A DNA stretch of 61,236 nucleotides from an uncultured Erysipelotrichaceae bacterium (lineage in GTDB: Bacteria > Bacillota_I > Bacilli_A > RF39 > UBA660), in assembly GCA_902801795.1 (NCBI GenBank), contig CADCJQ010000004.1, positions 1 through 61,236 on the forward strand. The letters are read 5' to 3'. The first letter of the stretch is position 1. Each line of letters starts with the position of its first letter. The translations under genes were made by a program, and so were the position numbers. The notes beneath the pieces are model-generated. The model did no database searches. It saw nothing but the letters and a program-made list of their open reading frames with translations, and was not told where the DNA came from. Below, piece by piece: positions 1 to 61,236 of the stretch.

Positions 1-608
1 CATTCAGTAGTTGTTAATACGGTTCTTCCATCAACCCAATCACTTGTTGTACCCATATTATCTGATTCTGTTCCATCGTAAGTATCGCTTATAGCTACTA
101 AATCACCATCAATATAAACTCTTAAAGTAATTGTTCCATTGACGTTAGTGTTTGGTGGAATATGACCTACAGCAAATTCACTGTCATTTTGAAGGATTGT
201 TCCATCTTCATATGAATATAATGTAACTGAATTTGCTGGTAAATCACTACTTGTTACATTAACACTTAATGGAATAGATTTTCCATTAGTAGTTATTCTG
301 ACATTACTAGCAGTTACTTTAAAATCAATTCCTCCAGGATAACTTGTGTTTCCTTGAATAGATACATTAACTGTCATAACATTATTAGTATCAGTTAAAA
401 TATCTCCTTTATCAATTGGAAAGACATTTTCTAATGTTACTGCTGTATAATTACTATTAAAATAGATATTCCCTACCGCAATACTATTAGGACTTCCTGT
501 TCTTGTATAGTTGAAGAATGCGATTGATACTCCTACTAAGGTACTAACCAACATAAATATCCCTAATACTATAATTAATATTTTTTTCTTTTTATTACTT
601 TGTTCCAT
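1..608 (-). CDS. Partial (runs off left edge) paralog of the 765-aa DGR target; SipW/TasA-like signal peptide surface protein
   Basis: ATG at 608 gives MEQSNKKRKILIIVLGIFMLVSTLVGVSIAFFNYTRTGSPNSIAVG...SDTYDGTESDNMGTTSDWVDGRTVLTTTE, open to the window edge. Colinear with 2799-3406 at offset 2798, no indels. Absent from the ORF track because it has no stop in the window. Confidence 0.9.
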   Translation of the reverse strand, partial: MEQSNKKKKILIIVLGIFMLVSTLVGVSIAFFNYTRTGSPNSIAVGNIYFNSNYTAVTLENVFPIDKGDILTDTNNVMTVNVSIQGNTSYPGGIDFKVTASNVRITTNGKSIPLSVNVTSSDLPANSVTLYSYEDGTILQNDSEFAVGHIPPNTNVNGTITLRVYIDGDLVAISDTYDGTESDNMGTTSDWVDGRTVLTTTE

Positions 609-625
609 AATATACCTCTTTCATC
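1..625. repeat. Long direct repeat, copy A (copy B 2799-3423)
   Basis: Near-identical nucleotide sequence, including RBS and start codon, at a constant 2798-nt offset. Confidence 0.9.
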
Positions 626-666
626 ATTTGAACAAATTACTATTCTATCTTTTACTTTATAACTAA

Positions 667-696
667 ATTATAAATGTTTTATATATAATAAGTCAA
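667..696 (-). promoter_or_regulatory. sigmaA-type promoter of the 1..608 paralog
   Basis: TTGACT-18 nt-TATAAT on - strand; same hexamers and spacing at 3466-3495 upstream of the 765-aa gene. Confidence 0.6.
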
Positions 697-706
697 TATT
701 TTTTCT

Positions 707-735
707 AAAAAAACTGCATACCATTTGCAGTTTTT
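707..735 (-). terminator. Rho-independent terminator closing the TR-spacer unit
   Basis: Inverted repeat aaaaactgca(709-718)/tgcagttttt(726-735), 7-nt loop, T-run on both strands. Confidence 0.7.
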
Positions 736-887
736 CACATAAATTAATGCGAGTATCTAGTTACTTTCAGAATATCCAATTGTAACATCTCCATTTATTG
801 TTTTAGTACTATGTACAAGGAATATAGTTTGTTTATAATCTTTTATAGTTAACTAACAATACCTAACTAATTAGTTTTTATAAGCTC
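736..887 (-). ncRNA. Putative DGR spacer (3' flank of the TR RNA)
   Basis: About 150 nt non-coding segment between TR end and terminator, in the position of the Sp region of characterised DGR RNAs; positional inference only. Confidence 0.4.
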
Positions 888-961
888 TAGGGCGATCACC
901 GTTCGCGTTAGTCGGATTGTTGCCGTTGCCATTGTTGTTCACGTTCCAGACGTTCGAGGTT
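888..961 (-). mobile_element. DGR template repeat (TR)
   Basis: - strand: acc tcg aac gtc tgg aac gtg aac aac aat ggc aac ggc aac aat ccg act aac gcg aac ggt gat cgc cct a (8 AAC + 2 AAT). Intergenic. Aligns to two VRs with mismatches almost only at TR adenines. Confidence 0.92.
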
Positions 962-998
962 CCTTCATTATACACCTATCAATCACTTGACATTATTT

Positions 999-1007
999 AT
1001 TATATCA
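999..1007 (-). promoter_or_regulatory. Extended -10 element upstream of TR
   Basis: TGATATAAT (TGnTATAAT) on - strand about 40 nt upstream of TR; no consensus -35. Confidence 0.45.
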
Positions 1008-1056
1008 TATAATTCGGGACGCATTCCATATTTGACACTTATTTACATTATTGAAA

Positions 1057-1087
1057 TCCCCATAGGGTTTAGAAAACCCTATGGGGA
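1057..1087. other. Perfect 14-bp hairpin/cruciform downstream of the DGR target gene
   Basis: tccccatagggttt-aga-aaaccctatgggga; 3-nt loop, no U-tract, about 20 nt after the stop codon. Confidence 0.75.
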
Positions 1088-1108
1088 ATAATGGTATATC
1101 CTGTTGTT

Positions 1109-3406
1109 TTATAATCCCACTACATACGGATCACTTTCTGTTCCAGATCCAGAAAGTATTTTAACCATAGATTTTAGATGAAGTGTAGGGCGACCACCGC
1201 TCGCGTTAGTCGGACTGCCGATGTCGCCGTAGCCACGGATGTGCACGAGCAAGACGTTCGAGGTTGAATATCTATTCATTAACCACATACTAATTGAATT
1301 AGAACTACCTCCTGCCTGTTGTGTTGCAAACATCTCGCCATACCTTGGCAACCCTATATTAAATGTACCAGTCTGACTTGTTTCATCACATACTTTTGTA
1401 TTCCCACTAGTTGTATTTGCACATACTGATAATTTATAATTATTATAACCACTTGTTCCTAGATAGTATGTGCCACTTGTAAATAATTCACCATACGTTT
1501 TTACTAACTTATCATAATAACCAGTATTACTAATATCACTATTATCTACTCTATTTAAATATTCATACCATGTATCTGTACCTATTGTTGTACCACTTCC
1601 CCATAATGTACTAGCAGTACCTGTACTTGTTGCGAATTTTCGTGTTCCTTTATTATCTGCATAATCCATTGCAATTATTTTGGTTTTATTATCTTCTACT
1701 CCAATTATTCTAAATACTTGTTCATTTTCATCATTTACAAGTTTTACATATTCGCCACTTAATCTTGTATTTATTAAGTCGTTAGTTTTTCCTATATCTT
1801 TATCCCCTACTATTTTATATGGGTTATCACGTGTTCCGACTCCGGTGAATTCCAATCCAGATTTTAGATAAATAGTAGGGCGAACACCGAACGCGCTAGC
1901 CGGATTGTCGTAGTCGCCGTTGCCACCGTAGTACACGCTCCAGACTTTCGAGGTATTATATGGATTTAATAGCCACCAAAAATATCCTATATTAAGATAT
2001 CCTGTACCACGAGTTGAGCCTGTACAAGCAGTACTTCCTATACAACGATAACTATTATAATATTCATAACTATTAAGTAATCCTACATTAGCAGTTACCA
2101 TATTATTTTCTAATGGTTTCGTGCTTATTGTGGTATTTGCTGGCATTGTAGCATTCCACCTCTTCGTTGTATCAATAAAATTGCTTGGTTGATATAAAGT
2201 ATCATAAAAATCTTCATTTAACCATTGATACATATATGATGTGGTATTTTCATCAGTATAGAAATTAACTTGTCCTGATTCATTAAATGCAATTAATGTG
2301 ATATTATTTTCAGTAATTAACTTCATTGTTCCATCAGGATATATAGCTGTTATTCGCCATAGTTTACCTGAATACCATACATAGTTAAAGTTGATACAAT
2401 CCTTGGTTCCTGAGAAATAAGTTATTTCATCTTCAACATATTTAATGTTTTGACATGTACCTGTTGCATGCTCATTGATAGCTTCTAATACTTTTTCTGA
2501 GCCTGATTGTTTTTTTATTACAGCATACAAAGTTGTATCACTATTAAAGTTAATGGTATCTCCTAATTTATATTCAACTTCCCCATCTGGTGTAGTACTC
2601 CATCCTCTAAAGTTAGGAACATCAAGAGATGCGGTTATGGTATCAGTTCCATCTCCTTTTAATGCTTGTCGTAATGGTGTACTTCCTAATAACTGATTTT
2701 TATTATAAGTTAGATAGCCGACAGCATTTGAATCATATACTCCTTCATCAGCAGATACTTTAACACTAAAACCAATTCCAGATGTTTGTAAAGCATTCCA
2801 TTCAGTAGTTGTTAATACTGTTCTTCCTCTTACCCAATCACTTGTTGTACCCATATTATCTGATTCTGTTCCATCATAGGTATCACTTACGGCTACTTGA
2901 TTACCATCAATATAAACTCTTAAAGTAATTGTTCCATTAACATTCGTATTTGGTGGAATATGACCTACAGCAAATTCTGAATCATTTTGAAGGATTGTAC
3001 CATCTTCATATGAATATAATGTAACTGAATTATTAGGTAAATCACTACTTGTTACATTAACACTTAAGGGAATATTTTTTCCATTAGTCGTTATTCTAAC
3101 ATTACTTGCCGTTACTTTATAATCAATTCCTCCAGGATAACTTGTGTTTCCTTGAATAGAAACATTAATTGTCATAACATTATCTGTATCAGTTAAAACA
3201 TTTGCTTTATCAATTGGAAAGACATTTTCTAATGTTACTGCCGTATAATTACTATTAAAATAGATATTCCCTACCGCAATACTATTAGGACTACCGGTTC
3301 TTGTATAGTTGAAGAAGGCTATTGATACTCCTACTAAAGTACTAACCAACATAAGTAGTCCTAATACCATAAATAAAGTTTTTTTCTTTTTATTACTTTG
3401 TTCCAT
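1109..3406 (-). CDS. DGR target surface protein: SipW-type signal peptide, TasA-like N module, InlB B-repeat-like linker, two tandem C-type-lectin-fold (DUF6273-like) domains each ending in a VR
   Basis: N-term GVSIAFFNYTRTG; FRGWSTTPDG...TTLYAV repeat; twice-repeated WRI/FRIIG...GL...W.L....G.RP...LKS...G.GT..PY domain; both domain ends match TR. Confidence 0.85.
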   Translation of the reverse strand: MEQSNKKKKTLFMVLGLLMLVSTLVGVSIAFFNYTRTGSPNSIAVGNIYFNSNYTAVTLENVFPIDKANVLTDTDNVMTINVSIQGNTSYPGGIDYKVTASNVRITTNGKNIPLSVNVTSSDLPNNSVTLYSYEDGTILQNDSEFAVGHIPPNTNVNGTITLRVYIDGNQVAVSDTYDGTESDNMGTTSDWVRGRTVLTTTEWNALQTSGIGFSVKVSADEGVYDSNAVGYLTYNKNQLLGSTPLRQALKGDGTDTITASLDVPNFRGWSTTPDGEVEYKLGDTINFNSDTTLYAVIKKQSGSEKVLEAINEHATGTCQNIKYVEDEITYFSGTKDCINFNYVWYSGKLWRITAIYPDGTMKLITENNITLIAFNESGQVNFYTDENTTSYMYQWLNEDFYDTLYQPSNFIDTTKRWNATMPANTTISTKPLENNMVTANVGLLNSYEYYNSYRCIGSTACTGSTRGTGYLNIGYFWWLLNPYNTSKVWSVYYGGNGDYDNPASAFGVRPTIYLKSGLEFTGVGTRDNPYKIVGDKDIGKTNDLINTRLSGEYVKLVNDENEQVFRIIGVEDNKTKIIAMDYADNKGTRKFATSTGTASTLWGSGTTIGTDTWYEYLNRVDNSDISNTGYYDKLVKTYGELFTSGTYYLGTSGYNNYKLSVCANTTSGNTKVCDETSQTGTFNIGLPRYGEMFATQQAGGSSNSISMWLMNRYSTSNVLLVHIRGYGDIGSPTNASGGRPTLHLKSMVKILSGSGTESDPYVVGL
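1186..1265 (-). repeat. DGR variable repeat VR1 (C-terminal domain)
   Basis: Versus TR: 11 substitutions at A, 1 at non-A (tgg>ttg), plus 2 extra NNC codons. 50/80 GC in an AT-rich gene. Encodes TSNVLLVHIRGYGDIGSPTNASGGRP. Confidence 0.9.
1876..1954 (-). repeat. DGR variable repeat VR2 (internal domain)
   Basis: Versus TR: 11 substitutions at A, 1 at non-A (aac>aaa), plus 2 extra NNC codons. Encodes TSKVWSVYYGGNGDYDNPASAFGVRP. Confidence 0.9.
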
Positions 3407-3465
3407 AATATACCTCTTTCATCTTCAAAACAAAACATTCAAACCTATTTCCCTCTACACTAAAA

Positions 3466-3495
3466 ATTATATACGCTTTTCTTATATTAAGTCAA
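3466..3495 (-). promoter_or_regulatory. sigmaA-type promoter of the 765-aa gene
   Basis: TTGACT-18 nt-TATAAT, conserved with 667-696. Confidence 0.6.
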
Positions 3496-3540
3496 TAAAT
3501 AATTTCATTTTTATACAATGAATTTACATGAGGTGTAAAG

Positions 3541-3603
3541 TTGATTAATAAAATTAAAGAATTAAGAAAAGATTATGATTTAAAACAAGTCCAAAATACA
3601 TAA
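3541..3603 (+). pseudogene. Truncated XRE-family HTH remnant
   Basis: GAGGTG RBS + TTG gives LINKIKELRKDYDLKQVQNT*, similar to the start of 3704..3919 (MYLKRLKDLREDHDLKQ). Confidence 0.55.
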
Positions 3604-3703
3604 ATACCTCATATCTTTTATAAATATATTATACACGATATTTATTGTATGTTAAAATATTTTATATTATTTCTGATAAATTTTTATTAGTGAGGTAATT
3701 AAT

Positions 3704-3919
3704 ATGTATTTAAAAAGATTAAAAGATTTACGAGAAGATCATGATTTAAAACAAAAGGATATTGCAGAACTTCTTAATATATCCCAACAATATTATAGTG
3801 AGTATGAATTAGGTAAAAGAAGTATTCCTATTGAAATACTAATAACTTTATCAAAATATTATAAAGTATCAGCTGATTATATATTAGAACTTTCTGATAT
3901 TAAGAAAAGAAGACAGTAA
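3704..3919 (+). CDS. XRE-family HTH transcriptional regulator
   Basis: LKDLRED..LKQ..IAE.LNISQQYYS.YE.G.R.IP HTH_3 pattern; GAGGT RBS. Confidence 0.9.
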   Translation: MYLKRLKDLREDHDLKQKDIAELLNISQQYYSEYELGKRSIPIEILITLSKYYKVSADYILELSDIKKRRQ

Positions 3920-3927
3920 TTAACAGC

Positions 3928-4578
3928 CTATCTTCTTTTTCTTATTTTAATATTCTCTATCATTAAATTAACTCTTTTTAGTTTATTCTTTAATGATAAA
4001 TTCGATAATATCTTTTTATTGGTATTATAGATTTCTTGATAATAATTTTTTACGATTTCATCTTGGAAATTAAGTTTACCAAAATAATAATTAATGTTAT
4101 CTTTTCCTTTAAGATAACAACTTACTAAATAATATTTTTCTTTTTCATAAACCATTACTTCATTATCTAATTTAAAACCATGTTTTGCTATTTCTTTTCG
4201 TGTTAAAGGAAAGTCATTATTTGGTGAAATAATTATCTTTTTGATATGAGGATATTTTTTGATATCTTTTAAAATATTAGTAATTGTTATTCCTCCCATA
4301 CCAGATATTACTATCGTATCTATTTCATCATCAATTGTTTCTAGTCCGTTACCTTGTTTTAAAAGAATTTTATCTTCTACATGATATTTTTTATTATTTT
4401 CCAAGGCTTTTTGAAGAGGTCCACTATTAATATCACTACTAATCATTTTTAAAACATTTTTATGAAGTACTAGGTCAATTCCTAATAATCCATGATCACA
4501 ACCAATATCAATTACTTTGTCATTTGAATTTATAAAAGCGCTTATTGTACTTAAGCGCTTATTTAATATTGTTTTCAT
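3928..4578 (-). CDS. trmK: tRNA (adenine22-N1)-methyltransferase
   Basis: DIGCDHG, DI..GPL, GNGL, ISGMGG motifs; synteny after rpoD. Confidence 0.85.
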   Translation of the reverse strand: MKTILNKRLSTISAFINSNDKVIDIGCDHGLLGIDLVLHKNVLKMISSDINSGPLQKALENNKKYHVEDKILLKQGNGLETIDDEIDTIVISGMGGITITNILKDIKKYPHIKKIIISPNNDFPLTRKEIAKHGFKLDNEVMVYEKEKYYLVSCYLKGKDNINYYFGKLNFQDEIVKNYYQEIYNTNKKILSNLSLKNKLKRVNLMIENIKIRKRR

Positions 4579-5672
4579 TAATCAGTTAAAAAATCCTTTA
4601 ATTTACGACTACGACTTGGATGTCTTAATTTACGTAAGGCTTTCGCTTCAATTTGTCTTATACGTTCTCTTGTAACATTAAAGACTTGTCCAACTTCCTC
4701 TAGTGTTCTACATTGTCCATCATCAAGTCCAAAACGAAGACGAAGTACTTTCTCTTCTCTTTCGGTTAAAGTTAATAAAACACCGGATAATTCTTCTTTT
4801 AACATTTCAATCGTTGTATATTCTTCAGGAGACATACTTCTCTCATCTCTTATGAAATCTCCTAAATGGGTATCATCTTCTTCACCAATAGGTGTTTCAA
4901 GACTTACTGGGTCTTGACTTATTTTATATACTTCACGAACCTTCTCTACTGATAAACCTATTTTCTTAGCAAGTTCTTCTTCGGTTGGTTCACGATTTAA
5001 TTCTTGTGTTAATTGTCTTTGAATACGAGCAAGTTTATTAATTGTTTCAACCATATGAACTGGTATTCTTATTGTTCTTGCTTGATCCGCAATCGCACGA
5101 GTTATCGCTTGTCTTATCCACCAAGTAGCATAAGTTGAGAATTTGTATCCTTTAGCAGGATCAAATTTTTCTACTGCTTTCATTAAACCAATATTACCTT
5201 CTTGAATTAAATCAAGAAATAACATTCCACGTCCTACATAACGTTTTGCAATACTTACAACAAGACGCAAATTACTTTCTGCAAGCATTCTTTTAGCGTA
5301 TTCATCACCTTGTTCTGCTTGTAGGGCATATTCATATTCATCATCACTTGATAAAAGATTAATACGTCCAATTTCCTTTAGATACATTCTAACAGGATCA
5401 GTTATTTTAATATCATCAGAATTCGTTAAATCTTCTAAGATTTTTTCTGGTGATTCATCACCTTCATCATCACCATCATTTAATCCTTCTTCTGAAACAA
5501 TTTGAATATGGTTATTTAAAAATGTATTGTATAAATCATCTAATGTATCAGAATCTAGTTCAAGTCCTTTTAACTCATCAGCAATTTGTTCATAAGTTAC
5601 ATAACCTTTTTGCTTTCCAAGTTCTATTAATGACTCTTTTCTTTCTTCAATAGTTCTAACTTCATTTACCAT
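4578..5672 (-). CDS. rpoD: Primary sigma factor
   Basis: [63 protein letters not shown]. Confidence 0.98.
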
Positions 5673-7411
5673 GATTTTCCCTCTTTCATTTTCAGTACTC
5701 TTACTTCTTCCATTAATTTCATTTGACGCTCAAGACTACTTTCTTCCTTTATTTCTTTCTCTAATTTTCTAATTTCAAGAGCTATATTATAATTCTTTAT
5801 TGCAATCAAACATTCATTAACTTGATTATCATCAATTATTTCTGGATAATCATTCGAAAGTATTTTTTTAAGTACTTCCATTAGACTTTTTTCTTCTTTT
5901 TGATTTAATAATGTATAAAAACTAGCTTCACTAATTTCACCATATTGATTATAATAAGAAACAATTTCATTAAAAAGTATTCTTATTTCTTTATTTGGTA
6001 TATATACATTACTATTATCAATTAAAGTAATTGCTCGAGTATAATTAAGCGAATAATAAATAAGTGATTCCATCGCCTTATTAAAACCATCTTTTTTGTC
6101 TTTTTTAACGACTAAATCTTCCTTTTTCACTACCATTTTATCGCTTGCTCGTAGTTCAATTAACTTTTTTTCCAAGGTATTATACCATACATTAGTATCA
6201 TTTGCAAGATTTTTTAACATTATTTCGCATTTAATTTCATCTTTTTCTTTAACAATTTCATCTAAAACTTTATTAACGTAATTGGTTTTATCATCAACAT
6301 CATTTAAATTATAATTTTTCTTTAAAGCCTTTATTTTATATTCGTTATAAGGAATCGCATTATCAATTAATTCTTTAAAACTATTTTCCCCATATTTTAA
6401 AATATAATCATCCGGATCTAATCCATCATTTAGGGAAACAACATATACTTTTGCCCCCATTGATGTAAAAACATCCCCTGACTTTAATGTTGCTTTCTTC
6501 CCTGCTTCATCACCATCATAACATAAATAAATAGCATTACTTAATTTTTTAATAAAGGATGCTTGTTCATTAGATAAAGCAGTTCCCATGGTGGCAATAC
6601 AATTAGTTACCCCAATCGTGAAAGATCTTATAACAGCCATAAAACCTTCCATAACAATAACGTATTTCTTTTTTCTAATTTCTTCTTTTGCACGATGGTA
6701 ATTATATAAATTCTCTCTTTTCTTAAAAATAGGTGTTTCTTTGGTATTTTGATATTTATTTAAATCACTATTATCATAAATTCTTCCGGAAAAGCCGATT
6801 ACCTTACCATCTTTATTATGCAAAGGAAACATAATTCGATTAATATAACTATCATGATTCGTACTTGATAAATCAATTAAATTAAGTTCTTCCAAAGAAT
6901 GCCCTTTATTAACTAAAAGATTGGTTAACATATCTGGTTTACTAAGTGATAAACCAATACCAAATTCATTAATAATCTCTTTGGTTAAATGTCTTTTTTC
7001 TAAATATTCTCTGGCTTTCACACCTTCCGTACTTACTAAATTATTTTGATAAAACTTATTAGCAATATCCATAATCTCATAATATTTTTGATATTTATCA
7101 TCTTCTTGTTTTGAAGTTATTCCCATATCCATACCAACAGATTTAGCAAGAATATTAACAGCTTCTATAAAACTAACATGTTCATAATTTTTAACAAAAT
7201 CAAAGGAATTACCACCTTCACCACAAACAAAACATTTATATATTTGTTTATCTGGTGATACAGAAAGACTTGGTTTATGATCATCATGAAAAGGACAAAC
7301 ACCAAAGTAATTACGTCCTTTTTTGGTAAGAGGAATATAATTAGAAATAACCGTTACAATATCTAATTTATTTTGTAATTCATTTAGTTTATCTTGATTC
7401 ATAATAATCAC
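5666..7411 (-). CDS. dnaG: DNA primase
   Basis: [14 protein letters not shown] zinc finger, RIMFP, EGFM, YDGDEAG TOPRIM, DPDD. Confidence 0.97.
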
Positions 7412-7488
7412 CTTCTTTTTTTATATCTTCCCTATAATAATATCATAAATTTTAAAAAGAAAAAAGAACATTGACATTATCAATGCTT

Positions 7489-9144
7489 TTATACTTCTTG
7501 AATAACGGTAATGATAATTGGTTTACTATCTGTTTCTTGATAAAAGTATTTTCCTAATTTTTCCCGTATTTCTTGTTTAATTAAATTATAGTCTACTTTA
7601 TCACCTTTGGTAATACTATTTTTAATTACTTGTAAAGATACAACTTCACTTTCTTTAACAATATCCATATTATCTCTTACAAAGATAAATCCTCTTGTTA
7701 ATACTTGTGGACCAGAGATTATCTCTTTCGTTTCTTTATTTAAAGTAGCACAAACAATAACAATACCATTTTCGGCAAGCATTTCACGGTCTTTTAGAAC
7801 AAGTTCTCCAATATCATCAGAACTTTTACCATCAATTAATATCTCATCTACATCAACATGTTCACCATTATTAATTAATTCTCCATTAACAAAAGTTACA
7901 ACATCACCATTTTGTTTTAAAATAATATTCTCCTTTTTAAGACCACATTTCCCTGCAATTTCGGCATTACGATATTGTTCCTTGTATTCTCCTTTAATAG
8001 GAAAATAATACTTTGGACTCATTAAATTAATCATTAACATCAAATCTTCTCTTGATGGATGTTCTAATAAATGTTTTTTATTTGATAAACTAATAACATT
8101 AAGATTCATTTTGGCAATTTCATCCATAATCGTTACCATTCTTTTTTCAATACCTAAATACATAGGTTCCGTAATAAAGATAGTATCTGATTCATTAACT
8201 TTAATATATTTATCATTACCTTTAATAATTCGTTCAATATTAGCATATGGTTTTTCTTTACCATCACTAATTAAGATAACGACACCTTTATCATTAATGT
8301 TACTAAGATCTCCTATTTTAGCAGGATTAATACTTAAATAATGACTACTTAAACACATGTTAATTAAGTCTTGCAAAGGTTTTCCCATAACCACAATCTT
8401 ACGATTAGTACTAGATACTTCATCAAAGATTTCTTGAAGACGAAAGATATGTGCAGGTAAAACACTCATAATAAATCTTCCTGGATATAAATTAAATTGT
8501 TCACGAATAAAATGATTAACACGATGATTAGGACTCGTATATCCCTTATGATTTGCATATAAACTTTCATTTAATAAGCATAATACTCCTTGTTTTCCCA
8601 CATAAGCAAGTTTTCCAATATCCATACTATAATGTCCTTGCATACCAGGATCAAAGATAAAATCTCCAGTATAAACAATCGCCCCATCTTTGGTATTTAA
8701 AACATAACATAAACTATCGGGAATAGAATGACTTACACTAATAGGATAAATACTAATATCCCCAAATTCTAATTTATAATAAGCTTTAATTTCATGTAAA
8801 TTTGCTTTCTCAATTTTGTCAGCTTTGAACTGCATACGAATTATTTCCATTGTAAAATGAGATGCATAAATCGCTACATTAGGCATATCCGATAAAATAT
8901 CTGATAAAGCTCCCATATTACTTTCATGTCCATGTGTTATAAAAATTCCCTTAATATTCTTATAATTCTTTTTTAAATAATCATAATTAGGTATGATATA
9001 ATCAATCCCTAACATCCTATCTCTTGGATACTTTAAACCTGCATCAAAAACAAAGATATCATTATCAACACTAACAACATACATGTTTTTACCGTCTTCA
9101 TTTAAACCACCAAGAGCAAAAATTTTAATTTTACTCAAATTCAT
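7489..9144 (-). CDS. Ribonuclease J family, J2-like with degenerate active site
   Basis: ALGGL.E.GKNM, DAG, HSIPD, TGDF, C-terminal P.II..I.EV; HxHxDH motif reads HGHESN. Confidence 0.88.
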   Translation of the reverse strand: MNLSKIKIFALGGLNEDGKNMYVVSVDNDIFVFDAGLKYPRDRMLGIDYIIPNYDYLKKNYKNIKGIFITHGHESNMGALSDILSDMPNVAIYASHFTMEIIRMQFKADKIEKANLHEIKAYYKLEFGDISIYPISVSHSIPDSLCYVLNTKDGAIVYTGDFIFDPGMQGHYSMDIGKLAYVGKQGVLCLLNESLYANHKGYTSPNHRVNHFIREQFNLYPGRFIMSVLPAHIFRLQEIFDEVSSTNRKIVVMGKPLQDLINMCLSSHYLSINPAKIGDLSNINDKGVVILISDGKEKPYANIERIIKGNDKYIKVNESDTIFITEPMYLGIEKRMVTIMDEIAKMNLNVISLSNKKHLLEHPSREDLMLMINLMSPKYYFPIKGEYKEQYRNAEIAGKCGLKKENIILKQNGDVVTFVNGELINNGEHVDVDEILIDGKSSDDIGELVLKDREMLAENGIVIVCATLNKETKEIISGPQVLTRGFIFVRDNMDIVKESEVVSLQVIKNSITKGDKVDYNLIKQEIREKLGKYFYQETDSKPIIITVIQEV

Positions 9145-9328
9145 TCCTTCTTTCTACATATTAAAAAATCTATAATTTACAATAAATTACTTTGATAAAC
9201 ACTCTTTAATTTTAATAAATGACTACAAAAAATATTTACAAATGTCTTCAAAAAGATTTTTAACAGTATTAATAATAGCACATAAAATGATTAATATCAA
9301 GTACTTTTATCAATTGAACTTATTTATC

Positions 9329-10168
9329 CTATTTGATTATATTTTTATTAGTTAATTTCTTTTTACTTTCTTTTTCTAATACTTTTAGACTCTTTTCCGG
9401 GGTTGGTAATTCTTCTGGCATAGTTCCGCCAATATCTGCAATAGCACGTCTTACTTTTTTACCAACCTCATAATGTGTTTGATTTGCATTATTTTCCCCT
9501 TGGATATTATTTTTCTTTAATTTTTGTTCTGTTTGTGAAATTCTAAAAAGATTTACAATTAATTCATCACTCCCCATATTATCAAGAATATCTTCACGAT
9601 ATCTTAATCCTTTTCTTTTAGCAATATCATCCGCCGTTTCACCATTATATAGTCCTTTATATCCATAATTATGAAACTGATCAAAATTTTTAACACCAAC
9701 TTTACGAGCAGTTTGATTTAGCGAGTAATTACCTTTTCTAGTTAATTCTCTTTGATAAAATCTTTTTTCATCTTCTGTTAATAGCATATATTCTTTTTCA
9801 CTTAATTCTTGTTTTCGTGTCTGAACTGCAAAATATGTTTGCGCCTCAGCAATAACTTTTTTCCTACTATCACCATTTTGTGCAATTAAATAACAAGCAT
9901 AGCGAGTCAACTTATAATCAATTGAAGTTTGAATATTGCCATTACCTCCTTTTATCGGTTTACTGACATCAGTAAACTGTTCTAATATGCTATTATTACT
10001 TTGTTCACAAGCAATCTTAGCTTTATCAATTACTTTACTAAAATTTTGCCATTTGGTATATTCTAATAATGGCATTAATTCTCTAGCATACCAATACTCT
10101 CTCCCCTCTTCATCAATATGTTTAATACTTTCAAAAGTAGTATTATTACTTATTTCTAAATCATTCAT
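9329..10168 (-). CDS. dinD: DNA damage-inducible protein D (BRO-like)
   Basis: FESIKH..EYWYAREL..L.Y..W.NF, LTRYACYLIAQNGD.RK..IA.AQTYFAVQTR.QE, GGTMPEELP. Confidence 0.9.
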   Translation of the reverse strand: MNDLEISNNTTFESIKHIDEEGREYWYARELMPLLEYTKWQNFSKVIDKAKIACEQSNNSILEQFTDVSKPIKGGNGNIQTSIDYKLTRYACYLIAQNGDSRKKVIAEAQTYFAVQTRKQELSEKEYMLLTEDEKRFYQRELTRKGNYSLNQTARKVGVKNFDQFHNYGYKGLYNGETADDIAKRKGLRYREDILDNMGSDELIVNLFRISQTEQKLKKNNIQGENNANQTHYEVGKKVRRAIADIGGTMPEELPTPEKSLKVLEKESKKKLTNKNIIK

Positions 10169-10438
10169 TTATATTACCTCCCTTTGAATAGAATAGAAAA
10201 AGGGCATCCCACTTTGCTTAAGTAATAAATAATATTACCAAGTGGCATGCCCGAATAGATATATCTTTCTTGCCTAAGATATAAATTATCGACCTAAATT
10301 TAATTAGCGAGCAATTAGCAAGTAACTCTAACTAAAAAAATGATACCATAATATGCTAAGAGAAGTCAATAACAAATATTTATTTTTCTTCTTTGTTACT
10401 CCTATCAAATATAAATTATGGCATAGAAAAAGAGCTTT

Positions 10439-10855
10439 CTAGCTCCTTACTTCTTTAATTATCTTTTCCATTATGTTATTCGCTTCTATAATATCTTTTA
10501 AATCATGACTTTTAATCAATTCATTTGCTTTATTAATTTTACTATTTAAATTATCAAGAAAAGATTGTTCTACATTCACAAACTTTATTTTCTCCCATGT
10601 TCTTGCTAATTTATCGAATTTATCATATTCTTTATCAATTTCCTTACTAGTCTTCTTAACATAATCAATAATGTCTTTTAATTTACTAATTGCTTTCTTT
10701 AAATAAAATTCATCATTTTTATCTAATAATTCATTTATTTCTTTAATATCTTTATCAAAGATTTTATCAATCATTTCTTGAAATAAAGGATAATCATGCA
10801 TTACTTCATGAAATTCATCCTGTAATTTATCAATTTCGTTATAATAATAATCCAT
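10439..10855 (-). CDS. Hypothetical helical protein
   Basis: 138-aa ORF coupled to the upstream stop. Confidence 0.7.
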   Translation of the reverse strand: MDYYYNEIDKLQDEFHEVMHDYPLFQEMIDKIFDKDIKEINELLDKNDEFYLKKAISKLKDIIDYVKKTSKEIDKEYDKFDKLARTWEKIKFVNVEQSFLDNLNSKINKANELIKSHDLKDIIEANNIMEKIIKEVRS

Positions 10856-12246
10856 TATTTACTTCTTTCTAAGATATCTCTTGCTGATATAAGACCAGTT
10901 GCAGCGGCAATAACAATATTACCAGCTTTACCAGCACCATCTCCAATAAAATAGATATTATGTTCTTTTGCCTTAAATTTATTATCTGTTTCAATTTCAT
11001 TAGAAAAGAATTTAATCTCTGGTCCATAAAGAAGTGTTTCATCATTATTAACCCCGGGGATAATTCGATCAAGGGCTTCTAAACCATCTAAGATATTGGT
11101 AATAATACGATGAGGCATAACAAGGGCTAAATCCCCAGGAACTACATCTTTAAGAGTTGGGGTAATAAATAATTTACTAAGACGACTATCTCTTGTTCTT
11201 CGAAATTTCTTCAAGTCCCCTAATGTTTGTAAAATAGGCTTTGAATCTCCTAAACAATTAGCAATTTTCGCAATACATTCCCCATATTCACGAGTATTCG
11301 TAACTGGTTCTGTTAAATTAATTTTTGATATAAATGCAAAATTACTATTATTTGATTTAACATTTTTTAGAGCATGGCCATTAACACAAATATAACCATA
11401 ATAATTTTCTTTCGTAACATATCCTCCAGGATTAGTACAAAATGTCCTTATTTCATCACCATATGTTTTTGTTTTAATAAAAATTGATGGATCATAAATA
11501 ACACTACATAAATCTTCTAATAATTCACGTCTTACTTCTACACGAACACCTATTTCAATACTTTGTGATAAATAAGGTATTTGATATTTATCTGCTAAAG
11601 CTTGAATCCATTTCGCTCCTGTACGACCAGGGGCTACAATAACATTTTTACCTTGATATTCTATTTCTTCTCTTCCTTTTTTACATAAACAGGTAATCTT
11701 TTTCTTTTCATCAACGATATCACGAACAGTAATACTTTCAACTAATTCAACACCTTTTTCTTTTAAGAAATTAGTAATACCTGTAATATAACCTGGTAAA
11801 TTATCACTACCTAAATGTTTTTGTTTAATTAAAAGAAGTTTTGCGCCTGTTAGAGCCACTTGTTTTTCAATTCTTTTCGCTTCTTCCATATTAGTTGGAT
11901 AAACATCACTATCCATCCCAAAGAAATTAAAGATTTCTTCCGTATCATTCAATAGTTTTTCGGCATCATCACTTGACATATATTTATACAAATCACTTTT
12001 TCCTAATTTAGCAACATAATTAAGTTTACCATCAGAAAATGTTCCAGCTCCTCCAAATCCCGATAAAATACCACATGGATTACAGTTTTTACAATTTGTT
12101 CCAAATTTATTCATCGGACAAACACGATTTTCGGCAAACTTACCTTGATCAAGCAATAATACCTTTAATTTATCATTTTTTGTAATTAACTCATATGCTG
12201 CAAACAACCCTGCTGGACCAGCGCCAACAATTATAACATCATACAT
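10855..12246 (-). CDS. FAD-dependent oxidoreductase/dehydrogenase
   Basis: VIIVGAGPAG Rossmann motif, GGAGTFSDGKL, RTFCTNPGG, GDGAG. Confidence 0.88.
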   Translation of the reverse strand: MYDVIIVGAGPAGLFAAYELITKNDKLKVLLLDQGKFAENRVCPMNKFGTNCKNCNPCGILSGFGGAGTFSDGKLNYVAKLGKSDLYKYMSSDDAEKLLNDTEEIFNFFGMDSDVYPTNMEEAKRIEKQVALTGAKLLLIKQKHLGSDNLPGYITGITNFLKEKGVELVESITVRDIVDEKKKITCLCKKGREEIEYQGKNVIVAPGRTGAKWIQALADKYQIPYLSQSIEIGVRVEVRRELLEDLCSVIYDPSIFIKTKTYGDEIRTFCTNPGGYVTKENYYGYICVNGHALKNVKSNNSNFAFISKINLTEPVTNTREYGECIAKIANCLGDSKPILQTLGDLKKFRRTRDSRLSKLFITPTLKDVVPGDLALVMPHRIITNILDGLEALDRIIPGVNNDETLLYGPEIKFFSNEIETDNKFKAKEHNIYFIGDGAGKAGNIVIAAATGLISARDILERSK

Positions 12247-12360
12247 CTCTACTACCTCACTAAATCATTTTATCATTTATCATTTTCTTATACAATTAAC
12301 TTTACTATAAAAGACATTTTAACATTAAGAAAATTCTAAAAATTAATTTAGAATTTTCAA

Positions 12361-14337
12361 TTATTCATTATTATCCAATACTTTCTTTTCTTCATCAACA
12401 TCATCAATGACATCAATATTATCTACTTCATTTTTAGTATCAACGGTTACTTCTTTATTTTCACTATTTATTTCATTACCATTTTCTTCTTTTACTTCAA
12501 GATTATCTTTAATAATGTTTTTTTCAATACTTGTTAAATTATTATTAACCATTGTTTCACTATCATTAATAATATTGTTATTCTCTTCTTTTTCTTTTTT
12601 TAATTCATCATTATCTTCAAAAACATCTTTTTTCTTTTTATCATTTTTCTTCATAACTAATAAAGTTATTATAGAAATCATTACAATAGCTAGAATTAAA
12701 ATAACTATCCAGAAAAGAATATTTCCTTTACCTTTTTTCTCAATATTAATAAAATATCTAGTTATTGTTCCATCTTCGGCTTTGACATTTACCTTAATAA
12801 CCGAACCATTTATTAAATTCTTATTACCTTCTATGGTTACTTCACTTTTTTCATCTTCCAAAGTTGTTTTAATGTCTAACTTATCTTCATCCTTTATTTG
12901 TAAAGTATAATATTTTGTCTCACTATTAAAATTAAGTTTATATCCTGTTACTTGTAAATCTTTTAAATTAGCATTATTTGATAAAGATTTCTTTCTTATT
13001 ATTGTTAAATTATATGATACCGCATTACCATTAGGAGCCGTTACTACAATACCAATTTCATTTTCTCCTTCTTCTAAAGTATCTAATTTATCAACATCAA
13101 CTTGAGCTTTTTCATTAGTTGCTTTAACACTTACATCAACTTTGGTTATATCATTTTCTACTTCATAAGAATAATAAAATTCATTTTCTTTAATATCTAA
13201 TTTAGTTCCATTAACGGTAATTTCTTTTAAGGTATTATTGCTACTTAATTCTCTTGTAATATTTAAAGTATAAATATTTTCATCACCATTTTCCGCAATT
13301 ACTTTTATTTGTACTTTATTAATTCCTTCAACAAGATTAATATCTTTTTTTGTATAATCAACTTCATACTTAGCTTTTTCATCTTTTAGAGATGACGTTA
13401 TGGTTACTTTTTCAATATCATTAGTTAAAGTTACATTATATTCATTAACTTCTGGTTTAAAATTAATTATTCCTGTTGATAATTTTAATGAACTTAAAGT
13501 ATTTTCTGAACTACGATTATCAGGTCTTTTAATATTTAAAATATAAGTATTATCGTTTCCTGATTCACTTGTTACTTGTATTTTAAAAGTATTAGTTCCA
13601 TATGCTAATTCTTTAGTACCAAGATCTCCTCCAAGTGATGAACGTTCATCTTTCTTTACCGCTTCAATAGTTATCTTATCTTGTTTTCCTTCAACATTAA
13701 CATCATAAGTTTTAATATCTTCTTTAAAATTATTTAATGCATGACCATCTAACTTAATAGCAGATAATGTATTAGTATCAGAGCTTTCTATGAAATATTT
13801 TAATTCCGTATATAAACTATTAGCACAATTACTAGTTTCTTCACCATTTTGACATGTAATAGCATCTTCGCCATCCATTTCATATATTTTAGTATTACCT
13901 ACATTAGCACTATCAAGAACTTGAAACTTAAAGGCAATAAGACGATTACTACCACTTTTAATCACATCATTACATGTATAATTAAGAGTTATTTTATTAG
14001 TACTTTGCACTACATCGCTAACTGTAATTTGATAATCACTATTACTTAAACTATATGGTTTATCACTATCATAATTAACTAATTTTAAGAAATCATTTTC
14101 CCATCGTATAGTTAATTTACCATTTTTAATTTGAAGATTTTGTTCATCCTTACTATTAATAACAGATGTTACATAAATATAATCTCCTCTTTTAACATTC
14201 GTAACTTTTTGACTTGCACTATTTAAATAGTTATAATTTAAATCTTTCGTACTTAAATAATAATCAACTTTTTCAGCTTTAACATCGATAATAACAATCG
14301 ATAATAACATTAATAAAAAATATTTAATTTTTCTCAT
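12361..14337 (-). CDS. Membrane-anchored surface protein with tandem cadherin-like beta-sandwich repeats
   Basis: Signal peptide; about four NTL..I.....F....Y...V...I.V.AE.G...Y.LNI.R repeats; C-terminal TM and acidic tail. Confidence 0.8.
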   Translation of the reverse strand: MRKIKYFLLMLLSIVIIDVKAEKVDYYLSTKDLNYNYLNSASQKVTNVKRGDYIYVTSVINSKDEQNLQIKNGKLTIRWENDFLKLVNYDSDKPYSLSNSDYQITVSDVVQSTNKITLNYTCNDVIKSGSNRLIAFKFQVLDSANVGNTKIYEMDGEDAITCQNGEETSNCANSLYTELKYFIESSDTNTLSAIKLDGHALNNFKEDIKTYDVNVEGKQDKITIEAVKKDERSSLGGDLGTKELAYGTNTFKIQVTSESGNDNTYILNIKRPDNRSSENTLSSLKLSTGIINFKPEVNEYNVTLTNDIEKVTITSSLKDEKAKYEVDYTKKDINLVEGINKVQIKVIAENGDENIYTLNITRELSSNNTLKEITVNGTKLDIKENEFYYSYEVENDITKVDVSVKATNEKAQVDVDKLDTLEEGENEIGIVVTAPNGNAVSYNLTIIRKKSLSNNANLKDLQVTGYKLNFNSETKYYTLQIKDEDKLDIKTTLEDEKSEVTIEGNKNLINGSVIKVNVKAEDGTITRYFINIEKKGKGNILFWIVILILAIVMISIITLLVMKKNDKKKKDVFEDNDELKKEKEENNNIINDSETMVNNNLTSIEKNIIKDNLEVKEENGNEINSENKEVTVDTKNEVDNIDVIDDVDEEKKVLDNNE

Positions 14338-14347
14338 TGATACACCT

Positions 14348-15493
14348 CTATTTATTCTTTTTCTTATTAACTAACTTAATAACAATAATAATAGTTACTG
14401 ATAAAATAATCGCTCCAATAACACAAATTAATACTAAATCATTATTGTTAACATTCTCTATTTTTCTTGGATTATCCTTATCTTTACTAGGAATACTTTC
14501 ACCAAATAATCCCTCACCAAGATAACCTTTTTCTTTTTGTAAAGTTTTGGTTTCACCAATTACTTCATAAACATCATTATTATAATTTTCTTGATATACT
14601 AGCCATCCCTTTAAACTTGGTACATAAATTGATGTATTTTCTTCAGGAAAATCAGCAATTTTAATAATACTATAATCACATTCTGTTCCTTTTTTTATGG
14701 TATTAATTAACTTTTTACCATCTACATCTTCATATAATTTAATATCTTTTTTTAATTTAAGTTTACCATCTAATTTAGGATAGGCGGTATAAATAGAACC
14801 TATAGTACCCTTATAATTAACATAATAATTATTGGTACCATGACTAACGAGTCTTAAATAATCAGTTATTTCTTCATAAGCTGGTATTTTACCTATTACT
14901 TTTTTATTACTATCATAAATATCATTATCATATGGATAAATTAAAATAGCACTATCATCATAAGCAAAAGCCTCATCTTGCCCATTAACCCATCCACCAA
15001 GTCCATTATATTCTGCATAAAACCAATATGTTCCCGCTTGATATGATATATTAATAATACTTCCTTTAGGAATAGTGGTGATCGTTGAAAAAGCAATACC
15101 TGGACCTTTTTTTAATAAGACACCATCTTTTTTCAAAATAATTGCTTCTTTAGTATCAATTTTTTGAACTTCATTACTTGACGTTATATCAAATTCATCA
15201 TTTTTACTAATAACATCATTAGCACTTACATAACAATCATAATATCCTTCCGATGATACACCAACATATTCAACACCAACATCTTCCCAGATTTTAAAGG
15301 TTTTGCCATATGGTACTTTTTTATCTGTTTTTGAAAACGTTCGACCATTACTATCATACTTAATATTATAACAGTAAGCTCCTTCTTTATTAGCAATCAT
15401 TACTTCTTGTGTTACAACACTAGGAGCCCCCATATCCGCTTTAACAACAATTCCCCATAATAATAATCCTAAAAAAATTATTTTTTTCTTCAT
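14348..15493 (-). CDS. Secreted/anchored protein with SH3b-like domain
   Basis: Signal peptide; L.KGPG..F..I.TIPKG....W.Y.EYNG..GWV; C-terminal TM. Confidence 0.7.
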   Translation of the reverse strand: MKKKIIFLGLLLWGIVVKADMGAPSVVTQEVMIANKEGAYCYNIKYDSNGRTFSKTDKKVPYGKTFKIWEDVGVEYVGVSSEGYYDCYVSANDVISKNDEFDITSSNEVQKIDTKEAIILKKDGVLLKKGPGIAFSTITTIPKGSIINISYQAGTYWFYAEYNGLGGWVNGQDEAFAYDDSAILIYPYDNDIYDSNKKVIGKIPAYEEITDYLRLVSHGTNNYYVNYKGTIGSIYTAYPKLDGKLKLKKDIKLYEDVDGKKLINTIKKGTECDYSIIKIADFPEENTSIYVPSLKGWLVYQENYNNDVYEVIGETKTLQKEKGYLGEGLFGESIPSKDKDNPRKIENVNNNDLVLICVIGAIILSVTIIIVIKLVNKKKNK

Positions 15494-15505
15494 ATAAACC
15501 TTCTT

Positions 15506-15862
15506 TCAATATATTATTTTATTAATAACTTCTCCAAGTAAAAAAGAACCTAAATTTAGAATTAATGATAAAAGATATCCATTTATTTTACGTCTTTCTA
15601 AATATTTATTATAAATCATTCCTTCTACAATAACAACAATCACCTCTAAAATACCTAAGGCAATATTGCGATAATATAAACCATAATAGAAATTAATCGC
15701 TACAATGATACTATTTAATAATGGATTTGTTAAGATATTTACTAATAAAACATTAATTAAATCCTTTTTACGATATTTTAAGATAAACGCTATTATTTCT
15801 TCAATGACAATAGTTATTAATAAGCTTTTTAACATTACTATTGGTAAATCTCTAATTAACAT
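15506..15862 (-). CDS. Hypothetical membrane protein
   Basis: Four hydrophobic segments, N.LTNP motif. Confidence 0.7.
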   Translation of the reverse strand: MLIRDLPIVMLKSLLITIVIEEIIAFILKYRKKDLINVLLVNILTNPLLNSIIVAINFYYGLYYRNIALGILEVIVVIVEGMIYNKYLERRKINGYLLSLILNLGSFLLGEVINKIIY

Positions 15863-15994
15863 TTTTATTCTTCCTTAATTCATAATTAACTAAAAAGATA
15901 GTTGTTAAAATAATCATTATAATAATTACCATAGATATAATAAATAACCCTTCTTGATGTTCTAAAAATATTTTATCATATATCCATTTAATCA
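15853..15994 (-). pseudogene. Small membrane protein split by a 1-nt frameshift (coordinates approximate)
   Basis: MIKWIYDKIFLEHQEGLF continues in another frame as YISMVIIMIILTTIFLVNYELRKNKNVN*; overlaps both neighbours in operon style. Confidence 0.4.
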
Positions 15995-17052
15995 TATGCA
16001 TCACCATTTCCTTTTAAAAGATAATTTAAGATAAATGTACAAAGAATTGATAAGGCAACAATCATAATACAATTAACAAGAGTACTAGTAATTTTAATAA
16101 AGAAGATTGGCGCCGTTCCAAGAAATAAACCAATTGTTGTAAGTCCAAAAGCAAGTCCTGGAGTTTTCTTTAGACATGAAATTAAAATACCTAAGGTAAT
16201 CGACATCGTCATTGAAAAGAACATTACACCAATAAGGGATACAATCATCATATTATCACCAATAATCAAAAATGGTATGGCAAGTATGGTACTTAAGATA
16301 GCTACTTTCTTAATACCAAAAGCATCGGATAAAATTCCACCTAAAGCTTTCCCTATTCCCATAATACAAAATAAATAAACATTTTGTAAAATAGTTTTGT
16401 TCCATGATGTGGGAATACCATATCCCATATAACCACGTACTATTACGACAAAAACGGCTAATGCAATGACAATACCAGGCTTGATACCTTTTTTAACATA
16501 ATTAAATTTTTGAAGGCTATCACTATCTTTTCCGTTAAAAGTATCAGCATATAAAATAAATGGTATCATCGTAAGAATAAATGGTAATAAAAGCCAAGGT
16601 GCTAACGATGTTTTAGCAAGAAGCCTTCCTGAGATAACACCAAAACTACCACCTGATACAAACAAAGCACTATGTGATAATTTTCCTTTACTATTTCTTA
16701 ATGTATTCTCTGCTCCTCCTACATGAACAAAAGCATTACCAAAACAAATAATAAATAAAGGAATAAACTTTGATACATGAAAAAAACTAAATATCAACAT
16801 GCCAATAAATAATAGAATAGTTCCAATTAAACTTACTTTAAATTTAGGATATTTATCATTTATATAACCAATTAAACTTTGTGGTACAAAAGCAAAAGCA
16901 TCATATAAAAAAGGCACTAACCAAACTAACATACTATTAGATACTTTTGATAAGAAATAAAAACATACTACTTCCACAACAAAATGTATATAAAAATATA
17001 AATAACCACAAGCAATATTTTCTTCTTTTAAAGTTTCCTTTATCTTCCTCAT
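15988..17052 (-). CDS. MFS-like polytopic membrane protein
   Basis: About 12 hydrophobic segments; G.INDK and GG.LSD.FG loop motifs. Confidence 0.7.
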   Translation of the reverse strand: MRKIKETLKEENIACGYLYFYIHFVVEVVCFYFLSKVSNSMLVWLVPFLYDAFAFVPQSLIGYINDKYPKFKVSLIGTILLFIGMLIFSFFHVSKFIPLFIICFGNAFVHVGGAENTLRNSKGKLSHSALFVSGGSFGVISGRLLAKTSLAPWLLLPFILTMIPFILYADTFNGKDSDSLQKFNYVKKGIKPGIVIALAVFVVIVRGYMGYGIPTSWNKTILQNVYLFCIMGIGKALGGILSDAFGIKKVAILSTILAIPFLIIGDNMMIVSLIGVMFFSMTMSITLGILISCLKKTPGLAFGLTTIGLFLGTAPIFFIKITSTLVNCIMIVALSILCTFILNYLLKGNGDAYD

Positions 17053-17125
17053 ATCTACCTCTACAATGAAGATTATATCATATAAAAAAAGAAAACTCTA
17101 TATTTTTAATAAGTTTTCTTATATT

Positions 17126-17950
17126 TTATTTTCGAATAGCATAACTTTCTAAAGATTTATTCATCTTTTTAGCATTATGATTAGCTTCTGATAATTTCCA
17201 AATATCATAATTTATTCTTTTATATTCCAATCTATTTTTTCCAACGATCATCTCAAACAAAGCATATTCATCAGCATTATTTTCTATAAATACTTCAACT
17301 TCAAATTCTCCCGTACCATAATAAATATTATATATTTGCGATAAGTTACTACTTACATATATATGAAAATTATCATTAGAATAATATATTTTATTATCCT
17401 TTATAAATATCTTTAGTTCTTCCTCATGATTCACTTTAATTTCATCTAATATTTGATTTAAAACAACAATTATTTTATTTAATAAATCTATATATTTTTC
17501 ATCCACATATTTTATATCATTTTTCTCGCTAAATGGTAATCCTGTTATATCTTGTAAATATTCATCATAAATAATAGCCTTCTTTTTATCATTTTTTCCA
17601 ATAACTAAAGCATGATTATTGATAGTAACTAAGTCAGAAATATCTATTTGATTATCATCTAAAATATTTTCAAGTCTTCTTATCGCTCCATTACTTGCTT
17701 CTTGGTTATAATCTCTTATTAAATAGAAAAAAGTATAACGTATTTGATTCATTAAAAACTCATAACCATTTCTTTTAGCAATAATATCACTACTTACTTT
17801 TTTTATATCATCTATTGCATAACTATCTCTTTTAATACGAAATTCGTGATATAAATTTTGAAGTTCATTAATTACATCTAAAGAAATATCTAATCTTCTT
17901 AATTCATTAATTCTTAATATCCCTTTAGTATAAATATCATTTTCAGCCAT
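17126..17950 (-). CDS. Hypothetical protein
   Basis: 274-aa ORF with GGAGGG RBS. Confidence 0.7.
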   Translation of the reverse strand: MAENDIYTKGILRINELRRLDISLDVINELQNLYHEFRIKRDSYAIDDIKKVSSDIIAKRNGYEFLMNQIRYTFFYLIRDYNQEASNGAIRRLENILDDNQIDISDLVTINNHALVIGKNDKKKAIIYDEYLQDITGLPFSEKNDIKYVDEKYIDLLNKIIVVLNQILDEIKVNHEEELKIFIKDNKIYYSNDNFHIYVSSNLSQIYNIYYGTGEFEVEVFIENNADEYALFEMIVGKNRLEYKRINYDIWKLSEANHNAKKMNKSLESYAIRK

Positions 17951-18044
17951 TATTCCCTCCGATAGCTTTATTCTATCATAAAACTAATAAATTAACAATT
18001 ACCTTTTTAGATTATTAGACTTCAAAAAATAACTGAAAGTTCTA

Positions 18045-18196
18045 TTGATATTAATAACATTTTGTGGTATCATTAGTATGTAAGCAAGTTATCTTGCATA
18101 TATTAAAAAGGAACACTTAATTCGCGATGTTGAGTGTTGCCAATATATTTTGCAAATCACCTAACAAGATGCTTTTTGTTAGGTGATTCTTTTTTC
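18045..18196 (+). ncRNA. Putative antisense antitoxin sRNA with promoter and terminator
   Basis: TTGATA-17-(TGn)TATCAT at 18045-18073; internal hairpins; 13-bp terminator aatcacctaacaa/ttgttaggtgatt + T-run; convergent on the 24-aa ORF. Confidence 0.6.
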
Positions 18197-18203
18197 TATA
18201 AAA

Positions 18204-18278
18204 TTATTTATAAAGTAATCCTATAAGTAAAAGGATAATTATAATCAAAAAGAAAATTAATAAATCTCTTTTAGACAT
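18204..18278 (-). CDS. 24-aa hydrophobic peptide, putative type I toxin
   Basis: MSKRDLLIFFLIIIILLLIGLLYK*; GGGAGGAG RBS; promoter TTGCCA-17-(TGn)TAGTAT at 18343-18371. Confidence 0.65.
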   Translation of the reverse strand: MSKRDLLIFFLIIIILLLIGLLYK

Positions 18279-18412
18279 ATTACCACTCCTCCCTTCGTTA
18301 GAAAAGAGGCAATCACCCAACAAATTAAATGATCCTATAAACATACTATCATATAAATGTACTATTGGCAACATTTACTAATAAAAATTTATAGTGCCTT
18401 TAATTAAACTTA

Positions 18413-19309
18413 TTACTTTATTTCAAACATTAATTTAATAGCGTCTTTATATAAATTATATGCCATTTGATAACCTTTATCTTTATTAAAACGAATAAAG
18501 TTATCCATCATTACTCCACTATTCGCTTCCATCACTAACAATTTATTATCTTTTGTATAAATAATATCAACAGATGCAAAAGTAATATCTAATTCATTTG
18601 TTACTTTTAAAGCAAGTTCACTTAATTTCTTTTTCAAATCATCATCAATTTCTAAAAACATTTTCGCACCTTTAGATAAATTAAATTGATAATTAAGAAG
18701 AATTTCTTCACCATCTTCTGGTACGTATTCTAAATTAGAAAAAGTATAAGATTGATAATAGTCATTAAATTTAATTGCCAGTTCTTTTATAGTACTCTTG
18801 CCATCACCAATAATCAATGGCCTTATTTTACCATAAATAATTCTTACTTCATTATTTAAGATAATAACACGATATTCATTTCTAATATCATAATAAGGAC
18901 AAAGTGATATCGAAAACTCTTTTAAAAATAATTCATCTATTACTTTAAATAAATCTTTTTCATTATCTACTTTAAATACTTCATTACCACATGTTCCAAT
19001 ATTACCTTTAACAATTATTTCTTTATGATGATTATTAAAATAATTTAATACTTCTTCCCTATTATATTCTTTAAAAATAACATTATGTTCAATAGTTGGA
19101 ATATTTTTATATCTTAATAAATCAAAGAATAGGCCTTTATCATCCATGATATTACCTATTCCATGATTATTAAGATCAAATTTATATCCTTGAATATAAT
19201 GAATTTTATCATCTTTTTCTAAAATAGTTAACCAGTTATCAGAAAGAAGAGTTACCTTAATTCCTAATTCTTCCCCTATTTTTTTAATTAATTCATTAAA
19301 TCCATTCAT
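18413..19309 (-). CDS. ATP-grasp (RimK/cyanophycin synthetase-like) ligase
   Basis: DDK, K...G..G..V, EYRV, IGDG.STI.EL, NLSKG, SVDI, MEANS. Confidence 0.8.
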   Translation of the reverse strand: MNGFNELIKKIGEELGIKVTLLSDNWLTILEKDDKIHYIQGYKFDLNNHGIGNIMDDKGLFFDLLRYKNIPTIEHNVIFKEYNREEVLNYFNNHHKEIIVKGNIGTCGNEVFKVDNEKDLFKVIDELFLKEFSISLCPYYDIRNEYRVIILNNEVRIIYGKIRPLIIGDGKSTIKELAIKFNDYYQSYTFSNLEYVPEDGEEILLNYQFNLSKGAKMFLEIDDDLKKKLSELALKVTNELDITFASVDIIYTKDNKLLVMEANSGVMMDNFIRFNKDKGYQMAYNLYKDAIKLMFEIK

Positions 19310-19311
19310 AA

Positions 19312-20079
19312 TTATTTAACTGCTTGCCTTTCTACTTCATAAATATCTTTTCTTTTAGAATCATATGTAATATCGTATTCTTTATCCTTTAAGGGATTAT
19401 AATGTACTACATGAATACTTGCCCCAATATCTCTTGATGGACTCTTTATTTTTTCATAAATATCTTTAGGAATTTCACAGATAATTGGGCTTATTTTATC
19501 ATCTCTTATAGTTGGAATAGTGGCATCAAAAAGATAATATTTATCGTTATAAGATAGAAGATTATAAGCATGGGCATCAGTTTTACCATTAACCATAACA
19601 CCAGATACTTTAAAGGTAACATCAAAACCTAAATCTTTTAACAAATTTTGTGATGTCATTGCTCTTTCTATACACATAGCAGCATTCTTATGCGCAAGAT
19701 CTGATACTTTTCCCATTGATGCACCATCTACTACCGTTTCTTCATCTGGAAAAAAAGATAATCTTTCATCGGTATTTGAATAATCACCAAAATAATCAAG
19801 AATCGTTTTTTGAACACATTCTGAATATTCATAAATATTACTTGGTTTTTCTTTTTCTAAGTATTTTTTTAATATTTCATAGGCTTCTTTAATATTACCA
19901 ATTATCCCATAACGCATATCGCCAATACCGGTTTCAATACTTACTTCATCTTCATTATCAAATTTTTCACTATATGATGAGGCATTTCCGCCATAACTTG
20001 CTCCATTAGCATAATTAACACCAATATAACGCATATAATACTCTTTACCGAATTTATCTACAGTAAGATATTTCCTCAT
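19312..20079 (-). CDS. Hypothetical protein, possible transglutaminase/papain-like fold
   Basis: AMCIER...HAYN...LFDAT Cys-His-Asp spacing. Confidence 0.55.
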   Translation of the reverse strand: MRKYLTVDKFGKEYYMRYIGVNYANGASYGGNASSYSEKFDNEDEVSIETGIGDMRYGIIGNIKEAYEILKKYLEKEKPSNIYEYSECVQKTILDYFGDYSNTDERLSFFPDEETVVDGASMGKVSDLAHKNAAMCIERAMTSQNLLKDLGFDVTFKVSGVMVNGKTDAHAYNLLSYNDKYYLFDATIPTIRDDKISPIICEIPKDIYEKIKSPSRDIGASIHVVHYNPLKDKEYDITYDSKRKDIYEVERQAVK

Positions 20080-20086
20080 TCAACAC

Positions 20087-21316
20087 CTATTTATTTTCTA
20101 ATTCTTCTTCAATACGAATTAATTCATTATATTTACAAATACGATCAGTACGAGAAATAGAACCTGTTTTAATTTGTCCAAGATTAAGTCCTACTGCAAG
20201 ATGAGCAATAGTAGTATCCTCAGTTTCTCCTGAACGATGAGAAATAATTGTTTTATAGTTATATGCACGAGCAAGTTCAATTGTTTCTAATGTTTCGGTA
20301 ATTGTTCCAATTTGATTTACTTTAAGTAATATAGCATTTCCAGCATGTAATTCAATACCTTTTTGTAAATATTCTTTATTAGTTACAAATAAGTCATCAC
20401 CAACTAATTGAATTTTATCTCCTAGAACACTAGTAATTTTGGTAAATCCTTCCCAATCATTTTCATCAACAGGATCTTCAATGGATATTATTGGATACTT
20501 CGTTGTTAATTCTTTATAATATTCAATTAATTCATCAGTTGTTAAACTACGATTTTCCCCAACAAGATTATATTTACCATCCTTAAAGAATTCTGATGCT
20601 GCTACATCAATTGCCATACATACATCAACTCCTGGAGTATATCCCGCTTTGGTAATAGCCTCCATAATTAATTTAAATCCTTCTTCATTAGAAGATAAGT
20701 TAGGGGCAAAACCACCTTCATCACCAACACTTGTAGCAAGTCCACGTTCCTTTAAAATATTTTTTAAAGTATGGAATACTTCACTTGCAACTCTCATAAT
20801 TTCTTTAAATGATTTTTGCATTGGAATAATCATATATTCTTGAAAATCTAATGAATTATCTGCATGAGCACCACCATTAATAATATTCATCATTGGACGA
20901 GGTAATGTATTTCCTTCACCAATATAACGATAAAGTGGCTTATGAGCATTCAAAGCTGCTGCTTTAAGAGATGCCATACTAACACCTAATATTGCATTAG
21001 CTCCAAGTTTACTTTTATTTTTAGTACCATCTAATTCAATCATTTTATAATCAATAGCTTTTTGATCTTCTACATCCATTCCAACTATAGCATCACGAAG
21101 AACAGTATTTACATTATTTACGGCATTTAAAACACCTTTTCCTAAATAACGAGATCCTCCATCACGCATTTCCAAAGCTTCTCTTGAGCCTGTTGAGGCA
21201 CCACTTGGTACTTCAGCACGTCCCATAATACCATTTTCCAAAATAACATCTACTTCAACTGTTGGATTTCCTCTTGAATCTAAAATTTCTCTTCCTTTAA
21301 TATTTACTATTTTCAT
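20087..21316 (-). CDS. eno: Enolase
   Basis: [39 protein letters not shown]; start placed at MKIVNIK, which has an AGGAG RBS. Confidence 0.98.
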
Positions 21317-21338
21317 TTTTTTCTCTCCTTTTCTTATT

Positions 21339-21587
21339 TTATTTTTCTTCTTCAAAACGATATTTTTGTTTTACCTCAGGATATTTTTCATGATCTACTT
21401 CTGATAAAAACATCTTAAGTGGTCTTACATAAATACCATCTTTATGATTTGCATTACTGCCATTTCCAAGACAAGCATAAACAACCATATCTTCCATGGT
21501 TTCACTATGTTTGCAAAGAGTTATTATAACCGCCCTACCACCTTTAAAATGACGATAAATCGTATTAGGCTTAACTATTCTTTCCAT
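21339..21587 (-). CDS. DUF1653 family protein
   Basis: YRHFKG, HSET.E.MVVY, VRP..MFLSEVD..KYP...QKYRFE. Confidence 0.88.
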
Positions 21588-22929
21588 TTTTTAATTCTCC
21601 TACTAAACTTTTAAATTCCGCTCCGCGAACTTCACATTCTTTGTATTGATCCCAAGAAGCAGACGCTGGACTTAATAACACAACATCACCTTTTTTCATT
21701 ATCTCTTTTATTTTAGAAAAACTATCTTTTAAATGTTCATAAATAAAAGTATTAATCTTTAATTTATCACCAAACGTTCTTACTCTTTCACGACATTCAC
21801 CAATACCGATTATGGCTTTAACATTTTTCATGTATTCACCCAAATCATCAAAGTTTTGTCCACGTTCAAGTCCTCCTAAAATAATAATTGTTGGCTTATC
21901 AAAAGACGATAAAGCAATTTGAGTACATTTAATATTTGTTGCTTCCGTATCGTTATAAAATCTTACGCCACTTATTTCATCAACAAATTCAAGACGATGT
22001 TCTACACCATAGAAATTACTAATTACTTTAGCAATAACATCATTTGTAACATTAAATTCTTTACAAATAGTAATAGCTCCTAAAATATTCTCAATATTAT
22101 GAATACCTGGTATTTTAATAATACTTGTATCAATAACTTTTTCATCATGGTAATAAATTGCATTATCTTTTAAATAACAATCCGTTTTTTCTTTACTTGA
22201 AAAATATTTCTTTTGACTTTTAATATTTTTCATTTCTTCTAAAACATCACTATTATTTAAATTAAGAATCGCAATATCATCACTACTTTGATTGTAAAAC
22301 ATTCTTGCCTTAACTTTTTTATAATTATCATAACTACCTAAAAAGTCGATATGTGCTGGACTATAATTAGTAATTAATCCTACATGTGGATGAAATTCTT
22401 GAATATTTAAACTCTGTTGAACAGATACTTCCATAACAATAATATCATCTTTTTTTAAAGTGGTTAGAATGCTACACAAAGGATAACCGATATTACCTGC
22501 TAAATGTACGCGTTCTTTAAAAGCTTCATGCATTATTTGATATGTAAGTGTTGTTGTAGTTGTTTTACCATTAGTTCCAGTTATTCCAATTAACGTTACA
22601 TCCTTTGGTAATAATTGATAAGCAAGTTCAACTTCATTAATTACCGGAATCCCTAATTCTTTAGCTTTTAATACATATTGATGATCATTACGAATACCAG
22701 GGTTTTTAATTAAATAATCAAAAGTCTTATCTAAAAGATCTTCTGGATGACTTCCTAAAATTATTTGACAACCTTTTTTCTTTAAATCATCTAATATCTT
22801 TTTATCATGTTTAGTTTCATCATTTAGGTCATTGATAACTACTTTATTATTTCTTTCTAATAAAGTATAAGAAGCCGCTACCCCACTTCTTGCTAGTCCT
22901 AGAATTAAAATCTTTTTATTTTCAAACAT
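21571..22929 (-). CDS. murD: UDP-MurNAc-L-Ala--D-Glu ligase
   Basis: GLARSG, KNPGI, GITGTNGKTTT, AGNIG, HRLE, LLSPASASWDQY. Confidence 0.95.
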   Translation of the reverse strand: MFENKKILILGLARSGVAASYTLLERNNKVVINDLNDETKHDKKILDDLKKKGCQIILGSHPEDLLDKTFDYLIKNPGIRNDHQYVLKAKELGIPVINEVELAYQLLPKDVTLIGITGTNGKTTTTTLTYQIMHEAFKERVHLAGNIGYPLCSILTTLKKDDIIVMEVSVQQSLNIQEFHPHVGLITNYSPAHIDFLGSYDNYKKVKARMFYNQSSDDIAILNLNNSDVLEEMKNIKSQKKYFSSKEKTDCYLKDNAIYYHDEKVIDTSIIKIPGIHNIENILGAITICKEFNVTNDVIAKVISNFYGVEHRLEFVDEISGVRFYNDTEATNIKCTQIALSSFDKPTIIILGGLERGQNFDDLGEYMKNVKAIIGIGECRERVRTFGDKLKINTFIYEHLKDSFSKIKEIMKKGDVVLLSPASASWDQYKECEVRGAEFKSLVGELKNGKNS

Positions 22930-23132
22930 TCTCCCTCCTACATAAATTATACTTTTTATCTTTTAAAAAGTAAACCTTTAAATGTAAAGAAATATTTTTT
23001 CGTTAAGACTCTAAATCATATTATTAAATAATAAGATTCTGTAACATTATGTTATATAATATTCTAATAATAATATAGTTTAAAAAAAATAAGATTAGCA
23101 TCTACTAACCTTATATATCATCAAATATTAAT

Positions 23133-24554
23133 TTATTTCTTCCAAGGATTATTACTATCTGGATCTGTTGGATCCCATCCTTTATTTGGACTATCACCAC
23201 TTATTTTAGGAGCACTTGGTTTACTAACTCCACTTGGAAGATTTCCATCATATATTTTAACAGTAGTTCCTTTAGGACAATTATTATATATCCATTTAAC
23301 ATCACGTACTGTCATTCGAACACATCCTTTGGATGCAGGAGTACCTAATTTATTATATTCATCCCATTCTAACGAATCTTTTGACTTCTTAGTATAAGGA
23401 ACAGAATGAAATAAGATATCACCAACTATTCTTGTATAGTATTGTCCATAAAGATTACCAACCAACCATCCCCATGATGCTTTATCTTGGGTTTTATAAG
23501 TTCCTGTTGGTGTTTTATTATTCATTCCTACAGAACAAACAAAGACTTTAACAACTTTTGTATACTGATTATTACTATCAAGTCCATAAACAATAACTAC
23601 ATTTTGATTTCTTATTACTTCAATATAATATGGTTTATTAACTACTTTTTCTTTAACCGTCAACTTAATCGTTTTACTAGATGAATTCTTACTTAAATCA
23701 CTTGATGATATTTTAATACTATAATCCCCTACTTTATTAATGTCATAAGAGCCACTTATTTTACACTCTGTTTTTCCATCAACAGCATCTTCACATTTAA
23801 TTTTATCTTTAATATTGATTTTCGTTCCTTTAGTAATTGATAAATTACTTGCAGTAATCACAGGACCAGTTCTATCTTTTATAAGTTCATAATTATCATC
23901 ATTACTTATTTTTTGATATTCATTAAAACTATTTCTTTTATTAAAAACTATTGTTCCTTTTTCAATATTCCATGTTTTATTATTCTTTTTTAAATATTCT
24001 AATTTAATACTATTATTATCAATACTTTCCTTAAATTCATCTATTTTATCACTATAGTTAATTAATTGAAAATTCTCAAATAAATTATTAAATAATTTTT
24101 TATTATCTTCATCTTTAATATTACTATCATCTACTTTTTCTAAAGAAAGTAACTTTTCTTTTAATTCATTAAGCTTTTCTTTAGATTCATTTAAATACTT
24201 AATATTATTGTCAAGATCATTTTTAAGATTATCATCAAATATATTAATTATTTTTTTATCCGTAATTACTTCCTTTAAATTACTTACATTTTCTAAAACA
24301 TTATTTAAATAATTATTTACTTCTTTTTCAACTTCTTTTCTTTTATCTGATACATTTTCTTTTTTTAATTCTTCTTTAATATTTTTAATATCATCATTAT
24401 CATTTAATAAATAATTATTGACCATTGTAATCTTATTCGTTAATTTATTAACATCATTTTGATAAACTATCTTTGGATTAATAATAAAGATAAATACTAA
24501 AATTAATATAATTAGTACTAAACTTGGTATAATAAACCATAACTTCTTTTTCAT
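23133..24554 (-). CDS. L,D-transpeptidase (YkuD) with N-terminal anchor, coiled coil and Ig-like domain
   Basis: CSVG..TPTG, ILFHSVPY, LGTPASKGCVRM. Confidence 0.9.
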   Translation of the reverse strand: MKKKLWFIIPSLVLIILILVFIFIINPKIVYQNDVNKLTNKITMVNNYLLNDNDDIKNIKEELKKENVSDKRKEVEKEVNNYLNNVLENVSNLKEVITDKKIINIFDDNLKNDLDNNIKYLNESKEKLNELKEKLLSLEKVDDSNIKDEDNKKLFNNLFENFQLINYSDKIDEFKESIDNNSIKLEYLKKNNKTWNIEKGTIVFNKRNSFNEYQKISNDDNYELIKDRTGPVITASNLSITKGTKINIKDKIKCEDAVDGKTECKISGSYDINKVGDYSIKISSSDLSKNSSSKTIKLTVKEKVVNKPYYIEVIRNQNVVIVYGLDSNNQYTKVVKVFVCSVGMNNKTPTGTYKTQDKASWGWLVGNLYGQYYTRIVGDILFHSVPYTKKSKDSLEWDEYNKLGTPASKGCVRMTVRDVKWIYNNCPKGTTVKIYDGNLPSGVSKPSAPKISGDSPNKGWDPTDPDSNNPWKK

Positions 24555-24640
24555 AAATAAACTCCCACCACCAATATATCGATGTTATTATACCATTTAT
24601 TAATAGTTATTACTACTATTATATAATACTTAATTACATA

Positions 24641-24676
24641 AAAAGCATTATTTAATATATCCAAAATAATGCTTTT
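24641..24676. terminator. Terminator-like inverted repeat
   Basis: aaaagcattattt / aaataatgctttt. Confidence 0.5.
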
Positions 24677-24706
24677 ATTATAGTTTAATGCTTATTTTTT
24701 TATTGC

Positions 24707-24736
24707 CTCACAACTTGCTTAATCGCAAGTTGTGAG
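24707..24736. other. Perfect 12-bp hairpin downstream of the 651-aa target paralog
   Basis: ctcacaacttgc-ttaatc-gcaagttgtgag. Confidence 0.6.
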
Positions 24737-24863
24737 TTTCTTTTATTCTATATTTACCTTTTCGTATTATATACTCCGCCTTCCAAAAGGGTTTTCGGTA
24801 GGCTCATCATTCTATCTTTTCTCTAGCCCACTTGAATGTGGTGTGTGGAACTTAATTTTGACA

Positions 24864-26819
24864 TTAACTCACCTTCAAAATGTACGGAGAGGTATATGAC
24901 CCATCTCCCCCATTTAACAATATAGTGGATTCTAGATTAAGGACTGGGCGAACGGCGTCACCGTAATCACCATGACTGAAGTATCCAACGTAACCGGCAC
25001 CGTTCCAATAAGCCACAATCTGCGGAAAGTTAGAAGACGGAGACAAAAACCAATTATAATAAGCATCGTTATTTAAAAACCAGTTATCTCCTTGGATTGC
25101 TGGATTACTTGCATTCCAGTAATTATTTAACGTACTTATCCAATAACTACTACTTGCAGCGTATCCAAAATCACTTGGATATGGTAAGGCAATTTTTCCT
25201 TCCCATTCACTACTATTGCCATTCCATACATTACAACTATTATTTTGTGAATTACTAGTTATACTTGCAGCACATTCTTGAACAATTGCTCTTTCCAAAT
25301 CATAAGTTTGACTTGCTGTTCCATAACTAGATATATTTACATTTCTTAAATAATATGTATCATCAACAATTAAATTCTTATATGTAGAATTTATTGTATT
25401 ATAATAACTTCCCGTATTGTTTTCATTTAACCAATATTGAAGTCCTGCTTTTGCCCAATTATTTTTGGTATTAGATGAATCACTATTCCATGTAATTGGA
25501 GCATATTTTGCATTAGCCATAGGACTACTTCCAAAATTTTGCTTTATCATATAAGTTGTATTATTTAATGCTGTATATTGAACACCTGTTCCAGAATCTG
25601 TCATAAAACTATCTGATGTTTTTATTGGTACATCTTTCATTATTTTTACTTTATCACCAAATACTCCAATTATTCTCCATAATTCATTATTAAATGAAAT
25701 ATAGTTTTTTACTGTTCCATCTTGTACTCCTGTTCCAGAAACTAATGTATATGTTGTCCCTGTTGGAGCATTACCACCTTGATATGCTGCAATATCAGCT
25801 GTTGGTGTATATAGTCCTGGAGGACCACCACCAAATACTACGGTTTCTGGACACTCATTTCCTTCAATTTGAAGATTATATGTTGTTCCACCATTTTCAT
25901 AAGAACAATATCTTCCTCCACCAGAGTAACGATATTCTCTTATTGTATCAGATCCACTTGCTAAAGCACCACTTGTGTTAATTGCTACAACACCATCGTT
26001 TCCAAGTCTTGAAATAACTTTATCACCTAGTGACATTGGTGGTTCATCAACCCATATTCCTTCTTGGGCTTCTACTTTAACTTGAAATGATACTCCATTA
26101 GTTCTTAAACTATTCCATTCACTTGTTGTTAATACAGTTCTTCCTTGTATCCAACCTTCATTTTCATCACTTGTATCAGTAATAGCAACTAAAGAATTAT
26201 CAAAATAAGCTTTAATAGTTATTTTTCCATTAATAGAGTTATCAGTATTTGTTGCATCAGGTGCAATAAAACCTACTAAAATATACTCATCTCCTGTTAT
26301 TGTATTACCAATTATTTTTTTATAGTGAGATGTTGTATAAGTATCTCTATTTGCAAAATAATCATTATCACTTGTTCCTAAAGTATTATTAGTACCACTT
26401 CCATTAGTTCCAACTTGTACATCTAAACTAATTGGTACTATTTTAGTAGTATTACCTGATGTAATTGAAGCAGTTGTATTAGCACTTGATACTAAATATT
26501 CAACCCCATCACTATAAGTCGTATGACCATTAATTAATATTTCCACAGTATCAATATTATCATCATCAACATTTGTTATTAAACCATTATTATCTTTTGT
26601 TATTGATATTGGAAATGCATTAGTAAGGTTAATATTACCATTTTGAGTTGTTTCAAAAGTAATATTACCTAATTTAAGAGTATTACTTTCACCTGTTCTT
26701 GTATAGTTGAAGAACGCATAGGTAAAACCTCCTAACATTGCTATTAAAATAAATAAACCTAAATATATTTGTAAATTAAGTTTTCTATTTTGTTTTCTTT
26801 CTTCATTTAATTCATTCAT
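24864..26819 (-). CDS. Paralogous SipW-signal surface protein with C-terminal CLec-like domain; remote DGR target candidate
   Basis: GGFTYAFFNYTRTG, GRTVLTTSEWN, LWRIIG, WFLSP...AVRPVLNL...G.GS...PY. Confidence 0.8.
   Translation of the reverse strand: MNELNEERKQNRKLNLQIYLGLFILIAMLGGFTYAFFNYTRTGESNTLKLGNITFETTQNGNINLTNAFPISITKDNNGLITNVDDDNIDTVEILINGHTTYSDGVEYLVSSANTTASITSGNTTKIVPISLDVQVGTNGSGTNNTLGTSDNDYFANRDTYTTSHYKKIIGNTITGDEYILVGFIAPDATNTDNSINGKITIKAYFDNSLVAITDTSDENEGWIQGRTVLTTSEWNSLRTNGVSFQVKVEAQEGIWVDEPPMSLGDKVISRLGNDGVVAINTSGALASGSDTIREYRYSGGGRYCSYENGGTTYNLQIEGNECPETVVFGGGPPGLYTPTADIAAYQGGNAPTGTTYTLVSGTGVQDGTVKNYISFNNELWRIIGVFGDKVKIMKDVPIKTSDSFMTDSGTGVQYTALNNTTYMIKQNFGSSPMANAKYAPITWNSDSSNTKNNWAKAGLQYWLNENNTGSYYNTINSTYKNLIVDDTYYLRNVNISSYGTASQTYDLERAIVQECAASITSNSQNNSCNVWNGNSSEWEGKIALPYPSDFGYAASSSYWISTLNNYWNASNPAIQGDNWFLNNDAYYNWFLSPSSNFPQIVAYWNGAGYVGYFSHGDYGDAVRPVLNLESTILLNGGDGSYTSPYILKVS
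24941..25045 (-). repeat. VR-like GC-rich patch (cognate TR not in window)
   Basis: Abrupt GC rise and NNC/NNT codons between WFLSP and VRP, at the position homologous to VR1/VR2. Confidence 0.6.
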
Positions 26820-27173
26820 TATTATTTCCTCCTACTATATTTATTAATTAATTAAATTATCCTATGATGTATCAAAATAATAGTCATATTCTTTAATACA
26901 TGCAGTAATATTACATTTATAAGTGGTTAAAACCTTATGTGCCCCCCCATTCGACACTTATTTGACATATTATTATCACCTCTATTTTGAAAATTTTCAT
27001 ATTCAAAATTCCTTTCAATTTTACATGATAATCATACCAAATTATAAAATTAATTACAATATTTTTCAATAATTATTTTACAATTTAAGAAAACCTAAAA
27101 CAAAAGAGAACTAAATTAGTTCTCTTCATGAATTATTTAAATACTTTAAATAATTAACATATTATTTATTAAA

Positions 27174-27968
27174 CTATTCAATATTAACACCTTTATTAAA
27201 TGACTTTTTACATAATAGACTCATAACATATATTATTACTAAATATAGTAGTGATGCAATGATCAATAATATTTTAAAAGAATTAACATCAATACTTACT
27301 GCTGCTGTTTTAAATAATTCCATTATTGATGAATCAAATAAACCATAAATAAAAATTAAGAATAAAACAAGAAATTGAGCAACTAAATATGAAATAAATC
27401 CAAATAATACAGAATATCCTAATTTACCATTATTCTTTTGATATCCTAAAATAATACCATAAAAGCCACATTGAATAGCATTAAAGATTTCTAAAAAGAC
27501 AACAATAATAAACATTGTAACCAAAAATGCTGTACTCATATTTAATCCTATCGTAATATTTTTTATAAAATTAGTAATCGCTAACCAATTATCTTTAGAA
27601 TAATATGCAATAAATAAACTTAATATAATCACAAAAAATCCAATAAAGAAAAAGATTAATGTTAAGAAAAATTTTGAATTATATAATTCATTTTTTGTAA
27701 CTGGTAAAGTATGTGTTAAATATGCTTCATCTTTATATAAAGAATCTCTAAATCTAATCCAACTTCTCATCATAGTATTTATCAAAATACTTGCAAGCAT
27801 GGAAATCATACAACCCATACTTATATGACTAATAATATTAATAATTACAGACTGCTCTAAACTAAATAATATTCTTGTTGTTATGGCAAAAAATATTGAT
27901 AATATATAAAAGATACTCATATTTCTTATCATATATTTTAAATCATATTTTAATAATTTCACTAACAT
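27174..27968 (-). CDS. ABC transporter permease
   Basis: KLLKYD, YLTHTLPV motif, 6 TM; operon with the ATPase. Confidence 0.85.
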   Translation of the reverse strand: MLVKLLKYDLKYMIRNMSIFYILSIFFAITTRILFSLEQSVIINIISHISMGCMISMLASILINTMMRSWIRFRDSLYKDEAYLTHTLPVTKNELYNSKFFLTLIFFFIGFFVIILSLFIAYYSKDNWLAITNFIKNITIGLNMSTAFLVTMFIIVVFLEIFNAIQCGFYGIILGYQKNNGKLGYSVLFGFISYLVAQFLVLFLIFIYGLFDSSIMELFKTAAVSIDVNSFKILLIIASLLYLVIIYVMSLLCKKSFNKGVNIE

Positions 27969-28669
27969 TTGAACATCCTCCTAAAGATTTCATCAATAGA
28001 TGCTTTTTCTTTATTTCGAAGTTTATCAGCATCGCCTTGTAATACTATTTCTCCTTTATCAATAAAAATAACTTCATCTAAAATTCTTTCAATATCTGCG
28101 ATTAAATGTGTTGAAATAATAACACTAGCCTTTTCATTAAAATTAGATAGAATAGTATCTAATATATAATCACGAGTAGCAGGATCTACTCCACCTAATG
28201 GTTCATCTAAAATATATAAATCAGCATTACGTGACATAACAAGTACTAAACTTACTTTTTCTTGCATACCTTTACTCATTTTAGATAAATGTTCATTTAC
28301 ATCTAAATCTAAATCCTTTAATAATTTTTTAGCTTTATTTTCATCAAAATTATCATAAAAATCTTTAAAATAATCAATTACTTCCGATACTTTCATATTT
28401 TTATTTAAATATGTTCGCTCTGGTAAATAAGAGATAACTTTTTTAGTTTCAACACCAACCTTTTTACCATTTACTAATATTTCACCACTTGTCGGAGTTA
28501 ATAAATCATTTATAAGTTTTATTAAAGTCGTTTTTCCAACGCCATTTTTCCCAAGTAAACCAATTATTTTACCACCTGAAACATTAATATTAATATTTTT
28601 TAATATTTCTTTATTATCAAATGATTTATTTAAATTTTTTATTTCTAATAGTTCCATCTTAATTATCAA
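27962..28669 (-). CDS. ABC transporter ATP-binding protein
   Basis: GKNGVGKTT, MSKGM, LDEP, STH. Confidence 0.93.
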   Translation of the reverse strand: MIIKMELLEIKNLNKSFDNKEILKNININVSGGKIIGLLGKNGVGKTTLIKLINDLLTPTSGEILVNGKKVGVETKKVISYLPERTYLNKNMKVSEVIDYFKDFYDNFDENKAKKLLKDLDLDVNEHLSKMSKGMQEKVSLVLVMSRNADLYILDEPLGGVDPATRDYILDTILSNFNEKASVIISTHLIADIERILDEVIFIDKGEIVLQGDADKLRNKEKASIDEIFRRMFKC

Positions 28670-29018
28670 TCCTTTCTAAATATTTAATTGAATCAGCTTT
28701 GCCTAAGCCAATTTTTCTCATCCCTTCAAAATAACTTTTCGCTAGTGTAAGTGCATATTCATCTTTTAATTTTGCAATTAAATTTTCGTCTTTAGTAACA
28801 TACTTTCCATTAGTTCTTTCGGTATATATTAAATCCATACTTTCAAGTTCTGCTAATGCCTTTTGCATCGTATTAGGATTAACTTTAAATGTCGTTGCAA
28901 AATCTCTAACTGACGGAAGTTTTTCTCCACATTTAAAAACACCAGAAATAAGGTATATTTTCATATATTCTAATAATTGAATATATATGGGAATATTATT
29001 ATCAAATGATAATTCCAT
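28659..29018 (-). CDS. GntR (YtrA-type) regulator
   Basis: PIYIQ, GEKLPSVR..A....VNPNT..KA. Confidence 0.92.
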   Translation of the reverse strand: MELSFDNNIPIYIQLLEYMKIYLISGVFKCGEKLPSVRDFATTFKVNPNTMQKALAELESMDLIYTERTNGKYVTKDENLIAKLKDEYALTLAKSYFEGMRKIGLGKADSIKYLERIDN

Positions 29019-29119
29019 TTTTCCTCCTTGTATTACTTGATTAATACAATAATATTGTATATTATATTTTATGTTATGTCAATAGAAAAAAGAAACTAAT
29101 TGCTTAGTTTCCATAAATT

Positions 29120-30037
29120 CTAATCTGTAGCCGATGCTCCAATAACAACAAAACGTTTCATATTTTTATCATATATACTAATACATCTTGCTCCCCACCA
29201 CTCTAGTCCATCATTAAAGTAATTAGACCAATTGGTAGACCATTCAAAAATTTCTAAATTATCAAATCCTTTTGGAAAAAGAAGCTTATTTATGTATTCA
29301 AAATCTTTAATATTATAACTACATCCATGTGGTGGATTCAAAAACAAATACCAATATGGTTTACTTTCTTCTTTATTTTCATTTGCTATTTCAAAAAAAC
29401 ACTTTGCTTTTAATCTACTTGCTTTCATCTTTTTGATATTAAAGGTAATATCAATATTACACTTCTTTTTTATAACTTTAGACCATTTTGACATTGCAAA
29501 TAGAACAACCTTTTTATGTGATTCTTCATCATTATAATCTAAATCACTCTTTATAATGCAATAATCTAAAACACATTCATCATATTTTTCATATTCTTTA
29601 TAAAAGATATCATCGGATAGTTCTCTAATATTATGAAAATCATTGAATATAAATTTTCTTTCATCATCATCAATAGTATTATTTTTATCATTTAATGATA
29701 TATCATCATTTAATTTTTTTTCTAAATAACTTATATCTGTATCAAATACTTGATAATTTATTGCACAAAGTAATAAATCACATATTCCTTTTATATCATA
29801 TTCTTTCCCAGTAATTGCTTTTATTTTTTTATTATTTTTAGCAACATCAACTATTTCAAAAACATTAAACGAATTATGAATAATAATGACTATTTTACTA
29901 TCTAATTTCATATATAAACAAGGTTCATATGGATAACTTTCCAAATAATACTTATTATGTTTATTATTAAAAAGCAAATCATGATTATTACTTATTAAAG
30001 AACATTTATCTGATTGATATAATATTTCATTATTCAT
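29120..30037 (-). CDS. Hypothetical protein
   Basis: 305-aa ORF, GAGGTG RBS, W.TNWSNYF.DG.EWWG...GASATD C-terminus. Confidence 0.75.
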   Translation of the reverse strand: MNNEILYQSDKCSLISNNHDLLFNNKHNKYYLESYPYEPCLYMKLDSKIVIIIHNSFNVFEIVDVAKNNKKIKAITGKEYDIKGICDLLLCAINYQVFDTDISYLEKKLNDDISLNDKNNTIDDDERKFIFNDFHNIRELSDDIFYKEYEKYDECVLDYCIIKSDLDYNDEESHKKVVLFAMSKWSKVIKKKCNIDITFNIKKMKASRLKAKCFFEIANENKEESKPYWYLFLNPPHGCSYNIKDFEYINKLLFPKGFDNLEIFEWSTNWSNYFNDGLEWWGARCISIYDKNMKRFVVIGASATD

Positions 30038-30131
30038 CTTTATAACACCTCATATAATTTATTATACTACATAATAATTAACTTTAATAATCAAAAAGGA
30101 ACTAATAATTTAGTTCCAAATATCTTAAATA

Positions 30132-30546
30132 TTAATAACAATATATTTGTGCTTCATGATCAATAGTTTTTCCAAAAACATGACAATTATCATCATAATG
30201 AACACTTACATATCCATCAGTTCTTGTATCACCATTTGTTTCACCAATACATGTATAACGAGTATTATTAGAATTATAACTACATCCAGTACTGAATACT
30301 TGATTTAAAATACCAATATTATATTGGAAAGAACTACCATTTTCCGTTCCTTCAAGACAATATGCTTTTCCTTTTTCAATACCACAGGCATAGGCCTCTT
30401 CTATATTATTATTTCCAGCAAGTATTAATCCTAAAAACCTTCTTCTTTGATATCCTCTTTCATCTTTTAAAGAAGCGTAATCTTTAGTATAATCTGTAAC
30501 TTTATCATTAAATGTTTTTTTTCTTTATCATCTTCATCAAATCCAT
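30132..30546 (-). pseudogene. Cys-rich domain gene fragment / frameshifted ORF
   Basis: About 130 open codons (YTKDYASLKDERGYQRRRFLGL..EAYACGIEKGKAYCLEG..YTCIG..QIYCY*) with no in-frame start; the ATG at 30546 is out of frame by 1 nt at an A8 run. Confidence 0.6.
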
Positions 30547-30547
30547 C

Positions 30548-31069
30548 TTATGTAAAGGAAACATTATTCATGAATACATCTTCGATATTTCCATAATTTT
30601 CTCCTAAGAAGAATCCTATGGTATATACTTTTCCATCATAAACATACATATAATGATGAACTGTTGAATCATCTTTTGTTTGATATTCATAATATACATA
30701 TTTAATTCCATTTATTTCTTTACTTTGTTCTTTAGCACCATATTGTGTTTCAACAATCGCTTTCAATTCCGAAAGTGATCTACTTTCATCATACATCATA
30801 CGAACTTCAAAAATAAGTTTTTCTTGTTTAAGATAACTCATTGTTCGCATATTACCAATAGCATCCGAATGAAAATCAATATAATTTTCTTTATAATGTA
30901 GTTTTTGTAAAGATTGTTCGCTTTTTAATTTATATTGTTGTCCTTGAATTGTTACTACATCTTTATTATCATTCGTATTTTGATTATTACTATCATTAGA
31001 CTTACCACATCCCGTTATAGCAAAAAAAGTAACTACAACTAATAAACTTAATAAAATTTTTTTCTTCAT
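30548..31069 (-). CDS. Lipoprotein
   Basis: Lipobox ITGC after a hydrophobic signal. Confidence 0.8.
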   Translation of the reverse strand: MKKKILLSLLVVVTFFAITGCGKSNDSNNQNTNDNKDVVTIQGQQYKLKSEQSLQKLHYKENYIDFHSDAIGNMRTMSYLKQEKLIFEVRMMYDESRSLSELKAIVETQYGAKEQSKEINGIKYVYYEYQTKDDSTVHHYMYVYDGKVYTIGFFLGENYGNIEDVFMNNVSFT

Positions 31070-31149
31070 TTAATCTCCTCTTTTATTTACAAATAATAAT
31101 TAACTTGTTATAAACATTATACCACACTATTTTTTATTTTTATATAAAA

Positions 31150-31368
31150 TTATTCAAAATCAAATATAATTCCTACAATAGCCAATATAAAAGGAATAAT
31201 ACTAACAATCATTGTCCATTTACCAATATTCTTCCATCCACTTTTATTTAATCCTTTAAAAGCTGCTTTCCATGATATTATTTTTAATTCATTTCCCCTA
31301 AACATAAATAAACCAACCAAAAGAATACATATCCCAAAGATAATCATTAATATACTAAATCCATTCAT
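31150..31368 (-). CDS. Small two-TM membrane protein
   Basis: GAGG RBS, two hydrophobic segments. Confidence 0.7.
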   Translation of the reverse strand: MNGFSILMIIFGICILLVGLFMFRGNELKIISWKAAFKGLNKSGWKNIGKWTMIVSIIPFILAIVGIIFDFE

Positions 31369-31464
31369 AACTTATTCCTCCTTTCTTTCTATTAATTTAC
31401 AATATAACATATATTTTTATTATATATCAAAAAACAGGATTTGGGTATCCTGTTTTATATATTT

Positions 31465-32553
31465 CTATTTTTCTATGTAACCGCTTACTCCTAGGGTATA
31501 CATATCATCAGTTACTTTTTGATATCTATTACCAGAATACTCATCAGTAAATCCATTATAAGCTTTATAAACATCGCCAGTTTCAGTATCATAGACTCTC
31601 TCATATCCTAAAGTAGCATCACTTCTTTTTCCACTTATAATATCATATGATTTACTTCGTTTGTTCCAAGAATCCATTATCATATCTGATATTTCATCAT
31701 ATATTTTAGCATTTGCTTGAACTGTTGAAACTTGAGAAGATTGTTCTCTATTAAAGCCTCTCATAAAATCTTCTGTAAATTCTATAGTAGATACAGAATA
31801 ATCAAATATTGATTGCCAATTATTAAATTCCGAATCTGGTGTATACATAATAATATTATGGTAAGAGTTTAGTGGTGATAAATCTACACCATACATATAA
31901 TAAGTACCACTTTCAAATATCGAAGCGGTAAATAATCCTTGCATTATTTCCCCTTTATCATTTGTAAATTTCCCTCTAATTACATCGCCACCAAGATTAG
32001 TTTTACCTAAATTTTCAATCATTTCAAAGTCATTTAAATATACAAAAAATTCTTGATTAATCTCTTTATTAACTACTTTAGCATTAGTATTCCATACTTT
32101 ATAAAATTGTTCTGTTGTTCGTGGATCAATCGCTGCTAATTTTCCAAATACGGCTGATGGATATAAACTAGCATATTTTTTCCTTGCAGCTTCACTTTTT
32201 AAGAAACCAGATAATCCAAGGGAAAATTCAAGCATATAATTTATATCTTTGGGATTATACATTTTAAACGTATATCCTGAAAATGTTACTTTATTTGGAA
32301 CAGCAACTTTCCATCCTTTTGGTATTTTCATTTTTAAATACCCATTATCAAAATCTTCATACTCTATTTGACTAGTTTCTGCTTTAGTAATTTTTAATTT
32401 TTCACCACTTTTGGTTTTTAAAGAATCATTAGTACCACATCCTGTCATTCCTAATACCATCATAAATACCAAAAAAACTGATAATATTATTTTAACTTTT
32501 TTATTCATCATAAAATACCTCTCTTTCATAATCATTTTACATAGAAATATCAA
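31465..32553 (-). CDS. Lipoprotein (true start probably MMNKKVK)
   Basis: Lipobox MTGC; SDATLGYERVYDTETG C-terminal motif. Confidence 0.78.
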   Translation of the reverse strand: MIFLCKMIMKERYFMMNKKVKIILSVFLVFMMVLGMTGCGTNDSLKTKSGEKLKITKAETSQIEYEDFDNGYLKMKIPKGWKVAVPNKVTFSGYTFKMYNPKDINYMLEFSLGLSGFLKSEAARKKYASLYPSAVFGKLAAIDPRTTEQFYKVWNTNAKVVNKEINQEFFVYLNDFEMIENLGKTNLGGDVIRGKFTNDKGEIMQGLFTASIFESGTYYMYGVDLSPLNSYHNIIMYTPDSEFNNWQSIFDYSVSTIEFTEDFMRGFNREQSSQVSTVQANAKIYDEISDMIMDSWNKRSKSYDIISGKRSDATLGYERVYDTETGDVYKAYNGFTDEYSGNRYQKVTDDMYTLGVSGYIEK

Positions 32554-32576
32554 AATTAGGGAGTACTAAAAAAGGG

Positions 32577-33899
32577 CTATTCTCCCCTTAAGATACATTT
32601 TTCTTTAAGTTCTGTTCTTGTCATACCTGTTTTTTTATAAATATTTGTAACATGAATTTTAATTGTATTAACCGATAAAAACAATTTATCCGCAATTTCT
32701 TTTTTAGTTAAATCTTGAATTAATAAATTTAATACTTTTTCTTCTTGATTACTTAATTTATATTTTAAGACCATTTCTTTTAATCTATCATTTGAAGTTA
32801 AACGATTATTTTTTAAATAATATAGAAAATAAACCCATAAGACAATACATAACATTAATGTTTCAATAACTATTAATAAAGTAGAATTTCTAATTAAATC
32901 TTTTTGAATAACAACTAAAATTCCTTCCATTATTCTTGAATACATAAGTCCTATTCCACACAAATAAAAACTTCCTTTTTTTCGATCATATAAATTAACA
33001 AAAGTTAATGTTCTAAATACAACAAAAAAACCTACAAACAAATATGACAAATTAATAACTATATTAACGGAAATATCTTGATTTAATAAAACAATAGTTA
33101 ATAAAGAAAAGACAAAACTGATTAATGTCGCAATATCAAACATTTCTTTATTTTTATCTATCAAAAATCCCGCAATTAATAAGCCAATACAATATACGAT
33201 TCTTGTATTTGCAAATAATCCTTCAATATTAAATATATGTGTTGATACTACATCTGTTGATATACCTGATAATAGTGACATTAACAAAACTATTATTGAT
33301 AAACTAATGAAATATTTTTTATAACTTAAAGTATATTTTTCATTTTTTATTATTTCTAAATCTCTATTTCGATATACAAGTAAAATATTTAAAATAACTA
33401 TGGGAACATAGATAATTAATGATGATATTGAACCATATAATTTATTAGGAAGTAAAGTTATTAAATAAGTAAGAATGGAACCTAATCCATAACCAATCGT
33501 AAAAACTCTACCACGATATTCTTTATCAATATTTAAAGCTAATAATGAAAAATGATAACCAACACCAAATCCTGCTGTTCCAAATAAACAAGTTGCACAT
33601 AAACAAATACTCATTAATATTTTATTTTCTGTTCCAAAAAACACAAAAGATGAAATAATAGCAAATAATGAAAATAAAACATAATATAATTTAATATTTT
33701 TACTTTTTTTACAAATAAACATATAAAGTAAAATTCCTAATGCCATTGATAAACTACCATAAAGTATAGCAATCATATTAACAAATTCTTTATCACAAAA
33801 ATTTAATAAATATGTTTGTTGTGTTAAATATATAGCACTACACCAAAAAAAGCCTAACGCTAATATTAAAATATGTTTGATATTTATTTTTTTAAACAT
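32577..33899 (-). CDS. Polytopic membrane protein with C-terminal LuxR HTH
   Basis: About 12 TM, then LS.QE..VL..L......EIA.KLFLS.NTIK.H..NIYKK. Confidence 0.85.
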   Translation of the reverse strand: MFKKINIKHILILALGFFWCSAIYLTQQTYLLNFCDKEFVNMIAILYGSLSMALGILLYMFICKKSKNIKLYYVLFSLFAIISSFVFFGTENKILMSICLCATCLFGTAGFGVGYHFSLLALNIDKEYRGRVFTIGYGLGSILTYLITLLPNKLYGSISSLIIYVPIVILNILLVYRNRDLEIIKNEKYTLSYKKYFISLSIIVLLMSLLSGISTDVVSTHIFNIEGLFANTRIVYCIGLLIAGFLIDKNKEMFDIATLISFVFSLLTIVLLNQDISVNIVINLSYLFVGFFVVFRTLTFVNLYDRKKGSFYLCGIGLMYSRIMEGILVVIQKDLIRNSTLLIVIETLMLCIVLWVYFLYYLKNNRLTSNDRLKEMVLKYKLSNQEEKVLNLLIQDLTKKEIADKLFLSVNTIKIHVTNIYKKTGMTRTELKEKCILRGE

Positions 33900-33994
33900 A
33901 TAGAACCACCTAAATTATATTATATCACTTTCATATAAGAAAATATTACTAAATAACTATATAGTCCTTTTAAAGTTAAAAGATAGTATTTCTA

Positions 33995-35140
33995 CTATCC
34001 AATTAAATCACCTGTTAATACTGACTTTAAAAGATTAAACCATGTATCAAAAAAACTTCTTTTATCCATATTACTGCTACTTATTAAATTGACTTCTTTA
34101 ACTAAATTATTATCGTCTTTAATTAATAATTTACCAATTACTTCTCCTTTAGATAATGGTAATTTTAAATCATTAAGTTTTACTTCACAACGATATTCCT
34201 TTTTATCTTCACCTTTCTTTTGTAAAATAGTAACATCGTTTTCAACCATAACATCTATTTTTTCAGGAATTGCTTTATCTAAAGTAACATCTCCAACAAT
34301 ATCACCTTTATTTTTTATTTTAGTAATTTCATAAGTATTAAAACCATAATCTAAAAGACTTGCCGTTTCTTTATTTCTTACTTTCCCTTCTTTTTCCCCT
34401 AAAACAACTGCCAGTAATCGCATATCATCTCTTTTAGCCGTAACAGCCATCGAATATCCTGCATTATCGGTCATTCCGGTTTTAAGTCCATCAGCACCTT
34501 TATATGATTTGATAAGTTTATTAGTGTTAACAAGCCAAAATTTATTATCAGAATTCTTTCTTAAGTAATCTTCATAAATAGTAGTAAACTTAAAAACATC
34601 CTCATGTTTCATTAATTCTATTGCAATCATTGAAACATCATATGCTGAAGAATAATGTCCTTCTTCATCAAGTCCTGTTGGATTAACAAAATGGGTATTT
34701 TTTAAACCTAATTCATTTGCTTTATCATTCATCATTTGAACAAATTTTTCTTCACTTCCGCCAACATATTCCGCCATTGCAACAATTCCATCATTAGCCG
34801 AAGCCATAATTATTCCTTTAAGAAGCTCTTCAACACTCATTTCTTCCCCTTCTGATAACCATATTTGACTACCACCCATTCCGGCAGCATTAGCACTTAC
34901 TGTTACCATATCTGTATATTTAATCTTCCCACTATCAATTTGTTCAAAAATTAAAATCAATCCCATCATTTTAGTAAGGGATGCAATACTAACTTCTTCA
35001 TTCATATTTTTATTATATATAATTGTTTTAGTAGTCGGTTCAATTAAAATACCACTTCTAGCATTAGGTAATAAATCATTATCTGCCTTTACTTGAATAA
35101 TAAATATAAAAATAAGTAAAATAACTATTATTTTTTTCAC
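33995..35140 (-). CDS. D-alanyl-D-alanine carboxypeptidase (DacF-like)
   Basis: SLTK, SAN, KTG motifs; FVNPTGL; LVNTNKL. Confidence 0.93.
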   Translation of the reverse strand: MKKIIVILLIFIFIIQVKADNDLLPNARSGILIEPTTKTIIYNKNMNEEVSIASLTKMMGLILIFEQIDSGKIKYTDMVTVSANAAGMGGSQIWLSEGEEMSVEELLKGIIMASANDGIVAMAEYVGGSEEKFVQMMNDKANELGLKNTHFVNPTGLDEEGHYSSAYDVSMIAIELMKHEDVFKFTTIYEDYLRKNSDNKFWLVNTNKLIKSYKGADGLKTGMTDNAGYSMAVTAKRDDMRLLAVVLGEKEGKVRNKETASLLDYGFNTYEITKIKNKGDIVGDVTLDKAIPEKIDVMVENDVTILQKKGEDKKEYRCEVKLNDLKLPLSKGEVIGKLLIKDDNNLVKEVNLISSSNMDKRSFFDTWFNLLKSVLTGDLIG

Positions 35141-35345
35141 TTTATCCTCCTAATAAAAATATGAAATAAATATCATTAATATTACAAAATAACAAAAAAA
35201 AGAGCATCAAGATTTGACACTCAAATTTATTTTTAACTATTATTAATTAGCAAAATACCTAAGCATTTCCCTAATATTGTATGAATAATTTTTGCGTAAT
35301 GTTGCCACTAGTATTTACTTTTCCGTTACTTGATAATATTGGTCG

Positions 35346-35634
35346 AGTTAATTGAACGAGACCAAAAAAAAGAAAGCTTTTCAACAAACTTTGGCTTCCT
35401 TTTCGGTTTAATCATTATTTAGTGCTCTGGTTGCTCCTCAGCATTGCCATATCCCCTAAACAACGTATATTATTATACACATTTTTTATATTTTTGCAAT
35501 ACCATTACATTGTATACATTTTCTATTGACAAACTATTAATTATATATATAATGGTATGCATACATTTAATTAGATGTTCTTATCTAATTATAATAGTCT
35601 TTCATATCCTAGACACAGTTAATTGAACGAGACC
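35346..35634. repeat. 18-bp direct repeat flanking divergent promoters
   Basis: agttaattgaacgagacc at 35346-35363 and 35617-35634. Confidence 0.85.
35472..35553. promoter_or_regulatory. Back-to-back sigmaA promoters
   Basis: - strand TTGCAA-16-TATAAT (35499-35472); + strand TTGACA-16-TATAAT (35526-35553). Confidence 0.6.
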
Positions 35635-35677
35635 TAAACTCTTATTTTTCAAACCTTTTCAAAAAAGTGTCATTCAA

Positions 35678-38083
35678 TCAGCCTATTCTATATGGAGATG
35701 TCGCTGTTCCATCACCATTCACTACAGGCGTTCCAGGTTTAAGTGAAACGGCAGGACGAAGACCGAGGGAATTGTACATGTAGTAGTGGTCGATGAAGCC
35801 ATTGACCACGCTGAACTCGACGGCGCCGTAGTCGTTGAAATAAGGGGGCGACAAAGACCAATAATAATTTGATCCACTATTTAAATAGAATGTTCCTGTA
35901 CTACCTGATCCTCCTGCTAATACCATTTCATCTATTGTTAGCATTGCTACTGGATAATTCAACTTTTGATTTCCATTTGCATTTTGCCATGTAAATGAAT
36001 CGTTCTTATTTGTACATGCTAGGCTTGGAGAATGATTTGTGAAATATCTATCATATCCTGCATAATGTAATGCCCCATACGCTACATTCCCTGTTGGATC
36101 CCATCCTGCTTTAGTTGATATTGTTCTATCATTACACCATATTGTATCTTCTAATTGATTTGTATAACTTGTCATATTTGATGCATACCAACTTTCTATT
36201 TGTGTTTTAGCATTTGATGGGTTTGTATTCATTTGCATTTTCTCTATTGCTTTTTCTACACTATCTCCTCCAGTTAATGTTATGTAATAATTATTACTTG
36301 TTCCACTTACAGAATAGTAATACCTTATGCTACTACATGTTCCTTCTGCAGTTGTTAAATTACATGTATAATGGTGTGTTCCATCATATCCTACTTGGGC
36401 ACTCGTTAATGTATAATTTGTTCCATCCCATGTAAATCCTGTTCCATAATATGCTCCTGATGTTGTTGCTTCATTTGTCCATTCATATACTTCTCCCCAC
36501 ATGTATCCATTATATGCTAATGATTTATACAAATTTGTTCCTGAAAAGGCAAATGTATTTGTTCCATTTAACGTTATTTGTGTATCTGTTCCAGTATTAT
36601 CACAACCATTCGATGTTAATAATTCACCAGGACCAATCATTTTAATTTTAAATGTTATAGAGCATGTATCACTTGAACTTCCTGTGTAATCCATTTTTAT
36701 TTTATCAATACTAGACAACGTCCCAAAATCATTAGCTAAATCCATGGCAGAACCCCCACCACCTCCATAACTTTTTACACTTGTTCCATTCTTATAAAAT
36801 GCATATGACCCACCACAACTTGAACCACTAGTACCTGTCATTATCATAGTATAATTATCTCCTGCTGGCACAGTGAACTCTAAAGCTGGGTGTGAACCAT
36901 CATTTATTTCTATATTCCATGTATTATCAGTTGAGTCAAAATTCCATCTTGCATCACTATTTGTTGCATCCTTCACATAACTTGTTTCAGGTAATGAAAT
37001 ACTTTCATAAACAGGTCCTGCTTCACCATTATAAATTAATTTAACTCCACCTGTATCAGTAGTTCTTACTGCTTTCCAACATTTATTAGCAAACAAAACA
37101 TTATTATTTTCTACTGCTCCTCGATAATACAATATTGGATTTGCATCATTTTCCGTACCTGCTCTCATATAGACACCTTTTCCATTTGTACTACTTGAAG
37201 TCGTTGAGAAATCTACACCTGTTGAAGCACTTACAAATTCACTTGCAACATTATCCATTATTGGTTGATTGGTTGTTGGATTTAAATTTTCAGTTTTCAT
37301 CATTTCTTCAAGTGATCCTTTTACCCAAATTCCTTCATTGGCTTCTACCTTCACTTGAAATGATATACCTGTACTTGAAAATGCATTCCATTCTGTTGTT
37401 GTTAATACAGTTTTACTTTGTGCCATAGAGTTTGTTGTTCCCATATTATCTGATTCAGTACCATCATAAGTATCAGAAATAAGTATTTTATTTTTGTCTA
37501 AATATGCTTTAATTGTTAATTTTCCATTTGATATTCCTTCAGCAGTTCCGCTAGTTGTATTAGGCTTAATATAACCTACTAAAAGCATTTGATTTCCAAC
37601 TAGAGTATCCCCTACTAATTTTTTATACATAGTAGTATCTTTGCTTTCTCTTGCTGTAAAATAGTTATTACTAGATGTTCCTAAATTAGTTACTGTTACA
37701 TCTAAACTAATTGGAACTACTTTTCCTGTTGATGTATAAATATTTGTATTTTCACTAGAAACTAAATATTCTACACCTTGGGCATAATCGGTATCACCTT
37801 CAATTTCAATTTCTAATGTACCAACTTTTGTAGCGTCAGACATTTCTTCACTATTTGTTGGATCTATTGGAAATAAATTTGTTAAACTAATTGTTTTAGT
37901 TTGTCGTGTTACAAAACTTATTCTTCCTACACTAACAGTATTTGCCACACCTGTACGTGTGTAATTAAAAAATGAATATGTTACTCCAACCACACCTATT
38001 AACAAGATTGCTATCCCAACAATTGAAAAAATTATTTTTTTGTCTTTGATTTCTTTCATCATTTTAATACCTTTCTTTAACAT
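35678..38083 (-). CDS. Paralogous SipW-signal surface protein with C-terminal CLec-like domain; remote DGR target candidate
   Basis: GVTYSFFNYTRTG, SDTYDGTESDNMGTT, YYRG..ENNNVLFA..CWK..RT, WCNDR, YWSLSP...GLRPAVSLK..GDGT..PY. Confidence 0.82.
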   Translation of the reverse strand: MLKKGIKMMKEIKDKKIIFSIVGIAILLIGVVGVTYSFFNYTRTGVANTVSVGRISFVTRQTKTISLTNLFPIDPTNSEEMSDATKVGTLEIEIEGDTDYAQGVEYLVSSENTNIYTSTGKVVPISLDVTVTNLGTSSNNYFTARESKDTTMYKKLVGDTLVGNQMLLVGYIKPNTTSGTAEGISNGKLTIKAYLDKNKILISDTYDGTESDNMGTTNSMAQSKTVLTTTEWNAFSSTGISFQVKVEANEGIWVKGSLEEMMKTENLNPTTNQPIMDNVASEFVSASTGVDFSTTSSSTNGKGVYMRAGTENDANPILYYRGAVENNNVLFANKCWKAVRTTDTGGVKLIYNGEAGPVYESISLPETSYVKDATNSDARWNFDSTDNTWNIEINDGSHPALEFTVPAGDNYTMIMTGTSGSSCGGSYAFYKNGTSVKSYGGGGGSAMDLANDFGTLSSIDKIKMDYTGSSSDTCSITFKIKMIGPGELLTSNGCDNTGTDTQITLNGTNTFAFSGTNLYKSLAYNGYMWGEVYEWTNEATTSGAYYGTGFTWDGTNYTLTSAQVGYDGTHHYTCNLTTAEGTCSSIRYYYSVSGTSNNYYITLTGGDSVEKAIEKMQMNTNPSNAKTQIESWYASNMTSYTNQLEDTIWCNDRTISTKAGWDPTGNVAYGALHYAGYDRYFTNHSPSLACTNKNDSFTWQNANGNQKLNYPVAMLTIDEMVLAGGSGSTGTFYLNSGSNYYWSLSPPYFNDYGAVEFSVVNGFIDHYYMYNSLGLRPAVSLKPGTPVVNGDGTATSPYRIG
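35747..35853 (-). repeat. VR-like patch (cognate TR not in window)
   Basis: 20 of 25 consecutive codons (FNDYGAVEFSVVNGFIDHYYMYNSL) end in C and none in A, unlike the A/T-ending rest of the gene. Confidence 0.75.
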
Positions 38084-38175
38084 AACATAATTTTATCATT
38101 GATGCTATTTTTTGACAATAATATCAACAAACATTTATTAAATCATTTTGCTATACGTGTATTTTTTCTGTTCTT

Positions 38176-38901
38176 TTAAATATTTTTTATCTTTGATAAG
38201 AAAGTCTTTAATCGTTCATCTTTAGGATGATTAAATATCTCTTTACTAGAACCATCTTCAATTATTTTACCATCATCCATAAATAAAACTCTTGTACAAA
38301 AATTTTTAATAAAATGCATCTCATGTGACACAATTATCATTGTCATTTTTGTTTTAGCGATTTCTCTCATTAAATTAGTTACTTCACCAATCATCTCTGG
38401 ATCAAGTGCGGATGTTGGTTCATCAAATAAAATAATCTCGGGTTCCATTAATAATGTTCTAATTATTGCAACACGTTGTTTTTGACCACCAGATAATTCA
38501 TTAGGATAAAATTTTTCTTTATCCAATAAATTAATTTTCTTTAACATTTCTCTGGCTTTTTTAATAGCAGATTCTTTACTCATAATATTTAAAGTTACTG
38601 GGGCAAATATAATATTATCTAAAACATTCATATTGGAGAATAAATTAAATTGTTGAAAAACCATTCCTATTCTTCTTCGCATTAATCGTAATTTATCATT
38701 ATCTCTTATTTCAATACCATCTAATAGAATATGTCCAAATGATGGTTTCTCTAAATAATTAATTGAACGAAGAAATGTTGATTTACCACATCCGGATGGA
38801 CCAATAATACCAACAAGTTCTCCCTTTTCAATAGTTAAATTTATTCCTTTTAAAACTTTCTTTTTACCAAAGTTTTTCTTTAAATTTTTAATTTCTAACA
38901 T
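38176..38901 (-). CDS. Polar amino acid ABC transporter ATPase
   Basis: GPSGCGKST, GMVFQQFNLF, LSGGQKQR, DEPTSALDPE. Confidence 0.93.
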   Translation of the reverse strand: MLEIKNLKKNFGKKKVLKGINLTIEKGELVGIIGPSGCGKSTFLRSINYLEKPSFGHILLDGIEIRDNDKLRLMRRRIGMVFQQFNLFSNMNVLDNIIFAPVTLNIMSKESAIKKAREMLKKINLLDKEKFYPNELSGGQKQRVAIIRTLLMEPEIILFDEPTSALDPEMIGEVTNLMREIAKTKMTMIIVSHEMHFIKNFCTRVLFMDDGKIIEDGSSKEIFNHPKDERLKTFLSKIKNI

Positions 38902-40309
38902 GATTTAACCTCTTTTCTATTTTAGCAAATATTTTTGTCAAAACAAGAGTTATACATAGATATATTAAAGCAATAATCATTAATGGGAAAAAATAATCAT
39001 AAGTACGTGAAGCAATAATATCTGATGCTTTAGTAAGTTCAACGATTCCAATATAAGCTCCTACTGATGTTTCTTTAACAAGAGTAATAAATTCATTACC
39101 AAGCGCTGGTAAAATATTACGAAGGGCATTAGGTATGACAATATGTTTCATAACTTGTAAATAACTTAATCCTAAAGCAAAACCTGCTTCTTTTTGTCCT
39201 TCAGAAACAGAATTAATACCACCTCGAACTATTTCCGCTACATAAGCTCCACTATTAATTCCAAAAGATAAGATACCTACTAGAATAATACTAACATTAC
39301 TAGTCTTAAAAATAACATAATATATTATCATTAACTGTAATATTGAAGGAGTCCCACGAATAACAGTTATATATGTTCTAGCAAGATAATTTAAAATTTT
39401 AAATTTACCTTTGGTATCATGAACATTTCGAATAATAGCCATTGTTGTACCAATAATTACTCCTAATATAACCGCCCCAATTGCTATAATTAAGGTATTT
39501 CGAAGACCTTCTAAAATAAATATATATCTTGAATCATAAATAATGCTATCATAAAATTTATCATAAAGACTTTTATTATCTTTTTTTGTAGTTATTCCCA
39601 TATGACTAAGAAGCATTTCATCTATTTTACCTTCTTCCTTAAGTCTTGTAATAACCTTATTACATACATCTAATAATTCTTGATTATTTTTACTAATAAC
39701 CATGCCATAATGATCAACTACTAATGGTTCATCTAAAATCATTAAGTTATCATTTAATAATTCTTTAGCTGGTATTTCATCCATTAAAACACCATCAACT
39801 TTATAATCAATCAAATCTTCAATTGCTGCTAAAAACTTTTTTTCTCTTATTATTTCAATATTAGGATAATTACTTGTTAAATAATCATCGGCAACAGTTC
39901 CCAATTGTACAGCAATTTTTTTCTTAAATAAATCATCTATTTTTTTAATATTACTATTTTTTCTTATAACTAAAACTTGTTTAGCATCCATATAATTAAT
40001 AGTGAAATTAACTTCTCTGCTTCGTTCTTCTGTATAACTTATTCCCGCAGCTCCAATATCACTTTTACCAGTTTTAACTTCATTAATAATTGAATCAAAA
40101 TAAACATCTTTTATTTCAAGTTCCATTCCTAACTCTTTAGCAATTTCTCTTGCAATATCAATATCAACTCCAACAATATTATTTTCTTGATAATATTCAA
40201 AAGGTGCAAAAGAAGCCTCTGTTGCTAACACTAATTTTTCTTTTTCTTCATTGCATCCTGTAATTAAAAAACATAATAAACTAATTAATAAAATAATTCT
40301 TTTTTTCAC
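38888..40309 (-). CDS. Polar amino acid ABC transporter, fused substrate-binding + permease lipoprotein
   Basis: ITGC lipobox, FAPFEY, RGTP, SGAYVAEIVRGGI, EA..ALG. Confidence 0.92.
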   Translation of the reverse strand: MKKRIILLISLLCFLITGCNEEKEKLVLATEASFAPFEYYQENNIVGVDIDIAREIAKELGMELEIKDVYFDSIINEVKTGKSDIGAAGISYTEERSREVNFTINYMDAKQVLVIRKNSNIKKIDDLFKKKIAVQLGTVADDYLTSNYPNIEIIREKKFLAAIEDLIDYKVDGVLMDEIPAKELLNDNLMILDEPLVVDHYGMVISKNNQELLDVCNKVITRLKEEGKIDEMLLSHMGITTKKDNKSLYDKFYDSIIYDSRYIFILEGLRNTLIIAIGAVILGVIIGTTMAIIRNVHDTKGKFKILNYLARTYITVIRGTPSILQLMIIYYVIFKTSNVSIILVGILSFGINSGAYVAEIVRGGINSVSEGQKEAGFALGLSYLQVMKHIVIPNALRNILPALGNEFITLVKETSVGAYIGIVELTKASDIIASRTYDYFFPLMIIALIYLCITLVLTKIFAKIEKRLNHVRN

Positions 40310-40395
40310 ACTTACCTACCTATTATAATAATAATACATTTTTAGAAAAAAGAAAATATTTTTTTCAAAAAAAAGAATAGATATTTCTATCTATT

Positions 40396-41892
40396 CTAAA
40401 GAATCATCATCGCAATTGTAAGTACTACAATATTAGCAATAAAAATTGTTACAAGTATTTTAGCAACCCATTTTAACCAAGTTGTATATTGAACTTTAGC
40501 AAGAGCAAGTCCTCCCATAATCGCTCCACAAGTTGGTGTAAATAAGTTTACAAAACCATTTGCAGCTACCATTTCCATAAGAGTTACTTCAACATTAAAT
40601 CCTGATTGATAAGCAAGAGGTGCCATAATAGGCGCTGATAATGTTGCAAGACCACTTGATGATGGAACTAAAATTGATAATCCAACATGTAAAATGTAGT
40701 TAAGTGGTGCAAATACTACTTTTGGTACATTTTGTAAAACATTAGATGCATTGTAGATAATATAGTTATCTAAATGTGTTTGTTGCATTAAAATAGATGC
40801 TCCACGAGCAATTGCAATAACTAAAATTACACCAACCATATCATCAGCACCATCAATAAAGATATCAACGATTTCTGATTCACGATAACCATTAACAATT
40901 CCAATTACAATTGTCATAATCAAGAACCATAGTGATGCTTCATTGAAATACCACCATCCAAGAGGAGCTCCTGTAATATTTCCTGTTGTCTTTTCAAAGA
41001 AAGCAAAGACACCTGGAGCAAGATCTTCCCAAGGAATAAAGCCAATAATCATAATTACGAAAGTAAACGCAAATAAAATTAAAGTAACTTTTTGTTTTCC
41101 AGTCAATTTAACATTTTTAACTTTTTCTTCTTTATCAGCATAAGTTTCAATCATATCTTTTTTCTCTTGTAATGAAAGGAATGTTGAACCTTTCTTTTTA
41201 ATTACTCTTTTAGCATATGCCATTACGAAAATAATGGAAATTGTTAAAGTGCTTAGCCAAAGAATAACACCTAAAGGAATAATAATACCTTGATTAACAC
41301 TATATCCTTCTGGTAATACTTTACTTGCTGCATCAACAGCAGCACCTACTGCAAATGGGTTAACTGTTGAACCTAAAACTCCACTTCCTGCTCCTAGTAA
41401 AACAACTGCTGATGATACGATAGTATCCATACCAGCTGCTACCATTGCTACTGCTAAAAGAGCATAAAAGCCAACGGTTTCCTCTAGCATACCATATGTT
41501 GTTCCCCCGATAGAGAATAAAATCATTAAAATAGGAATTAAGACTAATTCTCTACCATGTAATTTTTTGATTAATACTTTAATGCCATCTTCAATAGCAT
41601 TAGTCGAATTAACCATTTTTAGGAATGCTCCTAATATTAGTACAAAGAAACAGATTTGAATTGCTCCTTCAATACCATCGGCTCCAACAAAGCCGTAAAC
41701 TGGTGCCATAAGTGTTTGCCATAATGTTGCTCCTACTACTCCACTACCATCAACTATTTCTTCACCAACAAATTGCGCTGTTGGTAATAAGTGTGAAACA
41801 ATTGCTAGTAAGTAAATTAAGAACAAAATAATTGTGAATGCCGACAAAGCAATATTTCTTTTTTTCTTTGCCGTATTCTTAGTACCTTCCAT
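40396..41892 (-). CDS. YfcC-family arginine/ornithine antiporter
   Basis: GGTTYGM.EE, STVNPF, VPSSSGLA, PT.GA.MG.L; last gene of the arc operon. Confidence 0.88.
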   Translation of the reverse strand: MEGTKNTAKKKRNIALSAFTIILFLIYLLAIVSHLLPTAQFVGEEIVDGSGVVGATLWQTLMAPVYGFVGADGIEGAIQICFFVLILGAFLKMVNSTNAIEDGIKVLIKKLHGRELVLIPILMILFSIGGTTYGMLEETVGFYALLAVAMVAAGMDTIVSSAVVLLGAGSGVLGSTVNPFAVGAAVDAASKVLPEGYSVNQGIIIPLGVILWLSTLTISIIFVMAYAKRVIKKKGSTFLSLQEKKDMIETYADKEEKVKNVKLTGKQKVTLILFAFTFVIMIIGFIPWEDLAPGVFAFFEKTTGNITGAPLGWWYFNEASLWFLIMTIVIGIVNGYRESEIVDIFIDGADDMVGVILVIAIARGASILMQQTHLDNYIIYNASNVLQNVPKVVFAPLNYILHVGLSILVPSSSGLATLSAPIMAPLAYQSGFNVEVTLMEMVAANGFVNLFTPTCGAIMGGLALAKVQYTTWLKWVAKILVTIFIANIVVLTIAMMIL

Positions 41893-42832
41893 TTTCCTCT
41901 CCTCCTTTTATAATGGTTGTACCACATCTACCATTAATTGCTTCTTTGGCCTTATCTAAAGAAGTAATAATAGCCCTTGTCTTATCAGAATGAAGAAGAA
42001 AATAAATACATGCTTCTATTTTAGGTAACATTGACCCTTTGGCAAATTCACCTGCTTCTAAATATTGTTTTGCTTCCATGGTTGTTATCTTCTTCAATCC
42101 TTTTTCATTTTCTTTATTAAAATTAATTTTTACTTCATCAACCGCTGTTAAGATAAGTAACACATCAGCATTTATTTTACTTGCTAATAATGCACTGGTT
42201 CTATCTTTATCAATAACAGCATCAACACCAAGATATCCTTTTTCGGTATAGATAACTGGTATTCCTCCACCACCACAAGTTATAACAACATTATGTTCTT
42301 CAATTAACTTTTTAATAGTCGTTAATTCACATATTTTTCGAGGAATTGGTGATGCTATAACCCGACGCCATCCACGTCCAGCATCTTCTTTATATATTGT
42401 CCCACTTTCTCTTGCTAATTTTTTAGCAACAGTCTCTGAATAAAATGGTCCAATCGGCTTTGTTGGATCTTTAAAAGCCGGATCAACTTTATCAACTTCA
42501 ACTTGTGAAACAACGGTAACTACACGCCTACGCATATTTCGTTCTTGAAATTCTGCCTGCATTGCTTGTTGTAAATGATATCCAATATATCCTTGACTCA
42601 TTGCCCCACATTCAGCAAAAGGCATATCATCTAAAGAAGTTGTTGGATCAACATTGGCCATAGCATTAAAAATCATACCTACTTGTGGCCCATTACCATG
42701 GGTAATAATAAGTTCATGTCCCATTTCTACTAAATCAACTAAATTTTTTACTGTCTTCCTAACTATTTCTAATTGTTCTTTGGGATTACTTCCCAATGCA
42801 TTTCCACCTAATGCAACTACAATTCTACTCAT
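41879..42832 (-). CDS. arcC: Carbamate kinase
   Basis: [39 protein letters not shown]. Confidence 0.96.
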
Positions 42833-43819
42833 CTCTTAATGTCTCATACATTACAGCTTTAATCGTATGAAGTCTATTTTCCGCTTCTTCAAAAACACGA
42901 GAATGATTAGATTCAAAGACTTCATCTGTAACTTCCATTTCTTTTAATCCATATTTTTCATATATTTGTTTACCGATTGTTGTACCAATATTATGAAAAG
43001 ATGGAAGACAATGTAAGAAAATAGCATTAGGTTTAGCATTATGCATTACTTGCATAGTAACTTGATATGGTCGAAGTAATTTTATTCTTTCAAGCCAGAC
43101 TTCATCAGGTTCTCCCATTGATACCCAAACATCAGTATAAATAGCATCAGCATCTTTAGTACCAGCCATAATATCTTCAGTTAATGTAATCGAACCACCA
43201 GTCATATCACAAATACTACTACACTTTTCTACAAGATTTTCTTTAGGAAATAAACTTTTAGGGGCACAACAAGTAAAATGCATACCAAGTTTGGCACAAA
43301 CAACCATTAAAGAATTACCAACATTATTTCGAGCATCACCACAAAAGACCAATTTTCGTCCTTTTAAGTCACCAAATTCTTCTTTAATCGTCATTACATC
43401 CGCTAACATTTGTGTTGGATGAAATTCATTAGTTAATCCGTTCCAAACAGGAACATTAGCATAATCAGCAATCTCATTAACAATGTTTTGTTCAAATCCT
43501 CGATATTCAATACCATCATACATTCTTGCTAATACACGAGCAGTATCCGCAATAGTTTCTTTCTTACCCATTTGTGAGCCTGTTGGACCAAGATATGTCG
43601 CATGCATTCCTAAATCTTTAGCAGCAACTTCAAAAGCACATCTCGTCCTTGTAGAGTCCTTCTCAAAAAGTAAAGCTACTTGTTTTCCTTTTAAATATGT
43701 ATGCGGAACTCCATTTCTTTTCATTTCTTTAAAACGAGAAGCAGATCTAGTAAATATTCTATTTCTTCTGGAGTATAGTCAAGAAGTTTTAAAAAATCTC
43801 TCTTTCGCAAATCTACCAT
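42825..43819 (-). pseudogene. arcB: Ornithine carbamoyltransferase, frameshifted near codon 27
   Basis: ATG 43819 [26 protein letters not shown], 1 nt missing at about 43742, then [10 protein letters not shown]...STRTR, HPTQ, HCLP. Confidence 0.85.
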
Positions 43820-45060
43820 TTAACATCCTCCCTTATTAAAGGCATACTCATACATCTTGGACCACCACGTCCACGTGATAATTCAGCACCATGAATTTCA
43901 ATAACTTTAATACCTTCTTTTCTTAATGTTTCATTAGTAACATTATTACGATCATAAACAACAACTACTCCTGGCTCAATACATAAAGTATTAGATCCAT
44001 CATTCCATTGTTCACGCTCTGCTGCTACTTTATCTCCTCCTGCACAAGGAATTAATTTAACAGGATGTTGTAGGTATCTTTCTAATATTTTCCCTAATGG
44101 AGCATTTATTTCCTTAACAACTAAATCTTCAAAGGTTGTTGGATCAAATCCTTCTGTTATTTCAAATACTTGAAGAGTTCCCATAATACCAGGATGATAA
44201 GTAAAAGTATATTTATCAATTTGTGTAAAAACAGTATCTAGATGCATAAAAGCTCTTGAATTTGGAATATTGAAAGCTAATATTGTATCAATATTACAAT
44301 CTAAATTACGAAAATAGTTTTTCGCTAATTGATCAATTGCTTCTGGTTGCGTTCTTTGAGAAATACCAATTGCTACCACATGGTCATTAATATTTAATAA
44401 ATCTCCACCTTCCGTATGCCAAGCATAACTACGATCATAATATTTATTTACATTTTTATATTGTGGATGATATTTAAAGATATACTCAGCATATATTGTT
44501 TCACGATTTCTCGTATTAGAATACATACGATGTAGATCAATACCATCTCCTACACTTGCAAAATTATCTCTTGTAAAATATAAGTTAGGCATTGGTTCAG
44601 CCAAAAATTTATCAGGAGTTTGAATAAGATCAACTAAAGTCTTTTCAAAATCTTTCTTTTCATCATAAATTTCTCCTACTTGAATACCTTCCATTGTTTT
44701 TAAAACTAATTCCTTAGGATCTTTAATATTATTTAAATACTTTCCTACTAATTGTTTGTATTTTACAGTATGGATTCCAGCTTCATCCATAAATTGTTTA
44801 ATAAATTTTGCTCTTATACTATCACTAGATGCAATAACTTCTGACATTAAGTCTTCTAAATAAACAACTTCAACACCATTTTCTCTTAAAGCATTAGCAA
44901 AAGCATCATGTTCCTTTTGAGCATCTGGTAAAAAAGGAATATCATCAAAAAGCAAATTACTTAGTGTATCTGGGGTTAAATTCAATAATTCCTTTCCAGG
45001 TCGATGTAATAAAACTTTCTTTAATTTTCCAATTTCACTTGTTACATGAATATTTTTCAT
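43813..45060 (-). CDS. arcA: Arginine deiminase
   Basis: [41 protein letters not shown]. Confidence 0.97.
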
Positions 45061-45164
45061 TTTTCCTCCCTATTCTTTTATATAACATACTATCACTTAG
45101 TATAATTTAATTATAGCAGAAAATAGAAAAAAGTAAACGATATATGCAAAAAAAATAGTTTCTT

Positions 45165-45875
45165 TCAACTATTTTTTTTCAATATAACTATTGCATTATT
45201 TAATAATGCTTCATATTCTTCATTACCTAAATATTTTTTTATCTTTATAGTTGCTTTATTCCAAATATCATATTTTTTACGATGATGAATATCGCTTGCA
45301 AGAAATGTTACTTTCTTTTCTTTAAAAAGTCTTTTAACCAATTTTCGGGTACTTTTACCATACCCATTAACAATACTTTCAATATTACATTGAAAAAGAA
45401 CTCCCATTTTTTCTAATTCATTAATTTTATGAAAATCTTTTTGAAAAGCAAAATATCGTTCAGGATGTGCTAAAATAACTTTTTTTCCTTTACTTATTAA
45501 ATCAAACAAAATATCTTCATAACCAGGAAATTCCCCACTCATAGGTAACTCAATTAAAAGATAATCACTATCATTTAAAGAAGTTACTTGTTTATTTTTT
45601 AATAAATAATCTATTTTTTCATCGATATATATTTCATTTCCTAAATATAAATTAATATGTATTTGTTGTTTCTGCAATTCTTTTTTTAAAGCATTTATTT
45701 TATTTCTGTTATCTTTCTTACTACTAGTATATTTACTATTTACGATATAATGTGGCGTTAATACAATATCTGTATATCCCAAACTTTCTAAATCTCTTAA
45801 TATTTCAATGCTTTCTTCTATTGTTTTACAACCATCATCAACACCATATAAAAGATGCGAATGAATATCAATCAC
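45165..45875 (-). CDS. CpsB/CapC PHP tyrosine phosphatase
   Basis: MIDIHSH...DDG, TPH, AHPERY, ASDIH. Confidence 0.92.
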   Translation of the reverse strand: MIDIHSHLLYGVDDGCKTIEESIEILRDLESLGYTDIVLTPHYIVNSKYTSSKKDNRNKINALKKELQKQQIHINLYLGNEIYIDEKIDYLLKNKQVTSLNDSDYLLIELPMSGEFPGYEDILFDLISKGKKVILAHPERYFAFQKDFHKINELEKMGVLFQCNIESIVNGYGKSTRKLVKRLFKEKKVTFLASDIHHRKKYDIWNKATIKIKKYLGNEEYEALLNNAIVILKKNS

Positions 45876-47221
45876 TATTCTTTTTCTCCATAGTAGTAAT
45901 AACTACCATAATGTCCTTTTGTAGGAACAATATTATTAACTACACATCCAGCAATTTGAGCATTAACATTTTCAAGAGCTTTAATAGTATTTTTAAGTTC
46001 TGTTTTTACAGAATAATTTACTGCTGTAACTAATAATACCTTATCAACATAAGTTGATAAAATAAGTGAATCAGCAAGTCCAGATATTGGAGCTCCGTCA
46101 AGAATAATAATATCATAATATTTTTTTAATGTATTAATTATTGATGCATTTTTCTTAGAATTTAGTAATTCACTAGGATTTGGTGGGAAAACACCTCTTG
46201 GAATAATTGATAAATTCTCAATACTGGTTTTAATAATAAAATCTCTTGATTTGCTAATATCACCAATTAACAAATTAGAAAGTCCAACTTTACCAGAAAC
46301 ATTAAAAATCTTATGTTGTCTTCCTTTACGTAAATCACAATCAATTATTAATACCTTTTTCCCTGTTTGAGCAAAAGAAATCGCTAAATTAGCACTAATA
46401 AAACTTTTTCCTTCTGCTGGTAGCGAACTCGTTACTAAAATTGTTTTTAATTCATCATCTACTGCGGCAAATTGTAAATTAGTTCTAAGAGTTCTAATAC
46501 TTTCACTTGTTAATGCATTAGGTTTTTTATCAACTATTAAATCAATTTTATTAGTATCCTTATATATTTTGGCAATAACTGGTGTTCCAACTTCTCCTTC
46601 AACTTCATCAACACTTCGTATAGTATCATCAAAATAAAAGATAATAAAGATAATAGCACTGGAACCCGTAAAACCAATTAAGGCCGCTAATATAATATCT
46701 CTTACAAAATGATTATTTGATGGATTTTCAGGAACTTCTGCTCTATCAATAATACTAACATTATTTAATTTATATATTTTTGTTATTTCATGATCAAATA
46801 CTTCTGCCAAATTATTAGCAATCTTACTTGCCATTTGAGGTTCACTATCAGTTACTGTTATTTTTAATATTTCTGTATCCTCTTTAGATTGAACATCAAT
46901 CATTTTTTGCATTTGTTCTAATGTATAAGATAAATTAAGATTATGAATAACTTGCTCAAGAACTAGTCGACTCTTAATTATCTCACGATATGTTGATACT
47001 AATTTTTGATTTAAAATAATATCACTTTGACTTATTGTGTCAACACTATCTGTCGTTTCATCTTTTACCAAAACAAGTGTCGTGTAAGTTGAATACAATG
47101 GTGTTTTAAAAACTTTATCATATAAACCAATTCCTAAGATAAATAACAATACTACCATTACAACTAGTACAATAAATTTTTTATAATAATCTAAAAAATC
47201 TTTAATATTTATTTCTTCCAT
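45875..47221 (-). CDS. Fused CpsC-CpsD (Wzz + BY-kinase) tyrosine autokinase
   Basis: Wzz N-domain; ESIRTLRTNL, EGKS, IDCDLR, ILDGAP; Tyr cluster HYGSYYYYG. Confidence 0.9.
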   Translation of the reverse strand: MEEINIKDFLDYYKKFIVLVVMVVLLFILGIGLYDKVFKTPLYSTYTTLVLVKDETTDSVDTISQSDIILNQKLVSTYREIIKSRLVLEQVIHNLNLSYTLEQMQKMIDVQSKEDTEILKITVTDSEPQMASKIANNLAEVFDHEITKIYKLNNVSIIDRAEVPENPSNNHFVRDIILAALIGFTGSSAIIFIIFYFDDTIRSVDEVEGEVGTPVIAKIYKDTNKIDLIVDKKPNALTSESIRTLRTNLQFAAVDDELKTILVTSSLPAEGKSFISANLAISFAQTGKKVLIIDCDLRKGRQHKIFNVSGKVGLSNLLIGDISKSRDFIIKTSIENLSIIPRGVFPPNPSELLNSKKNASIINTLKKYYDIIILDGAPISGLADSLILSTYVDKVLLVTAVNYSVKTELKNTIKALENVNAQIAGCVVNNIVPTKGHYGSYYYYGEKE

Positions 47222-47262
47222 GAATACAACTCCTCTTTTTCTTCTTTATTATACATTGTTAA

Positions 47263-48093
47263 TCAACGAATTTCAATACTTTTGTGATATTTTCTACGTA
47301 TAGAGAATGTAAAAATACTATATATTCCGAATATACATAATATAATACCCTCTCCTAATAGAAGTCTACTGATATAATGCAAAACAATTCTTAATAACTG
47401 AGAAAAATTTTCAGTAATAACTAAAACATTGTCCACATCAATTCTATCATAAACTGCCATACGAATAAACAAGATTATCATTCCTATTCCTAAGATAATA
47501 ACGCCCCATGAATAAATTTTTATTTTTCTTAAAAAAATATATAACATAATCAAACCAATAATAGAAACTACTAATGAAATATTAATATATTTATTTAATT
47601 TATAATATTTTGGAATAAAAGTATTAGCCATCTTATATAAGGTTATTTCATTTTTATAAATATTGACCATTTCATCTTCAAATAATAATAAATCATTTTG
47701 ATTCAAAACACCTAAATTACTTTTTTGAAGAAATGACTTAATATTACTATCTAATTTTTCTTTAATATTATCTTTTACTAATTTAGTTTCTTTTCCTAAA
47801 TATGTATTTTCAATAAATATGTTTATATCATCAATAACTTCATCTTTTGTATAAAGATTATTTAATATCTCATTGGTAAATCCCGTTGACATAAGATAGC
47901 TTTGCATCTCATCATTTATTTCATCATAAATAGTTTGATAGTAATTATTATCTTTTACTAAATGATAAAGATAATGTTTATTACCAATAGAAAACTTCAT
48001 AATTAATGCTAAAGCAAATATAACTCCTAAAAACAAGGTAACAAAACCTAAAATGTAACTTAAAACAATATTATTCTTTTTCAATTTCATCAC
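47263..48093 (-). CDS. Hypothetical membrane protein
   Basis: 1+3 TM arrangement; operonic overlap. Confidence 0.7.
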   Translation of the reverse strand: MMKLKKNNIVLSYILGFVTLFLGVIFALALIMKFSIGNKHYLYHLVKDNNYYQTIYDEINDEMQSYLMSTGFTNEILNNLYTKDEVIDDINIFIENTYLGKETKLVKDNIKEKLDSNIKSFLQKSNLGVLNQNDLLLFEDEMVNIYKNEITLYKMANTFIPKYYKLNKYINISLVVSIIGLIMLYIFLRKIKIYSWGVIILGIGMIILFIRMAVYDRIDVDNVLVITENFSQLLRIVLHYISRLLLGEGIILCIFGIYSIFTFSIRRKYHKSIEIR

Positions 48094-48706
48094 CTATTTT
48101 CTCAGCATAAACAACATATCTCTCTTTTTTATGTCCTGCAATACCTTTATCAATTGGCCAACATGTATACATCATTAATAATTCTTTATCATGTTGAATA
48201 GGAAAAGCTGAAAGATCGGTTTCTTTTACTATTTTATATTCCTTCATTTGATATTTAAAAGTTCCATATGTTGCTTTTATTGTAATAATATCTCCTACTT
48301 TTATTTTATCTAAATCATGAAATAAACCCGCATTATTATGAGCAGCATATAAAATACTGCCATTTTCTCCGGGAAAATATGATCCTGTATAATGACCCAC
48401 TCCTAACCTTAATATTTTCTTGTTATCACCATGATATACTGGTAAAGTAAGATTAATTGAAGGTATTTCAAGAGTCGCATATTTACTTCCATAACTTGGA
48501 TAATCAATTAATCTCTTTGCTTCAATATTATATTTAGCAATTATTTCTATGTCTTCTCCCCTTACGGCAGTGGTATTTATTAATGAAACGTAAGGCATTA
48601 TTTTATCTTCCAAAAGGAAGTAATAACATAAAACAAAAATTGCTGCAAAGAAAAAAGAAATCGCTAAATTACTAGCAAATTTCTTTTTATTTACATTCTT
48701 AATCAT
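48071..48706 (-). CDS. Sortase (class D-like)
   Basis: LPVYHG...L..GVGH...S.FPGE, AAH, MYTCWP, ERYVV. Confidence 0.9.
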   Translation of the reverse strand: MIKNVNKKKFASNLAISFFFAAIFVLCYYFLLEDKIMPYVSLINTTAVRGEDIEIIAKYNIEAKRLIDYPSYGSKYATLEIPSINLTLPVYHGDNKKILRLGVGHYTGSYFPGENGSILYAAHNNAGLFHDLDKIKVGDIITIKATYGTFKYQMKEYKIVKETDLSAFPIQHDKELLMMYTCWPIDKGIAGHKKERYVVYAEKIGDEIEKE

Positions 48707-49230
48707 TATTCACTAGTCTTAACTTGTTTAATTACTAAACATGTACCAACTGCTACGATTAAGATTGAAAGACCAGCAATAATTGCAGTTTTACTTGTTT
48801 CATATCCAGTTCTTTTTACAGGAGTATCGATTATTACTTTTGTTCCGTCAGAATTCTTAACTTCAAGTCCTTCTTTTGTTAAAGTTGCTTTAACTTTTGT
48901 TTCAGAAGATATTTCTTCAACAATAGCCTTTAATTCATTTTTAACACTTTGAGGATATTTAGTAAAATTAGTATTTCCTTGACCTTTGATAACATTCAAA
49001 GCCTTTTGAACCTTTGCCCAAATTGTATCAGCATCAGCTTCACTTATCTCATTTTTTTCAAGATATCTTTCTACAATTACCTTTTGATCATCAGATAAAG
49101 TATAATCCTTTCCTCCAATTTCAAAAGTTTGGAATAACTTTCCCTTTAATTCGGCTTCTGTCATTGCTTTTACATTTGTTCCTAAAACAAGTAAACCAAC
49201 AAATAATGCGATTAAACTCAATTTTTTCAT
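48706..49230 (-). CDS. Secreted protein, probable sortase substrate
   Basis: Start MKKLSL with GGAGGG RBS; C-terminal PVKRTG + TM + basic tail; directly upstream of the sortase. Confidence 0.7.
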   Translation of the reverse strand: MKKLSLIALFVGLLVLGTNVKAMTEAELKGKLFQTFEIGGKDYTLSDDQKVIVERYLEKNEISEADADTIWAKVQKALNVIKGQGNTNFTKYPQSVKNELKAIVEEISSETKVKATLTKEGLEVKNSDGTKVIIDTPVKRTGYETSKTAIIAGLSILIVAVGTCLVIKQVKTSE

Positions 49231-49299
49231 TTTTCCCTCCATAAGATACATTATATAACGAAAAAAAAAGAAGCACAAGCAAAAAAACATAATTTTCCA

Positions 49300-49806
49300 T
49301 TATTTGACACTTTTTTTCTTTTTTCTTCTTTTCATTATTAATTTATACCCAAAAGTAGACATTATACATCCTAATAAAGCACCTATACTATCAATTAAAA
49401 CATCACTAAATTGTCCCGTTCGTCCATTAATAAATGTTTGATGGTATTCATCTGTACAAGCATATAAAAAACAAACACCAATACTAATTAAATAATATTG
49501 ATAAAAAGGCATCTTCTTTAATACAATCAAAAAATTCATTAACAATATCGCCAAAACTAAATAGACAAAAGCATGAGATAACTTTCGAAAATAATAATTT
49601 GTATCCTCAATAAATTCTTTAGTTTTATGTTTTAATAAGGCTTCCGGACTTGCCCCCGTTATTTTATCATATTTATCAACAATACTAATAGCAATGGTTT
49701 TACTTTGATCATCAGAGGTATTAGCATCCATTTCTGACATTACAAAGATAAATATCATCCAAATAACAACAAGTAAGCCCCAAATAACTATTTTTTTATT
49801 AATCAT
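49300..49806 (-). CDS. VanZ family protein
   Basis: WM.FIF..S, RK..H..Y, YA.TDE.HQ.FI.GR......DV.ID. Confidence 0.88.
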   Translation of the reverse strand: MINKKIVIWGLLVVIWMIFIFVMSEMDANTSDDQSKTIAISIVDKYDKITGASPEALLKHKTKEFIEDTNYYFRKLSHAFVYLVLAILLMNFLIVLKKMPFYQYYLISIGVCFLYACTDEYHQTFINGRTGQFSDVLIDSIGALLGCIMSTFGYKLIMKRRKKKKSVK

Positions 49807-50381
49807 TCAATAACCTCTTCTTGATATTTGGACTTATATAAATCAACTTCATTATCATTTTCAGTAACAACCTTCTCAATTTTGGGTAAATCATCAATTG
49901 TACTTAATCCAAAATAATCCAAGAACTCACTTGTTGTTTTGTAAAGAATCGGATGCCCAGCCATCTCACTTCTTCCACATTCCTTTAATAACCCTTTAGC
50001 CACTAATTTTCTTATCATTTGTCCTGTATTAACCCCACGTATTTCATCAACCTCTATTCTAGTAATAGGTTCATTATAGGCAATAATCGCAAGTGTTTCT
50101 AAAGCACTATTTGATAATGTATTACTTTCTTCATTAATTAATAATTTCTGATAGTAAGCATGATGTTCCTCTTTGGTTGTTAATTTAAAAGTATTTCCTA
50201 AAAAATGTATTCTAATACCGCGGTCACGACTTTCATAATCTCTTTTTAATTCATTAATCAATTCTAATGCTTCATCATGTTCAATCTCTAAAATTTCCAT
50301 AATGCCACTAATTGTTAAACCATCATCACCAACAACAAATAATAATCCTTCTAAAGCGGCTTTCTTTTCTACATCAATCAT
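49803..50381 (-). CDS. scpB: SMC-Scp complex subunit ScpB
   Basis: EGLLFV.G, LS..ALETLAIIAY.EPITR.E...IRGV, FLDYFGL. Confidence 0.95.
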   Translation of the reverse strand: MIDVEKKAALEGLLFVVGDDGLTISGIMEILEIEHDEALELINELKRDYESRDRGIRIHFLGNTFKLTTKEEHHAYYQKLLINEESNTLSNSALETLAIIAYNEPITRIEVDEIRGVNTGQMIRKLVAKGLLKECGRSEMAGHPILYKTTSEFLDYFGLSTIDDLPKIEKVVTENDNEVDLYKSKYQEEVIE

Positions 50382-50445
50382 TTCTCACCTAACCTCTTAA
50401 TTATAAACGAAAAGAAGAACTTTTTCTAGTCTTCTTTTCTTTTTT

Positions 50446-50721
50446 TTATAAATTAATATTATTAATACCATTTTTTAATGAATATGTATAATATCCTAAT
50501 CTATTTAATATTTCACTTGTTTTCTTGCTTTTAATACCATATTCACATACTAATAAATATTTTTTATTCTTTAATAAATATCTTTCAGGATATACAATCA
50601 ATAATTCAAATGGTACATTAATAGCATCAATAAAATGTTTTACAAGATAATCTTGTTGACTTCGTAAATCAATTATATTAACATCTTTCATTTTAATATA
50701 AGTGTCATAATCAATTTCCAT
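50446..50721 (-). CDS. Rhodanese-like protein
   Basis: IIDLR...Y...H...AIN.P, VC..G..S, L..GI. Confidence 0.85.
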   Translation of the reverse strand: MEIDYDTYIKMKDVNIIDLRSQQDYLVKHFIDAINVPFELLIVYPERYLLKNKKYLLVCEYGIKSKKTSEILNRLGYYTYSLKNGINNINL

Positions 50722-50766
50722 ACCTCACCATTACATTTTATTATATAACCGCTATTAATATGAATT

Positions 50767-52537
50767 TTAATACTTTTCAATAATTCTTTCTAGTTCACTA
50801 TCAATGTTTTCTAATAGTAAATAATCACTAAAGCCATCTTCTAAAAAATGTTCTTTAATATGTTCTTTATCTTCTTTTAACATGATGATTACTGGTGTAT
50901 CAAAACCTTTAATTTCTTTCATTCCTTTAAAAGTCATAAATCCCGACATTTCTTTCATTTCATCTTCCATCAAGATAAAATCATATTTTTTACCTTCTTT
51001 TATTTTATCAATGGCATCCATTCCATAATATAAATTAGAATAGGTTATTTTATTATCATTTAATTTTTTCTTAATAATATTATTTATTTCTTTATTTTGT
51101 GAAACTAATAAAACTTTACGATAACTTGTAATATCATTTTCATACTGCGCTAAAATACTTTTATCTTTTTCATGATAAACTCGTTGATCAATTGTTAAAA
51201 TAACATCCGTTCCTTTGCCAAGAGTAGATTTAATCATTAAATTTCCACCCATTATTTTAATAACTTTTTGACAAACTTTAATATTATATTCTTTCGCTTC
51301 AAGATTATCTAATTCATCTTTATCAAGTTCTCCTGTTGCACTTATTATTTCATTAATCTTATCAATAGGCATTCCACTACCAGTATCGGATACATTGAAA
51401 ATAACACGACAAACATCATATTTTTCTATTAAATTAACTTTCAAATTAATATTGCCACTTGTAGTATTTTTACATGAATTTACTAAAAGTGAATACAAAA
51501 TCTGACGTATTTTCATATAATCTCCAAAAAGAATAGGAACTTGTTTTGGAAGAAACATTTGGTTGTTTTTCATTTTTAACACGTACAAGTAAATCATTAC
51601 ATATTTTAACTAAATCATATTTACTATTTACAACCTTAATTTTTTGAACATCAAGTGATGAAATATTTAAAATATTATTAATGGAGAAATCTAATTGTTT
51701 AACTAAATTATTAAGTGCTACAACACCCTCTTTAATCTTTTTAGGATTATCTTCATTTTTTATTTCATTACACAAAGTATTAATATTTATTAAAGGATTT
51801 CTTGCTTCACCTGTCATTTCAAATAAAAAATTATATTTATCCTCATAATTTTGTTCCATTAATTCTTTATTCTTATATAATTCATTAAGCATATTAACAT
51901 CAGGGTTTTCAATAGTGAAATACATCAAAAATGTTATAAATGTTTCAGTATATGTTAAAAGTAGAAGTCCAGGATTTAGTTTTTGAATAATCATCACTGT
52001 TCCTCCAAAAAGCATAAACAAAATAAGCGGGTAAAACTTTTTTTGAAATATTTGTTTTCTATTCTTTAACATACAATAAATAAGAATTATGATTAACAAA
52101 CCAGAAAGTAAATATATAAAATTTGCTGCCGGACCTTTTGAGTACACAACATTACCTTCACTAATACATTCAAGTGGTAACAAAAATACCGTCGTAACCA
52201 AGAAAAAATAACCAACAAAAAAAATATTTTGAAATTTACGAAAATTAGTTTTTGGAAATGTTATTACAATTGTATACAAACAAAAAATAAAAAGCCAGGT
52301 AATTAAATATACTAAATATAATCTTGAAAAAATTATATTTAGTAATGAAAAAATATGCATATTTTTCATAAAATACCAAGTTCCCAATCCAATAACAACT
52401 CCACACATACTTGTTATAATCAAATATGAATATATTTTATTTTCAAGACGTTTAATTCTTACCTTCGAGAAAAAAACAATTAATAATAAAATTATATAAA
52501 ATAAACTTGCCAACGTAAAAGTGATTCCAGCATTCAT
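50767..52537 (-). pseudogene. Membrane hybrid sensor kinase/receiver-like gene, split by a frameshift at about 51550
   Basis: 7TM sensor + HisKA-like part in 51470..52537; HATPase (GD..KIRQIL, DTGSGM, MGG, GKGT) and receiver in 50767..51597. Confidence 0.8.
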
Positions 52538-52597
52538 AACATCACCAACCTTTAACTATAGTATACCAAAAAAAATAGTATTAGACCATACTATTTT

Positions 52598-54487
52598 TTA
52601 TTTTTTTAATTTTTTTACTTTTTCTTTTTCACGATAATCAATTATACCTTCATTTAAATTACCAATCTTGTCAGCAATTTTATTTAATTCTAAGTAATCA
52701 ATTTTTTCCATTAGTGTATATGGTATATCAGAAACAATTCTTATCCAATTTGGTCTCTCTCTAGGAGGAATATTATCATTTATTATTTTTTTAATATCAC
52801 GAAGTGCATCAGTAAAATTAACATTTTCTTTTAGTTGAACAAACAACATTGGCAATTCTCCAGCAGAATCTCGATATGGCTTCACGCCTATTGCTCCACA
52901 TTGAAGCACAAATTCACTACTTGCTACCGCGTTTTCAATTGGTAAAAGTGGTGTTGTATGTCCATCAGGGCGCATAATCGCATGACTTCTCCTTGACACA
53001 AAAAATGTTACTCCATCACTATCCATATATCCCATATCCGCAGTTCTAAACCATATTTTTCCATTTCTTTGATAAAATGCTTTCTCCGTCTGTTCTGAAT
53101 TATTTAGATAACCATTAGCATGCGTAATTGATGCTACTTCTATTTCACCTATCGACATTTTTCCATAAGGAATTTCTTCTCTAGTTTCTGGATTAACTAT
53201 TCTAACAATATTTTGAGCAAGTGGAATACCTACACTACCAATTTTATTATCAGCATTTGATGACGTAGTTGTAAAACCACCACCATTCTCAGTTGAACCA
53301 AGTCCTTTTTTTACTTTTGGACCGCCAGCATCGACAAATGTTTCATTCATGTGTATTTCATGAGGTTCTAATATTTTATCACCACCAGATACTAAACATT
53401 TTACATAGTTAAGTTTTTCATTCGGATGTTTTTTTAAATACTTATCCAGTTCTTCAAAATGCTTTGGTGACCCCATAACAAAAGTACATTTAGATGCACG
53501 AATATACTTCGCAAATTTTTCAATTTTAGGACTAGGTATTAAATATATCATAACACCATAGCAAAGTGCATTATGCATACCGCTGCTTGAACCATAAGCA
53601 GAAAAAAACGGAACATTTCCCAAAAAAATTTCACCAGGTTTTGGAGAAAAACCAGAATATTTAATTTGTAAATTTTGACCATTATATGTTTCATTTCGAA
53701 GTTCTACTCCTTTTGGAACTCCGCTCGTTCCACTAGTATATACAACAACAGCTGTTCTATCTTTAATATAGGGAAATTCTTTAACTTCAAAATTATTTTT
53801 TCCTATTTTTTCAAAATCATAATAATCAAGATATTTTCCATGTGTTTTGACTTTTTTGTGAAATAAATCATAAATAACTTTTTTGTTTTTTGGAAGGGAA
53901 ACACTTGGCGATACAGAAATAACTCTTTCTAAAGTGCTGTCATCAATCATTTTTTCAATATTTTCATAGCATTTATCAATCATAATCATATATTTAGCAC
54001 TTGATGTATTTACATAACTTAAAATACGTCTAGCATTTGTACGTGGCTCAATTAAGTTAGGTATTGCCCCTATTTTTATTAGACCATAAAATGCATAAAT
54101 AAATTCTGGTGTATTTGCCATACAAATTACAACATGTTCACCAGGCTTTATTCCTAGACCCACAAAACATTTCGCAAAATACTCACATTTTTTTATTAAT
54201 TCATCATAAGTAATATATGTACCCTTATAAAACAAAGCATTATTTTCTTTAAATTTCATAGAATTATCTCTCAAGACTTGCCACATTGTCTTAGATACAA
54301 TCTTATCACTATCAGCTTTTTCATCTGTTAATTTTAACCATGGTTCATCAATAGAAGAATAACCGGTCATTGGACCAAATAGTTTTCCTTCTTGCAAATC
54401 TCTTAAATATCTTTTGTGTTCAATTTTTTGCTCATAACTTAAATTGTCAATATTATTCAAATAATTATCAATATCTTCTTTTGTCAT
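52598..54487 (-). CDS. AMP-binding (acyl-CoA synthetase-like) enzyme
   Basis: YTSGTSGVPKG, GLGSTE, WFRTADMG, T.MEKID. Confidence 0.88.
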   Translation of the reverse strand: MTKEDIDNYLNNIDNLSYEQKIEHKRYLRDLQEGKLFGPMTGYSSIDEPWLKLTDEKADSDKIVSKTMWQVLRDNSMKFKENNALFYKGTYITYDELIKKCEYFAKCFVGLGIKPGEHVVICMANTPEFIYAFYGLIKIGAIPNLIEPRTNARRILSYVNTSSAKYMIMIDKCYENIEKMIDDSTLERVISVSPSVSLPKNKKVIYDLFHKKVKTHGKYLDYYDFEKIGKNNFEVKEFPYIKDRTAVVVYTSGTSGVPKGVELRNETYNGQNLQIKYSGFSPKPGEIFLGNVPFFSAYGSSSGMHNALCYGVMIYLIPSPKIEKFAKYIRASKCTFVMGSPKHFEELDKYLKKHPNEKLNYVKCLVSGGDKILEPHEIHMNETFVDAGGPKVKKGLGSTENGGGFTTTSSNADNKIGSVGIPLAQNIVRIVNPETREEIPYGKMSIGEIEVASITHANGYLNNSEQTEKAFYQRNGKIWFRTADMGYMDSDGVTFFVSRRSHAIMRPDGHTTPLLPIENAVASSEFVLQCGAIGVKPYRDSAGELPMLFVQLKENVNFTDALRDIKKIINDNIPPRERPNWIRIVSDIPYTLMEKIDYLELNKIADKIGNLNEGIIDYREKEKVKKLKK

Positions 54488-54669
54488 AAATCCTCCTTTT
54501 AATGTCTAACTTTATTATAAAGTAAATAAGTAACTTATGCAATTGGTTTGACAATAACTTAGACACATTTACTTATAATAGCAGTTTTTTATAATTAAAT
54601 AAATCCCTATACAAGAACTTATATAGGGAACAATAATTTATAATAAAAAAAGCAAAGAATCTTTCATCT

Positions 54670-55017
54670 TTACTTTTTATCTTGTTCATGAATTTTTTCA
54701 ATAATTTTTTCAATATTCATTCCATAATCAATAGAATTATCATAATTAAAGATTAATTCGGGAGTATGTCTTATATTAATATTTTCTGCAAGTTTACTTC
54801 TTAAAAATCCTTTTGCTTCATCTAATTCATTTAATACTTTATCTTTATCTTCATCCATACATGTAAAGTATACTTTAGCGAATGATAAATCATTAGTAAT
54901 TTCTACAGCAGTTAAATTAACATTTTTAATAATTGGATTTTTTATTTCTTTAAAAATAATTTTAGATAGTTCCGCAAGAAATTGATTATTAAGACGATCT
55001 AATTTGACACTATTCAT
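54670..55017 (-). CDS. rbfA: Ribosome-binding factor A
   Basis: T.VE.T.DLS.AKVYF, GFLR, RHTPEL.F.YD.S. Confidence 0.95.
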   Translation of the reverse strand: MNSVKLDRLNNQFLAELSKIIFKEIKNPIIKNVNLTAVEITNDLSFAKVYFTCMDEDKDKVLNELDEAKGFLRSKLAENINIRHTPELIFNYDNSIDYGMNIEKIIEKIHEQDKK

Positions 55018-57176
55018 TATTTAACCTCAACATTCATGAAAACTTCAATAATATCGCCTTCTCTTATATCTTGATAATCAAGAATAGTAAGACCACAATC
55101 ATAACCTGAATTAACTTCTTTAACTTGGTCTTTTTCTCTTTGAAGAGAAGCAATTTTACTTGTATAGATAACAATACCATCACGAATAATTCTGGCATCA
55201 CTGCCATTTTTAATAACACCACTAGTTACATGACATCCCGCAATATTACCAATTTTAGAGAATTTAAAGATTTGTCTAACTTCTGCTTCTCCAAGGATTT
55301 TTTCTTCATAAACAGGATCTAACATTCCTTTAATGGCTGCTTCCATATCTTCGACAACTTTATAAATAATATTATATAACCTTATTTCTACATTTGCTTC
55401 TTTAGCAAGTTCAGTTGTTTTACCATTAGGTCTTACATTAAATCCAATAATAATAGCATTAGATGCTGAACCTAATTTAACATCACTTTCTGTAATAGTT
55501 CCTACACCACTTCTTATTACATTAACCCTTACTCCGTCAAGATTAATTTTTTCAAGAGATTTTCTTACGGCTTCTTCGCTACCTTTAACATCGGTTTTTA
55601 AAATAACATTAATTTCTTTAGCCCCATCTTTAACTAAAGAATATAAATCATCTAAACTCATACCACTACGGTTTGTATCTTTATTATGTGATTTTAGTTT
55701 TCTTTGTTCTGAAACATTTCTTGCTTCTTTTTCCGTTTCAAAAGCCATAAATTTATCACCAGCCGTTGGTAATTCATTAATACCTGTTATTTCAACTGGA
55801 GTAGATGGTCCAGCCATTGTAATATTATTTCCTTTATCATCTTTTAAACTTCTTATTTTACCATAACTTGTACCAATAACAACTGGATCACCAATTCTTA
55901 AAGTACCACTTTGAACAAGAAGACTTACTACACTTCCTACTTTATTATCACTACGAGCTTCTAAAACAGTACCAGTGGCATAACGATTAGGATTAGCCTT
56001 TAATTCTCTCATTTCACTAATTAAAGTAAGTGTTTCTAATAATTCATTAACGCCAATTCCTTTTTTAGCAGAAATATTACATACAACAACATCTCCACCA
56101 TATGCTTCTGGAATTAAACCATTTTCCGTAAGTTCCGTTAATACACGTTCTGGATTAGCTTCTGGTAAATCAATTTTATTAATCGCTACAACAATTGGTA
56201 CACCAGCCGCTTTGGCATGATCAATAGCTTCCTTTGTTTGTGGCATAATACCATCATTAGCTGCAACAATTAAGACAACGATATCGGTTACACTTGCACC
56301 ACGACTACGCATTTCTGTAAATGCTTCATGTCCTGGAGTATCAATAAAAGTTATTTTCTTTCCGTTAACTTCTACCTGATAAGCTCCAATTGCTTGCGTA
56401 ATACCTCCTGCTTCACCACTAGCAACATTAGTTTTTCTAATCGTATCAAGAAGGGTTGTTTTACCATGATCAACATGTCCCATAATGGTAATAACTGGTG
56501 GACGATACTCTAAATCTTCTTCTCTATCAACAATTTCATATTCTTCAAAATTCGCTTTATTGGTTTGTTCTTCTTTTTTTAATTTTTTATCATAATCAAT
56601 AACAATCATTTCACAAGTATCATAATTAATCTCTTGATTAATGGTTGCCATAATTCCTAAATTAAAGAGTTTTTTAATAATTTCTGATGGTGTTACCGAT
56701 AACTTATCTGCAAGATGTCCTACTGTCATATTATCATCATAAACAATAACATCATCTTCCTCTTGATTAGTCATTAATTTGTCACGGTGTTTGTAAATTT
56801 CTTTTTTACCTTTTAAGAATTTTGCTTTTGATGAATTATTATTATTTTTATTAAACTTATTATTTCCTTTATTAATTTTTACATTAGTTTGTTTCTGACT
56901 TTCTTGTTTACCAATTTTCTCGAATTTAGTATCTTCATCTAAATCAATATCAATACTACTAACTAAATTCGATACTTTTTCTTCTAATTCTTCATCAAGT
57001 TCATAATCAGGATTTAAATTTTCTTTTAAAGAATCAATTTCATTATCTAATATTGTTATTTCTTCATCAGTTAAAAAATCTTCTTCTTTATTTTTATTAA
57101 TTCCTAATTCTTTACATAAATTAATTATTTCAGAAACATCTTTATCTACATCCATAGCATATTCTAAAATATTCAT
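55017..57176 (-). CDS. infB: Translation initiation factor IF-2
   Basis: [39 protein letters not shown]. Confidence 0.98.
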
Positions 57177-57194
57177 TTATTCCACCTACCTTTT

Positions 57195-57458
57195 TTAATT
57201 ATTTATTATATTTTTGATTTCCTCATAAACATCATTTGATATCTCTATTTCAAGGTGTCGTTCTAAAACTTTGGTTTTTATGGCCTTTTCTAGTGTATCC
57301 AAATCTTTCTTAATATATGCACCACGACCATTTAATTTACCAGTTATATCAGCTTTTACTTCTCCTTCTGGTGTTTTAACAATTCGAAGAAGTTCTTTTT
57401 TAGGAAGACATTCTTTAGTTACAACACAAGTTCTCATAGGTATTTTCTTTATTTTCAT
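57195..57458 (-). CDS. ylxR: YlxR family RNA-binding protein
   Basis: P.RTCVV....KKELLRIV, GRGAY. Confidence 0.93.
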   Translation of the reverse strand: MKIKKIPMRTCVVTKECLPKKELLRIVKTPEGEVKADITGKLNGRGAYIKKDLDTLEKAIKTKVLERHLEIEISNDVYEEIKNIINN

Positions 57459-58552
57459 TATTCACCTTTAATATTAATACCAAGTTCACTTGCATCTTTC
57501 ATACTTTTAATATCAAGTTTATAGCGTGTTAACTTAGAAGCAAGTCTGGCATTTAATCCTTTTTTACCTATTGCTAAAGAGAAATTATCATCATCCGCTA
57601 CTACAATTGCTTCTTTTTTCTTTTCATCTGTAATTAAAACCGTAAGATTCTTGGCAGGCGCTAAGGCATTTTCAATAAATACTTTAGGATCATTATCATA
57701 TTTAATAACATCAATCTTCTCTCCATGTAATTCTTTTATGATATTAGCAATACGACTTCCTTTTTCTCCAATACATGCACCAATAGGTTCAAAATTTGGT
57801 TTCTCAGTATATACTGCTACTTTGCTTCTGACACCAGGTTCTCTTGCAACACCATACATAAGTAAGGTTCCATCACTAAATTCTGGTATTTCAAGTTCAA
57901 ATAATCTCTTAACAAAACCATAATGACACCTTGATAATTTAATAACTAAATTACGTCCAGAGTTATCAACTTTGGTAACATAAACTTTAATAGTACTTCC
58001 CATTTCAATTTTTTCACCAGGAATAATATCCCTTTTAGGAAGAATTCCATTACTACGTCCTAAATCAATAAAATAATTATCGGTATCTTCTAGGGCAACT
58101 GTTCCAACAAGAAGTTCATCTTGTTTATCTTGAAAAGCATCTAAAGTTACTTGACGTTCTGCTTCTCTTACTTTTTGAACAACAACTTGTTTTGCTGTTG
58201 AAGCTGCTACACGTCCAAAATCTTCTGTTGTAACTTCTGTATCAATCGTATCACCAATTTCTAAATTAGGATTAATTTTCTTAGCGTCTTCTAAACTAAT
58301 TTCAATCTCAGGATTAGTTACTTCTTCAACAACGGTTATATAAGAATAAACTTTAATTTCTCCTGTTACGGGATTTACCGTTGCTTTACCATTAGCCTTA
58401 CCTGTATGTTTTTTATAAGCAGAGGCAAGTGCAAGTTCCATTGCTTCTAGTACTTGTCCTTTATCAATACCTTTTTCTTTAACAATGGCATCAAGGGCTG
58501 TTAAAAATTCTTTTGTAGGATCTACATATTCTACTTTCTTTTTTGCTTTCAT
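57458..58552 (-). CDS. nusA: Transcription factor NusA
   Basis: FGRVAA.TAKQV, LFELEIPE, AREPG.RSK, GACIG..G.R, SLAIGK.G.NARLA; start placed at MKAKKK. Confidence 0.96.
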   Translation of the reverse strand: MKAKKKVEYVDPTKEFLTALDAIVKEKGIDKGQVLEAMELALASAYKKHTGKANGKATVNPVTGEIKVYSYITVVEEVTNPEIEISLEDAKKINPNLEIGDTIDTEVTTEDFGRVAASTAKQVVVQKVREAERQVTLDAFQDKQDELLVGTVALEDTDNYFIDLGRSNGILPKRDIIPGEKIEMGSTIKVYVTKVDNSGRNLVIKLSRCHYGFVKRLFELEIPEFSDGTLLMYGVAREPGVRSKVAVYTEKPNFEPIGACIGEKGSRIANIIKELHGEKIDVIKYDNDPKVFIENALAPAKNLTVLITDEKKKEAIVVADDDNFSLAIGKKGLNARLASKLTRYKLDIKSMKDASELGINIKGE

Positions 58553-58553
58553 C

Positions 58554-58799
58554 CTATTCTCCTTTACTCTTTCCATAAATATCTAAATGATATTCTTCAT
58601 CAATAATATTAGCCTCATCAATCAAGGGATTAATAATATTAGTAGCCTCAACAATTAAATTTAAATCAATTATCTCAGGACTATCTAAACATATCCTTAA
58701 AAAATTATGATTATTTTCCTTTTCATAGACCACATTATCAACTGTTAAATGTAATTTTTCTAAACTATCACCAATTATTCTTTTTACCTTCTCTTCCAT
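58554..58799 (-). CDS. rimP: RimP, N-terminal domain only
   Basis: V.Y.KE....FLRI.LD....DL......I...D.....EY.LD; first gene of the nusA operon. Confidence 0.8.
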   Translation of the reverse strand: MEEKVKRIIGDSLEKLHLTVDNVVYEKENNHNFLRICLDSPEIIDLNLIVEATNIINPLIDEANIIDEEYHLDIYGKSKGE

Positions 58800-58820
58800 A
58801 CAACCTCCAAGAATAAATTT

Positions 58821-58842
58821 AAAGAGTGGGTTTCACCCACTC
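58821..58842 (-). promoter_or_regulatory. rimP-nusA leader hairpin (attenuator-like)
   Basis: gagtgggt-gaa-acccactc-ttt just upstream of the rimP RBS. Confidence 0.65.
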
Positions 58843-58889
58843 AACACACTTATTATACCATATATTTTACTTATTTCAAGTCTTTTTCG

Positions 58890-59195
58890 TTATTTTCTAT
58901 CGTATACAGTATCTTCACCAAAAGAATCTTTAATTGTTAATTTGTTATCGGAAATAGTATACGTCGTTTCAAATGCCGCCGTATTACCTTCATAAAGAAT
59001 AGATAATTTGTTATCTTCTACTTTATAAGTACATTTCATAAGAGTCCCAAGAGCATCATAACTACATGTATTATCTTCATTAAAGGTATAAACAAAAGAA
59101 CCATGACCCCATTTACCTATAATAGTATTTCCTTTCCCACATCCAAGAACACTAAAGCAACAAACTAAAGCAACTAATAATAACATCTTCTTCAT
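58890..59195 (-). CDS. Small lipoprotein
   Basis: VLGC lipobox; IIGKW...Y.F.ED..C. Confidence 0.78.
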   Translation of the reverse strand: MKKMLLLVALVCCFSVLGCGKGNTIIGKWGHGSFVYTFNEDNTCSYDALGTLMKCTYKVEDNKLSILYEGNTAAFETTYTISDNKLTIKDSFGEDTVYDRK

Positions 59196-59269
59196 AAATC
59201 CTCCTACATTAATTATATCAAATAAATATCAAAAAAGTAATTAATATTATAGAATTTTCATACAAATCT

Positions 59270-60230
59270 TTAATTATCATTGTAATAATTAGGATTATTA
59301 ATAATATCTAGTACTTCTTCTAAAGATAAATTAGCACACTTAGCAATAGTATTAATATTAATTTTTTCATTATGCATATTAAGTATCATTTCTCTTTTAT
59401 TTTTTAAAATACCTTCTTTAATGCCTTCTTTAATGCCATCATTTTTTACTTCAGATATTATGGAATCATTAATTCTTCTTTGCTCATCTAAAAAATCATA
59501 ATAACGTAATTTAATATCATCTTTTTCGTTCATAGCCTTAGACACCTCTTCTATTATTTCCTTTATACTATGCTTTGTATCCTTCGAATTCATCAACACT
59601 CTTTGTTACCATCGCTGCACATAAATAAAACAAATCTTTCTCATATGGACTTTTTAATTCAATTTCATTTTTACTATACCATAGCTGGTAACATTTTTCA
59701 ATATTTATGTTTAAGATTTTTTGCTTTTTGGTTAGAATATATCCCTCTTCATTTCGAAAATAATAAGTATCAAAAATTTTCTTATGTTCTTTATCGGTAT
59801 AAAAGGTATTTAAGTTAATCAAAAAAGTTGTCCATATTTTATCATAGGTTTCAGATTCCTCTAATCCACTTGTAAATACTTCATTCATATAGAATATATT
59901 ACGATTTAAAATAGTTTCATACCATTTTTTTGATAAATTAACTTCAATCATAATCTTTTGTTTTTCTACGCTTTCTAATCTTACAACAATATCACGTTCT
60001 GTCTTTTTCTTTCCAAGTTCTTTATTTGGAAGAGTGTTAGGTACCACTTCAATATGACCAACTAGATTTTCATAACGTACTTCTAAAACACATGACAAAA
60101 GTAAAGTTAAGGGCTCTAATCTATCATTATTACCAAACATAATTTTCATACATTCATCATACATTAAAGGTACCTTCTCGCCTTCTTTTAATTCATTATA
60201 GTTTTTTGTAGTATTTGTTGTCATTCTCAC
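59270..60230 (-). pseudogene. Rpn / PD-(D/E)XK nuclease-transposase family gene, split at about 59580
   Basis: D..MK..F, D.....IE.N, R...Y, IN.N, INIEK in 59568..60230; GIKEGIKEG...M.......IAK...LS C-terminus in 59270..59599. Confidence 0.78.
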
Positions 60231-60456
60231 CTCCTAAAAAAATTTTTATAACTAGTTACAAGATGAGCATAACAGCAAATTATTATTTTAGTCAAATATG
60301 TAATCTCGGTGAAATACACCTTTGAAATTACCATTTTTGTATAGAATAAAATGACGATTTCAAATATTTTTTTATAAAAAATGTCAAATTGAAGCCTTTT
60401 TAGCAAAACTTTCATTTGACACTTTTTTACACTCTTTATTATTTTTTTTTAATTCA

Positions 60457-60942
60457 TTAATTAATATTTTTCTTTTTACAATATTCTTTACTAATTTTAT
60501 CTAAAGTATTAGATGCCTCTAAATCAGTATAAGAACTATTAAACCCCGTTATTCTAACAAAATCTTCAATTTCCTTATCATCAACCTTATTCTTTAATTT
60601 ATTACTAAATAAAGTAATATTATTATGACAACTTCTTTCATCATTTTTAAACAATATTTTTATTAAACAAAGACAAGCATCATAAACACTATTAAAAGAA
60701 TCATCAAAATATCCTTCATTACTTTCTATAACACACCATTTATTATTTGGATTTTTAAAAAGACAAGTAGCCTCTACCATTGGTAAAAAAATTAACAGAA
60801 AATTAGGAAATTTCTCTTCTCTTGCTAATTCACATAAATGATATAAAACAATTGTTTCTTCTTTCGTTAAAGTTATTTTATTAGTTATGCCATATTTATC
60901 TAACAATTCATAATAATATTCATAAATATCTATTTCTTCCAT
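60457..60942 (-). CDS. Hypothetical protein
   Basis: Open frame; likely start MEEID after GGGGGA. Confidence 0.6.
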   Translation of the reverse strand: MEEIDIYEYYYELLDKYGITNKITLTKEETIVLYHLCELAREEKFPNFLLIFLPMVEATCLFKNPNNKWCVIESNEGYFDDSFNSVYDACLCLIKILFKNDERSCHNNITLFSNKLKNKVDDKEIEDFVRITGFNSSYTDLEASNTLDKISKEYCKKKNIN

Positions 60943-60979
60943 ATGTCCCCCAAAAAACATTATAAAACAAAGTAAATAA

Positions 60980-61236
60980 TTATGCAAAAAGGAAGAAAAT
61001 AATAACAATTATTAATAAGAATATTCCTAATCCTAGAGCAATCCCTCGATTATTATTTTCCAAAATAATAGCATCATAAGGATTCTTACTATTATATTTA
61101 ATTACAACATCAGAACCAACTTCCACATATTTTTTATATTCATCTACTAAACGATATTTTTTAGAATTAACTTCATACTCAACAATTATATGATCTTTTC
61201 GACGTCTTAAATTATATTCAATAACTTTTCCATTAG
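60980..61236 (-). CDS. Partial membrane protein (DUF3592-like), 5' end outside window
   Basis: ..GKVIE...IVEYEVN.KKY.....VG..V.I.YN..NP..A then a TM helix and stop. Confidence 0.55.
   Translation of the reverse strand, partial: NGKVIEYNLRRRKDHIIVEYEVNSKKYRLVDEYKKYVEVGSDVVIKYNSKNPYDAIILENNNRGIALGLGIFLLIIVIIFFLFA

Follow-up and report, generated by a model that had tools for sequence, protein, structure and literature searches.

The four related genes of the window, meaning here the whole 61,236-nt stretch of DNA analysed, are, as judged from their translations, members of a multigene family that is specific to the lineage and encodes exported surface proteins. The family is probably built in two parts, in which a constant N-terminal module (N-module) for export and assembly is joined to swappable binding heads, with three layers of variation acting on the whole. 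Sharing of the N-module lies far above chance.

Four minus-strand open reading frames were found where the first-pass annotation had placed them, and their translations carry the motifs it quoted (Table 1). All four have in common an N-module of ~240 aa in which FFNYTR follows a signal-like segment. Invariant columns of a four-way alignment include F31 F32 N33 Y34 T35 R36 T37 G38, F63 P64 I65, G86.T88.Y90..G93 and T196 V197 L198 T199 T200. E202. P0001 is incomplete because the contig stops there; it breaks off at ...GRTVLTTTE, within the last shared motif as had been described, and an exact overlap with any other contig end of the assembly was not found. Over the N-module it shares 92% identity with P0002. 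Among the complete proteins, BLASTP aligns the N-modules of P0003 and P0004 at 45% over 258 aa (E 4e-58) and those of P0002 and P0004 at 41% over 246 aa (E 1e-51). Outside the N-modules, similarity is confined to a weak match over the final ~75 residues (E 9e-4 and 1e-4), and the middles are left unaligned, in keeping with the divergence noted earlier. The neighbours of these genes in the window are housekeeping genes, namely trmK, rpoD, dnaG and the genes for RNase J, an L,D-transpeptidase, PBP5 and ABC transporters.

Table 1. Features of the family genes and their surroundings, numbered from the first nucleotide of the window.
Feature	Position	Strand	Description
P0001	3..608	-	Partial family member, first 202 codons
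Promoter-like site	667..696	-	5' of P0001; TTGACT, 18-nt spacer, TATAAT; 11/12, a consensus match alone
TR-flank non-coding sequence	733..893	-	~162 nt, at and 3' of the template repeat
Orphan template repeat (TR)	888..960	-	73-nt core, Asn-rich in frame (TSNVWNVNNNGNGNNPTNANGDRP)
P0002	1109..3406	-	765 aa; signal-like segment, N-module aa 1-~224
VRb	1186..1264	-	Within C-terminal DUF6273-like domain of P0002; coding-strand A 0.18
VRa	1876..1954	-	Within first DUF6273 domain of P0002; coding-strand A 0.20
P0003	24864..26819	-	651 aa; N-module aa 1-257, ~280-aa head aa ~371-651
P0003 VR-like zone	24945..25055	-	aa 589-625; coding-strand A 0.16, GC ~0.49; hypervariable among orthologues
Upstream ORF	26927..26968	-	13 codons, in P0003 leader; G7 tract 26942-26948
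P0004	35678..38083	-	801 aa, or 794 aa from second ATG; N-module aa 1-254
P0004 VR-like zone	35756..35860	-	aa 742-776, W-S-L-S-P ... G-L-R; coding-strand A 0.17

The four members counted by the first-pass annotation stand, but the total is larger. A tblastn search with three N-modules as query returned dozens of extra copies in the same genome (E down to 1e-153), and 62 ORFs of the assembly carry an N-module at E<1e-5. These correspond to ~52 loci spread across at least 30 contigs and occupy 86,460 nt, or 5.72%, of a 1.5-Mb assembly that is 71% complete. FFNYTR is invariant in the 33 full aligned N-modules, against a mean column identity of 46%. Split or pseudogenised copies are numerous. N-module matches occur in all eight genomes of the genus (2 to 66 each) and in 14 of 24 other genomes within the bacterial family, and in none of 16 genomes outside it. 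A representative library yielded 1,476 N-module clusters at E<=1e-3.

At the N-terminus, a basic n-region leads into a hydrophobic core of ~20 residues; positions -3 and -1 are small, and P2' is aromatic (F). Read by eye, the site fits the proposed resemblance to SipW-class signals, with T/S at -3, A/S at -1 and F at both +1 and +2; TIGR04088 gave no match at E<=1 among the four window proteins and the 33 N-modules, a search in which HMMER filters often drop very short models. According to PMC10269814, the aromatic P2' residue is what makes TasA a substrate of SipW and not of LepB. The search for sipW in the genome was successful: TIGR02228 matches six loci over its 51.85-bit cut-off and two under it. 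None of the matches lies on the window contig, so the window genes are not sipW-linked. Elsewhere, four head-less N-module homologues of 212-240 aa stand in a row directly adjoining a SipW-type gene in a sister genus (G011), head-less homologues, likewise distant ones, adjoin such a gene in another (G020, judged by coordinates), and a tandem array of five stand-alone N-modules is found within the same genus (G004). SipW-type genes are present in 21 of 24 genomes of the bacterial family, independent of the presence of the N-module family. The signal peptide is probably cleaved by a SipW-type peptidase.

Membership of the TasA family, as first suggested, is not borne out. None of the four window proteins matches PF12389 (Peptidase_M73) at E<=1, and a Foldseek search with the N-module returned nothing at E<=0.001. 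Subthreshold PF12389 matches were obtained for three of the 33 N-modules (best E 0.0012) and none for the other 30, while a whole-genome scan placed two family members at 21.1 and 19.2 bits, below the 22.5 cut-off. The short homologues gave no PF12389 match either (0/5 in G004, 0/4 in G011). The genome does encode a bona fide PF12389 protein of 215 aa on contig C48, unrelated to the family and with its own SipW-type gene. When the N-module is aligned with the genome's PF12389 proteins by hhalign, the match spans 39 columns, from the signal through the first strand (E 8e-4, probability 24%). The mature N-module was modelled with a pLDDT of 81.6, its first nine residues being disordered in the monomer (pLDDT 36). 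In VIA-align, the TasA fibre (8aur_A) ranks 16 with Z 4.7, rmsd 4.2 over 131 residues and 15% identity, a score shared with many unrelated beta-sandwiches and less than 1 Z short of the best match, at 5.6; the top matches (Z 5.3-5.6) are other adhesin or pilin beta-sandwiches.

The C-termini read ...DPYVVGL in P0002, ...SPYILKVS in P0003 and ...SPYRIG in P0004, with neither an LPXTG motif nor a hydrophobic tail seen at any of them, and domain searches together with these C-termini revealed no known wall-binding or anchoring motif in the window proteins. Four sortase matches were found in the genome, one of them within the window (48074-48706). In TasA the donor strand comprises residues 28-38 (fibre structure 8AUR; PMC9674648). 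By analogy, the N-module may keep the protein on the cell by TasA-like self-assembly with its N-terminus as donor strand, a suggestion that is put forward tentatively and leans towards doubtful.

It is also conceivable, though unlikely, that the proteins are monomeric adhesins without a fibre, that any type I peptidase cleaves them and that the N-module is a stalk or a non-covalent wall-binding domain, the invariance of FFNYTR being set by cleavage-site or wall-binding needs. The best folds of the N-module, CLIPPER of a fibrillar adhesin (Z 5.6), FnBPA (Z 5.4) and a C. perfringens pilin (Z 5.3), would agree with this, as would a LepB-type peptidase encoded in the genome and Pfam results that nowhere put the N-module in the TasA family. 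However, no known wall-binding or anchoring motif was found in the window proteins, head-less N-module arrays next to a SipW-type gene have the layout of a fibre-subunit operon, and pilin-like proteins of other bacteria carry the P0003-type head. Less probable still are type II membrane proteins with an uncleaved signal anchor, whose N-module would span the wall and present the head. The length of the hydrophobic core and the single continuous helix over residues 3-42 in both AlphaFold models that include the N-terminus are what such an anchor would look like; yet all 33 aligned members have small residues at -3 (T/S) and -1 (A/S) and a glycine a few residues upstream, six invariant residues follow that would be unexpected for a plain anchor, and kindred motifs (T-Y-A-W-F and A-I-A-Y-F-T-D) recur in proteins of the genome's sipW operons. 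That the genes encode receptor-binding proteins of a prophage or phage tail instead of cellular surface proteins is very improbable: gut phages are where DUF6273 heads and targeting by DGRs are known best (PMC10743442), and a family of phage tail tube proteins is faintly matched by six of 33 N-modules (best E 0.0058), whereas a signal-like segment begins every member, the window neighbours are housekeeping genes and the ~52 loci are scattered.

The tail pattern W..SP...RP...G.G..PY is present in the complete window genes, as noted earlier, and in the family as a whole it is one head type among several. The tail of P0002 is DUF6273/C-type-lectin-like, and those of P0003 and P0004 appear to be so as well. 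In P0002, a Listeria-Bacteroides repeat (aa 265-296) precedes a DUF6273 domain at aa 363-516, which scores 29.4 bits with PF19789 where the cut-off is 23.5; a further, DUF6273-like domain follows at aa ~654-761. P0004 has a DUF6273-like tail (aa ~686-798), and its ~430-aa middle was assigned to no family in Pfam. A direct PF19789 match is absent for both P0003 and P0004; an iterated in-genome profile reaches both tails, yet the profile strayed as well, picking up the end of the N-module. Residues 620-801 of P0004 group with DUF6273 clusters at 0.98 in the ESM Atlas. The head of P0003 is homologous to that of the type IV pilin-like P0447 (BLASTP E 1e-26, 32% over 283 aa), and PF07963 is present in many of the 120 P0003-head matches listed. 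For 20 further complete members, Pfam gave DUF285 heads in 12, LRR_5 as top match in three, CotH in one and none in four. Non-lectin heads (DUF285, LRR_5, CotH) are found in most family members, and contact with a DGR was seen for none of them.

The proposal that the heads are diversified by a DGR applies to the variable repeats (VRs) of P0002 and to another family member, and does not extend to a template for P0003 or P0004, or to most other heads. P0002 is the sole window gene with VRs matching a template, the orphan TR that lies between its stop codon and the P0001 promoter-like site. TR adenines account for 11 of 12 substitutions in the comparison with VRa and likewise with VRb (Fisher p 6.8e-6 each), leaving one non-adenine change per pair, and coding-strand A in the whole P0002 gene is 0.38. 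Both VRs exceed the TR in length by 6 nt; hence the TR, as assembled, cannot have been their last template. The TR flank (733..893) is 92% identical to the sequence lying 3' of another orphan TR, on contig C9, the TR bodies differing. The assembly contains a single RT (PF00078; C3:79789-81264) with Avd at 79443-79808, and none was found on the window contig. The DGR on C3 has a TR and a family member as target, with 24 of 25 changes at TR adenines. RT homologues were found in four of the eight genomes that represent the genus, and two of these homologues are fragmentary. The orphan template might be used in trans by the RT on C3 or by one that is missing from the assembly, a proposal that falls somewhat short of even confidence.

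Among the respective homologues of P0003 and P0004, variability peaks in the VR-like zones, that of P0004 being hypervariable across 64 length-matched sequences, and coding-strand A drops from 0.38-0.39 in the genes to 0.16-0.17 in these zones. Scores against the genome's three TRs are at background for both, and a template for either is absent from the assembly. In a sister species (G007), a DGR targets a P0004-type tail, and its TR is homologous to the P0004 zone. This TR was rejected as the template of P0004, as 17 non-adenine differences accompany the 22 at adenines. By composition and by comparison among homologues, the tails of P0003 and P0004 bear a footprint of DGR rewriting.

The link of the window genes to a DGR may nevertheless be historical, with the TR at 888-960 a decaying relic, the tails of P0003 and P0004 fossils, and current variation arising as genes duplicate, paralogues recombine and repeats drive switching. 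We regard this as a serious possibility, albeit not the likelier outcome. It would account for the 6-nt deletion in the TR relative to both VRs and the non-adenine change in each pair, for a window contig without RT in an assembly that has just one, for the missing templates of P0003 and P0004, for the patchy RT homologues in the genus and for split ORFs beside the live DGR cassette. Set against this, the TR (824-953) is also covered by a contig of a different sample, which has 6 additional letters and otherwise differs once; this points to a template allele of full length. Moreover, the TR retains 24 adenines and an intact Asn-rich frame, the 3' flank has been kept between two orphan TR loci, and just 71% of the genome is represented in the assembly.

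A further source of variation lies in the leaders. Poly-G or (AGAC)n tracts stand upstream of 12 of 49 family genes, G6-G10 in nine (at -97 to -139) and (AGAC)12-24 in three, and eight of the 15 G/C runs of at least 7 in the genome fall within family leaders. Such repeats probably switch the expression of the genes that carry them.

Compared with TasA/TapA/SipW of Bacillus subtilis, the family shares a signal whose -3/-1 residues are small and whose P2' is aromatic, S26B peptidase genes in the genome, a predicted ~200-residue beta-sandwich and a conserved mature N-terminus right past the predicted cleavage site, where the TasA donor strand lies. Tandem short paralogues adjoin a SipW-type gene in sister genera, and a PF12389 protein with its own SipW-type gene exists in the same genome. 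In contrast to TasA, PF12389 is not matched above cut-off and structural similarity is weak (Z 4.7), most members add 250-800 C-terminal binding-head residues, each genome holds ~50 paralogues instead of one or two, and the window genes lie outside any sipW operon. P0003 also resembles the type IV pilin-like P0504 and P0447 in bearing a homologous head C-terminal to a filament-type or export N-terminus. Those proteins, however, have a PF07963 prepilin-type segment cleaved ahead of the hydrophobic helix, whereas the predicted site in P0003 lies past the hydrophobic segment and is followed by a beta-sandwich.

Mycoplasma variable lipoproteins form a phase-variable multigene surface repertoire with simple-sequence repeats. 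The family is similar in that a small genome gives a large share to one surface family, homopolymer or tetranucleotide repeats lie 5' of a subset of genes, and many copies are pseudogenised or split. It differs in lacking a lipoprotein signal as anchor and in the site of its repeats, which occupy a leader containing a tiny upstream ORF and spare both the promoter spacer and the coding sequence. DGR-linked C-type-lectin/DUF6273 proteins described or cited in PMC10743442 include Bordetella phage Mtd, Treponema TvpA, gut-phage tentaclins and Mtd-like targets. As in such variable proteins, a DUF6273 domain has a VR at its end, differences between TR and VR are adenine-specific, and W-x-L-S-P and G-x-R-P scaffold motifs border the variable block; an Asn-codon-rich TR, and one TR serving two VRs, are likewise common to both. 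Unlike in those systems, the target here is an exported protein of the cell, bearing a large constant N-module. The window TR stands alone past its target gene, 6 nt shorter than its VRs and on a contig without RT or Avd, and many paralogues have VR-like tails without a template.

In the proposed mechanism, a cleavable signal of the SipW-substrate type, an invariant mature start (FFNYTRTG...) and a ~200-aa beta-sandwich would make up the constant N-module, serving as a common handle for export and for retention or assembly. The interchangeable C-terminal heads are DUF6273/C-type-lectin-like, DUF285/BspA-type LRR, CotH or of no known family. Duplication and head swapping would supply the first layer of variation, probable on/off switching through leader poly-G or (AGAC)n in about a quarter of the genes the second, and rewriting by a DGR (a retroelement), confined to lectin-type heads, the third; within the window, P0002 is a target of this kind, with a pair of VRs and, shortly past the stop codon, a template copy of its own. 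The organism, an uncultured gut bacterium very rich in AT, has a small genome and spends ~6% of it on some fifty predicted secreted proteins with a common front end.

A large, lineage-specific family of modular exported proteins is real and is represented in the window by four genes, all on the minus strand, whose translations carry the motifs quoted in the first-pass annotation. The window is the entire contig C4 of a 1.51-Mb MAG (81 contigs, 71% completeness, about 26–27% GC). In a four-way alignment FFNYTRTG, FPI, G.T.Y..G and TVLTT.E are invariant, and the partial copy P0001 stops inside the last motif (...GRTVLTTTE), as had been noted, because the contig ends there. Among the complete proteins P0002, P0003 and P0004, BLASTP alignments cover the first ~255 residues at 41–45% identity (E 1e-51 to 4e-58) and, further on, the final ~75 (E 1e-4 to 9e-4). 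The middles give no BLASTP alignment, so that the described layout of a constant N-terminal module (N-module) followed by divergent middles is upheld.

The proposed count of members by an N-module HMM yielded 62 ORFs in the source genome, which together occupy 86,460 nt (5.72% of the assembly). Crude merging reduces them to about 52 loci, comprising 29 single ORFs, 6 split loci and 17 at contig ends. Evidently, the family breaks assembly, and with 17 of about 52 loci at contig ends its size is underestimated in MAGs; the window start shows no exact overlap with any other contig end, and the contigs could not be joined. G.[ST]..[FYW]F occurs close to the N-terminus in family members alone, and FFNYTR is invariant in 33 full-length N-modules despite a mean column identity of 46%. 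Matches occur in all eight genomes of the genus (2 to 66 per genome), in 14 of 24 further genomes of the same bacterial family, mostly as weak, partial matches, and in none of 16 genomes belonging to other bacterial families. Against 1.84 billion representatives, 1,476 clusters match at E<=1e-3, of which 305 also pass E<=1e-30. The best 150 of the 1,476 clusters have, with few exceptions, the module at or near the protein N-terminus; these 150 are all strong matches, whereas any TasA relatives might lie in the weak tail. Close homologues carry the source name “MAG: Bacilli bacterium” alone. Sequencing runs containing the window bear the labels bovine gut or gut metagenome, or else have a coded or empty organism field, and runs with a small share of it include sheep and goat gut metagenomes.

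The segment preceding FFNY begins with basic residues and continues with a hydrophobic stretch of about 20 residues; position -3 is T/S and position -1 is A/S, and both positions +1 and +2 of the putative cleavage site are F. TasA is reported to require SipW, not LepB, owing to its aromatic P2' residue (PMC10269814). Looking for sipW, as the first-pass annotation had advised, revealed S26B/SipW-type peptidase genes, six of them scoring higher than the curated cut-off and two weaker, along with one LepB-type gene. The SipW-type genes of the source genome lie in operons with other proteins bearing related motifs, among them a true PF12389 (TasA/camelysin) protein on contig C48. Another genome of the genus (G004) has five head-less N-modules of 211–241 aa in a tandem array at the metG-tatD locus. 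In a sister genus (G011) the same locus holds four head-less N-module genes with a SipW-type gene directly adjoining, and in the sister genus of G020 such an adjacency is seen from coordinates, the arrangement of a tapA-sipW-tasA-type operon. SipW-type export of the family is reasonably supported. A transposase-like ORF breaks the G011 array of head-less N-modules beside the SipW-type gene. Five operon-like clusters in the source genome (Table) each hold one or two SipW-type genes and several small proteins with SipW-like cleavage motifs; one adjoins a 3,130-aa protein, and five are unusually many for a ~2-Mb genome.

Whether the N-module is itself a TasA-like fold or a family of its own has to be weighed on profile and structural evidence. 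PF12389 matches none of the window proteins and reaches only subthreshold matches in 3 of the 33 N-modules, and the SipW-cognate signal model TIGR04088 matches neither the four window proteins nor the 33 N-modules. When aligned with the genome's own PF12389 family by hhalign, the signal and first strand alone align (39 columns, E 8e-4, probability 24%). A bridge to TasA through short homologues was sought and not found, PF12389 matching none of nine such proteins (five from G004, four from G011). The AlphaFold model of the mature N-module is a beta-sandwich (pLDDT 81.6) whose first nine residues are disordered. The TasA fibre ranks 16th against this model in VIA-align (Z 4.7, rmsd 4.2, 131 residues, 15% identity), outranked by adhesin and pilin sandwiches at Z 5.3–5.6, a gap of under one Z unit. 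Foldseek against the PDB found nothing at E<=0.001 for the model with the N-terminal helix or for the mature model, and the N-module profile gave a single chance-level match (E 1.4) to PDB sequences. In the ESM Atlas a camelysin cluster came third (0.89), a lead only. In our reading, the N-module forms a separate beta-sandwich family associated with SipW operons, which may be distantly related to TasA.

The heads, by which we mean the differing C-terminal parts, are of several kinds. That of P0002 consists of a Listeria-Bacteroides repeat, a Pfam DUF6273 domain (aa 363–516) and a C-terminal second DUF6273-like domain. The tails of P0003 and P0004 fall below the Pfam DUF6273 model; they were tied to DUF6273 by an iterated in-genome profile, which also drifted onto the N-module end. 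A second link comes from the ESM Atlas, where the neighbours of P0004 residues 620–801 score 0.98 and 21 of the 30 hits belong to the DUF6273 set. The heads of 20 other complete members comprise DUF285 in 12, mainly BspA-type LRR_5 in three and CotH in one, with nothing found in four. The suggested “lectin-fold tips” therefore cover just part of the family and do not extend to the members with DUF285, LRR_5 or CotH.

The ~280-aa head of P0003 is also found in other bacteria behind a prepilin-type N-terminus (against protein P0447, E 1e-26 and 32% over 283 aa; PF07963 in many of the 120 matches listed), which shows that it is a module that bacteria mount on filament-type carriers. Furthermore, in the six proteins whose heads are nearest to that of P0003, 16–18 of 25 positions are invariant in the head versus 3–8 of 25 in the N-module, a difference in conservation suggesting that heads and N-modules reassort through recombination. 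On contig C26, two adjoining members are split precisely at the junction of N-module and DUF285 head (…EANEGIW, stop), the head resuming at an overlapping ATG in a different reading frame; they are perhaps pseudogenes created by frameshifts, or else an arrangement in two parts. Elsewhere in the genome, DUF6273-type heads stand behind different N-modules (contigs C30, C12 and C18), which likewise begin with a SipW-like motif (e.g., ...VSVSYSYFVYNKE), suggesting a superfamily of such N-terminal handles.

The idea that the heads are diversified by a diversity-generating retroelement (DGR) stands for P0002, through an orphan and slightly defective template; for P0003 and P0004 only a footprint was found. 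The sole reverse transcriptase (RT) gene of the genome lies on contig C3 with Avd, a 120-nt template repeat (TR) and a variable repeat (VR) in a family member, and 24 of the 25 differences between this TR and VR fall at TR adenines (p 1e-13). The window TR, a 73-nt, Asn-codon-rich repeat just past the P0002 stop codon, is 6 nt shorter than the two VRs of P0002, VRa and VRb; against each, 11 of 12 substitutions are at TR adenines (p 6.8e-6). A contig of run X20, from another sample, spans 824–953 with one other difference and 6 extra letters, exactly the shortfall of the window TR, which weakly hints that a full-length allele exists. A second orphan template follows a paralogue on contig C9, and there is no RT near either template. 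A non-coding stretch of 162 nt at and 3' of the templates is 92% identical between the two loci even though the template bodies differ; it could be an RNA element required for template use or just part of a duplication. A genome-wide self-BLAST screen for TR/VR pairs, in which at least 80% of mismatches had to fall on one A or T, returned the C3 pair alone; the 6-nt gap kept the window pair from being detected.

An RNA motif guessed by eye to be common to the regions 3' of live-DGR TRs and orphan templates was discarded as it misfits the window sequence and occurs at unrelated places. The TR and its flank were compared by BLAST with 40 other genera of the bacterial family, each represented by one genome, and none gave a convincing match; in this sample the source genome alone stood for the window's own genus. 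Rfam has no match within the window. A site scan returned neither a terminator-like site at the TR unit nor a promoter ahead of the TR; by eye, a putative extended -10 (TGTATAAT) and a putative hairpin with a T-run, not returned by the scan, can be seen there. In three non-source runs, contigs thin or end at both VRs, coverage holes that carry no evidential weight, as do short-sided joints such as the one low-depth joint skipping 1875–1962.

For P0003 and P0004, none of the three TRs in the genome matches as template, and a GC-rich, A-poor island on contig C35 considered as a template proved to be an (AGAC)n repeat. Their tails have a VR-like coding-strand A content of 0.16–0.17, compared with 0.38–0.39 for the genes themselves and 0.18–0.20 for the P0002 VRs, and are the most variable blocks among homologues. 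In P0004 the variable stretch lies between W-S-L-S-P and G-L-R-P (64 length-matched proteins compared), and in P0003 only 4 of 25 positions are invariant at residues 601–625 versus 17 of 25 at 526–550 (six closest homologues). In a sister species (G007), a P0004-type tail is the target of a DGR; there is a 3-nt gap, and of 21 differences 20 lie at adenines. The G007 TR shares homology with the P0004 VR but did not serve as template for it, 17 non-adenine positions being different besides 22 adenines. RT homologues were found in four of eight genomes of the genus, and at least 14 family genes have a GC-rich island at the C-terminus. In gut phages, DUF6273 is known as a domain targeted by DGRs (PMC10743442).

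Repeats in the leaders point to a probable second kind of variation. Among the 49 family genes with an assembled 5' region, nine have G6–G10 tracts at -97 to -139 and three have (AGAC)12–24 (48–96 nt); 8 of the genome's 15 G/C runs of at least 7 fall in family leaders, about 1% of the genome. Two of the three (AGAC)n-preceded genes are the nearest paralogues of P0003. The (AGAC)n repeats are candidates for phase-variation switches and form a class apart from the poly-G leaders. A word (AAGTGTCAAAT...) resembling the P0003 leader recurs just after the P0002 terminator-like hairpin, near 1010–1040.

Table. Locations of family genes, template and variable repeats, leader repeats and associated loci (window positions unless a contig is named; contigs of the source genome unless stated).
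Feature	Location	Remark
P0001	3–608	partial
P0002	1109–3406
P0003	24864–26819
P0004	35678–38083
Window TR	888–960
VRa	1876–1954	in P0002
VRb	1186–1264	in P0002
162-nt stretch	733–893; C9:30217–30378	at and 3' of the orphan templates
RT gene	C3:79789–81264
Upstream ORF, 13 codons	26927–26968	P0003 leader; G7 tract at 26942–26948
(AGAC)n	C35:516–635	upstream of family gene
(AGAC)n	C7	about 116 nt upstream of family gene 2270–4714
(AGAC)n	C11	about 241 nt upstream of family gene 21034–22809
Split members	C26:15551–18691
DUF6273-type heads, other N-modules	C30:6623–11166; C12:12483–13718; C18:13968–16628
SipW-type clusters	C10:42920–62004; C12:47220–50774; C5:545–6352; C55:2107–5010; C48:1291–5930
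Transposase-like ORF	L052 (G011:C2) 4511–5665
Capsule-type genes and sortase	45168–48706

The window proteins lack an LPXTG signal, sortases nonetheless being encoded in the genome, and no wall-binding domain was found by Pfam or NCBIfam; therefore, retention on the cell must be provided by the constant module. In the TasA fibre the donor strand lies directly after the SipW cleavage site (residues 28–38, with F29, I32 and F39; PMC9674648). By analogy, the invariant, disordered mature N-terminus would fit a donor-strand role, and the tandem head-less paralogues would fit the role of backbone subunits. A joint reading, which we regard as unlikely, combines a mixed TasA-like fibre, switched heads and a single mobile DGR with dispersed orphan templates. 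Here, the N-module would be a TasA-like donor-strand subunit, and the ~50 paralogues together with the short head-less ones would co-polymerise into one mixed fibre because the ~50 are nearly identical in donor strand and acceptor module. Repeat-driven on/off switching would pick the heads that decorate this fibre, while the single mobile DGR would tune those of lectin type, its RT also serving stand-alone templates, such as that of the window, behind remote targets. If true, adhesins would be displayed on a biofilm-type fibre in a combinatorial, programmable way, and this would be the first case of a DGR acting via dispersed orphan templates.

The window family genes stand amid housekeeping genes. 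Capsule-type genes (CpsB/CapC phosphatase, Wzz-type tyrosine kinase) and a sortase, unrelated to the family, show that the cell has other surface systems. In the literature searched, no paper contains both “diversity-generating retroelement” and “TasA,” and the two that contain “SipW-dependent” do not treat such a family. The system combines known kinds in a new form. If our reading holds, it unites a handle of the SipW/TasA type for export and assembly with exchangeable adhesin heads and with variation by two separate routes, rewriting by the DGR and switching by repeats, and it raises the question of whether TasA-like modules can carry cargo. With its orphan template, a promoter-like site seen by eye and a conserved 3' flank, the window is a test case for whether a DGR RT can act in trans on distant templates. 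The carriers would be uncultured small-genome Bacilli of gut metagenomes, several labelled bovine, sheep or goat, and since about 6% of the genome is given to the system, it probably dominates their contact with hosts, feed particles, phages or neighbours.

What the first reader, a model, noticed from the sequence alone, without database searches (positions are those of the whole stretch)
707..1954. Stand-alone DGR template RNA cassette with no RT or avd, embedded between tandem target genes
Seen: an intergenic 74-nt AAC-rich TR (888-961) whose differences from two coding repeats are 11/12 and 11/12 at adenines. It has an extended -10 upstream, then about 150 nt of spacer and a terminator, with the next target paralog beyond that. 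There is no room for an RT or avd gene at this locus and none is in the 61 kb window. Known: canonical DGRs (e.g. Bordetella BPP-1) are target-avd-TR-RT cassettes with A-specific mutagenesis. Inferred: the TR is a separately transcribed ncRNA served in trans by a distant RT, i.e. a modular, decoupled DGR. It could instead be a relic of a cassette that lost its RT.
Basis: partly seen in the sequence, partly recalled or inferred. Interest (0 to 1): 0.93.

Follow-up and report, generated by a model that had tools for sequence, protein, structure and literature searches.

The report
Stand-alone DGR template RNA cassette
A short non-coding template for targeted hypermutation sits beside the surface-protein gene it rewrites, with no reverse transcriptase at the locus, so the enzyme must come from elsewhere in the genome or has been lost.

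Summary
Window 888-961 (- strand) is a real DGR template repeat (TR). Against VR1 (1186-1265) it differs at 11 of 26 adenines and 2 of 50 other sites. Against VR2 (1875-1954) it differs at 11 of 24 adenines and 1 of 49 other sites. Both VRs lie in one 765-aa DUF6273 gene. The TR is 6 nt shorter than both VRs.

The window has no RT. The 71%-complete MAG has one RT, in a canonical target-TR-avd-RT cassette on contig C3. A second RT-less cassette lies on contig C9. Its spacer is 92% identical, more conserved than third codon positions of the adjacent genes (76.8%), and a hairpin just after the TR keeps its pairing.

Against service by the C3 RT:
- The C3 spacer RNA family is conserved with covariation in 12 units from 4 genomes.
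- The C4 and C9 spacers do not match it: 8.3 and 6.0 bits against 76.6.
- The C9 TR has no clean VR.
- Only 887 nt lie downstream of the TR before the contig ends.

Verdict: a genuine stand-alone TR module that was used recently. Its RT partner is unresolved. It is a new variant of a known kind.

The parts
888..961 (-). Template repeat (TR4), 74 nt, AAC-rich and non-coding
   Evidence: 22 of 25 mismatches to the two VRs fall on TR adenines. No ORF of 50 aa or more here.
967..974 (-). Extended -10 element TGTATAAT, about 6 nt upstream of the TR. The C9 cassette has TGTATAGT at the same place.
   Evidence: Read; conserved in the C4/C9 alignment. Not called by the sigma-70 scan, because there is no -35.
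741..887 (-). Spacer downstream of the TR. It is 92% identical to the C9 copy over 162 nt (about 733-893). A hairpin lies about 16 nt after the TR (about 845-868).
   Evidence: 91.98% over 162 nt; the alignment shows G-C in C4 becoming A-U in C9, and inner stem changes keep the pairing; spacer 149/162 identical against 238/310 at third codon positions, p 2.6e-5. There is no excess folding energy (z 0.13).
706..736 (-). Hairpin (CUGCA/UGCAG extended by A-U pairs) followed by a U-run: a likely intrinsic terminator of the TR RNA. A 35-nt look-alike follows another paralog on contig C13.
   Evidence: helix in the MFE and the centroid; C13:364-398, 91%. The scan did not call it under its criteria.
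1186..1265 (-). VR1, 80 nt, residues about 715-741 of the 765-aa target
1875..1954 (-). VR2, 80 nt, residues about 485-511, at the C-terminal end of the DUF6273 match (residues 363-516)
   Evidence: VRs at the C-terminus of DUF6273 are reported for phage DGR targets (PMC11792537, passages read).
1109..3406 (-). Target gene A, 765 aa: N-terminal signal or anchor segment, a List_Bact_rpt-like piece, and two VR-bearing modules
   Evidence: DUF6273 E 8.9e-7; Flg_new below its cut-off.
1058..1086 (.). G+C-rich palindromic hairpin between the stop of gene A and the TR promoter. It probably ends gene A's transcript.
   Evidence: Read. Self-match (1057-1087). Not called.
3..608 (-). Paralogous target gene B. 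Its first 202 codons are 89-93% identical to gene A at the nucleotide level. It is cut by the contig end, so its VRs are not in the window.
   Evidence: Promoter-like site at 696->667 (11 of 12).

Best explanation
Window 706-974 (- strand) is a small, separately transcribed DGR template RNA gene, about 255 nt: extended -10, 74-nt TR, about 147-nt spacer, terminator hairpin. A DGR reverse transcriptase with Avd, encoded somewhere other than this locus, copied the TR into adenine-mutagenised cDNA. That cDNA replaced both variable regions of the upstream DUF6273 surface-protein gene.

Shown: the TR/VR relation, the absence of an RT at the locus, a second RT-less copy of the module, and conservation of the spacer above a neutral proxy.

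Inferred: transcription as its own unit, use in trans, and that the module is still under selection.

Unresolved: which RT serves it. The only RT in the assembly (contig C3) carries a different, conserved spacer RNA. I put that RT at about 0.2 and an unassembled RT at about 0.3 within this reading.
For: - A-specific divergence is nearly as clean as in the genome's canonical cassette. TR4/VR1: 11 of 26 A sites against 2 of 50 other sites. TR4/VR2: 11 of 24 against 1 of 49. TR3/VR3: 24 of 40 against 1 of 80.
- One intact RT (491 aa, RVT_1 plus MutS_I) with an avd-like gene is present in the genome.
- The same promoter-TR-spacer module sits after another paralog on contig C9, followed by a tryptophanyl-tRNA synthetase-like gene and no RT anywhere on that 70-kb contig.
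- The spacer is 149/162 identical between C4 and C9. Third codon positions of the best-conserved 930 nt of the adjacent genes are 76.8% identical (Fisher p 2.6e-5), and the C-terminal coding parts are 58-72% identical.
- The hairpin 16 nt after the TR keeps its pairing through changes on both sides. This is the position where Avd-binding stem-loops are reported in 207 of 278 DGRs (bioRxiv 10.1101/2023.10.23.563531, section 10 read).
- Each TR follows the scaffold of its own neighbouring gene's VRs although the spacers are near-identical.
- Contigs of other ruminant-gut samples carry the TR region with 1-3 changed letters, while their contigs break or become unalignable inside the VRs. X2 breaks at 1214|1278. 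X3 breaks at 1899|1949 and has a joint 1875->1962.
- Relatives carry several TR+spacer units per avd-RT: G156 and G004.
Against: - The TR is 6 nt shorter than both VRs, so this exact TR cannot have been the last donor. No homing has happened since the deletion in this lineage.
- The spacer of the only RT's own TR belongs to a family conserved across 12 units from 4 genomes. 21 of its 45 predicted pairs have compensatory changes.
- An HMM of that family finds only C3 in the genome. Its covariance model scores C3 at 76.6 bits and the C4 and C9 spacers at 8.3 and 6.0 bits (E 0.76 and 2.4 in 8.6 kb), which is noise level.
- An HMM of the other spacer type seen in the genus (G004) also finds nothing on C4 or C9, even at E<=100 in a 2.5-kb target.
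- The RNA has no excess folding energy (z 0.13 for C4 and 0.84 for C9, against -2.26 for C3).
- The sister TR on C9 differs from every VR at 9-20 of about 60 non-A sites, and it lacks the terminal hairpin.
- No C4-like cassette was found in 60 relatives, in 8 gene-A-like loci of 4 genomes of the genus, or in two public collections.
- Transcription is untested.
Confidence: 0.5

Rival explanations
1. Recently orphaned relic. The cassette once worked with an RT that this lineage has lost. TR and VRs are now drifting, and the 6-nt deletion in the TR is the first visible decay.
For: - 6-nt indel against both VRs.
- The spacer is unrelated to the spacer family of the one RT present.
- The C9 copy is decayed: it has no cognate VR and no terminal hairpin.
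- No significant fold.
- About 25 VR-like modules in the genome lack any TR.
- In a same-genus genome, gene-A-like VRs have no TR at all.
- Over half of candidate DGRs were discarded as defective in a published survey (PMC5758913, passages read).
Against: - Only 1-2 non-A differences in about 50 sites per VR.
- The spacer is more conserved than third codon positions, and hairpin pairing is retained.
- The -10 element is kept in both copies.
- A contig of another sample has 6 extra letters and 1 changed letter over 824-953. This fits a full-length TR allele in the population, though the place of the insertion was not shown (record 19).
Confidence: 0.3
2. An ordinary cis cassette broken by assembly. 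The avd-RT pair lies just beyond gene B, off the contig end or in the missing 29% of the genome, and the locus is a multi-target DGR with the TR between two targets.
For: - The contig starts 887 nt downstream of the TR, inside gene B.
- The MAG is 71% complete in 81 contigs.
- Repeated paralogs and TR arrays end contigs in relatives: G156 C16 and C31.
- The spacer fits neither known RT-linked type, as expected if a third RT type is missing.
Against: - No RT on any of the 81 contigs except C3, including contigs that begin inside paralog C-termini such as C13, C28 and C61.
- The C9 cassette has the same spacer and is certainly RT-less on both sides.
- A terminator-like hairpin and the promoter of gene B follow the spacer directly.
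Confidence: 0.15
3. Not a DGR element. The intergenic copy is a pseudogenised fragment of a VR module, and the adenine bias is chance or compositional.
For: The genome is 26% G+C, so drift towards A/T could enrich A in a non-coding copy.
Against: - The bias is strand-specific. Changes sit at TR A sites, not at T sites, on the coding strand.
- Fisher p is 6.5e-5 and 6.8e-6 in two independent VRs.
- The TR has the AAC/AAT codon runs typical of TRs.
- The pattern matches the bona fide TR3/VR3 pair of the same genome.
Confidence: 0.03

Closest known systems
Canonical DGR cassette (Bordetella phage BPP-1: target-avd-TR-RT)
   Same: A non-coding, AAC-rich TR. A VR at the C-terminal end of a ligand-binding module. 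Differences confined to TR adenines. A G+C-rich shared 3' end after which TR and VR diverge.
   Different: No avd or RT at the locus. The TR has its own promoter-like and terminator-like elements. One TR matches two VRs inside one gene. The TR is 6 nt shorter than the VRs. In BPP-1 the RNA flanking the TR is required for cDNA synthesis by bRT-Avd (abstracts of PMC6182149 in the listing and of 10.1101/2023.10.23.563531). Here the flank does not resemble that of the genome's own RT-linked TR.
DGRs with remote or non-adjacent targets (Treponema denticola; survey of 372 DGRs, PMC5758913)
   Same: One RT acts on sites far from its gene. 45 of 372 DGRs have non-adjacent targets, some more than 100 kb away (passages read).
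   Different: In those cases the TR stays with the RT and only the VR is remote. Here the TR itself sits at the target and the RT is elsewhere. My term search of that paper found 0 occurrences of 'two TRs' and 'without an RT'. Its supplements were not seen.
Incomplete DGR loci of Thiohalocapsa PB-PSB1 (PMC10907252)
   Same: Loci lacking DGR components were found diversified. The authors considered diversification 'in trans by an RT and/or TR encoded elsewhere' (passages read).
   Different: There the trans cases are explained by VRs matching the TR of a complete DGR, or by structural variants with an intact RT. Here the locus keeps a private TR with a private spacer class that recurs at a second RT-less locus.
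Trichodesmium erythraeum TR-RNA (PMC4143802)
   Same: The TR is transcribed from its own promoter as an abundant 265-nt ncRNA (passages read), close to the roughly 255 nt predicted here.
   Different: That TR lies next to its RT gene and serves 12 VRs. Here there is no RT beside it and there are two VRs in one gene.
RT-linked TR+spacer units of relatives (G156, G004, G007, G238 and own contig C3)
   Same: The TR comes as a unit with about 180-215 nt of downstream RNA. Units are multiplied: 5 and 4 units in tandem on G156 C16 and C31, and 6 in G004.
   Different: Those units are tandem, adjacent to avd-RT, and carry the RT-type spacer. The window's unit is dispersed, sits next to its target, and carries an unrelated spacer.

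Membership tests
DGR template repeat / variable repeat pair | TR and VR differ (almost) only at TR adenines | tested here: met
   VR1 has 11 mismatches at A and 2 elsewhere. VR2 has 11 at A and 1 elsewhere. p is 6.5e-5 and 6.8e-6.
DGR template repeat / variable repeat pair | The TR is non-coding. The VR lies at the 3' end of a target ORF or of its variable-fold domain. | tested here: met
   no ORF over the TR. VR2 lies at the C-terminal end of the DUF6273 match. VR1 is 24 codons before the stop.
DGR template repeat / variable repeat pair | TR and VR are collinear and of equal length, so that homing replaces the VR exactly | tested here: not met
   a 6-nt gap against both VRs in this assembly. 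A contig of sample X3 has 6 extra letters somewhere in 824-953, but the position was not shown.
DGR template repeat / variable repeat pair | A shared G+C-rich 3' end (IMH in the VR, IMH* in the TR), followed by divergence | tested here: met
   GGTG-N-TCGCCCTA is shared, then the TR reads GAGCTTAT and the VRs read CACTTCAT and CTATTTAT. Function as an IMH was not tested.
Complete DGR cassette | A DGR-clade RT gene within the cassette | tested here: not met
   one RVT_1 match in 81 contigs, on C3 and not in the window; tblastn with the G004 RT finds only C3.
Complete DGR cassette | An accessory gene (Avd, with or without MSL) within the cassette | tested here: not met
   the avd of C3 and the avd and MSL of G004 hit only the C3 locus. 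The six-frame bAvd Pfam search found nothing, not even the C3 avd, so that search is insensitive.
Spacer RNA family of the genome's own RT (RT-MutS_I clade) | Match to the covariance model or HMM built from 12 RT-linked units | tested here: not met
   (nhmmer): only C3. C3 scores 76.6 bits, C4 8.3 bits (E 0.76), C9 6.0 bits (E 2.4); only C3 in the whole genome.
Spacer type of the same-genus DGR with separate MSL (G004) | Match to an HMM of 4 full G004 spacers plus one from G035 | tested here: not met
   no hit on C4 or C9 at E<=100 in a 2.5-kb target, and none in the genome at E<=10.
Active DGR | VR hypervariable, TR invariant within and between populations, with variation at TR-A positions | tested here: inconclusive
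   One search used contigs only. TR-region contigs are near-identical in X2, X3 and X4. Contigs break or become unalignable inside VR1 and VR2 in X2 and X3. Per-position VR differences were not shown and no raw reads were available.
Active DGR | The TR RNA is expressed | not testable with these tools
   no RNA holder was listed.
DGR target protein | The variable region lies in a C-type-lectin-like or DUF6273 module | tested here: inconclusive
   Pfam DUF6273 E 8.9e-7 for module 1. The AlphaFold model of module 2 had mean pLDDT 53.6, too poor for a fold search. No PDB relative by sequence.

The most novel reading that the evidence does not exclude
In this small-genome rumen bacterium, DGR templates are free-standing RNA genes placed next to the genes they rewrite. 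They carry a spacer RNA class unrelated to the one beside the genome's only RT. Either one Avd-RT(-MutS-like) enzyme accepts two unrelated flanking RNAs, or an RT of a type not yet seen next to any TR serves them. Together with the tandem TR+spacer arrays of relatives, this would make 'TR+spacer' an independently multiplying and relocating module of DGRs.
Probability: 0.2. Interest if true: 0.8.

Novelty: new variant of a known kind. Interest (0 to 1): 0.6.

Why it matters
DGR biology assumes that TR, Avd and RT travel together and that the RNA flanking the TR is what the RT-Avd complex recognises. A TR module that lives apart from any RT, exists in two copies and has a conserved private spacer offers a natural test. 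The question is whether template supply can be uncoupled from the enzyme, and how specific RT-Avd is for its flanking RNA. That matters for how one enzyme could diversify many surface proteins; this genome has about 25 VR-like modules. It also matters for engineering DGRs with several templates. If the cassette is only a fresh relic, it instead dates the loss of a DGR and shows how quickly TR/VR pairs decay.

Tried and rejected
- **Spacer homology.** By eye I saw short look-alikes between the C4/C9 spacer and RT-linked spacers (AGATGY-N6-TGGA; AAGATT..AAACAA..TTCCTTG). The first regex occurs 32 times in 3.02 Mb of the genome. HMM and covariance-model tests gave no support, so I do not claim homology.
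- **Other copies of the spacer.** None found in 60 relatives at E<=0.001 beyond AT-rich chance hits. No exact 33-mer or gapped pattern in metagenome contigs. No 22-mer in genome contigs.
- **Rfam.** No family over window 1-4000 at E<=0.1. The two hits, at E 0.13 and 0.34, are eukaryotic families and are taken as chance.
- **Strict genome-wide A-only TR/VR scan** (48-nt windows, at most 2 non-A mismatches). It recovered only TR3/VR3 plus low-complexity artefacts. It missed TR4 because of the 6-nt gap. It was not run on shorter windows.
- **Expression.** No RNA holder was listed.
- **Reads.** All four runs laid were Logan contigs. Only the best-supported rows were printed (366 other-letter rows and 17 indel rows were not shown), so per-position VR variation and the place of the 6-letter insertion in X3 record 19 could not be read.
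- **Structure.** The AlphaFold2 model of module 2, from a 13-row alignment, had mean pLDDT 53.6. No fold search was run on it.
- **PDB by sequence.** No match at E<=1.
- **NCBIfam.** Nothing for the two target proteins.
- **bAvd Pfam six-frame search of the genome.** No match, not even the C3 avd, so it says nothing.
- **Gene-A-like targets elsewhere.** The 3 loci of genome contigs and the 8 loci of 4 same-genus genomes have no TR within the sequence held downstream. Some of these loci may be the same places found twice.
- **Supplements** of the cited papers were not seen. Table S1 and Data 3 of PMC5758913 may list multi-TR or RT-less architectures.
- **Literature.** Five full-text searches found no description of a TR with its own spacer located apart from any RT, or of tandem TR+spacer arrays. 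This holds for that library and those terms only.
- **First submission.** One search was returned because one schema field (confidence) was missing. This report is the same text with that field added.
Full report
**Setting.** The window is a whole contig (C4, 61,236 nt) of a 1.51-Mb, 81-contig assembly that is 26% G+C and rated 71% complete. All features of the finding lie on the - strand. In order they are:
- gene A (3406->1109, 765 aa);
- a G+C-rich hairpin (1086->1058);
- an extended -10 (974->967);
- the TR (961->888);
- a spacer (887->741);
- a hairpin plus U-run (about 736->706);
- the promoter-like site and start of paralog gene B (696->667; 608->3), which runs off the contig.

**Observation.** The TR aligns with two 80-nt segments of gene A.
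- VR1 (1265->1186): 13 mismatches, 11 at the 26 TR adenines and 2 at the 50 other sites.
- VR2 (1954->1875): 12 mismatches, 11 at 24 adenines and 1 at 49 other sites.
- Fisher p is 6.5e-5 and 6.8e-6.

The genome's canonical pair, TR3/VR3 on contig C3, gives 24 of 40 A sites against 1 of 80 other sites by the same count. The adenine-specific relation is therefore real, and almost as clean as in a complete cassette.

Both VRs belong to one gene, at the ends of its two modules. VR2 sits at the C-terminal end of the Pfam DUF6273 match, as reported for phage DGR targets (PMC11792537, passages). And the TR is 6 nt shorter than both VRs. The extra VR codons (ATC GGC and TAC GAC) are all AAC-derivable, so the donor TR had two more AAC-type codons.

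The 1,684-nt contig of run X1 (863-2546) is identical to the window, so the short TR is not an error of this assembly alone. A 136-nt contig of run X3 covers 824-953 with 1 changed letter and 6 extra letters. This fits a full-length TR allele, but the position of the insertion was not printed.

**Where the enzyme is.** A six-frame RVT_1 search of all contigs finds one RT, on C3. That locus is a textbook cassette: serine recombinase, 756-aa target with VR, TR, a 121-aa avd-like gene, and a 491-aa RT with a C-terminal MutS_I domain. The avd-like gene hits bAvd at E 6e-4 and DivGenRetAVD at E 9.8e-5, both below their cut-offs. An ATPase gene and a further paralog follow. tblastn with the RT, avd and MutS-like proteins of a same-genus DGR (G004) hits only this locus.

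However, only 887 nt follow the TR before the contig ends, and 29% of the genome is missing.

**A second stand-alone module.** The 162 nt after the TR recur at 92% identity on contig C9. They sit behind another two-VR DUF6273 paralog and a different TR (TR9), and are followed by a tryptophanyl-tRNA synthetase-like gene. C9 is 70 kb and holds no RT. The two modules share the -10 element (TGTATAAT and TGTATAGT) and the spacer, but not the flanks.

The spacer is 149/162 identical. Third codon positions in the best-conserved 930 nt of the adjacent genes are 76.8% identical (p 2.6e-5), and the neighbouring C-terminal coding parts are only 58-72% identical. The hairpin about 16 nt after the TR differs at several positions between the copies yet pairs in both: G-C becomes A-U, and the inner stem is re-formed. 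A stem-loop just downstream of the TR is where Avd binds in the Bordetella RNP, and one is predicted in 207 of 278 DGRs (10.1101/2023.10.23.563531, abstract and section 10).

These points argue for constraint on the RNA. A recent copy or gene conversion of the spacer is the alternative.

**Evidence against the simple 'served by the distant RT' reading.** The TR next to the C3 RT is followed by a spacer that I could align with 11 other RT-linked units from three other genomes of the family (G007, G238, G156). The set shares a 24-nt core, GTGAAACAGATGYRRYTCTATGGA, and three helices. 21 of 45 predicted pairs show compensatory changes.
- An HMM of this family finds only C3 in the genome.
- A covariance model scores C3 at 76.6 bits. 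It scores the C4 and C9 spacers at 8.3 and 6.0 bits (E 0.76 and 2.4 in 8.6 kb), among dozens of equal chance hits.
- The other spacer type in the genus (G004, with a separate MutS-like gene) also fails to match.

The RNA flanking the TR is essential and intimately bound by bRT-Avd in the one system studied (abstracts of PMC6182149 in the listing and of 10.1101/2023.10.23.563531). All units of the G156 and G004 arrays keep their RT-type spacer. A module meant for the C3 enzyme would therefore be expected to carry the C3-type spacer, and this one does not.

Further points against:
- No excess folding energy (z 0.13 and 0.84, against -2.26 for C3).
- TR9 has no clean VR: 9-20 non-A mismatches in about 60 sites against every VR.
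- The module was not found in 60 relatives, in gene-A-like loci of the genus, or in the public collections scanned.

**Population data.** 20 of the 21 runs listed hold part of the stretch. Those with an organism label are animal-gut metagenomes (bovine, sheep, goat or unspecified gut) or a coded organism; several carry no label. All are kept as contigs, and none is on record as RNA. In the four runs laid, contigs over the TR and spacer differ by 1-3 letters (X2 record 11, X3 records 17 and 19, X4 record 25). Contigs stop inside the VRs: X2 at 1214|1278 and X3 at 1899|1949. One X3 contig joins 1875 to 1962 across unalignable letters. Another joins TR-like sequence (to 916) to the flank of VR2 (from 1955) at depth 2. 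This is what VR-specific variation between strains would look like, but it is thin and gives no per-position pattern. I count it as suggestive only.

**Conclusion.** The element is a genuine DGR template, organised as a free-standing promoter-TR-spacer-terminator module beside its two-VR target. It was used for mutagenic homing recently enough that non-A sites differ by only 2-4%.
- Most likely (0.5): it is, or until very recently was, a functional trans-served template under selection. The partner RT is unresolved: the C3 RT about 0.2, an unassembled RT about 0.3.
- A fresh relic: 0.3.
- A cis RT hidden by the contig break: 0.15.

Remote VRs, incomplete DGR loci and self-promoted TR RNAs are all in print (PMC5758913, PMC10907252, PMC4143802; passages read). 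In five full-text searches I found no description of a private TR with a private, duplicated spacer class apart from any RT. I therefore rate it a new variant of a known kind.

Noticed in passing
L044 (G156:C16) 1-2060; L045 (G156:C31) about 9280-11300; L059 (G156:C43) about 1150-1450: Tandem arrays of complete TR+spacer units, each 385-500 nt. Five units lie directly upstream of avd (2078-2449) and RT (2427-3914) on C16, four lie at the end of C31, and at least one lies on C43. Each unit has a different AAC-rich TR and the conserved RT-type spacer. A BLAST search with one TR found the other units but no VR. I found no description of such arrays in my literature searches.
   Followed up: partly
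L046 (G004:C4) 9300-11100, - strand: A same-genus DGR with six TR-like units between the target and avd/MSL/RT. The first unit is a clean TR for the adjacent VR (10 of 10 differences at TR adenines, read). The following units are adenine-poor and differ from one another. Two have truncated spacers.
   Followed up: partly
L044 1790-1870: The TR-like part of the array unit nearest avd in G156 is almost free of adenines. It looks like a mutagenised copy sitting in a TR position.
   Followed up: no
window 35684-35893 and 24876-25094 (- strand); own genome contigs C3, C7, C9, C11-C14, C20, C24, C30, C37, C41, C54, C61: About 25 G+C-rich, VR-like segments (at least 52% G+C in a 26% G+C genome) lie at the ends of modules in a large paralog family of surface proteins. 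Only three of them have a cognate TR in the assembly. The window itself holds one of a different scaffold type (ending ...GLRPAVSLKPG) with no TR.
   Followed up: partly
L002 7790-9265 (own contig C3): The DGR RT is fused to a MutS domain I-like C-terminus (Pfam MutS_I, E 1.1e-6, residues 359-404). In G004 the homologous piece is a separate 132-aa gene between avd and RT. MutS-like accessory genes are known in DGRs (PMC5758913). I did not check whether the fusion is described.
   Followed up: partly
L003 (own contig C9) 6375-6455, - strand: The second stand-alone TR (TR9) encodes the scaffold of its neighbour's VRs but differs from every VR in the genome at 15-33% of non-adenine sites. Its closest match is a VR at the start of contig C13: 11 of 22 A sites and 9 of 60 other sites differ.
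   Followed up: yes
L002 1-4200 (own contig C3): The complete DGR lies just downstream of a tRNA-like G+C island and a 626-aa large serine recombinase. It may therefore sit on an integrated element.
   Followed up: no
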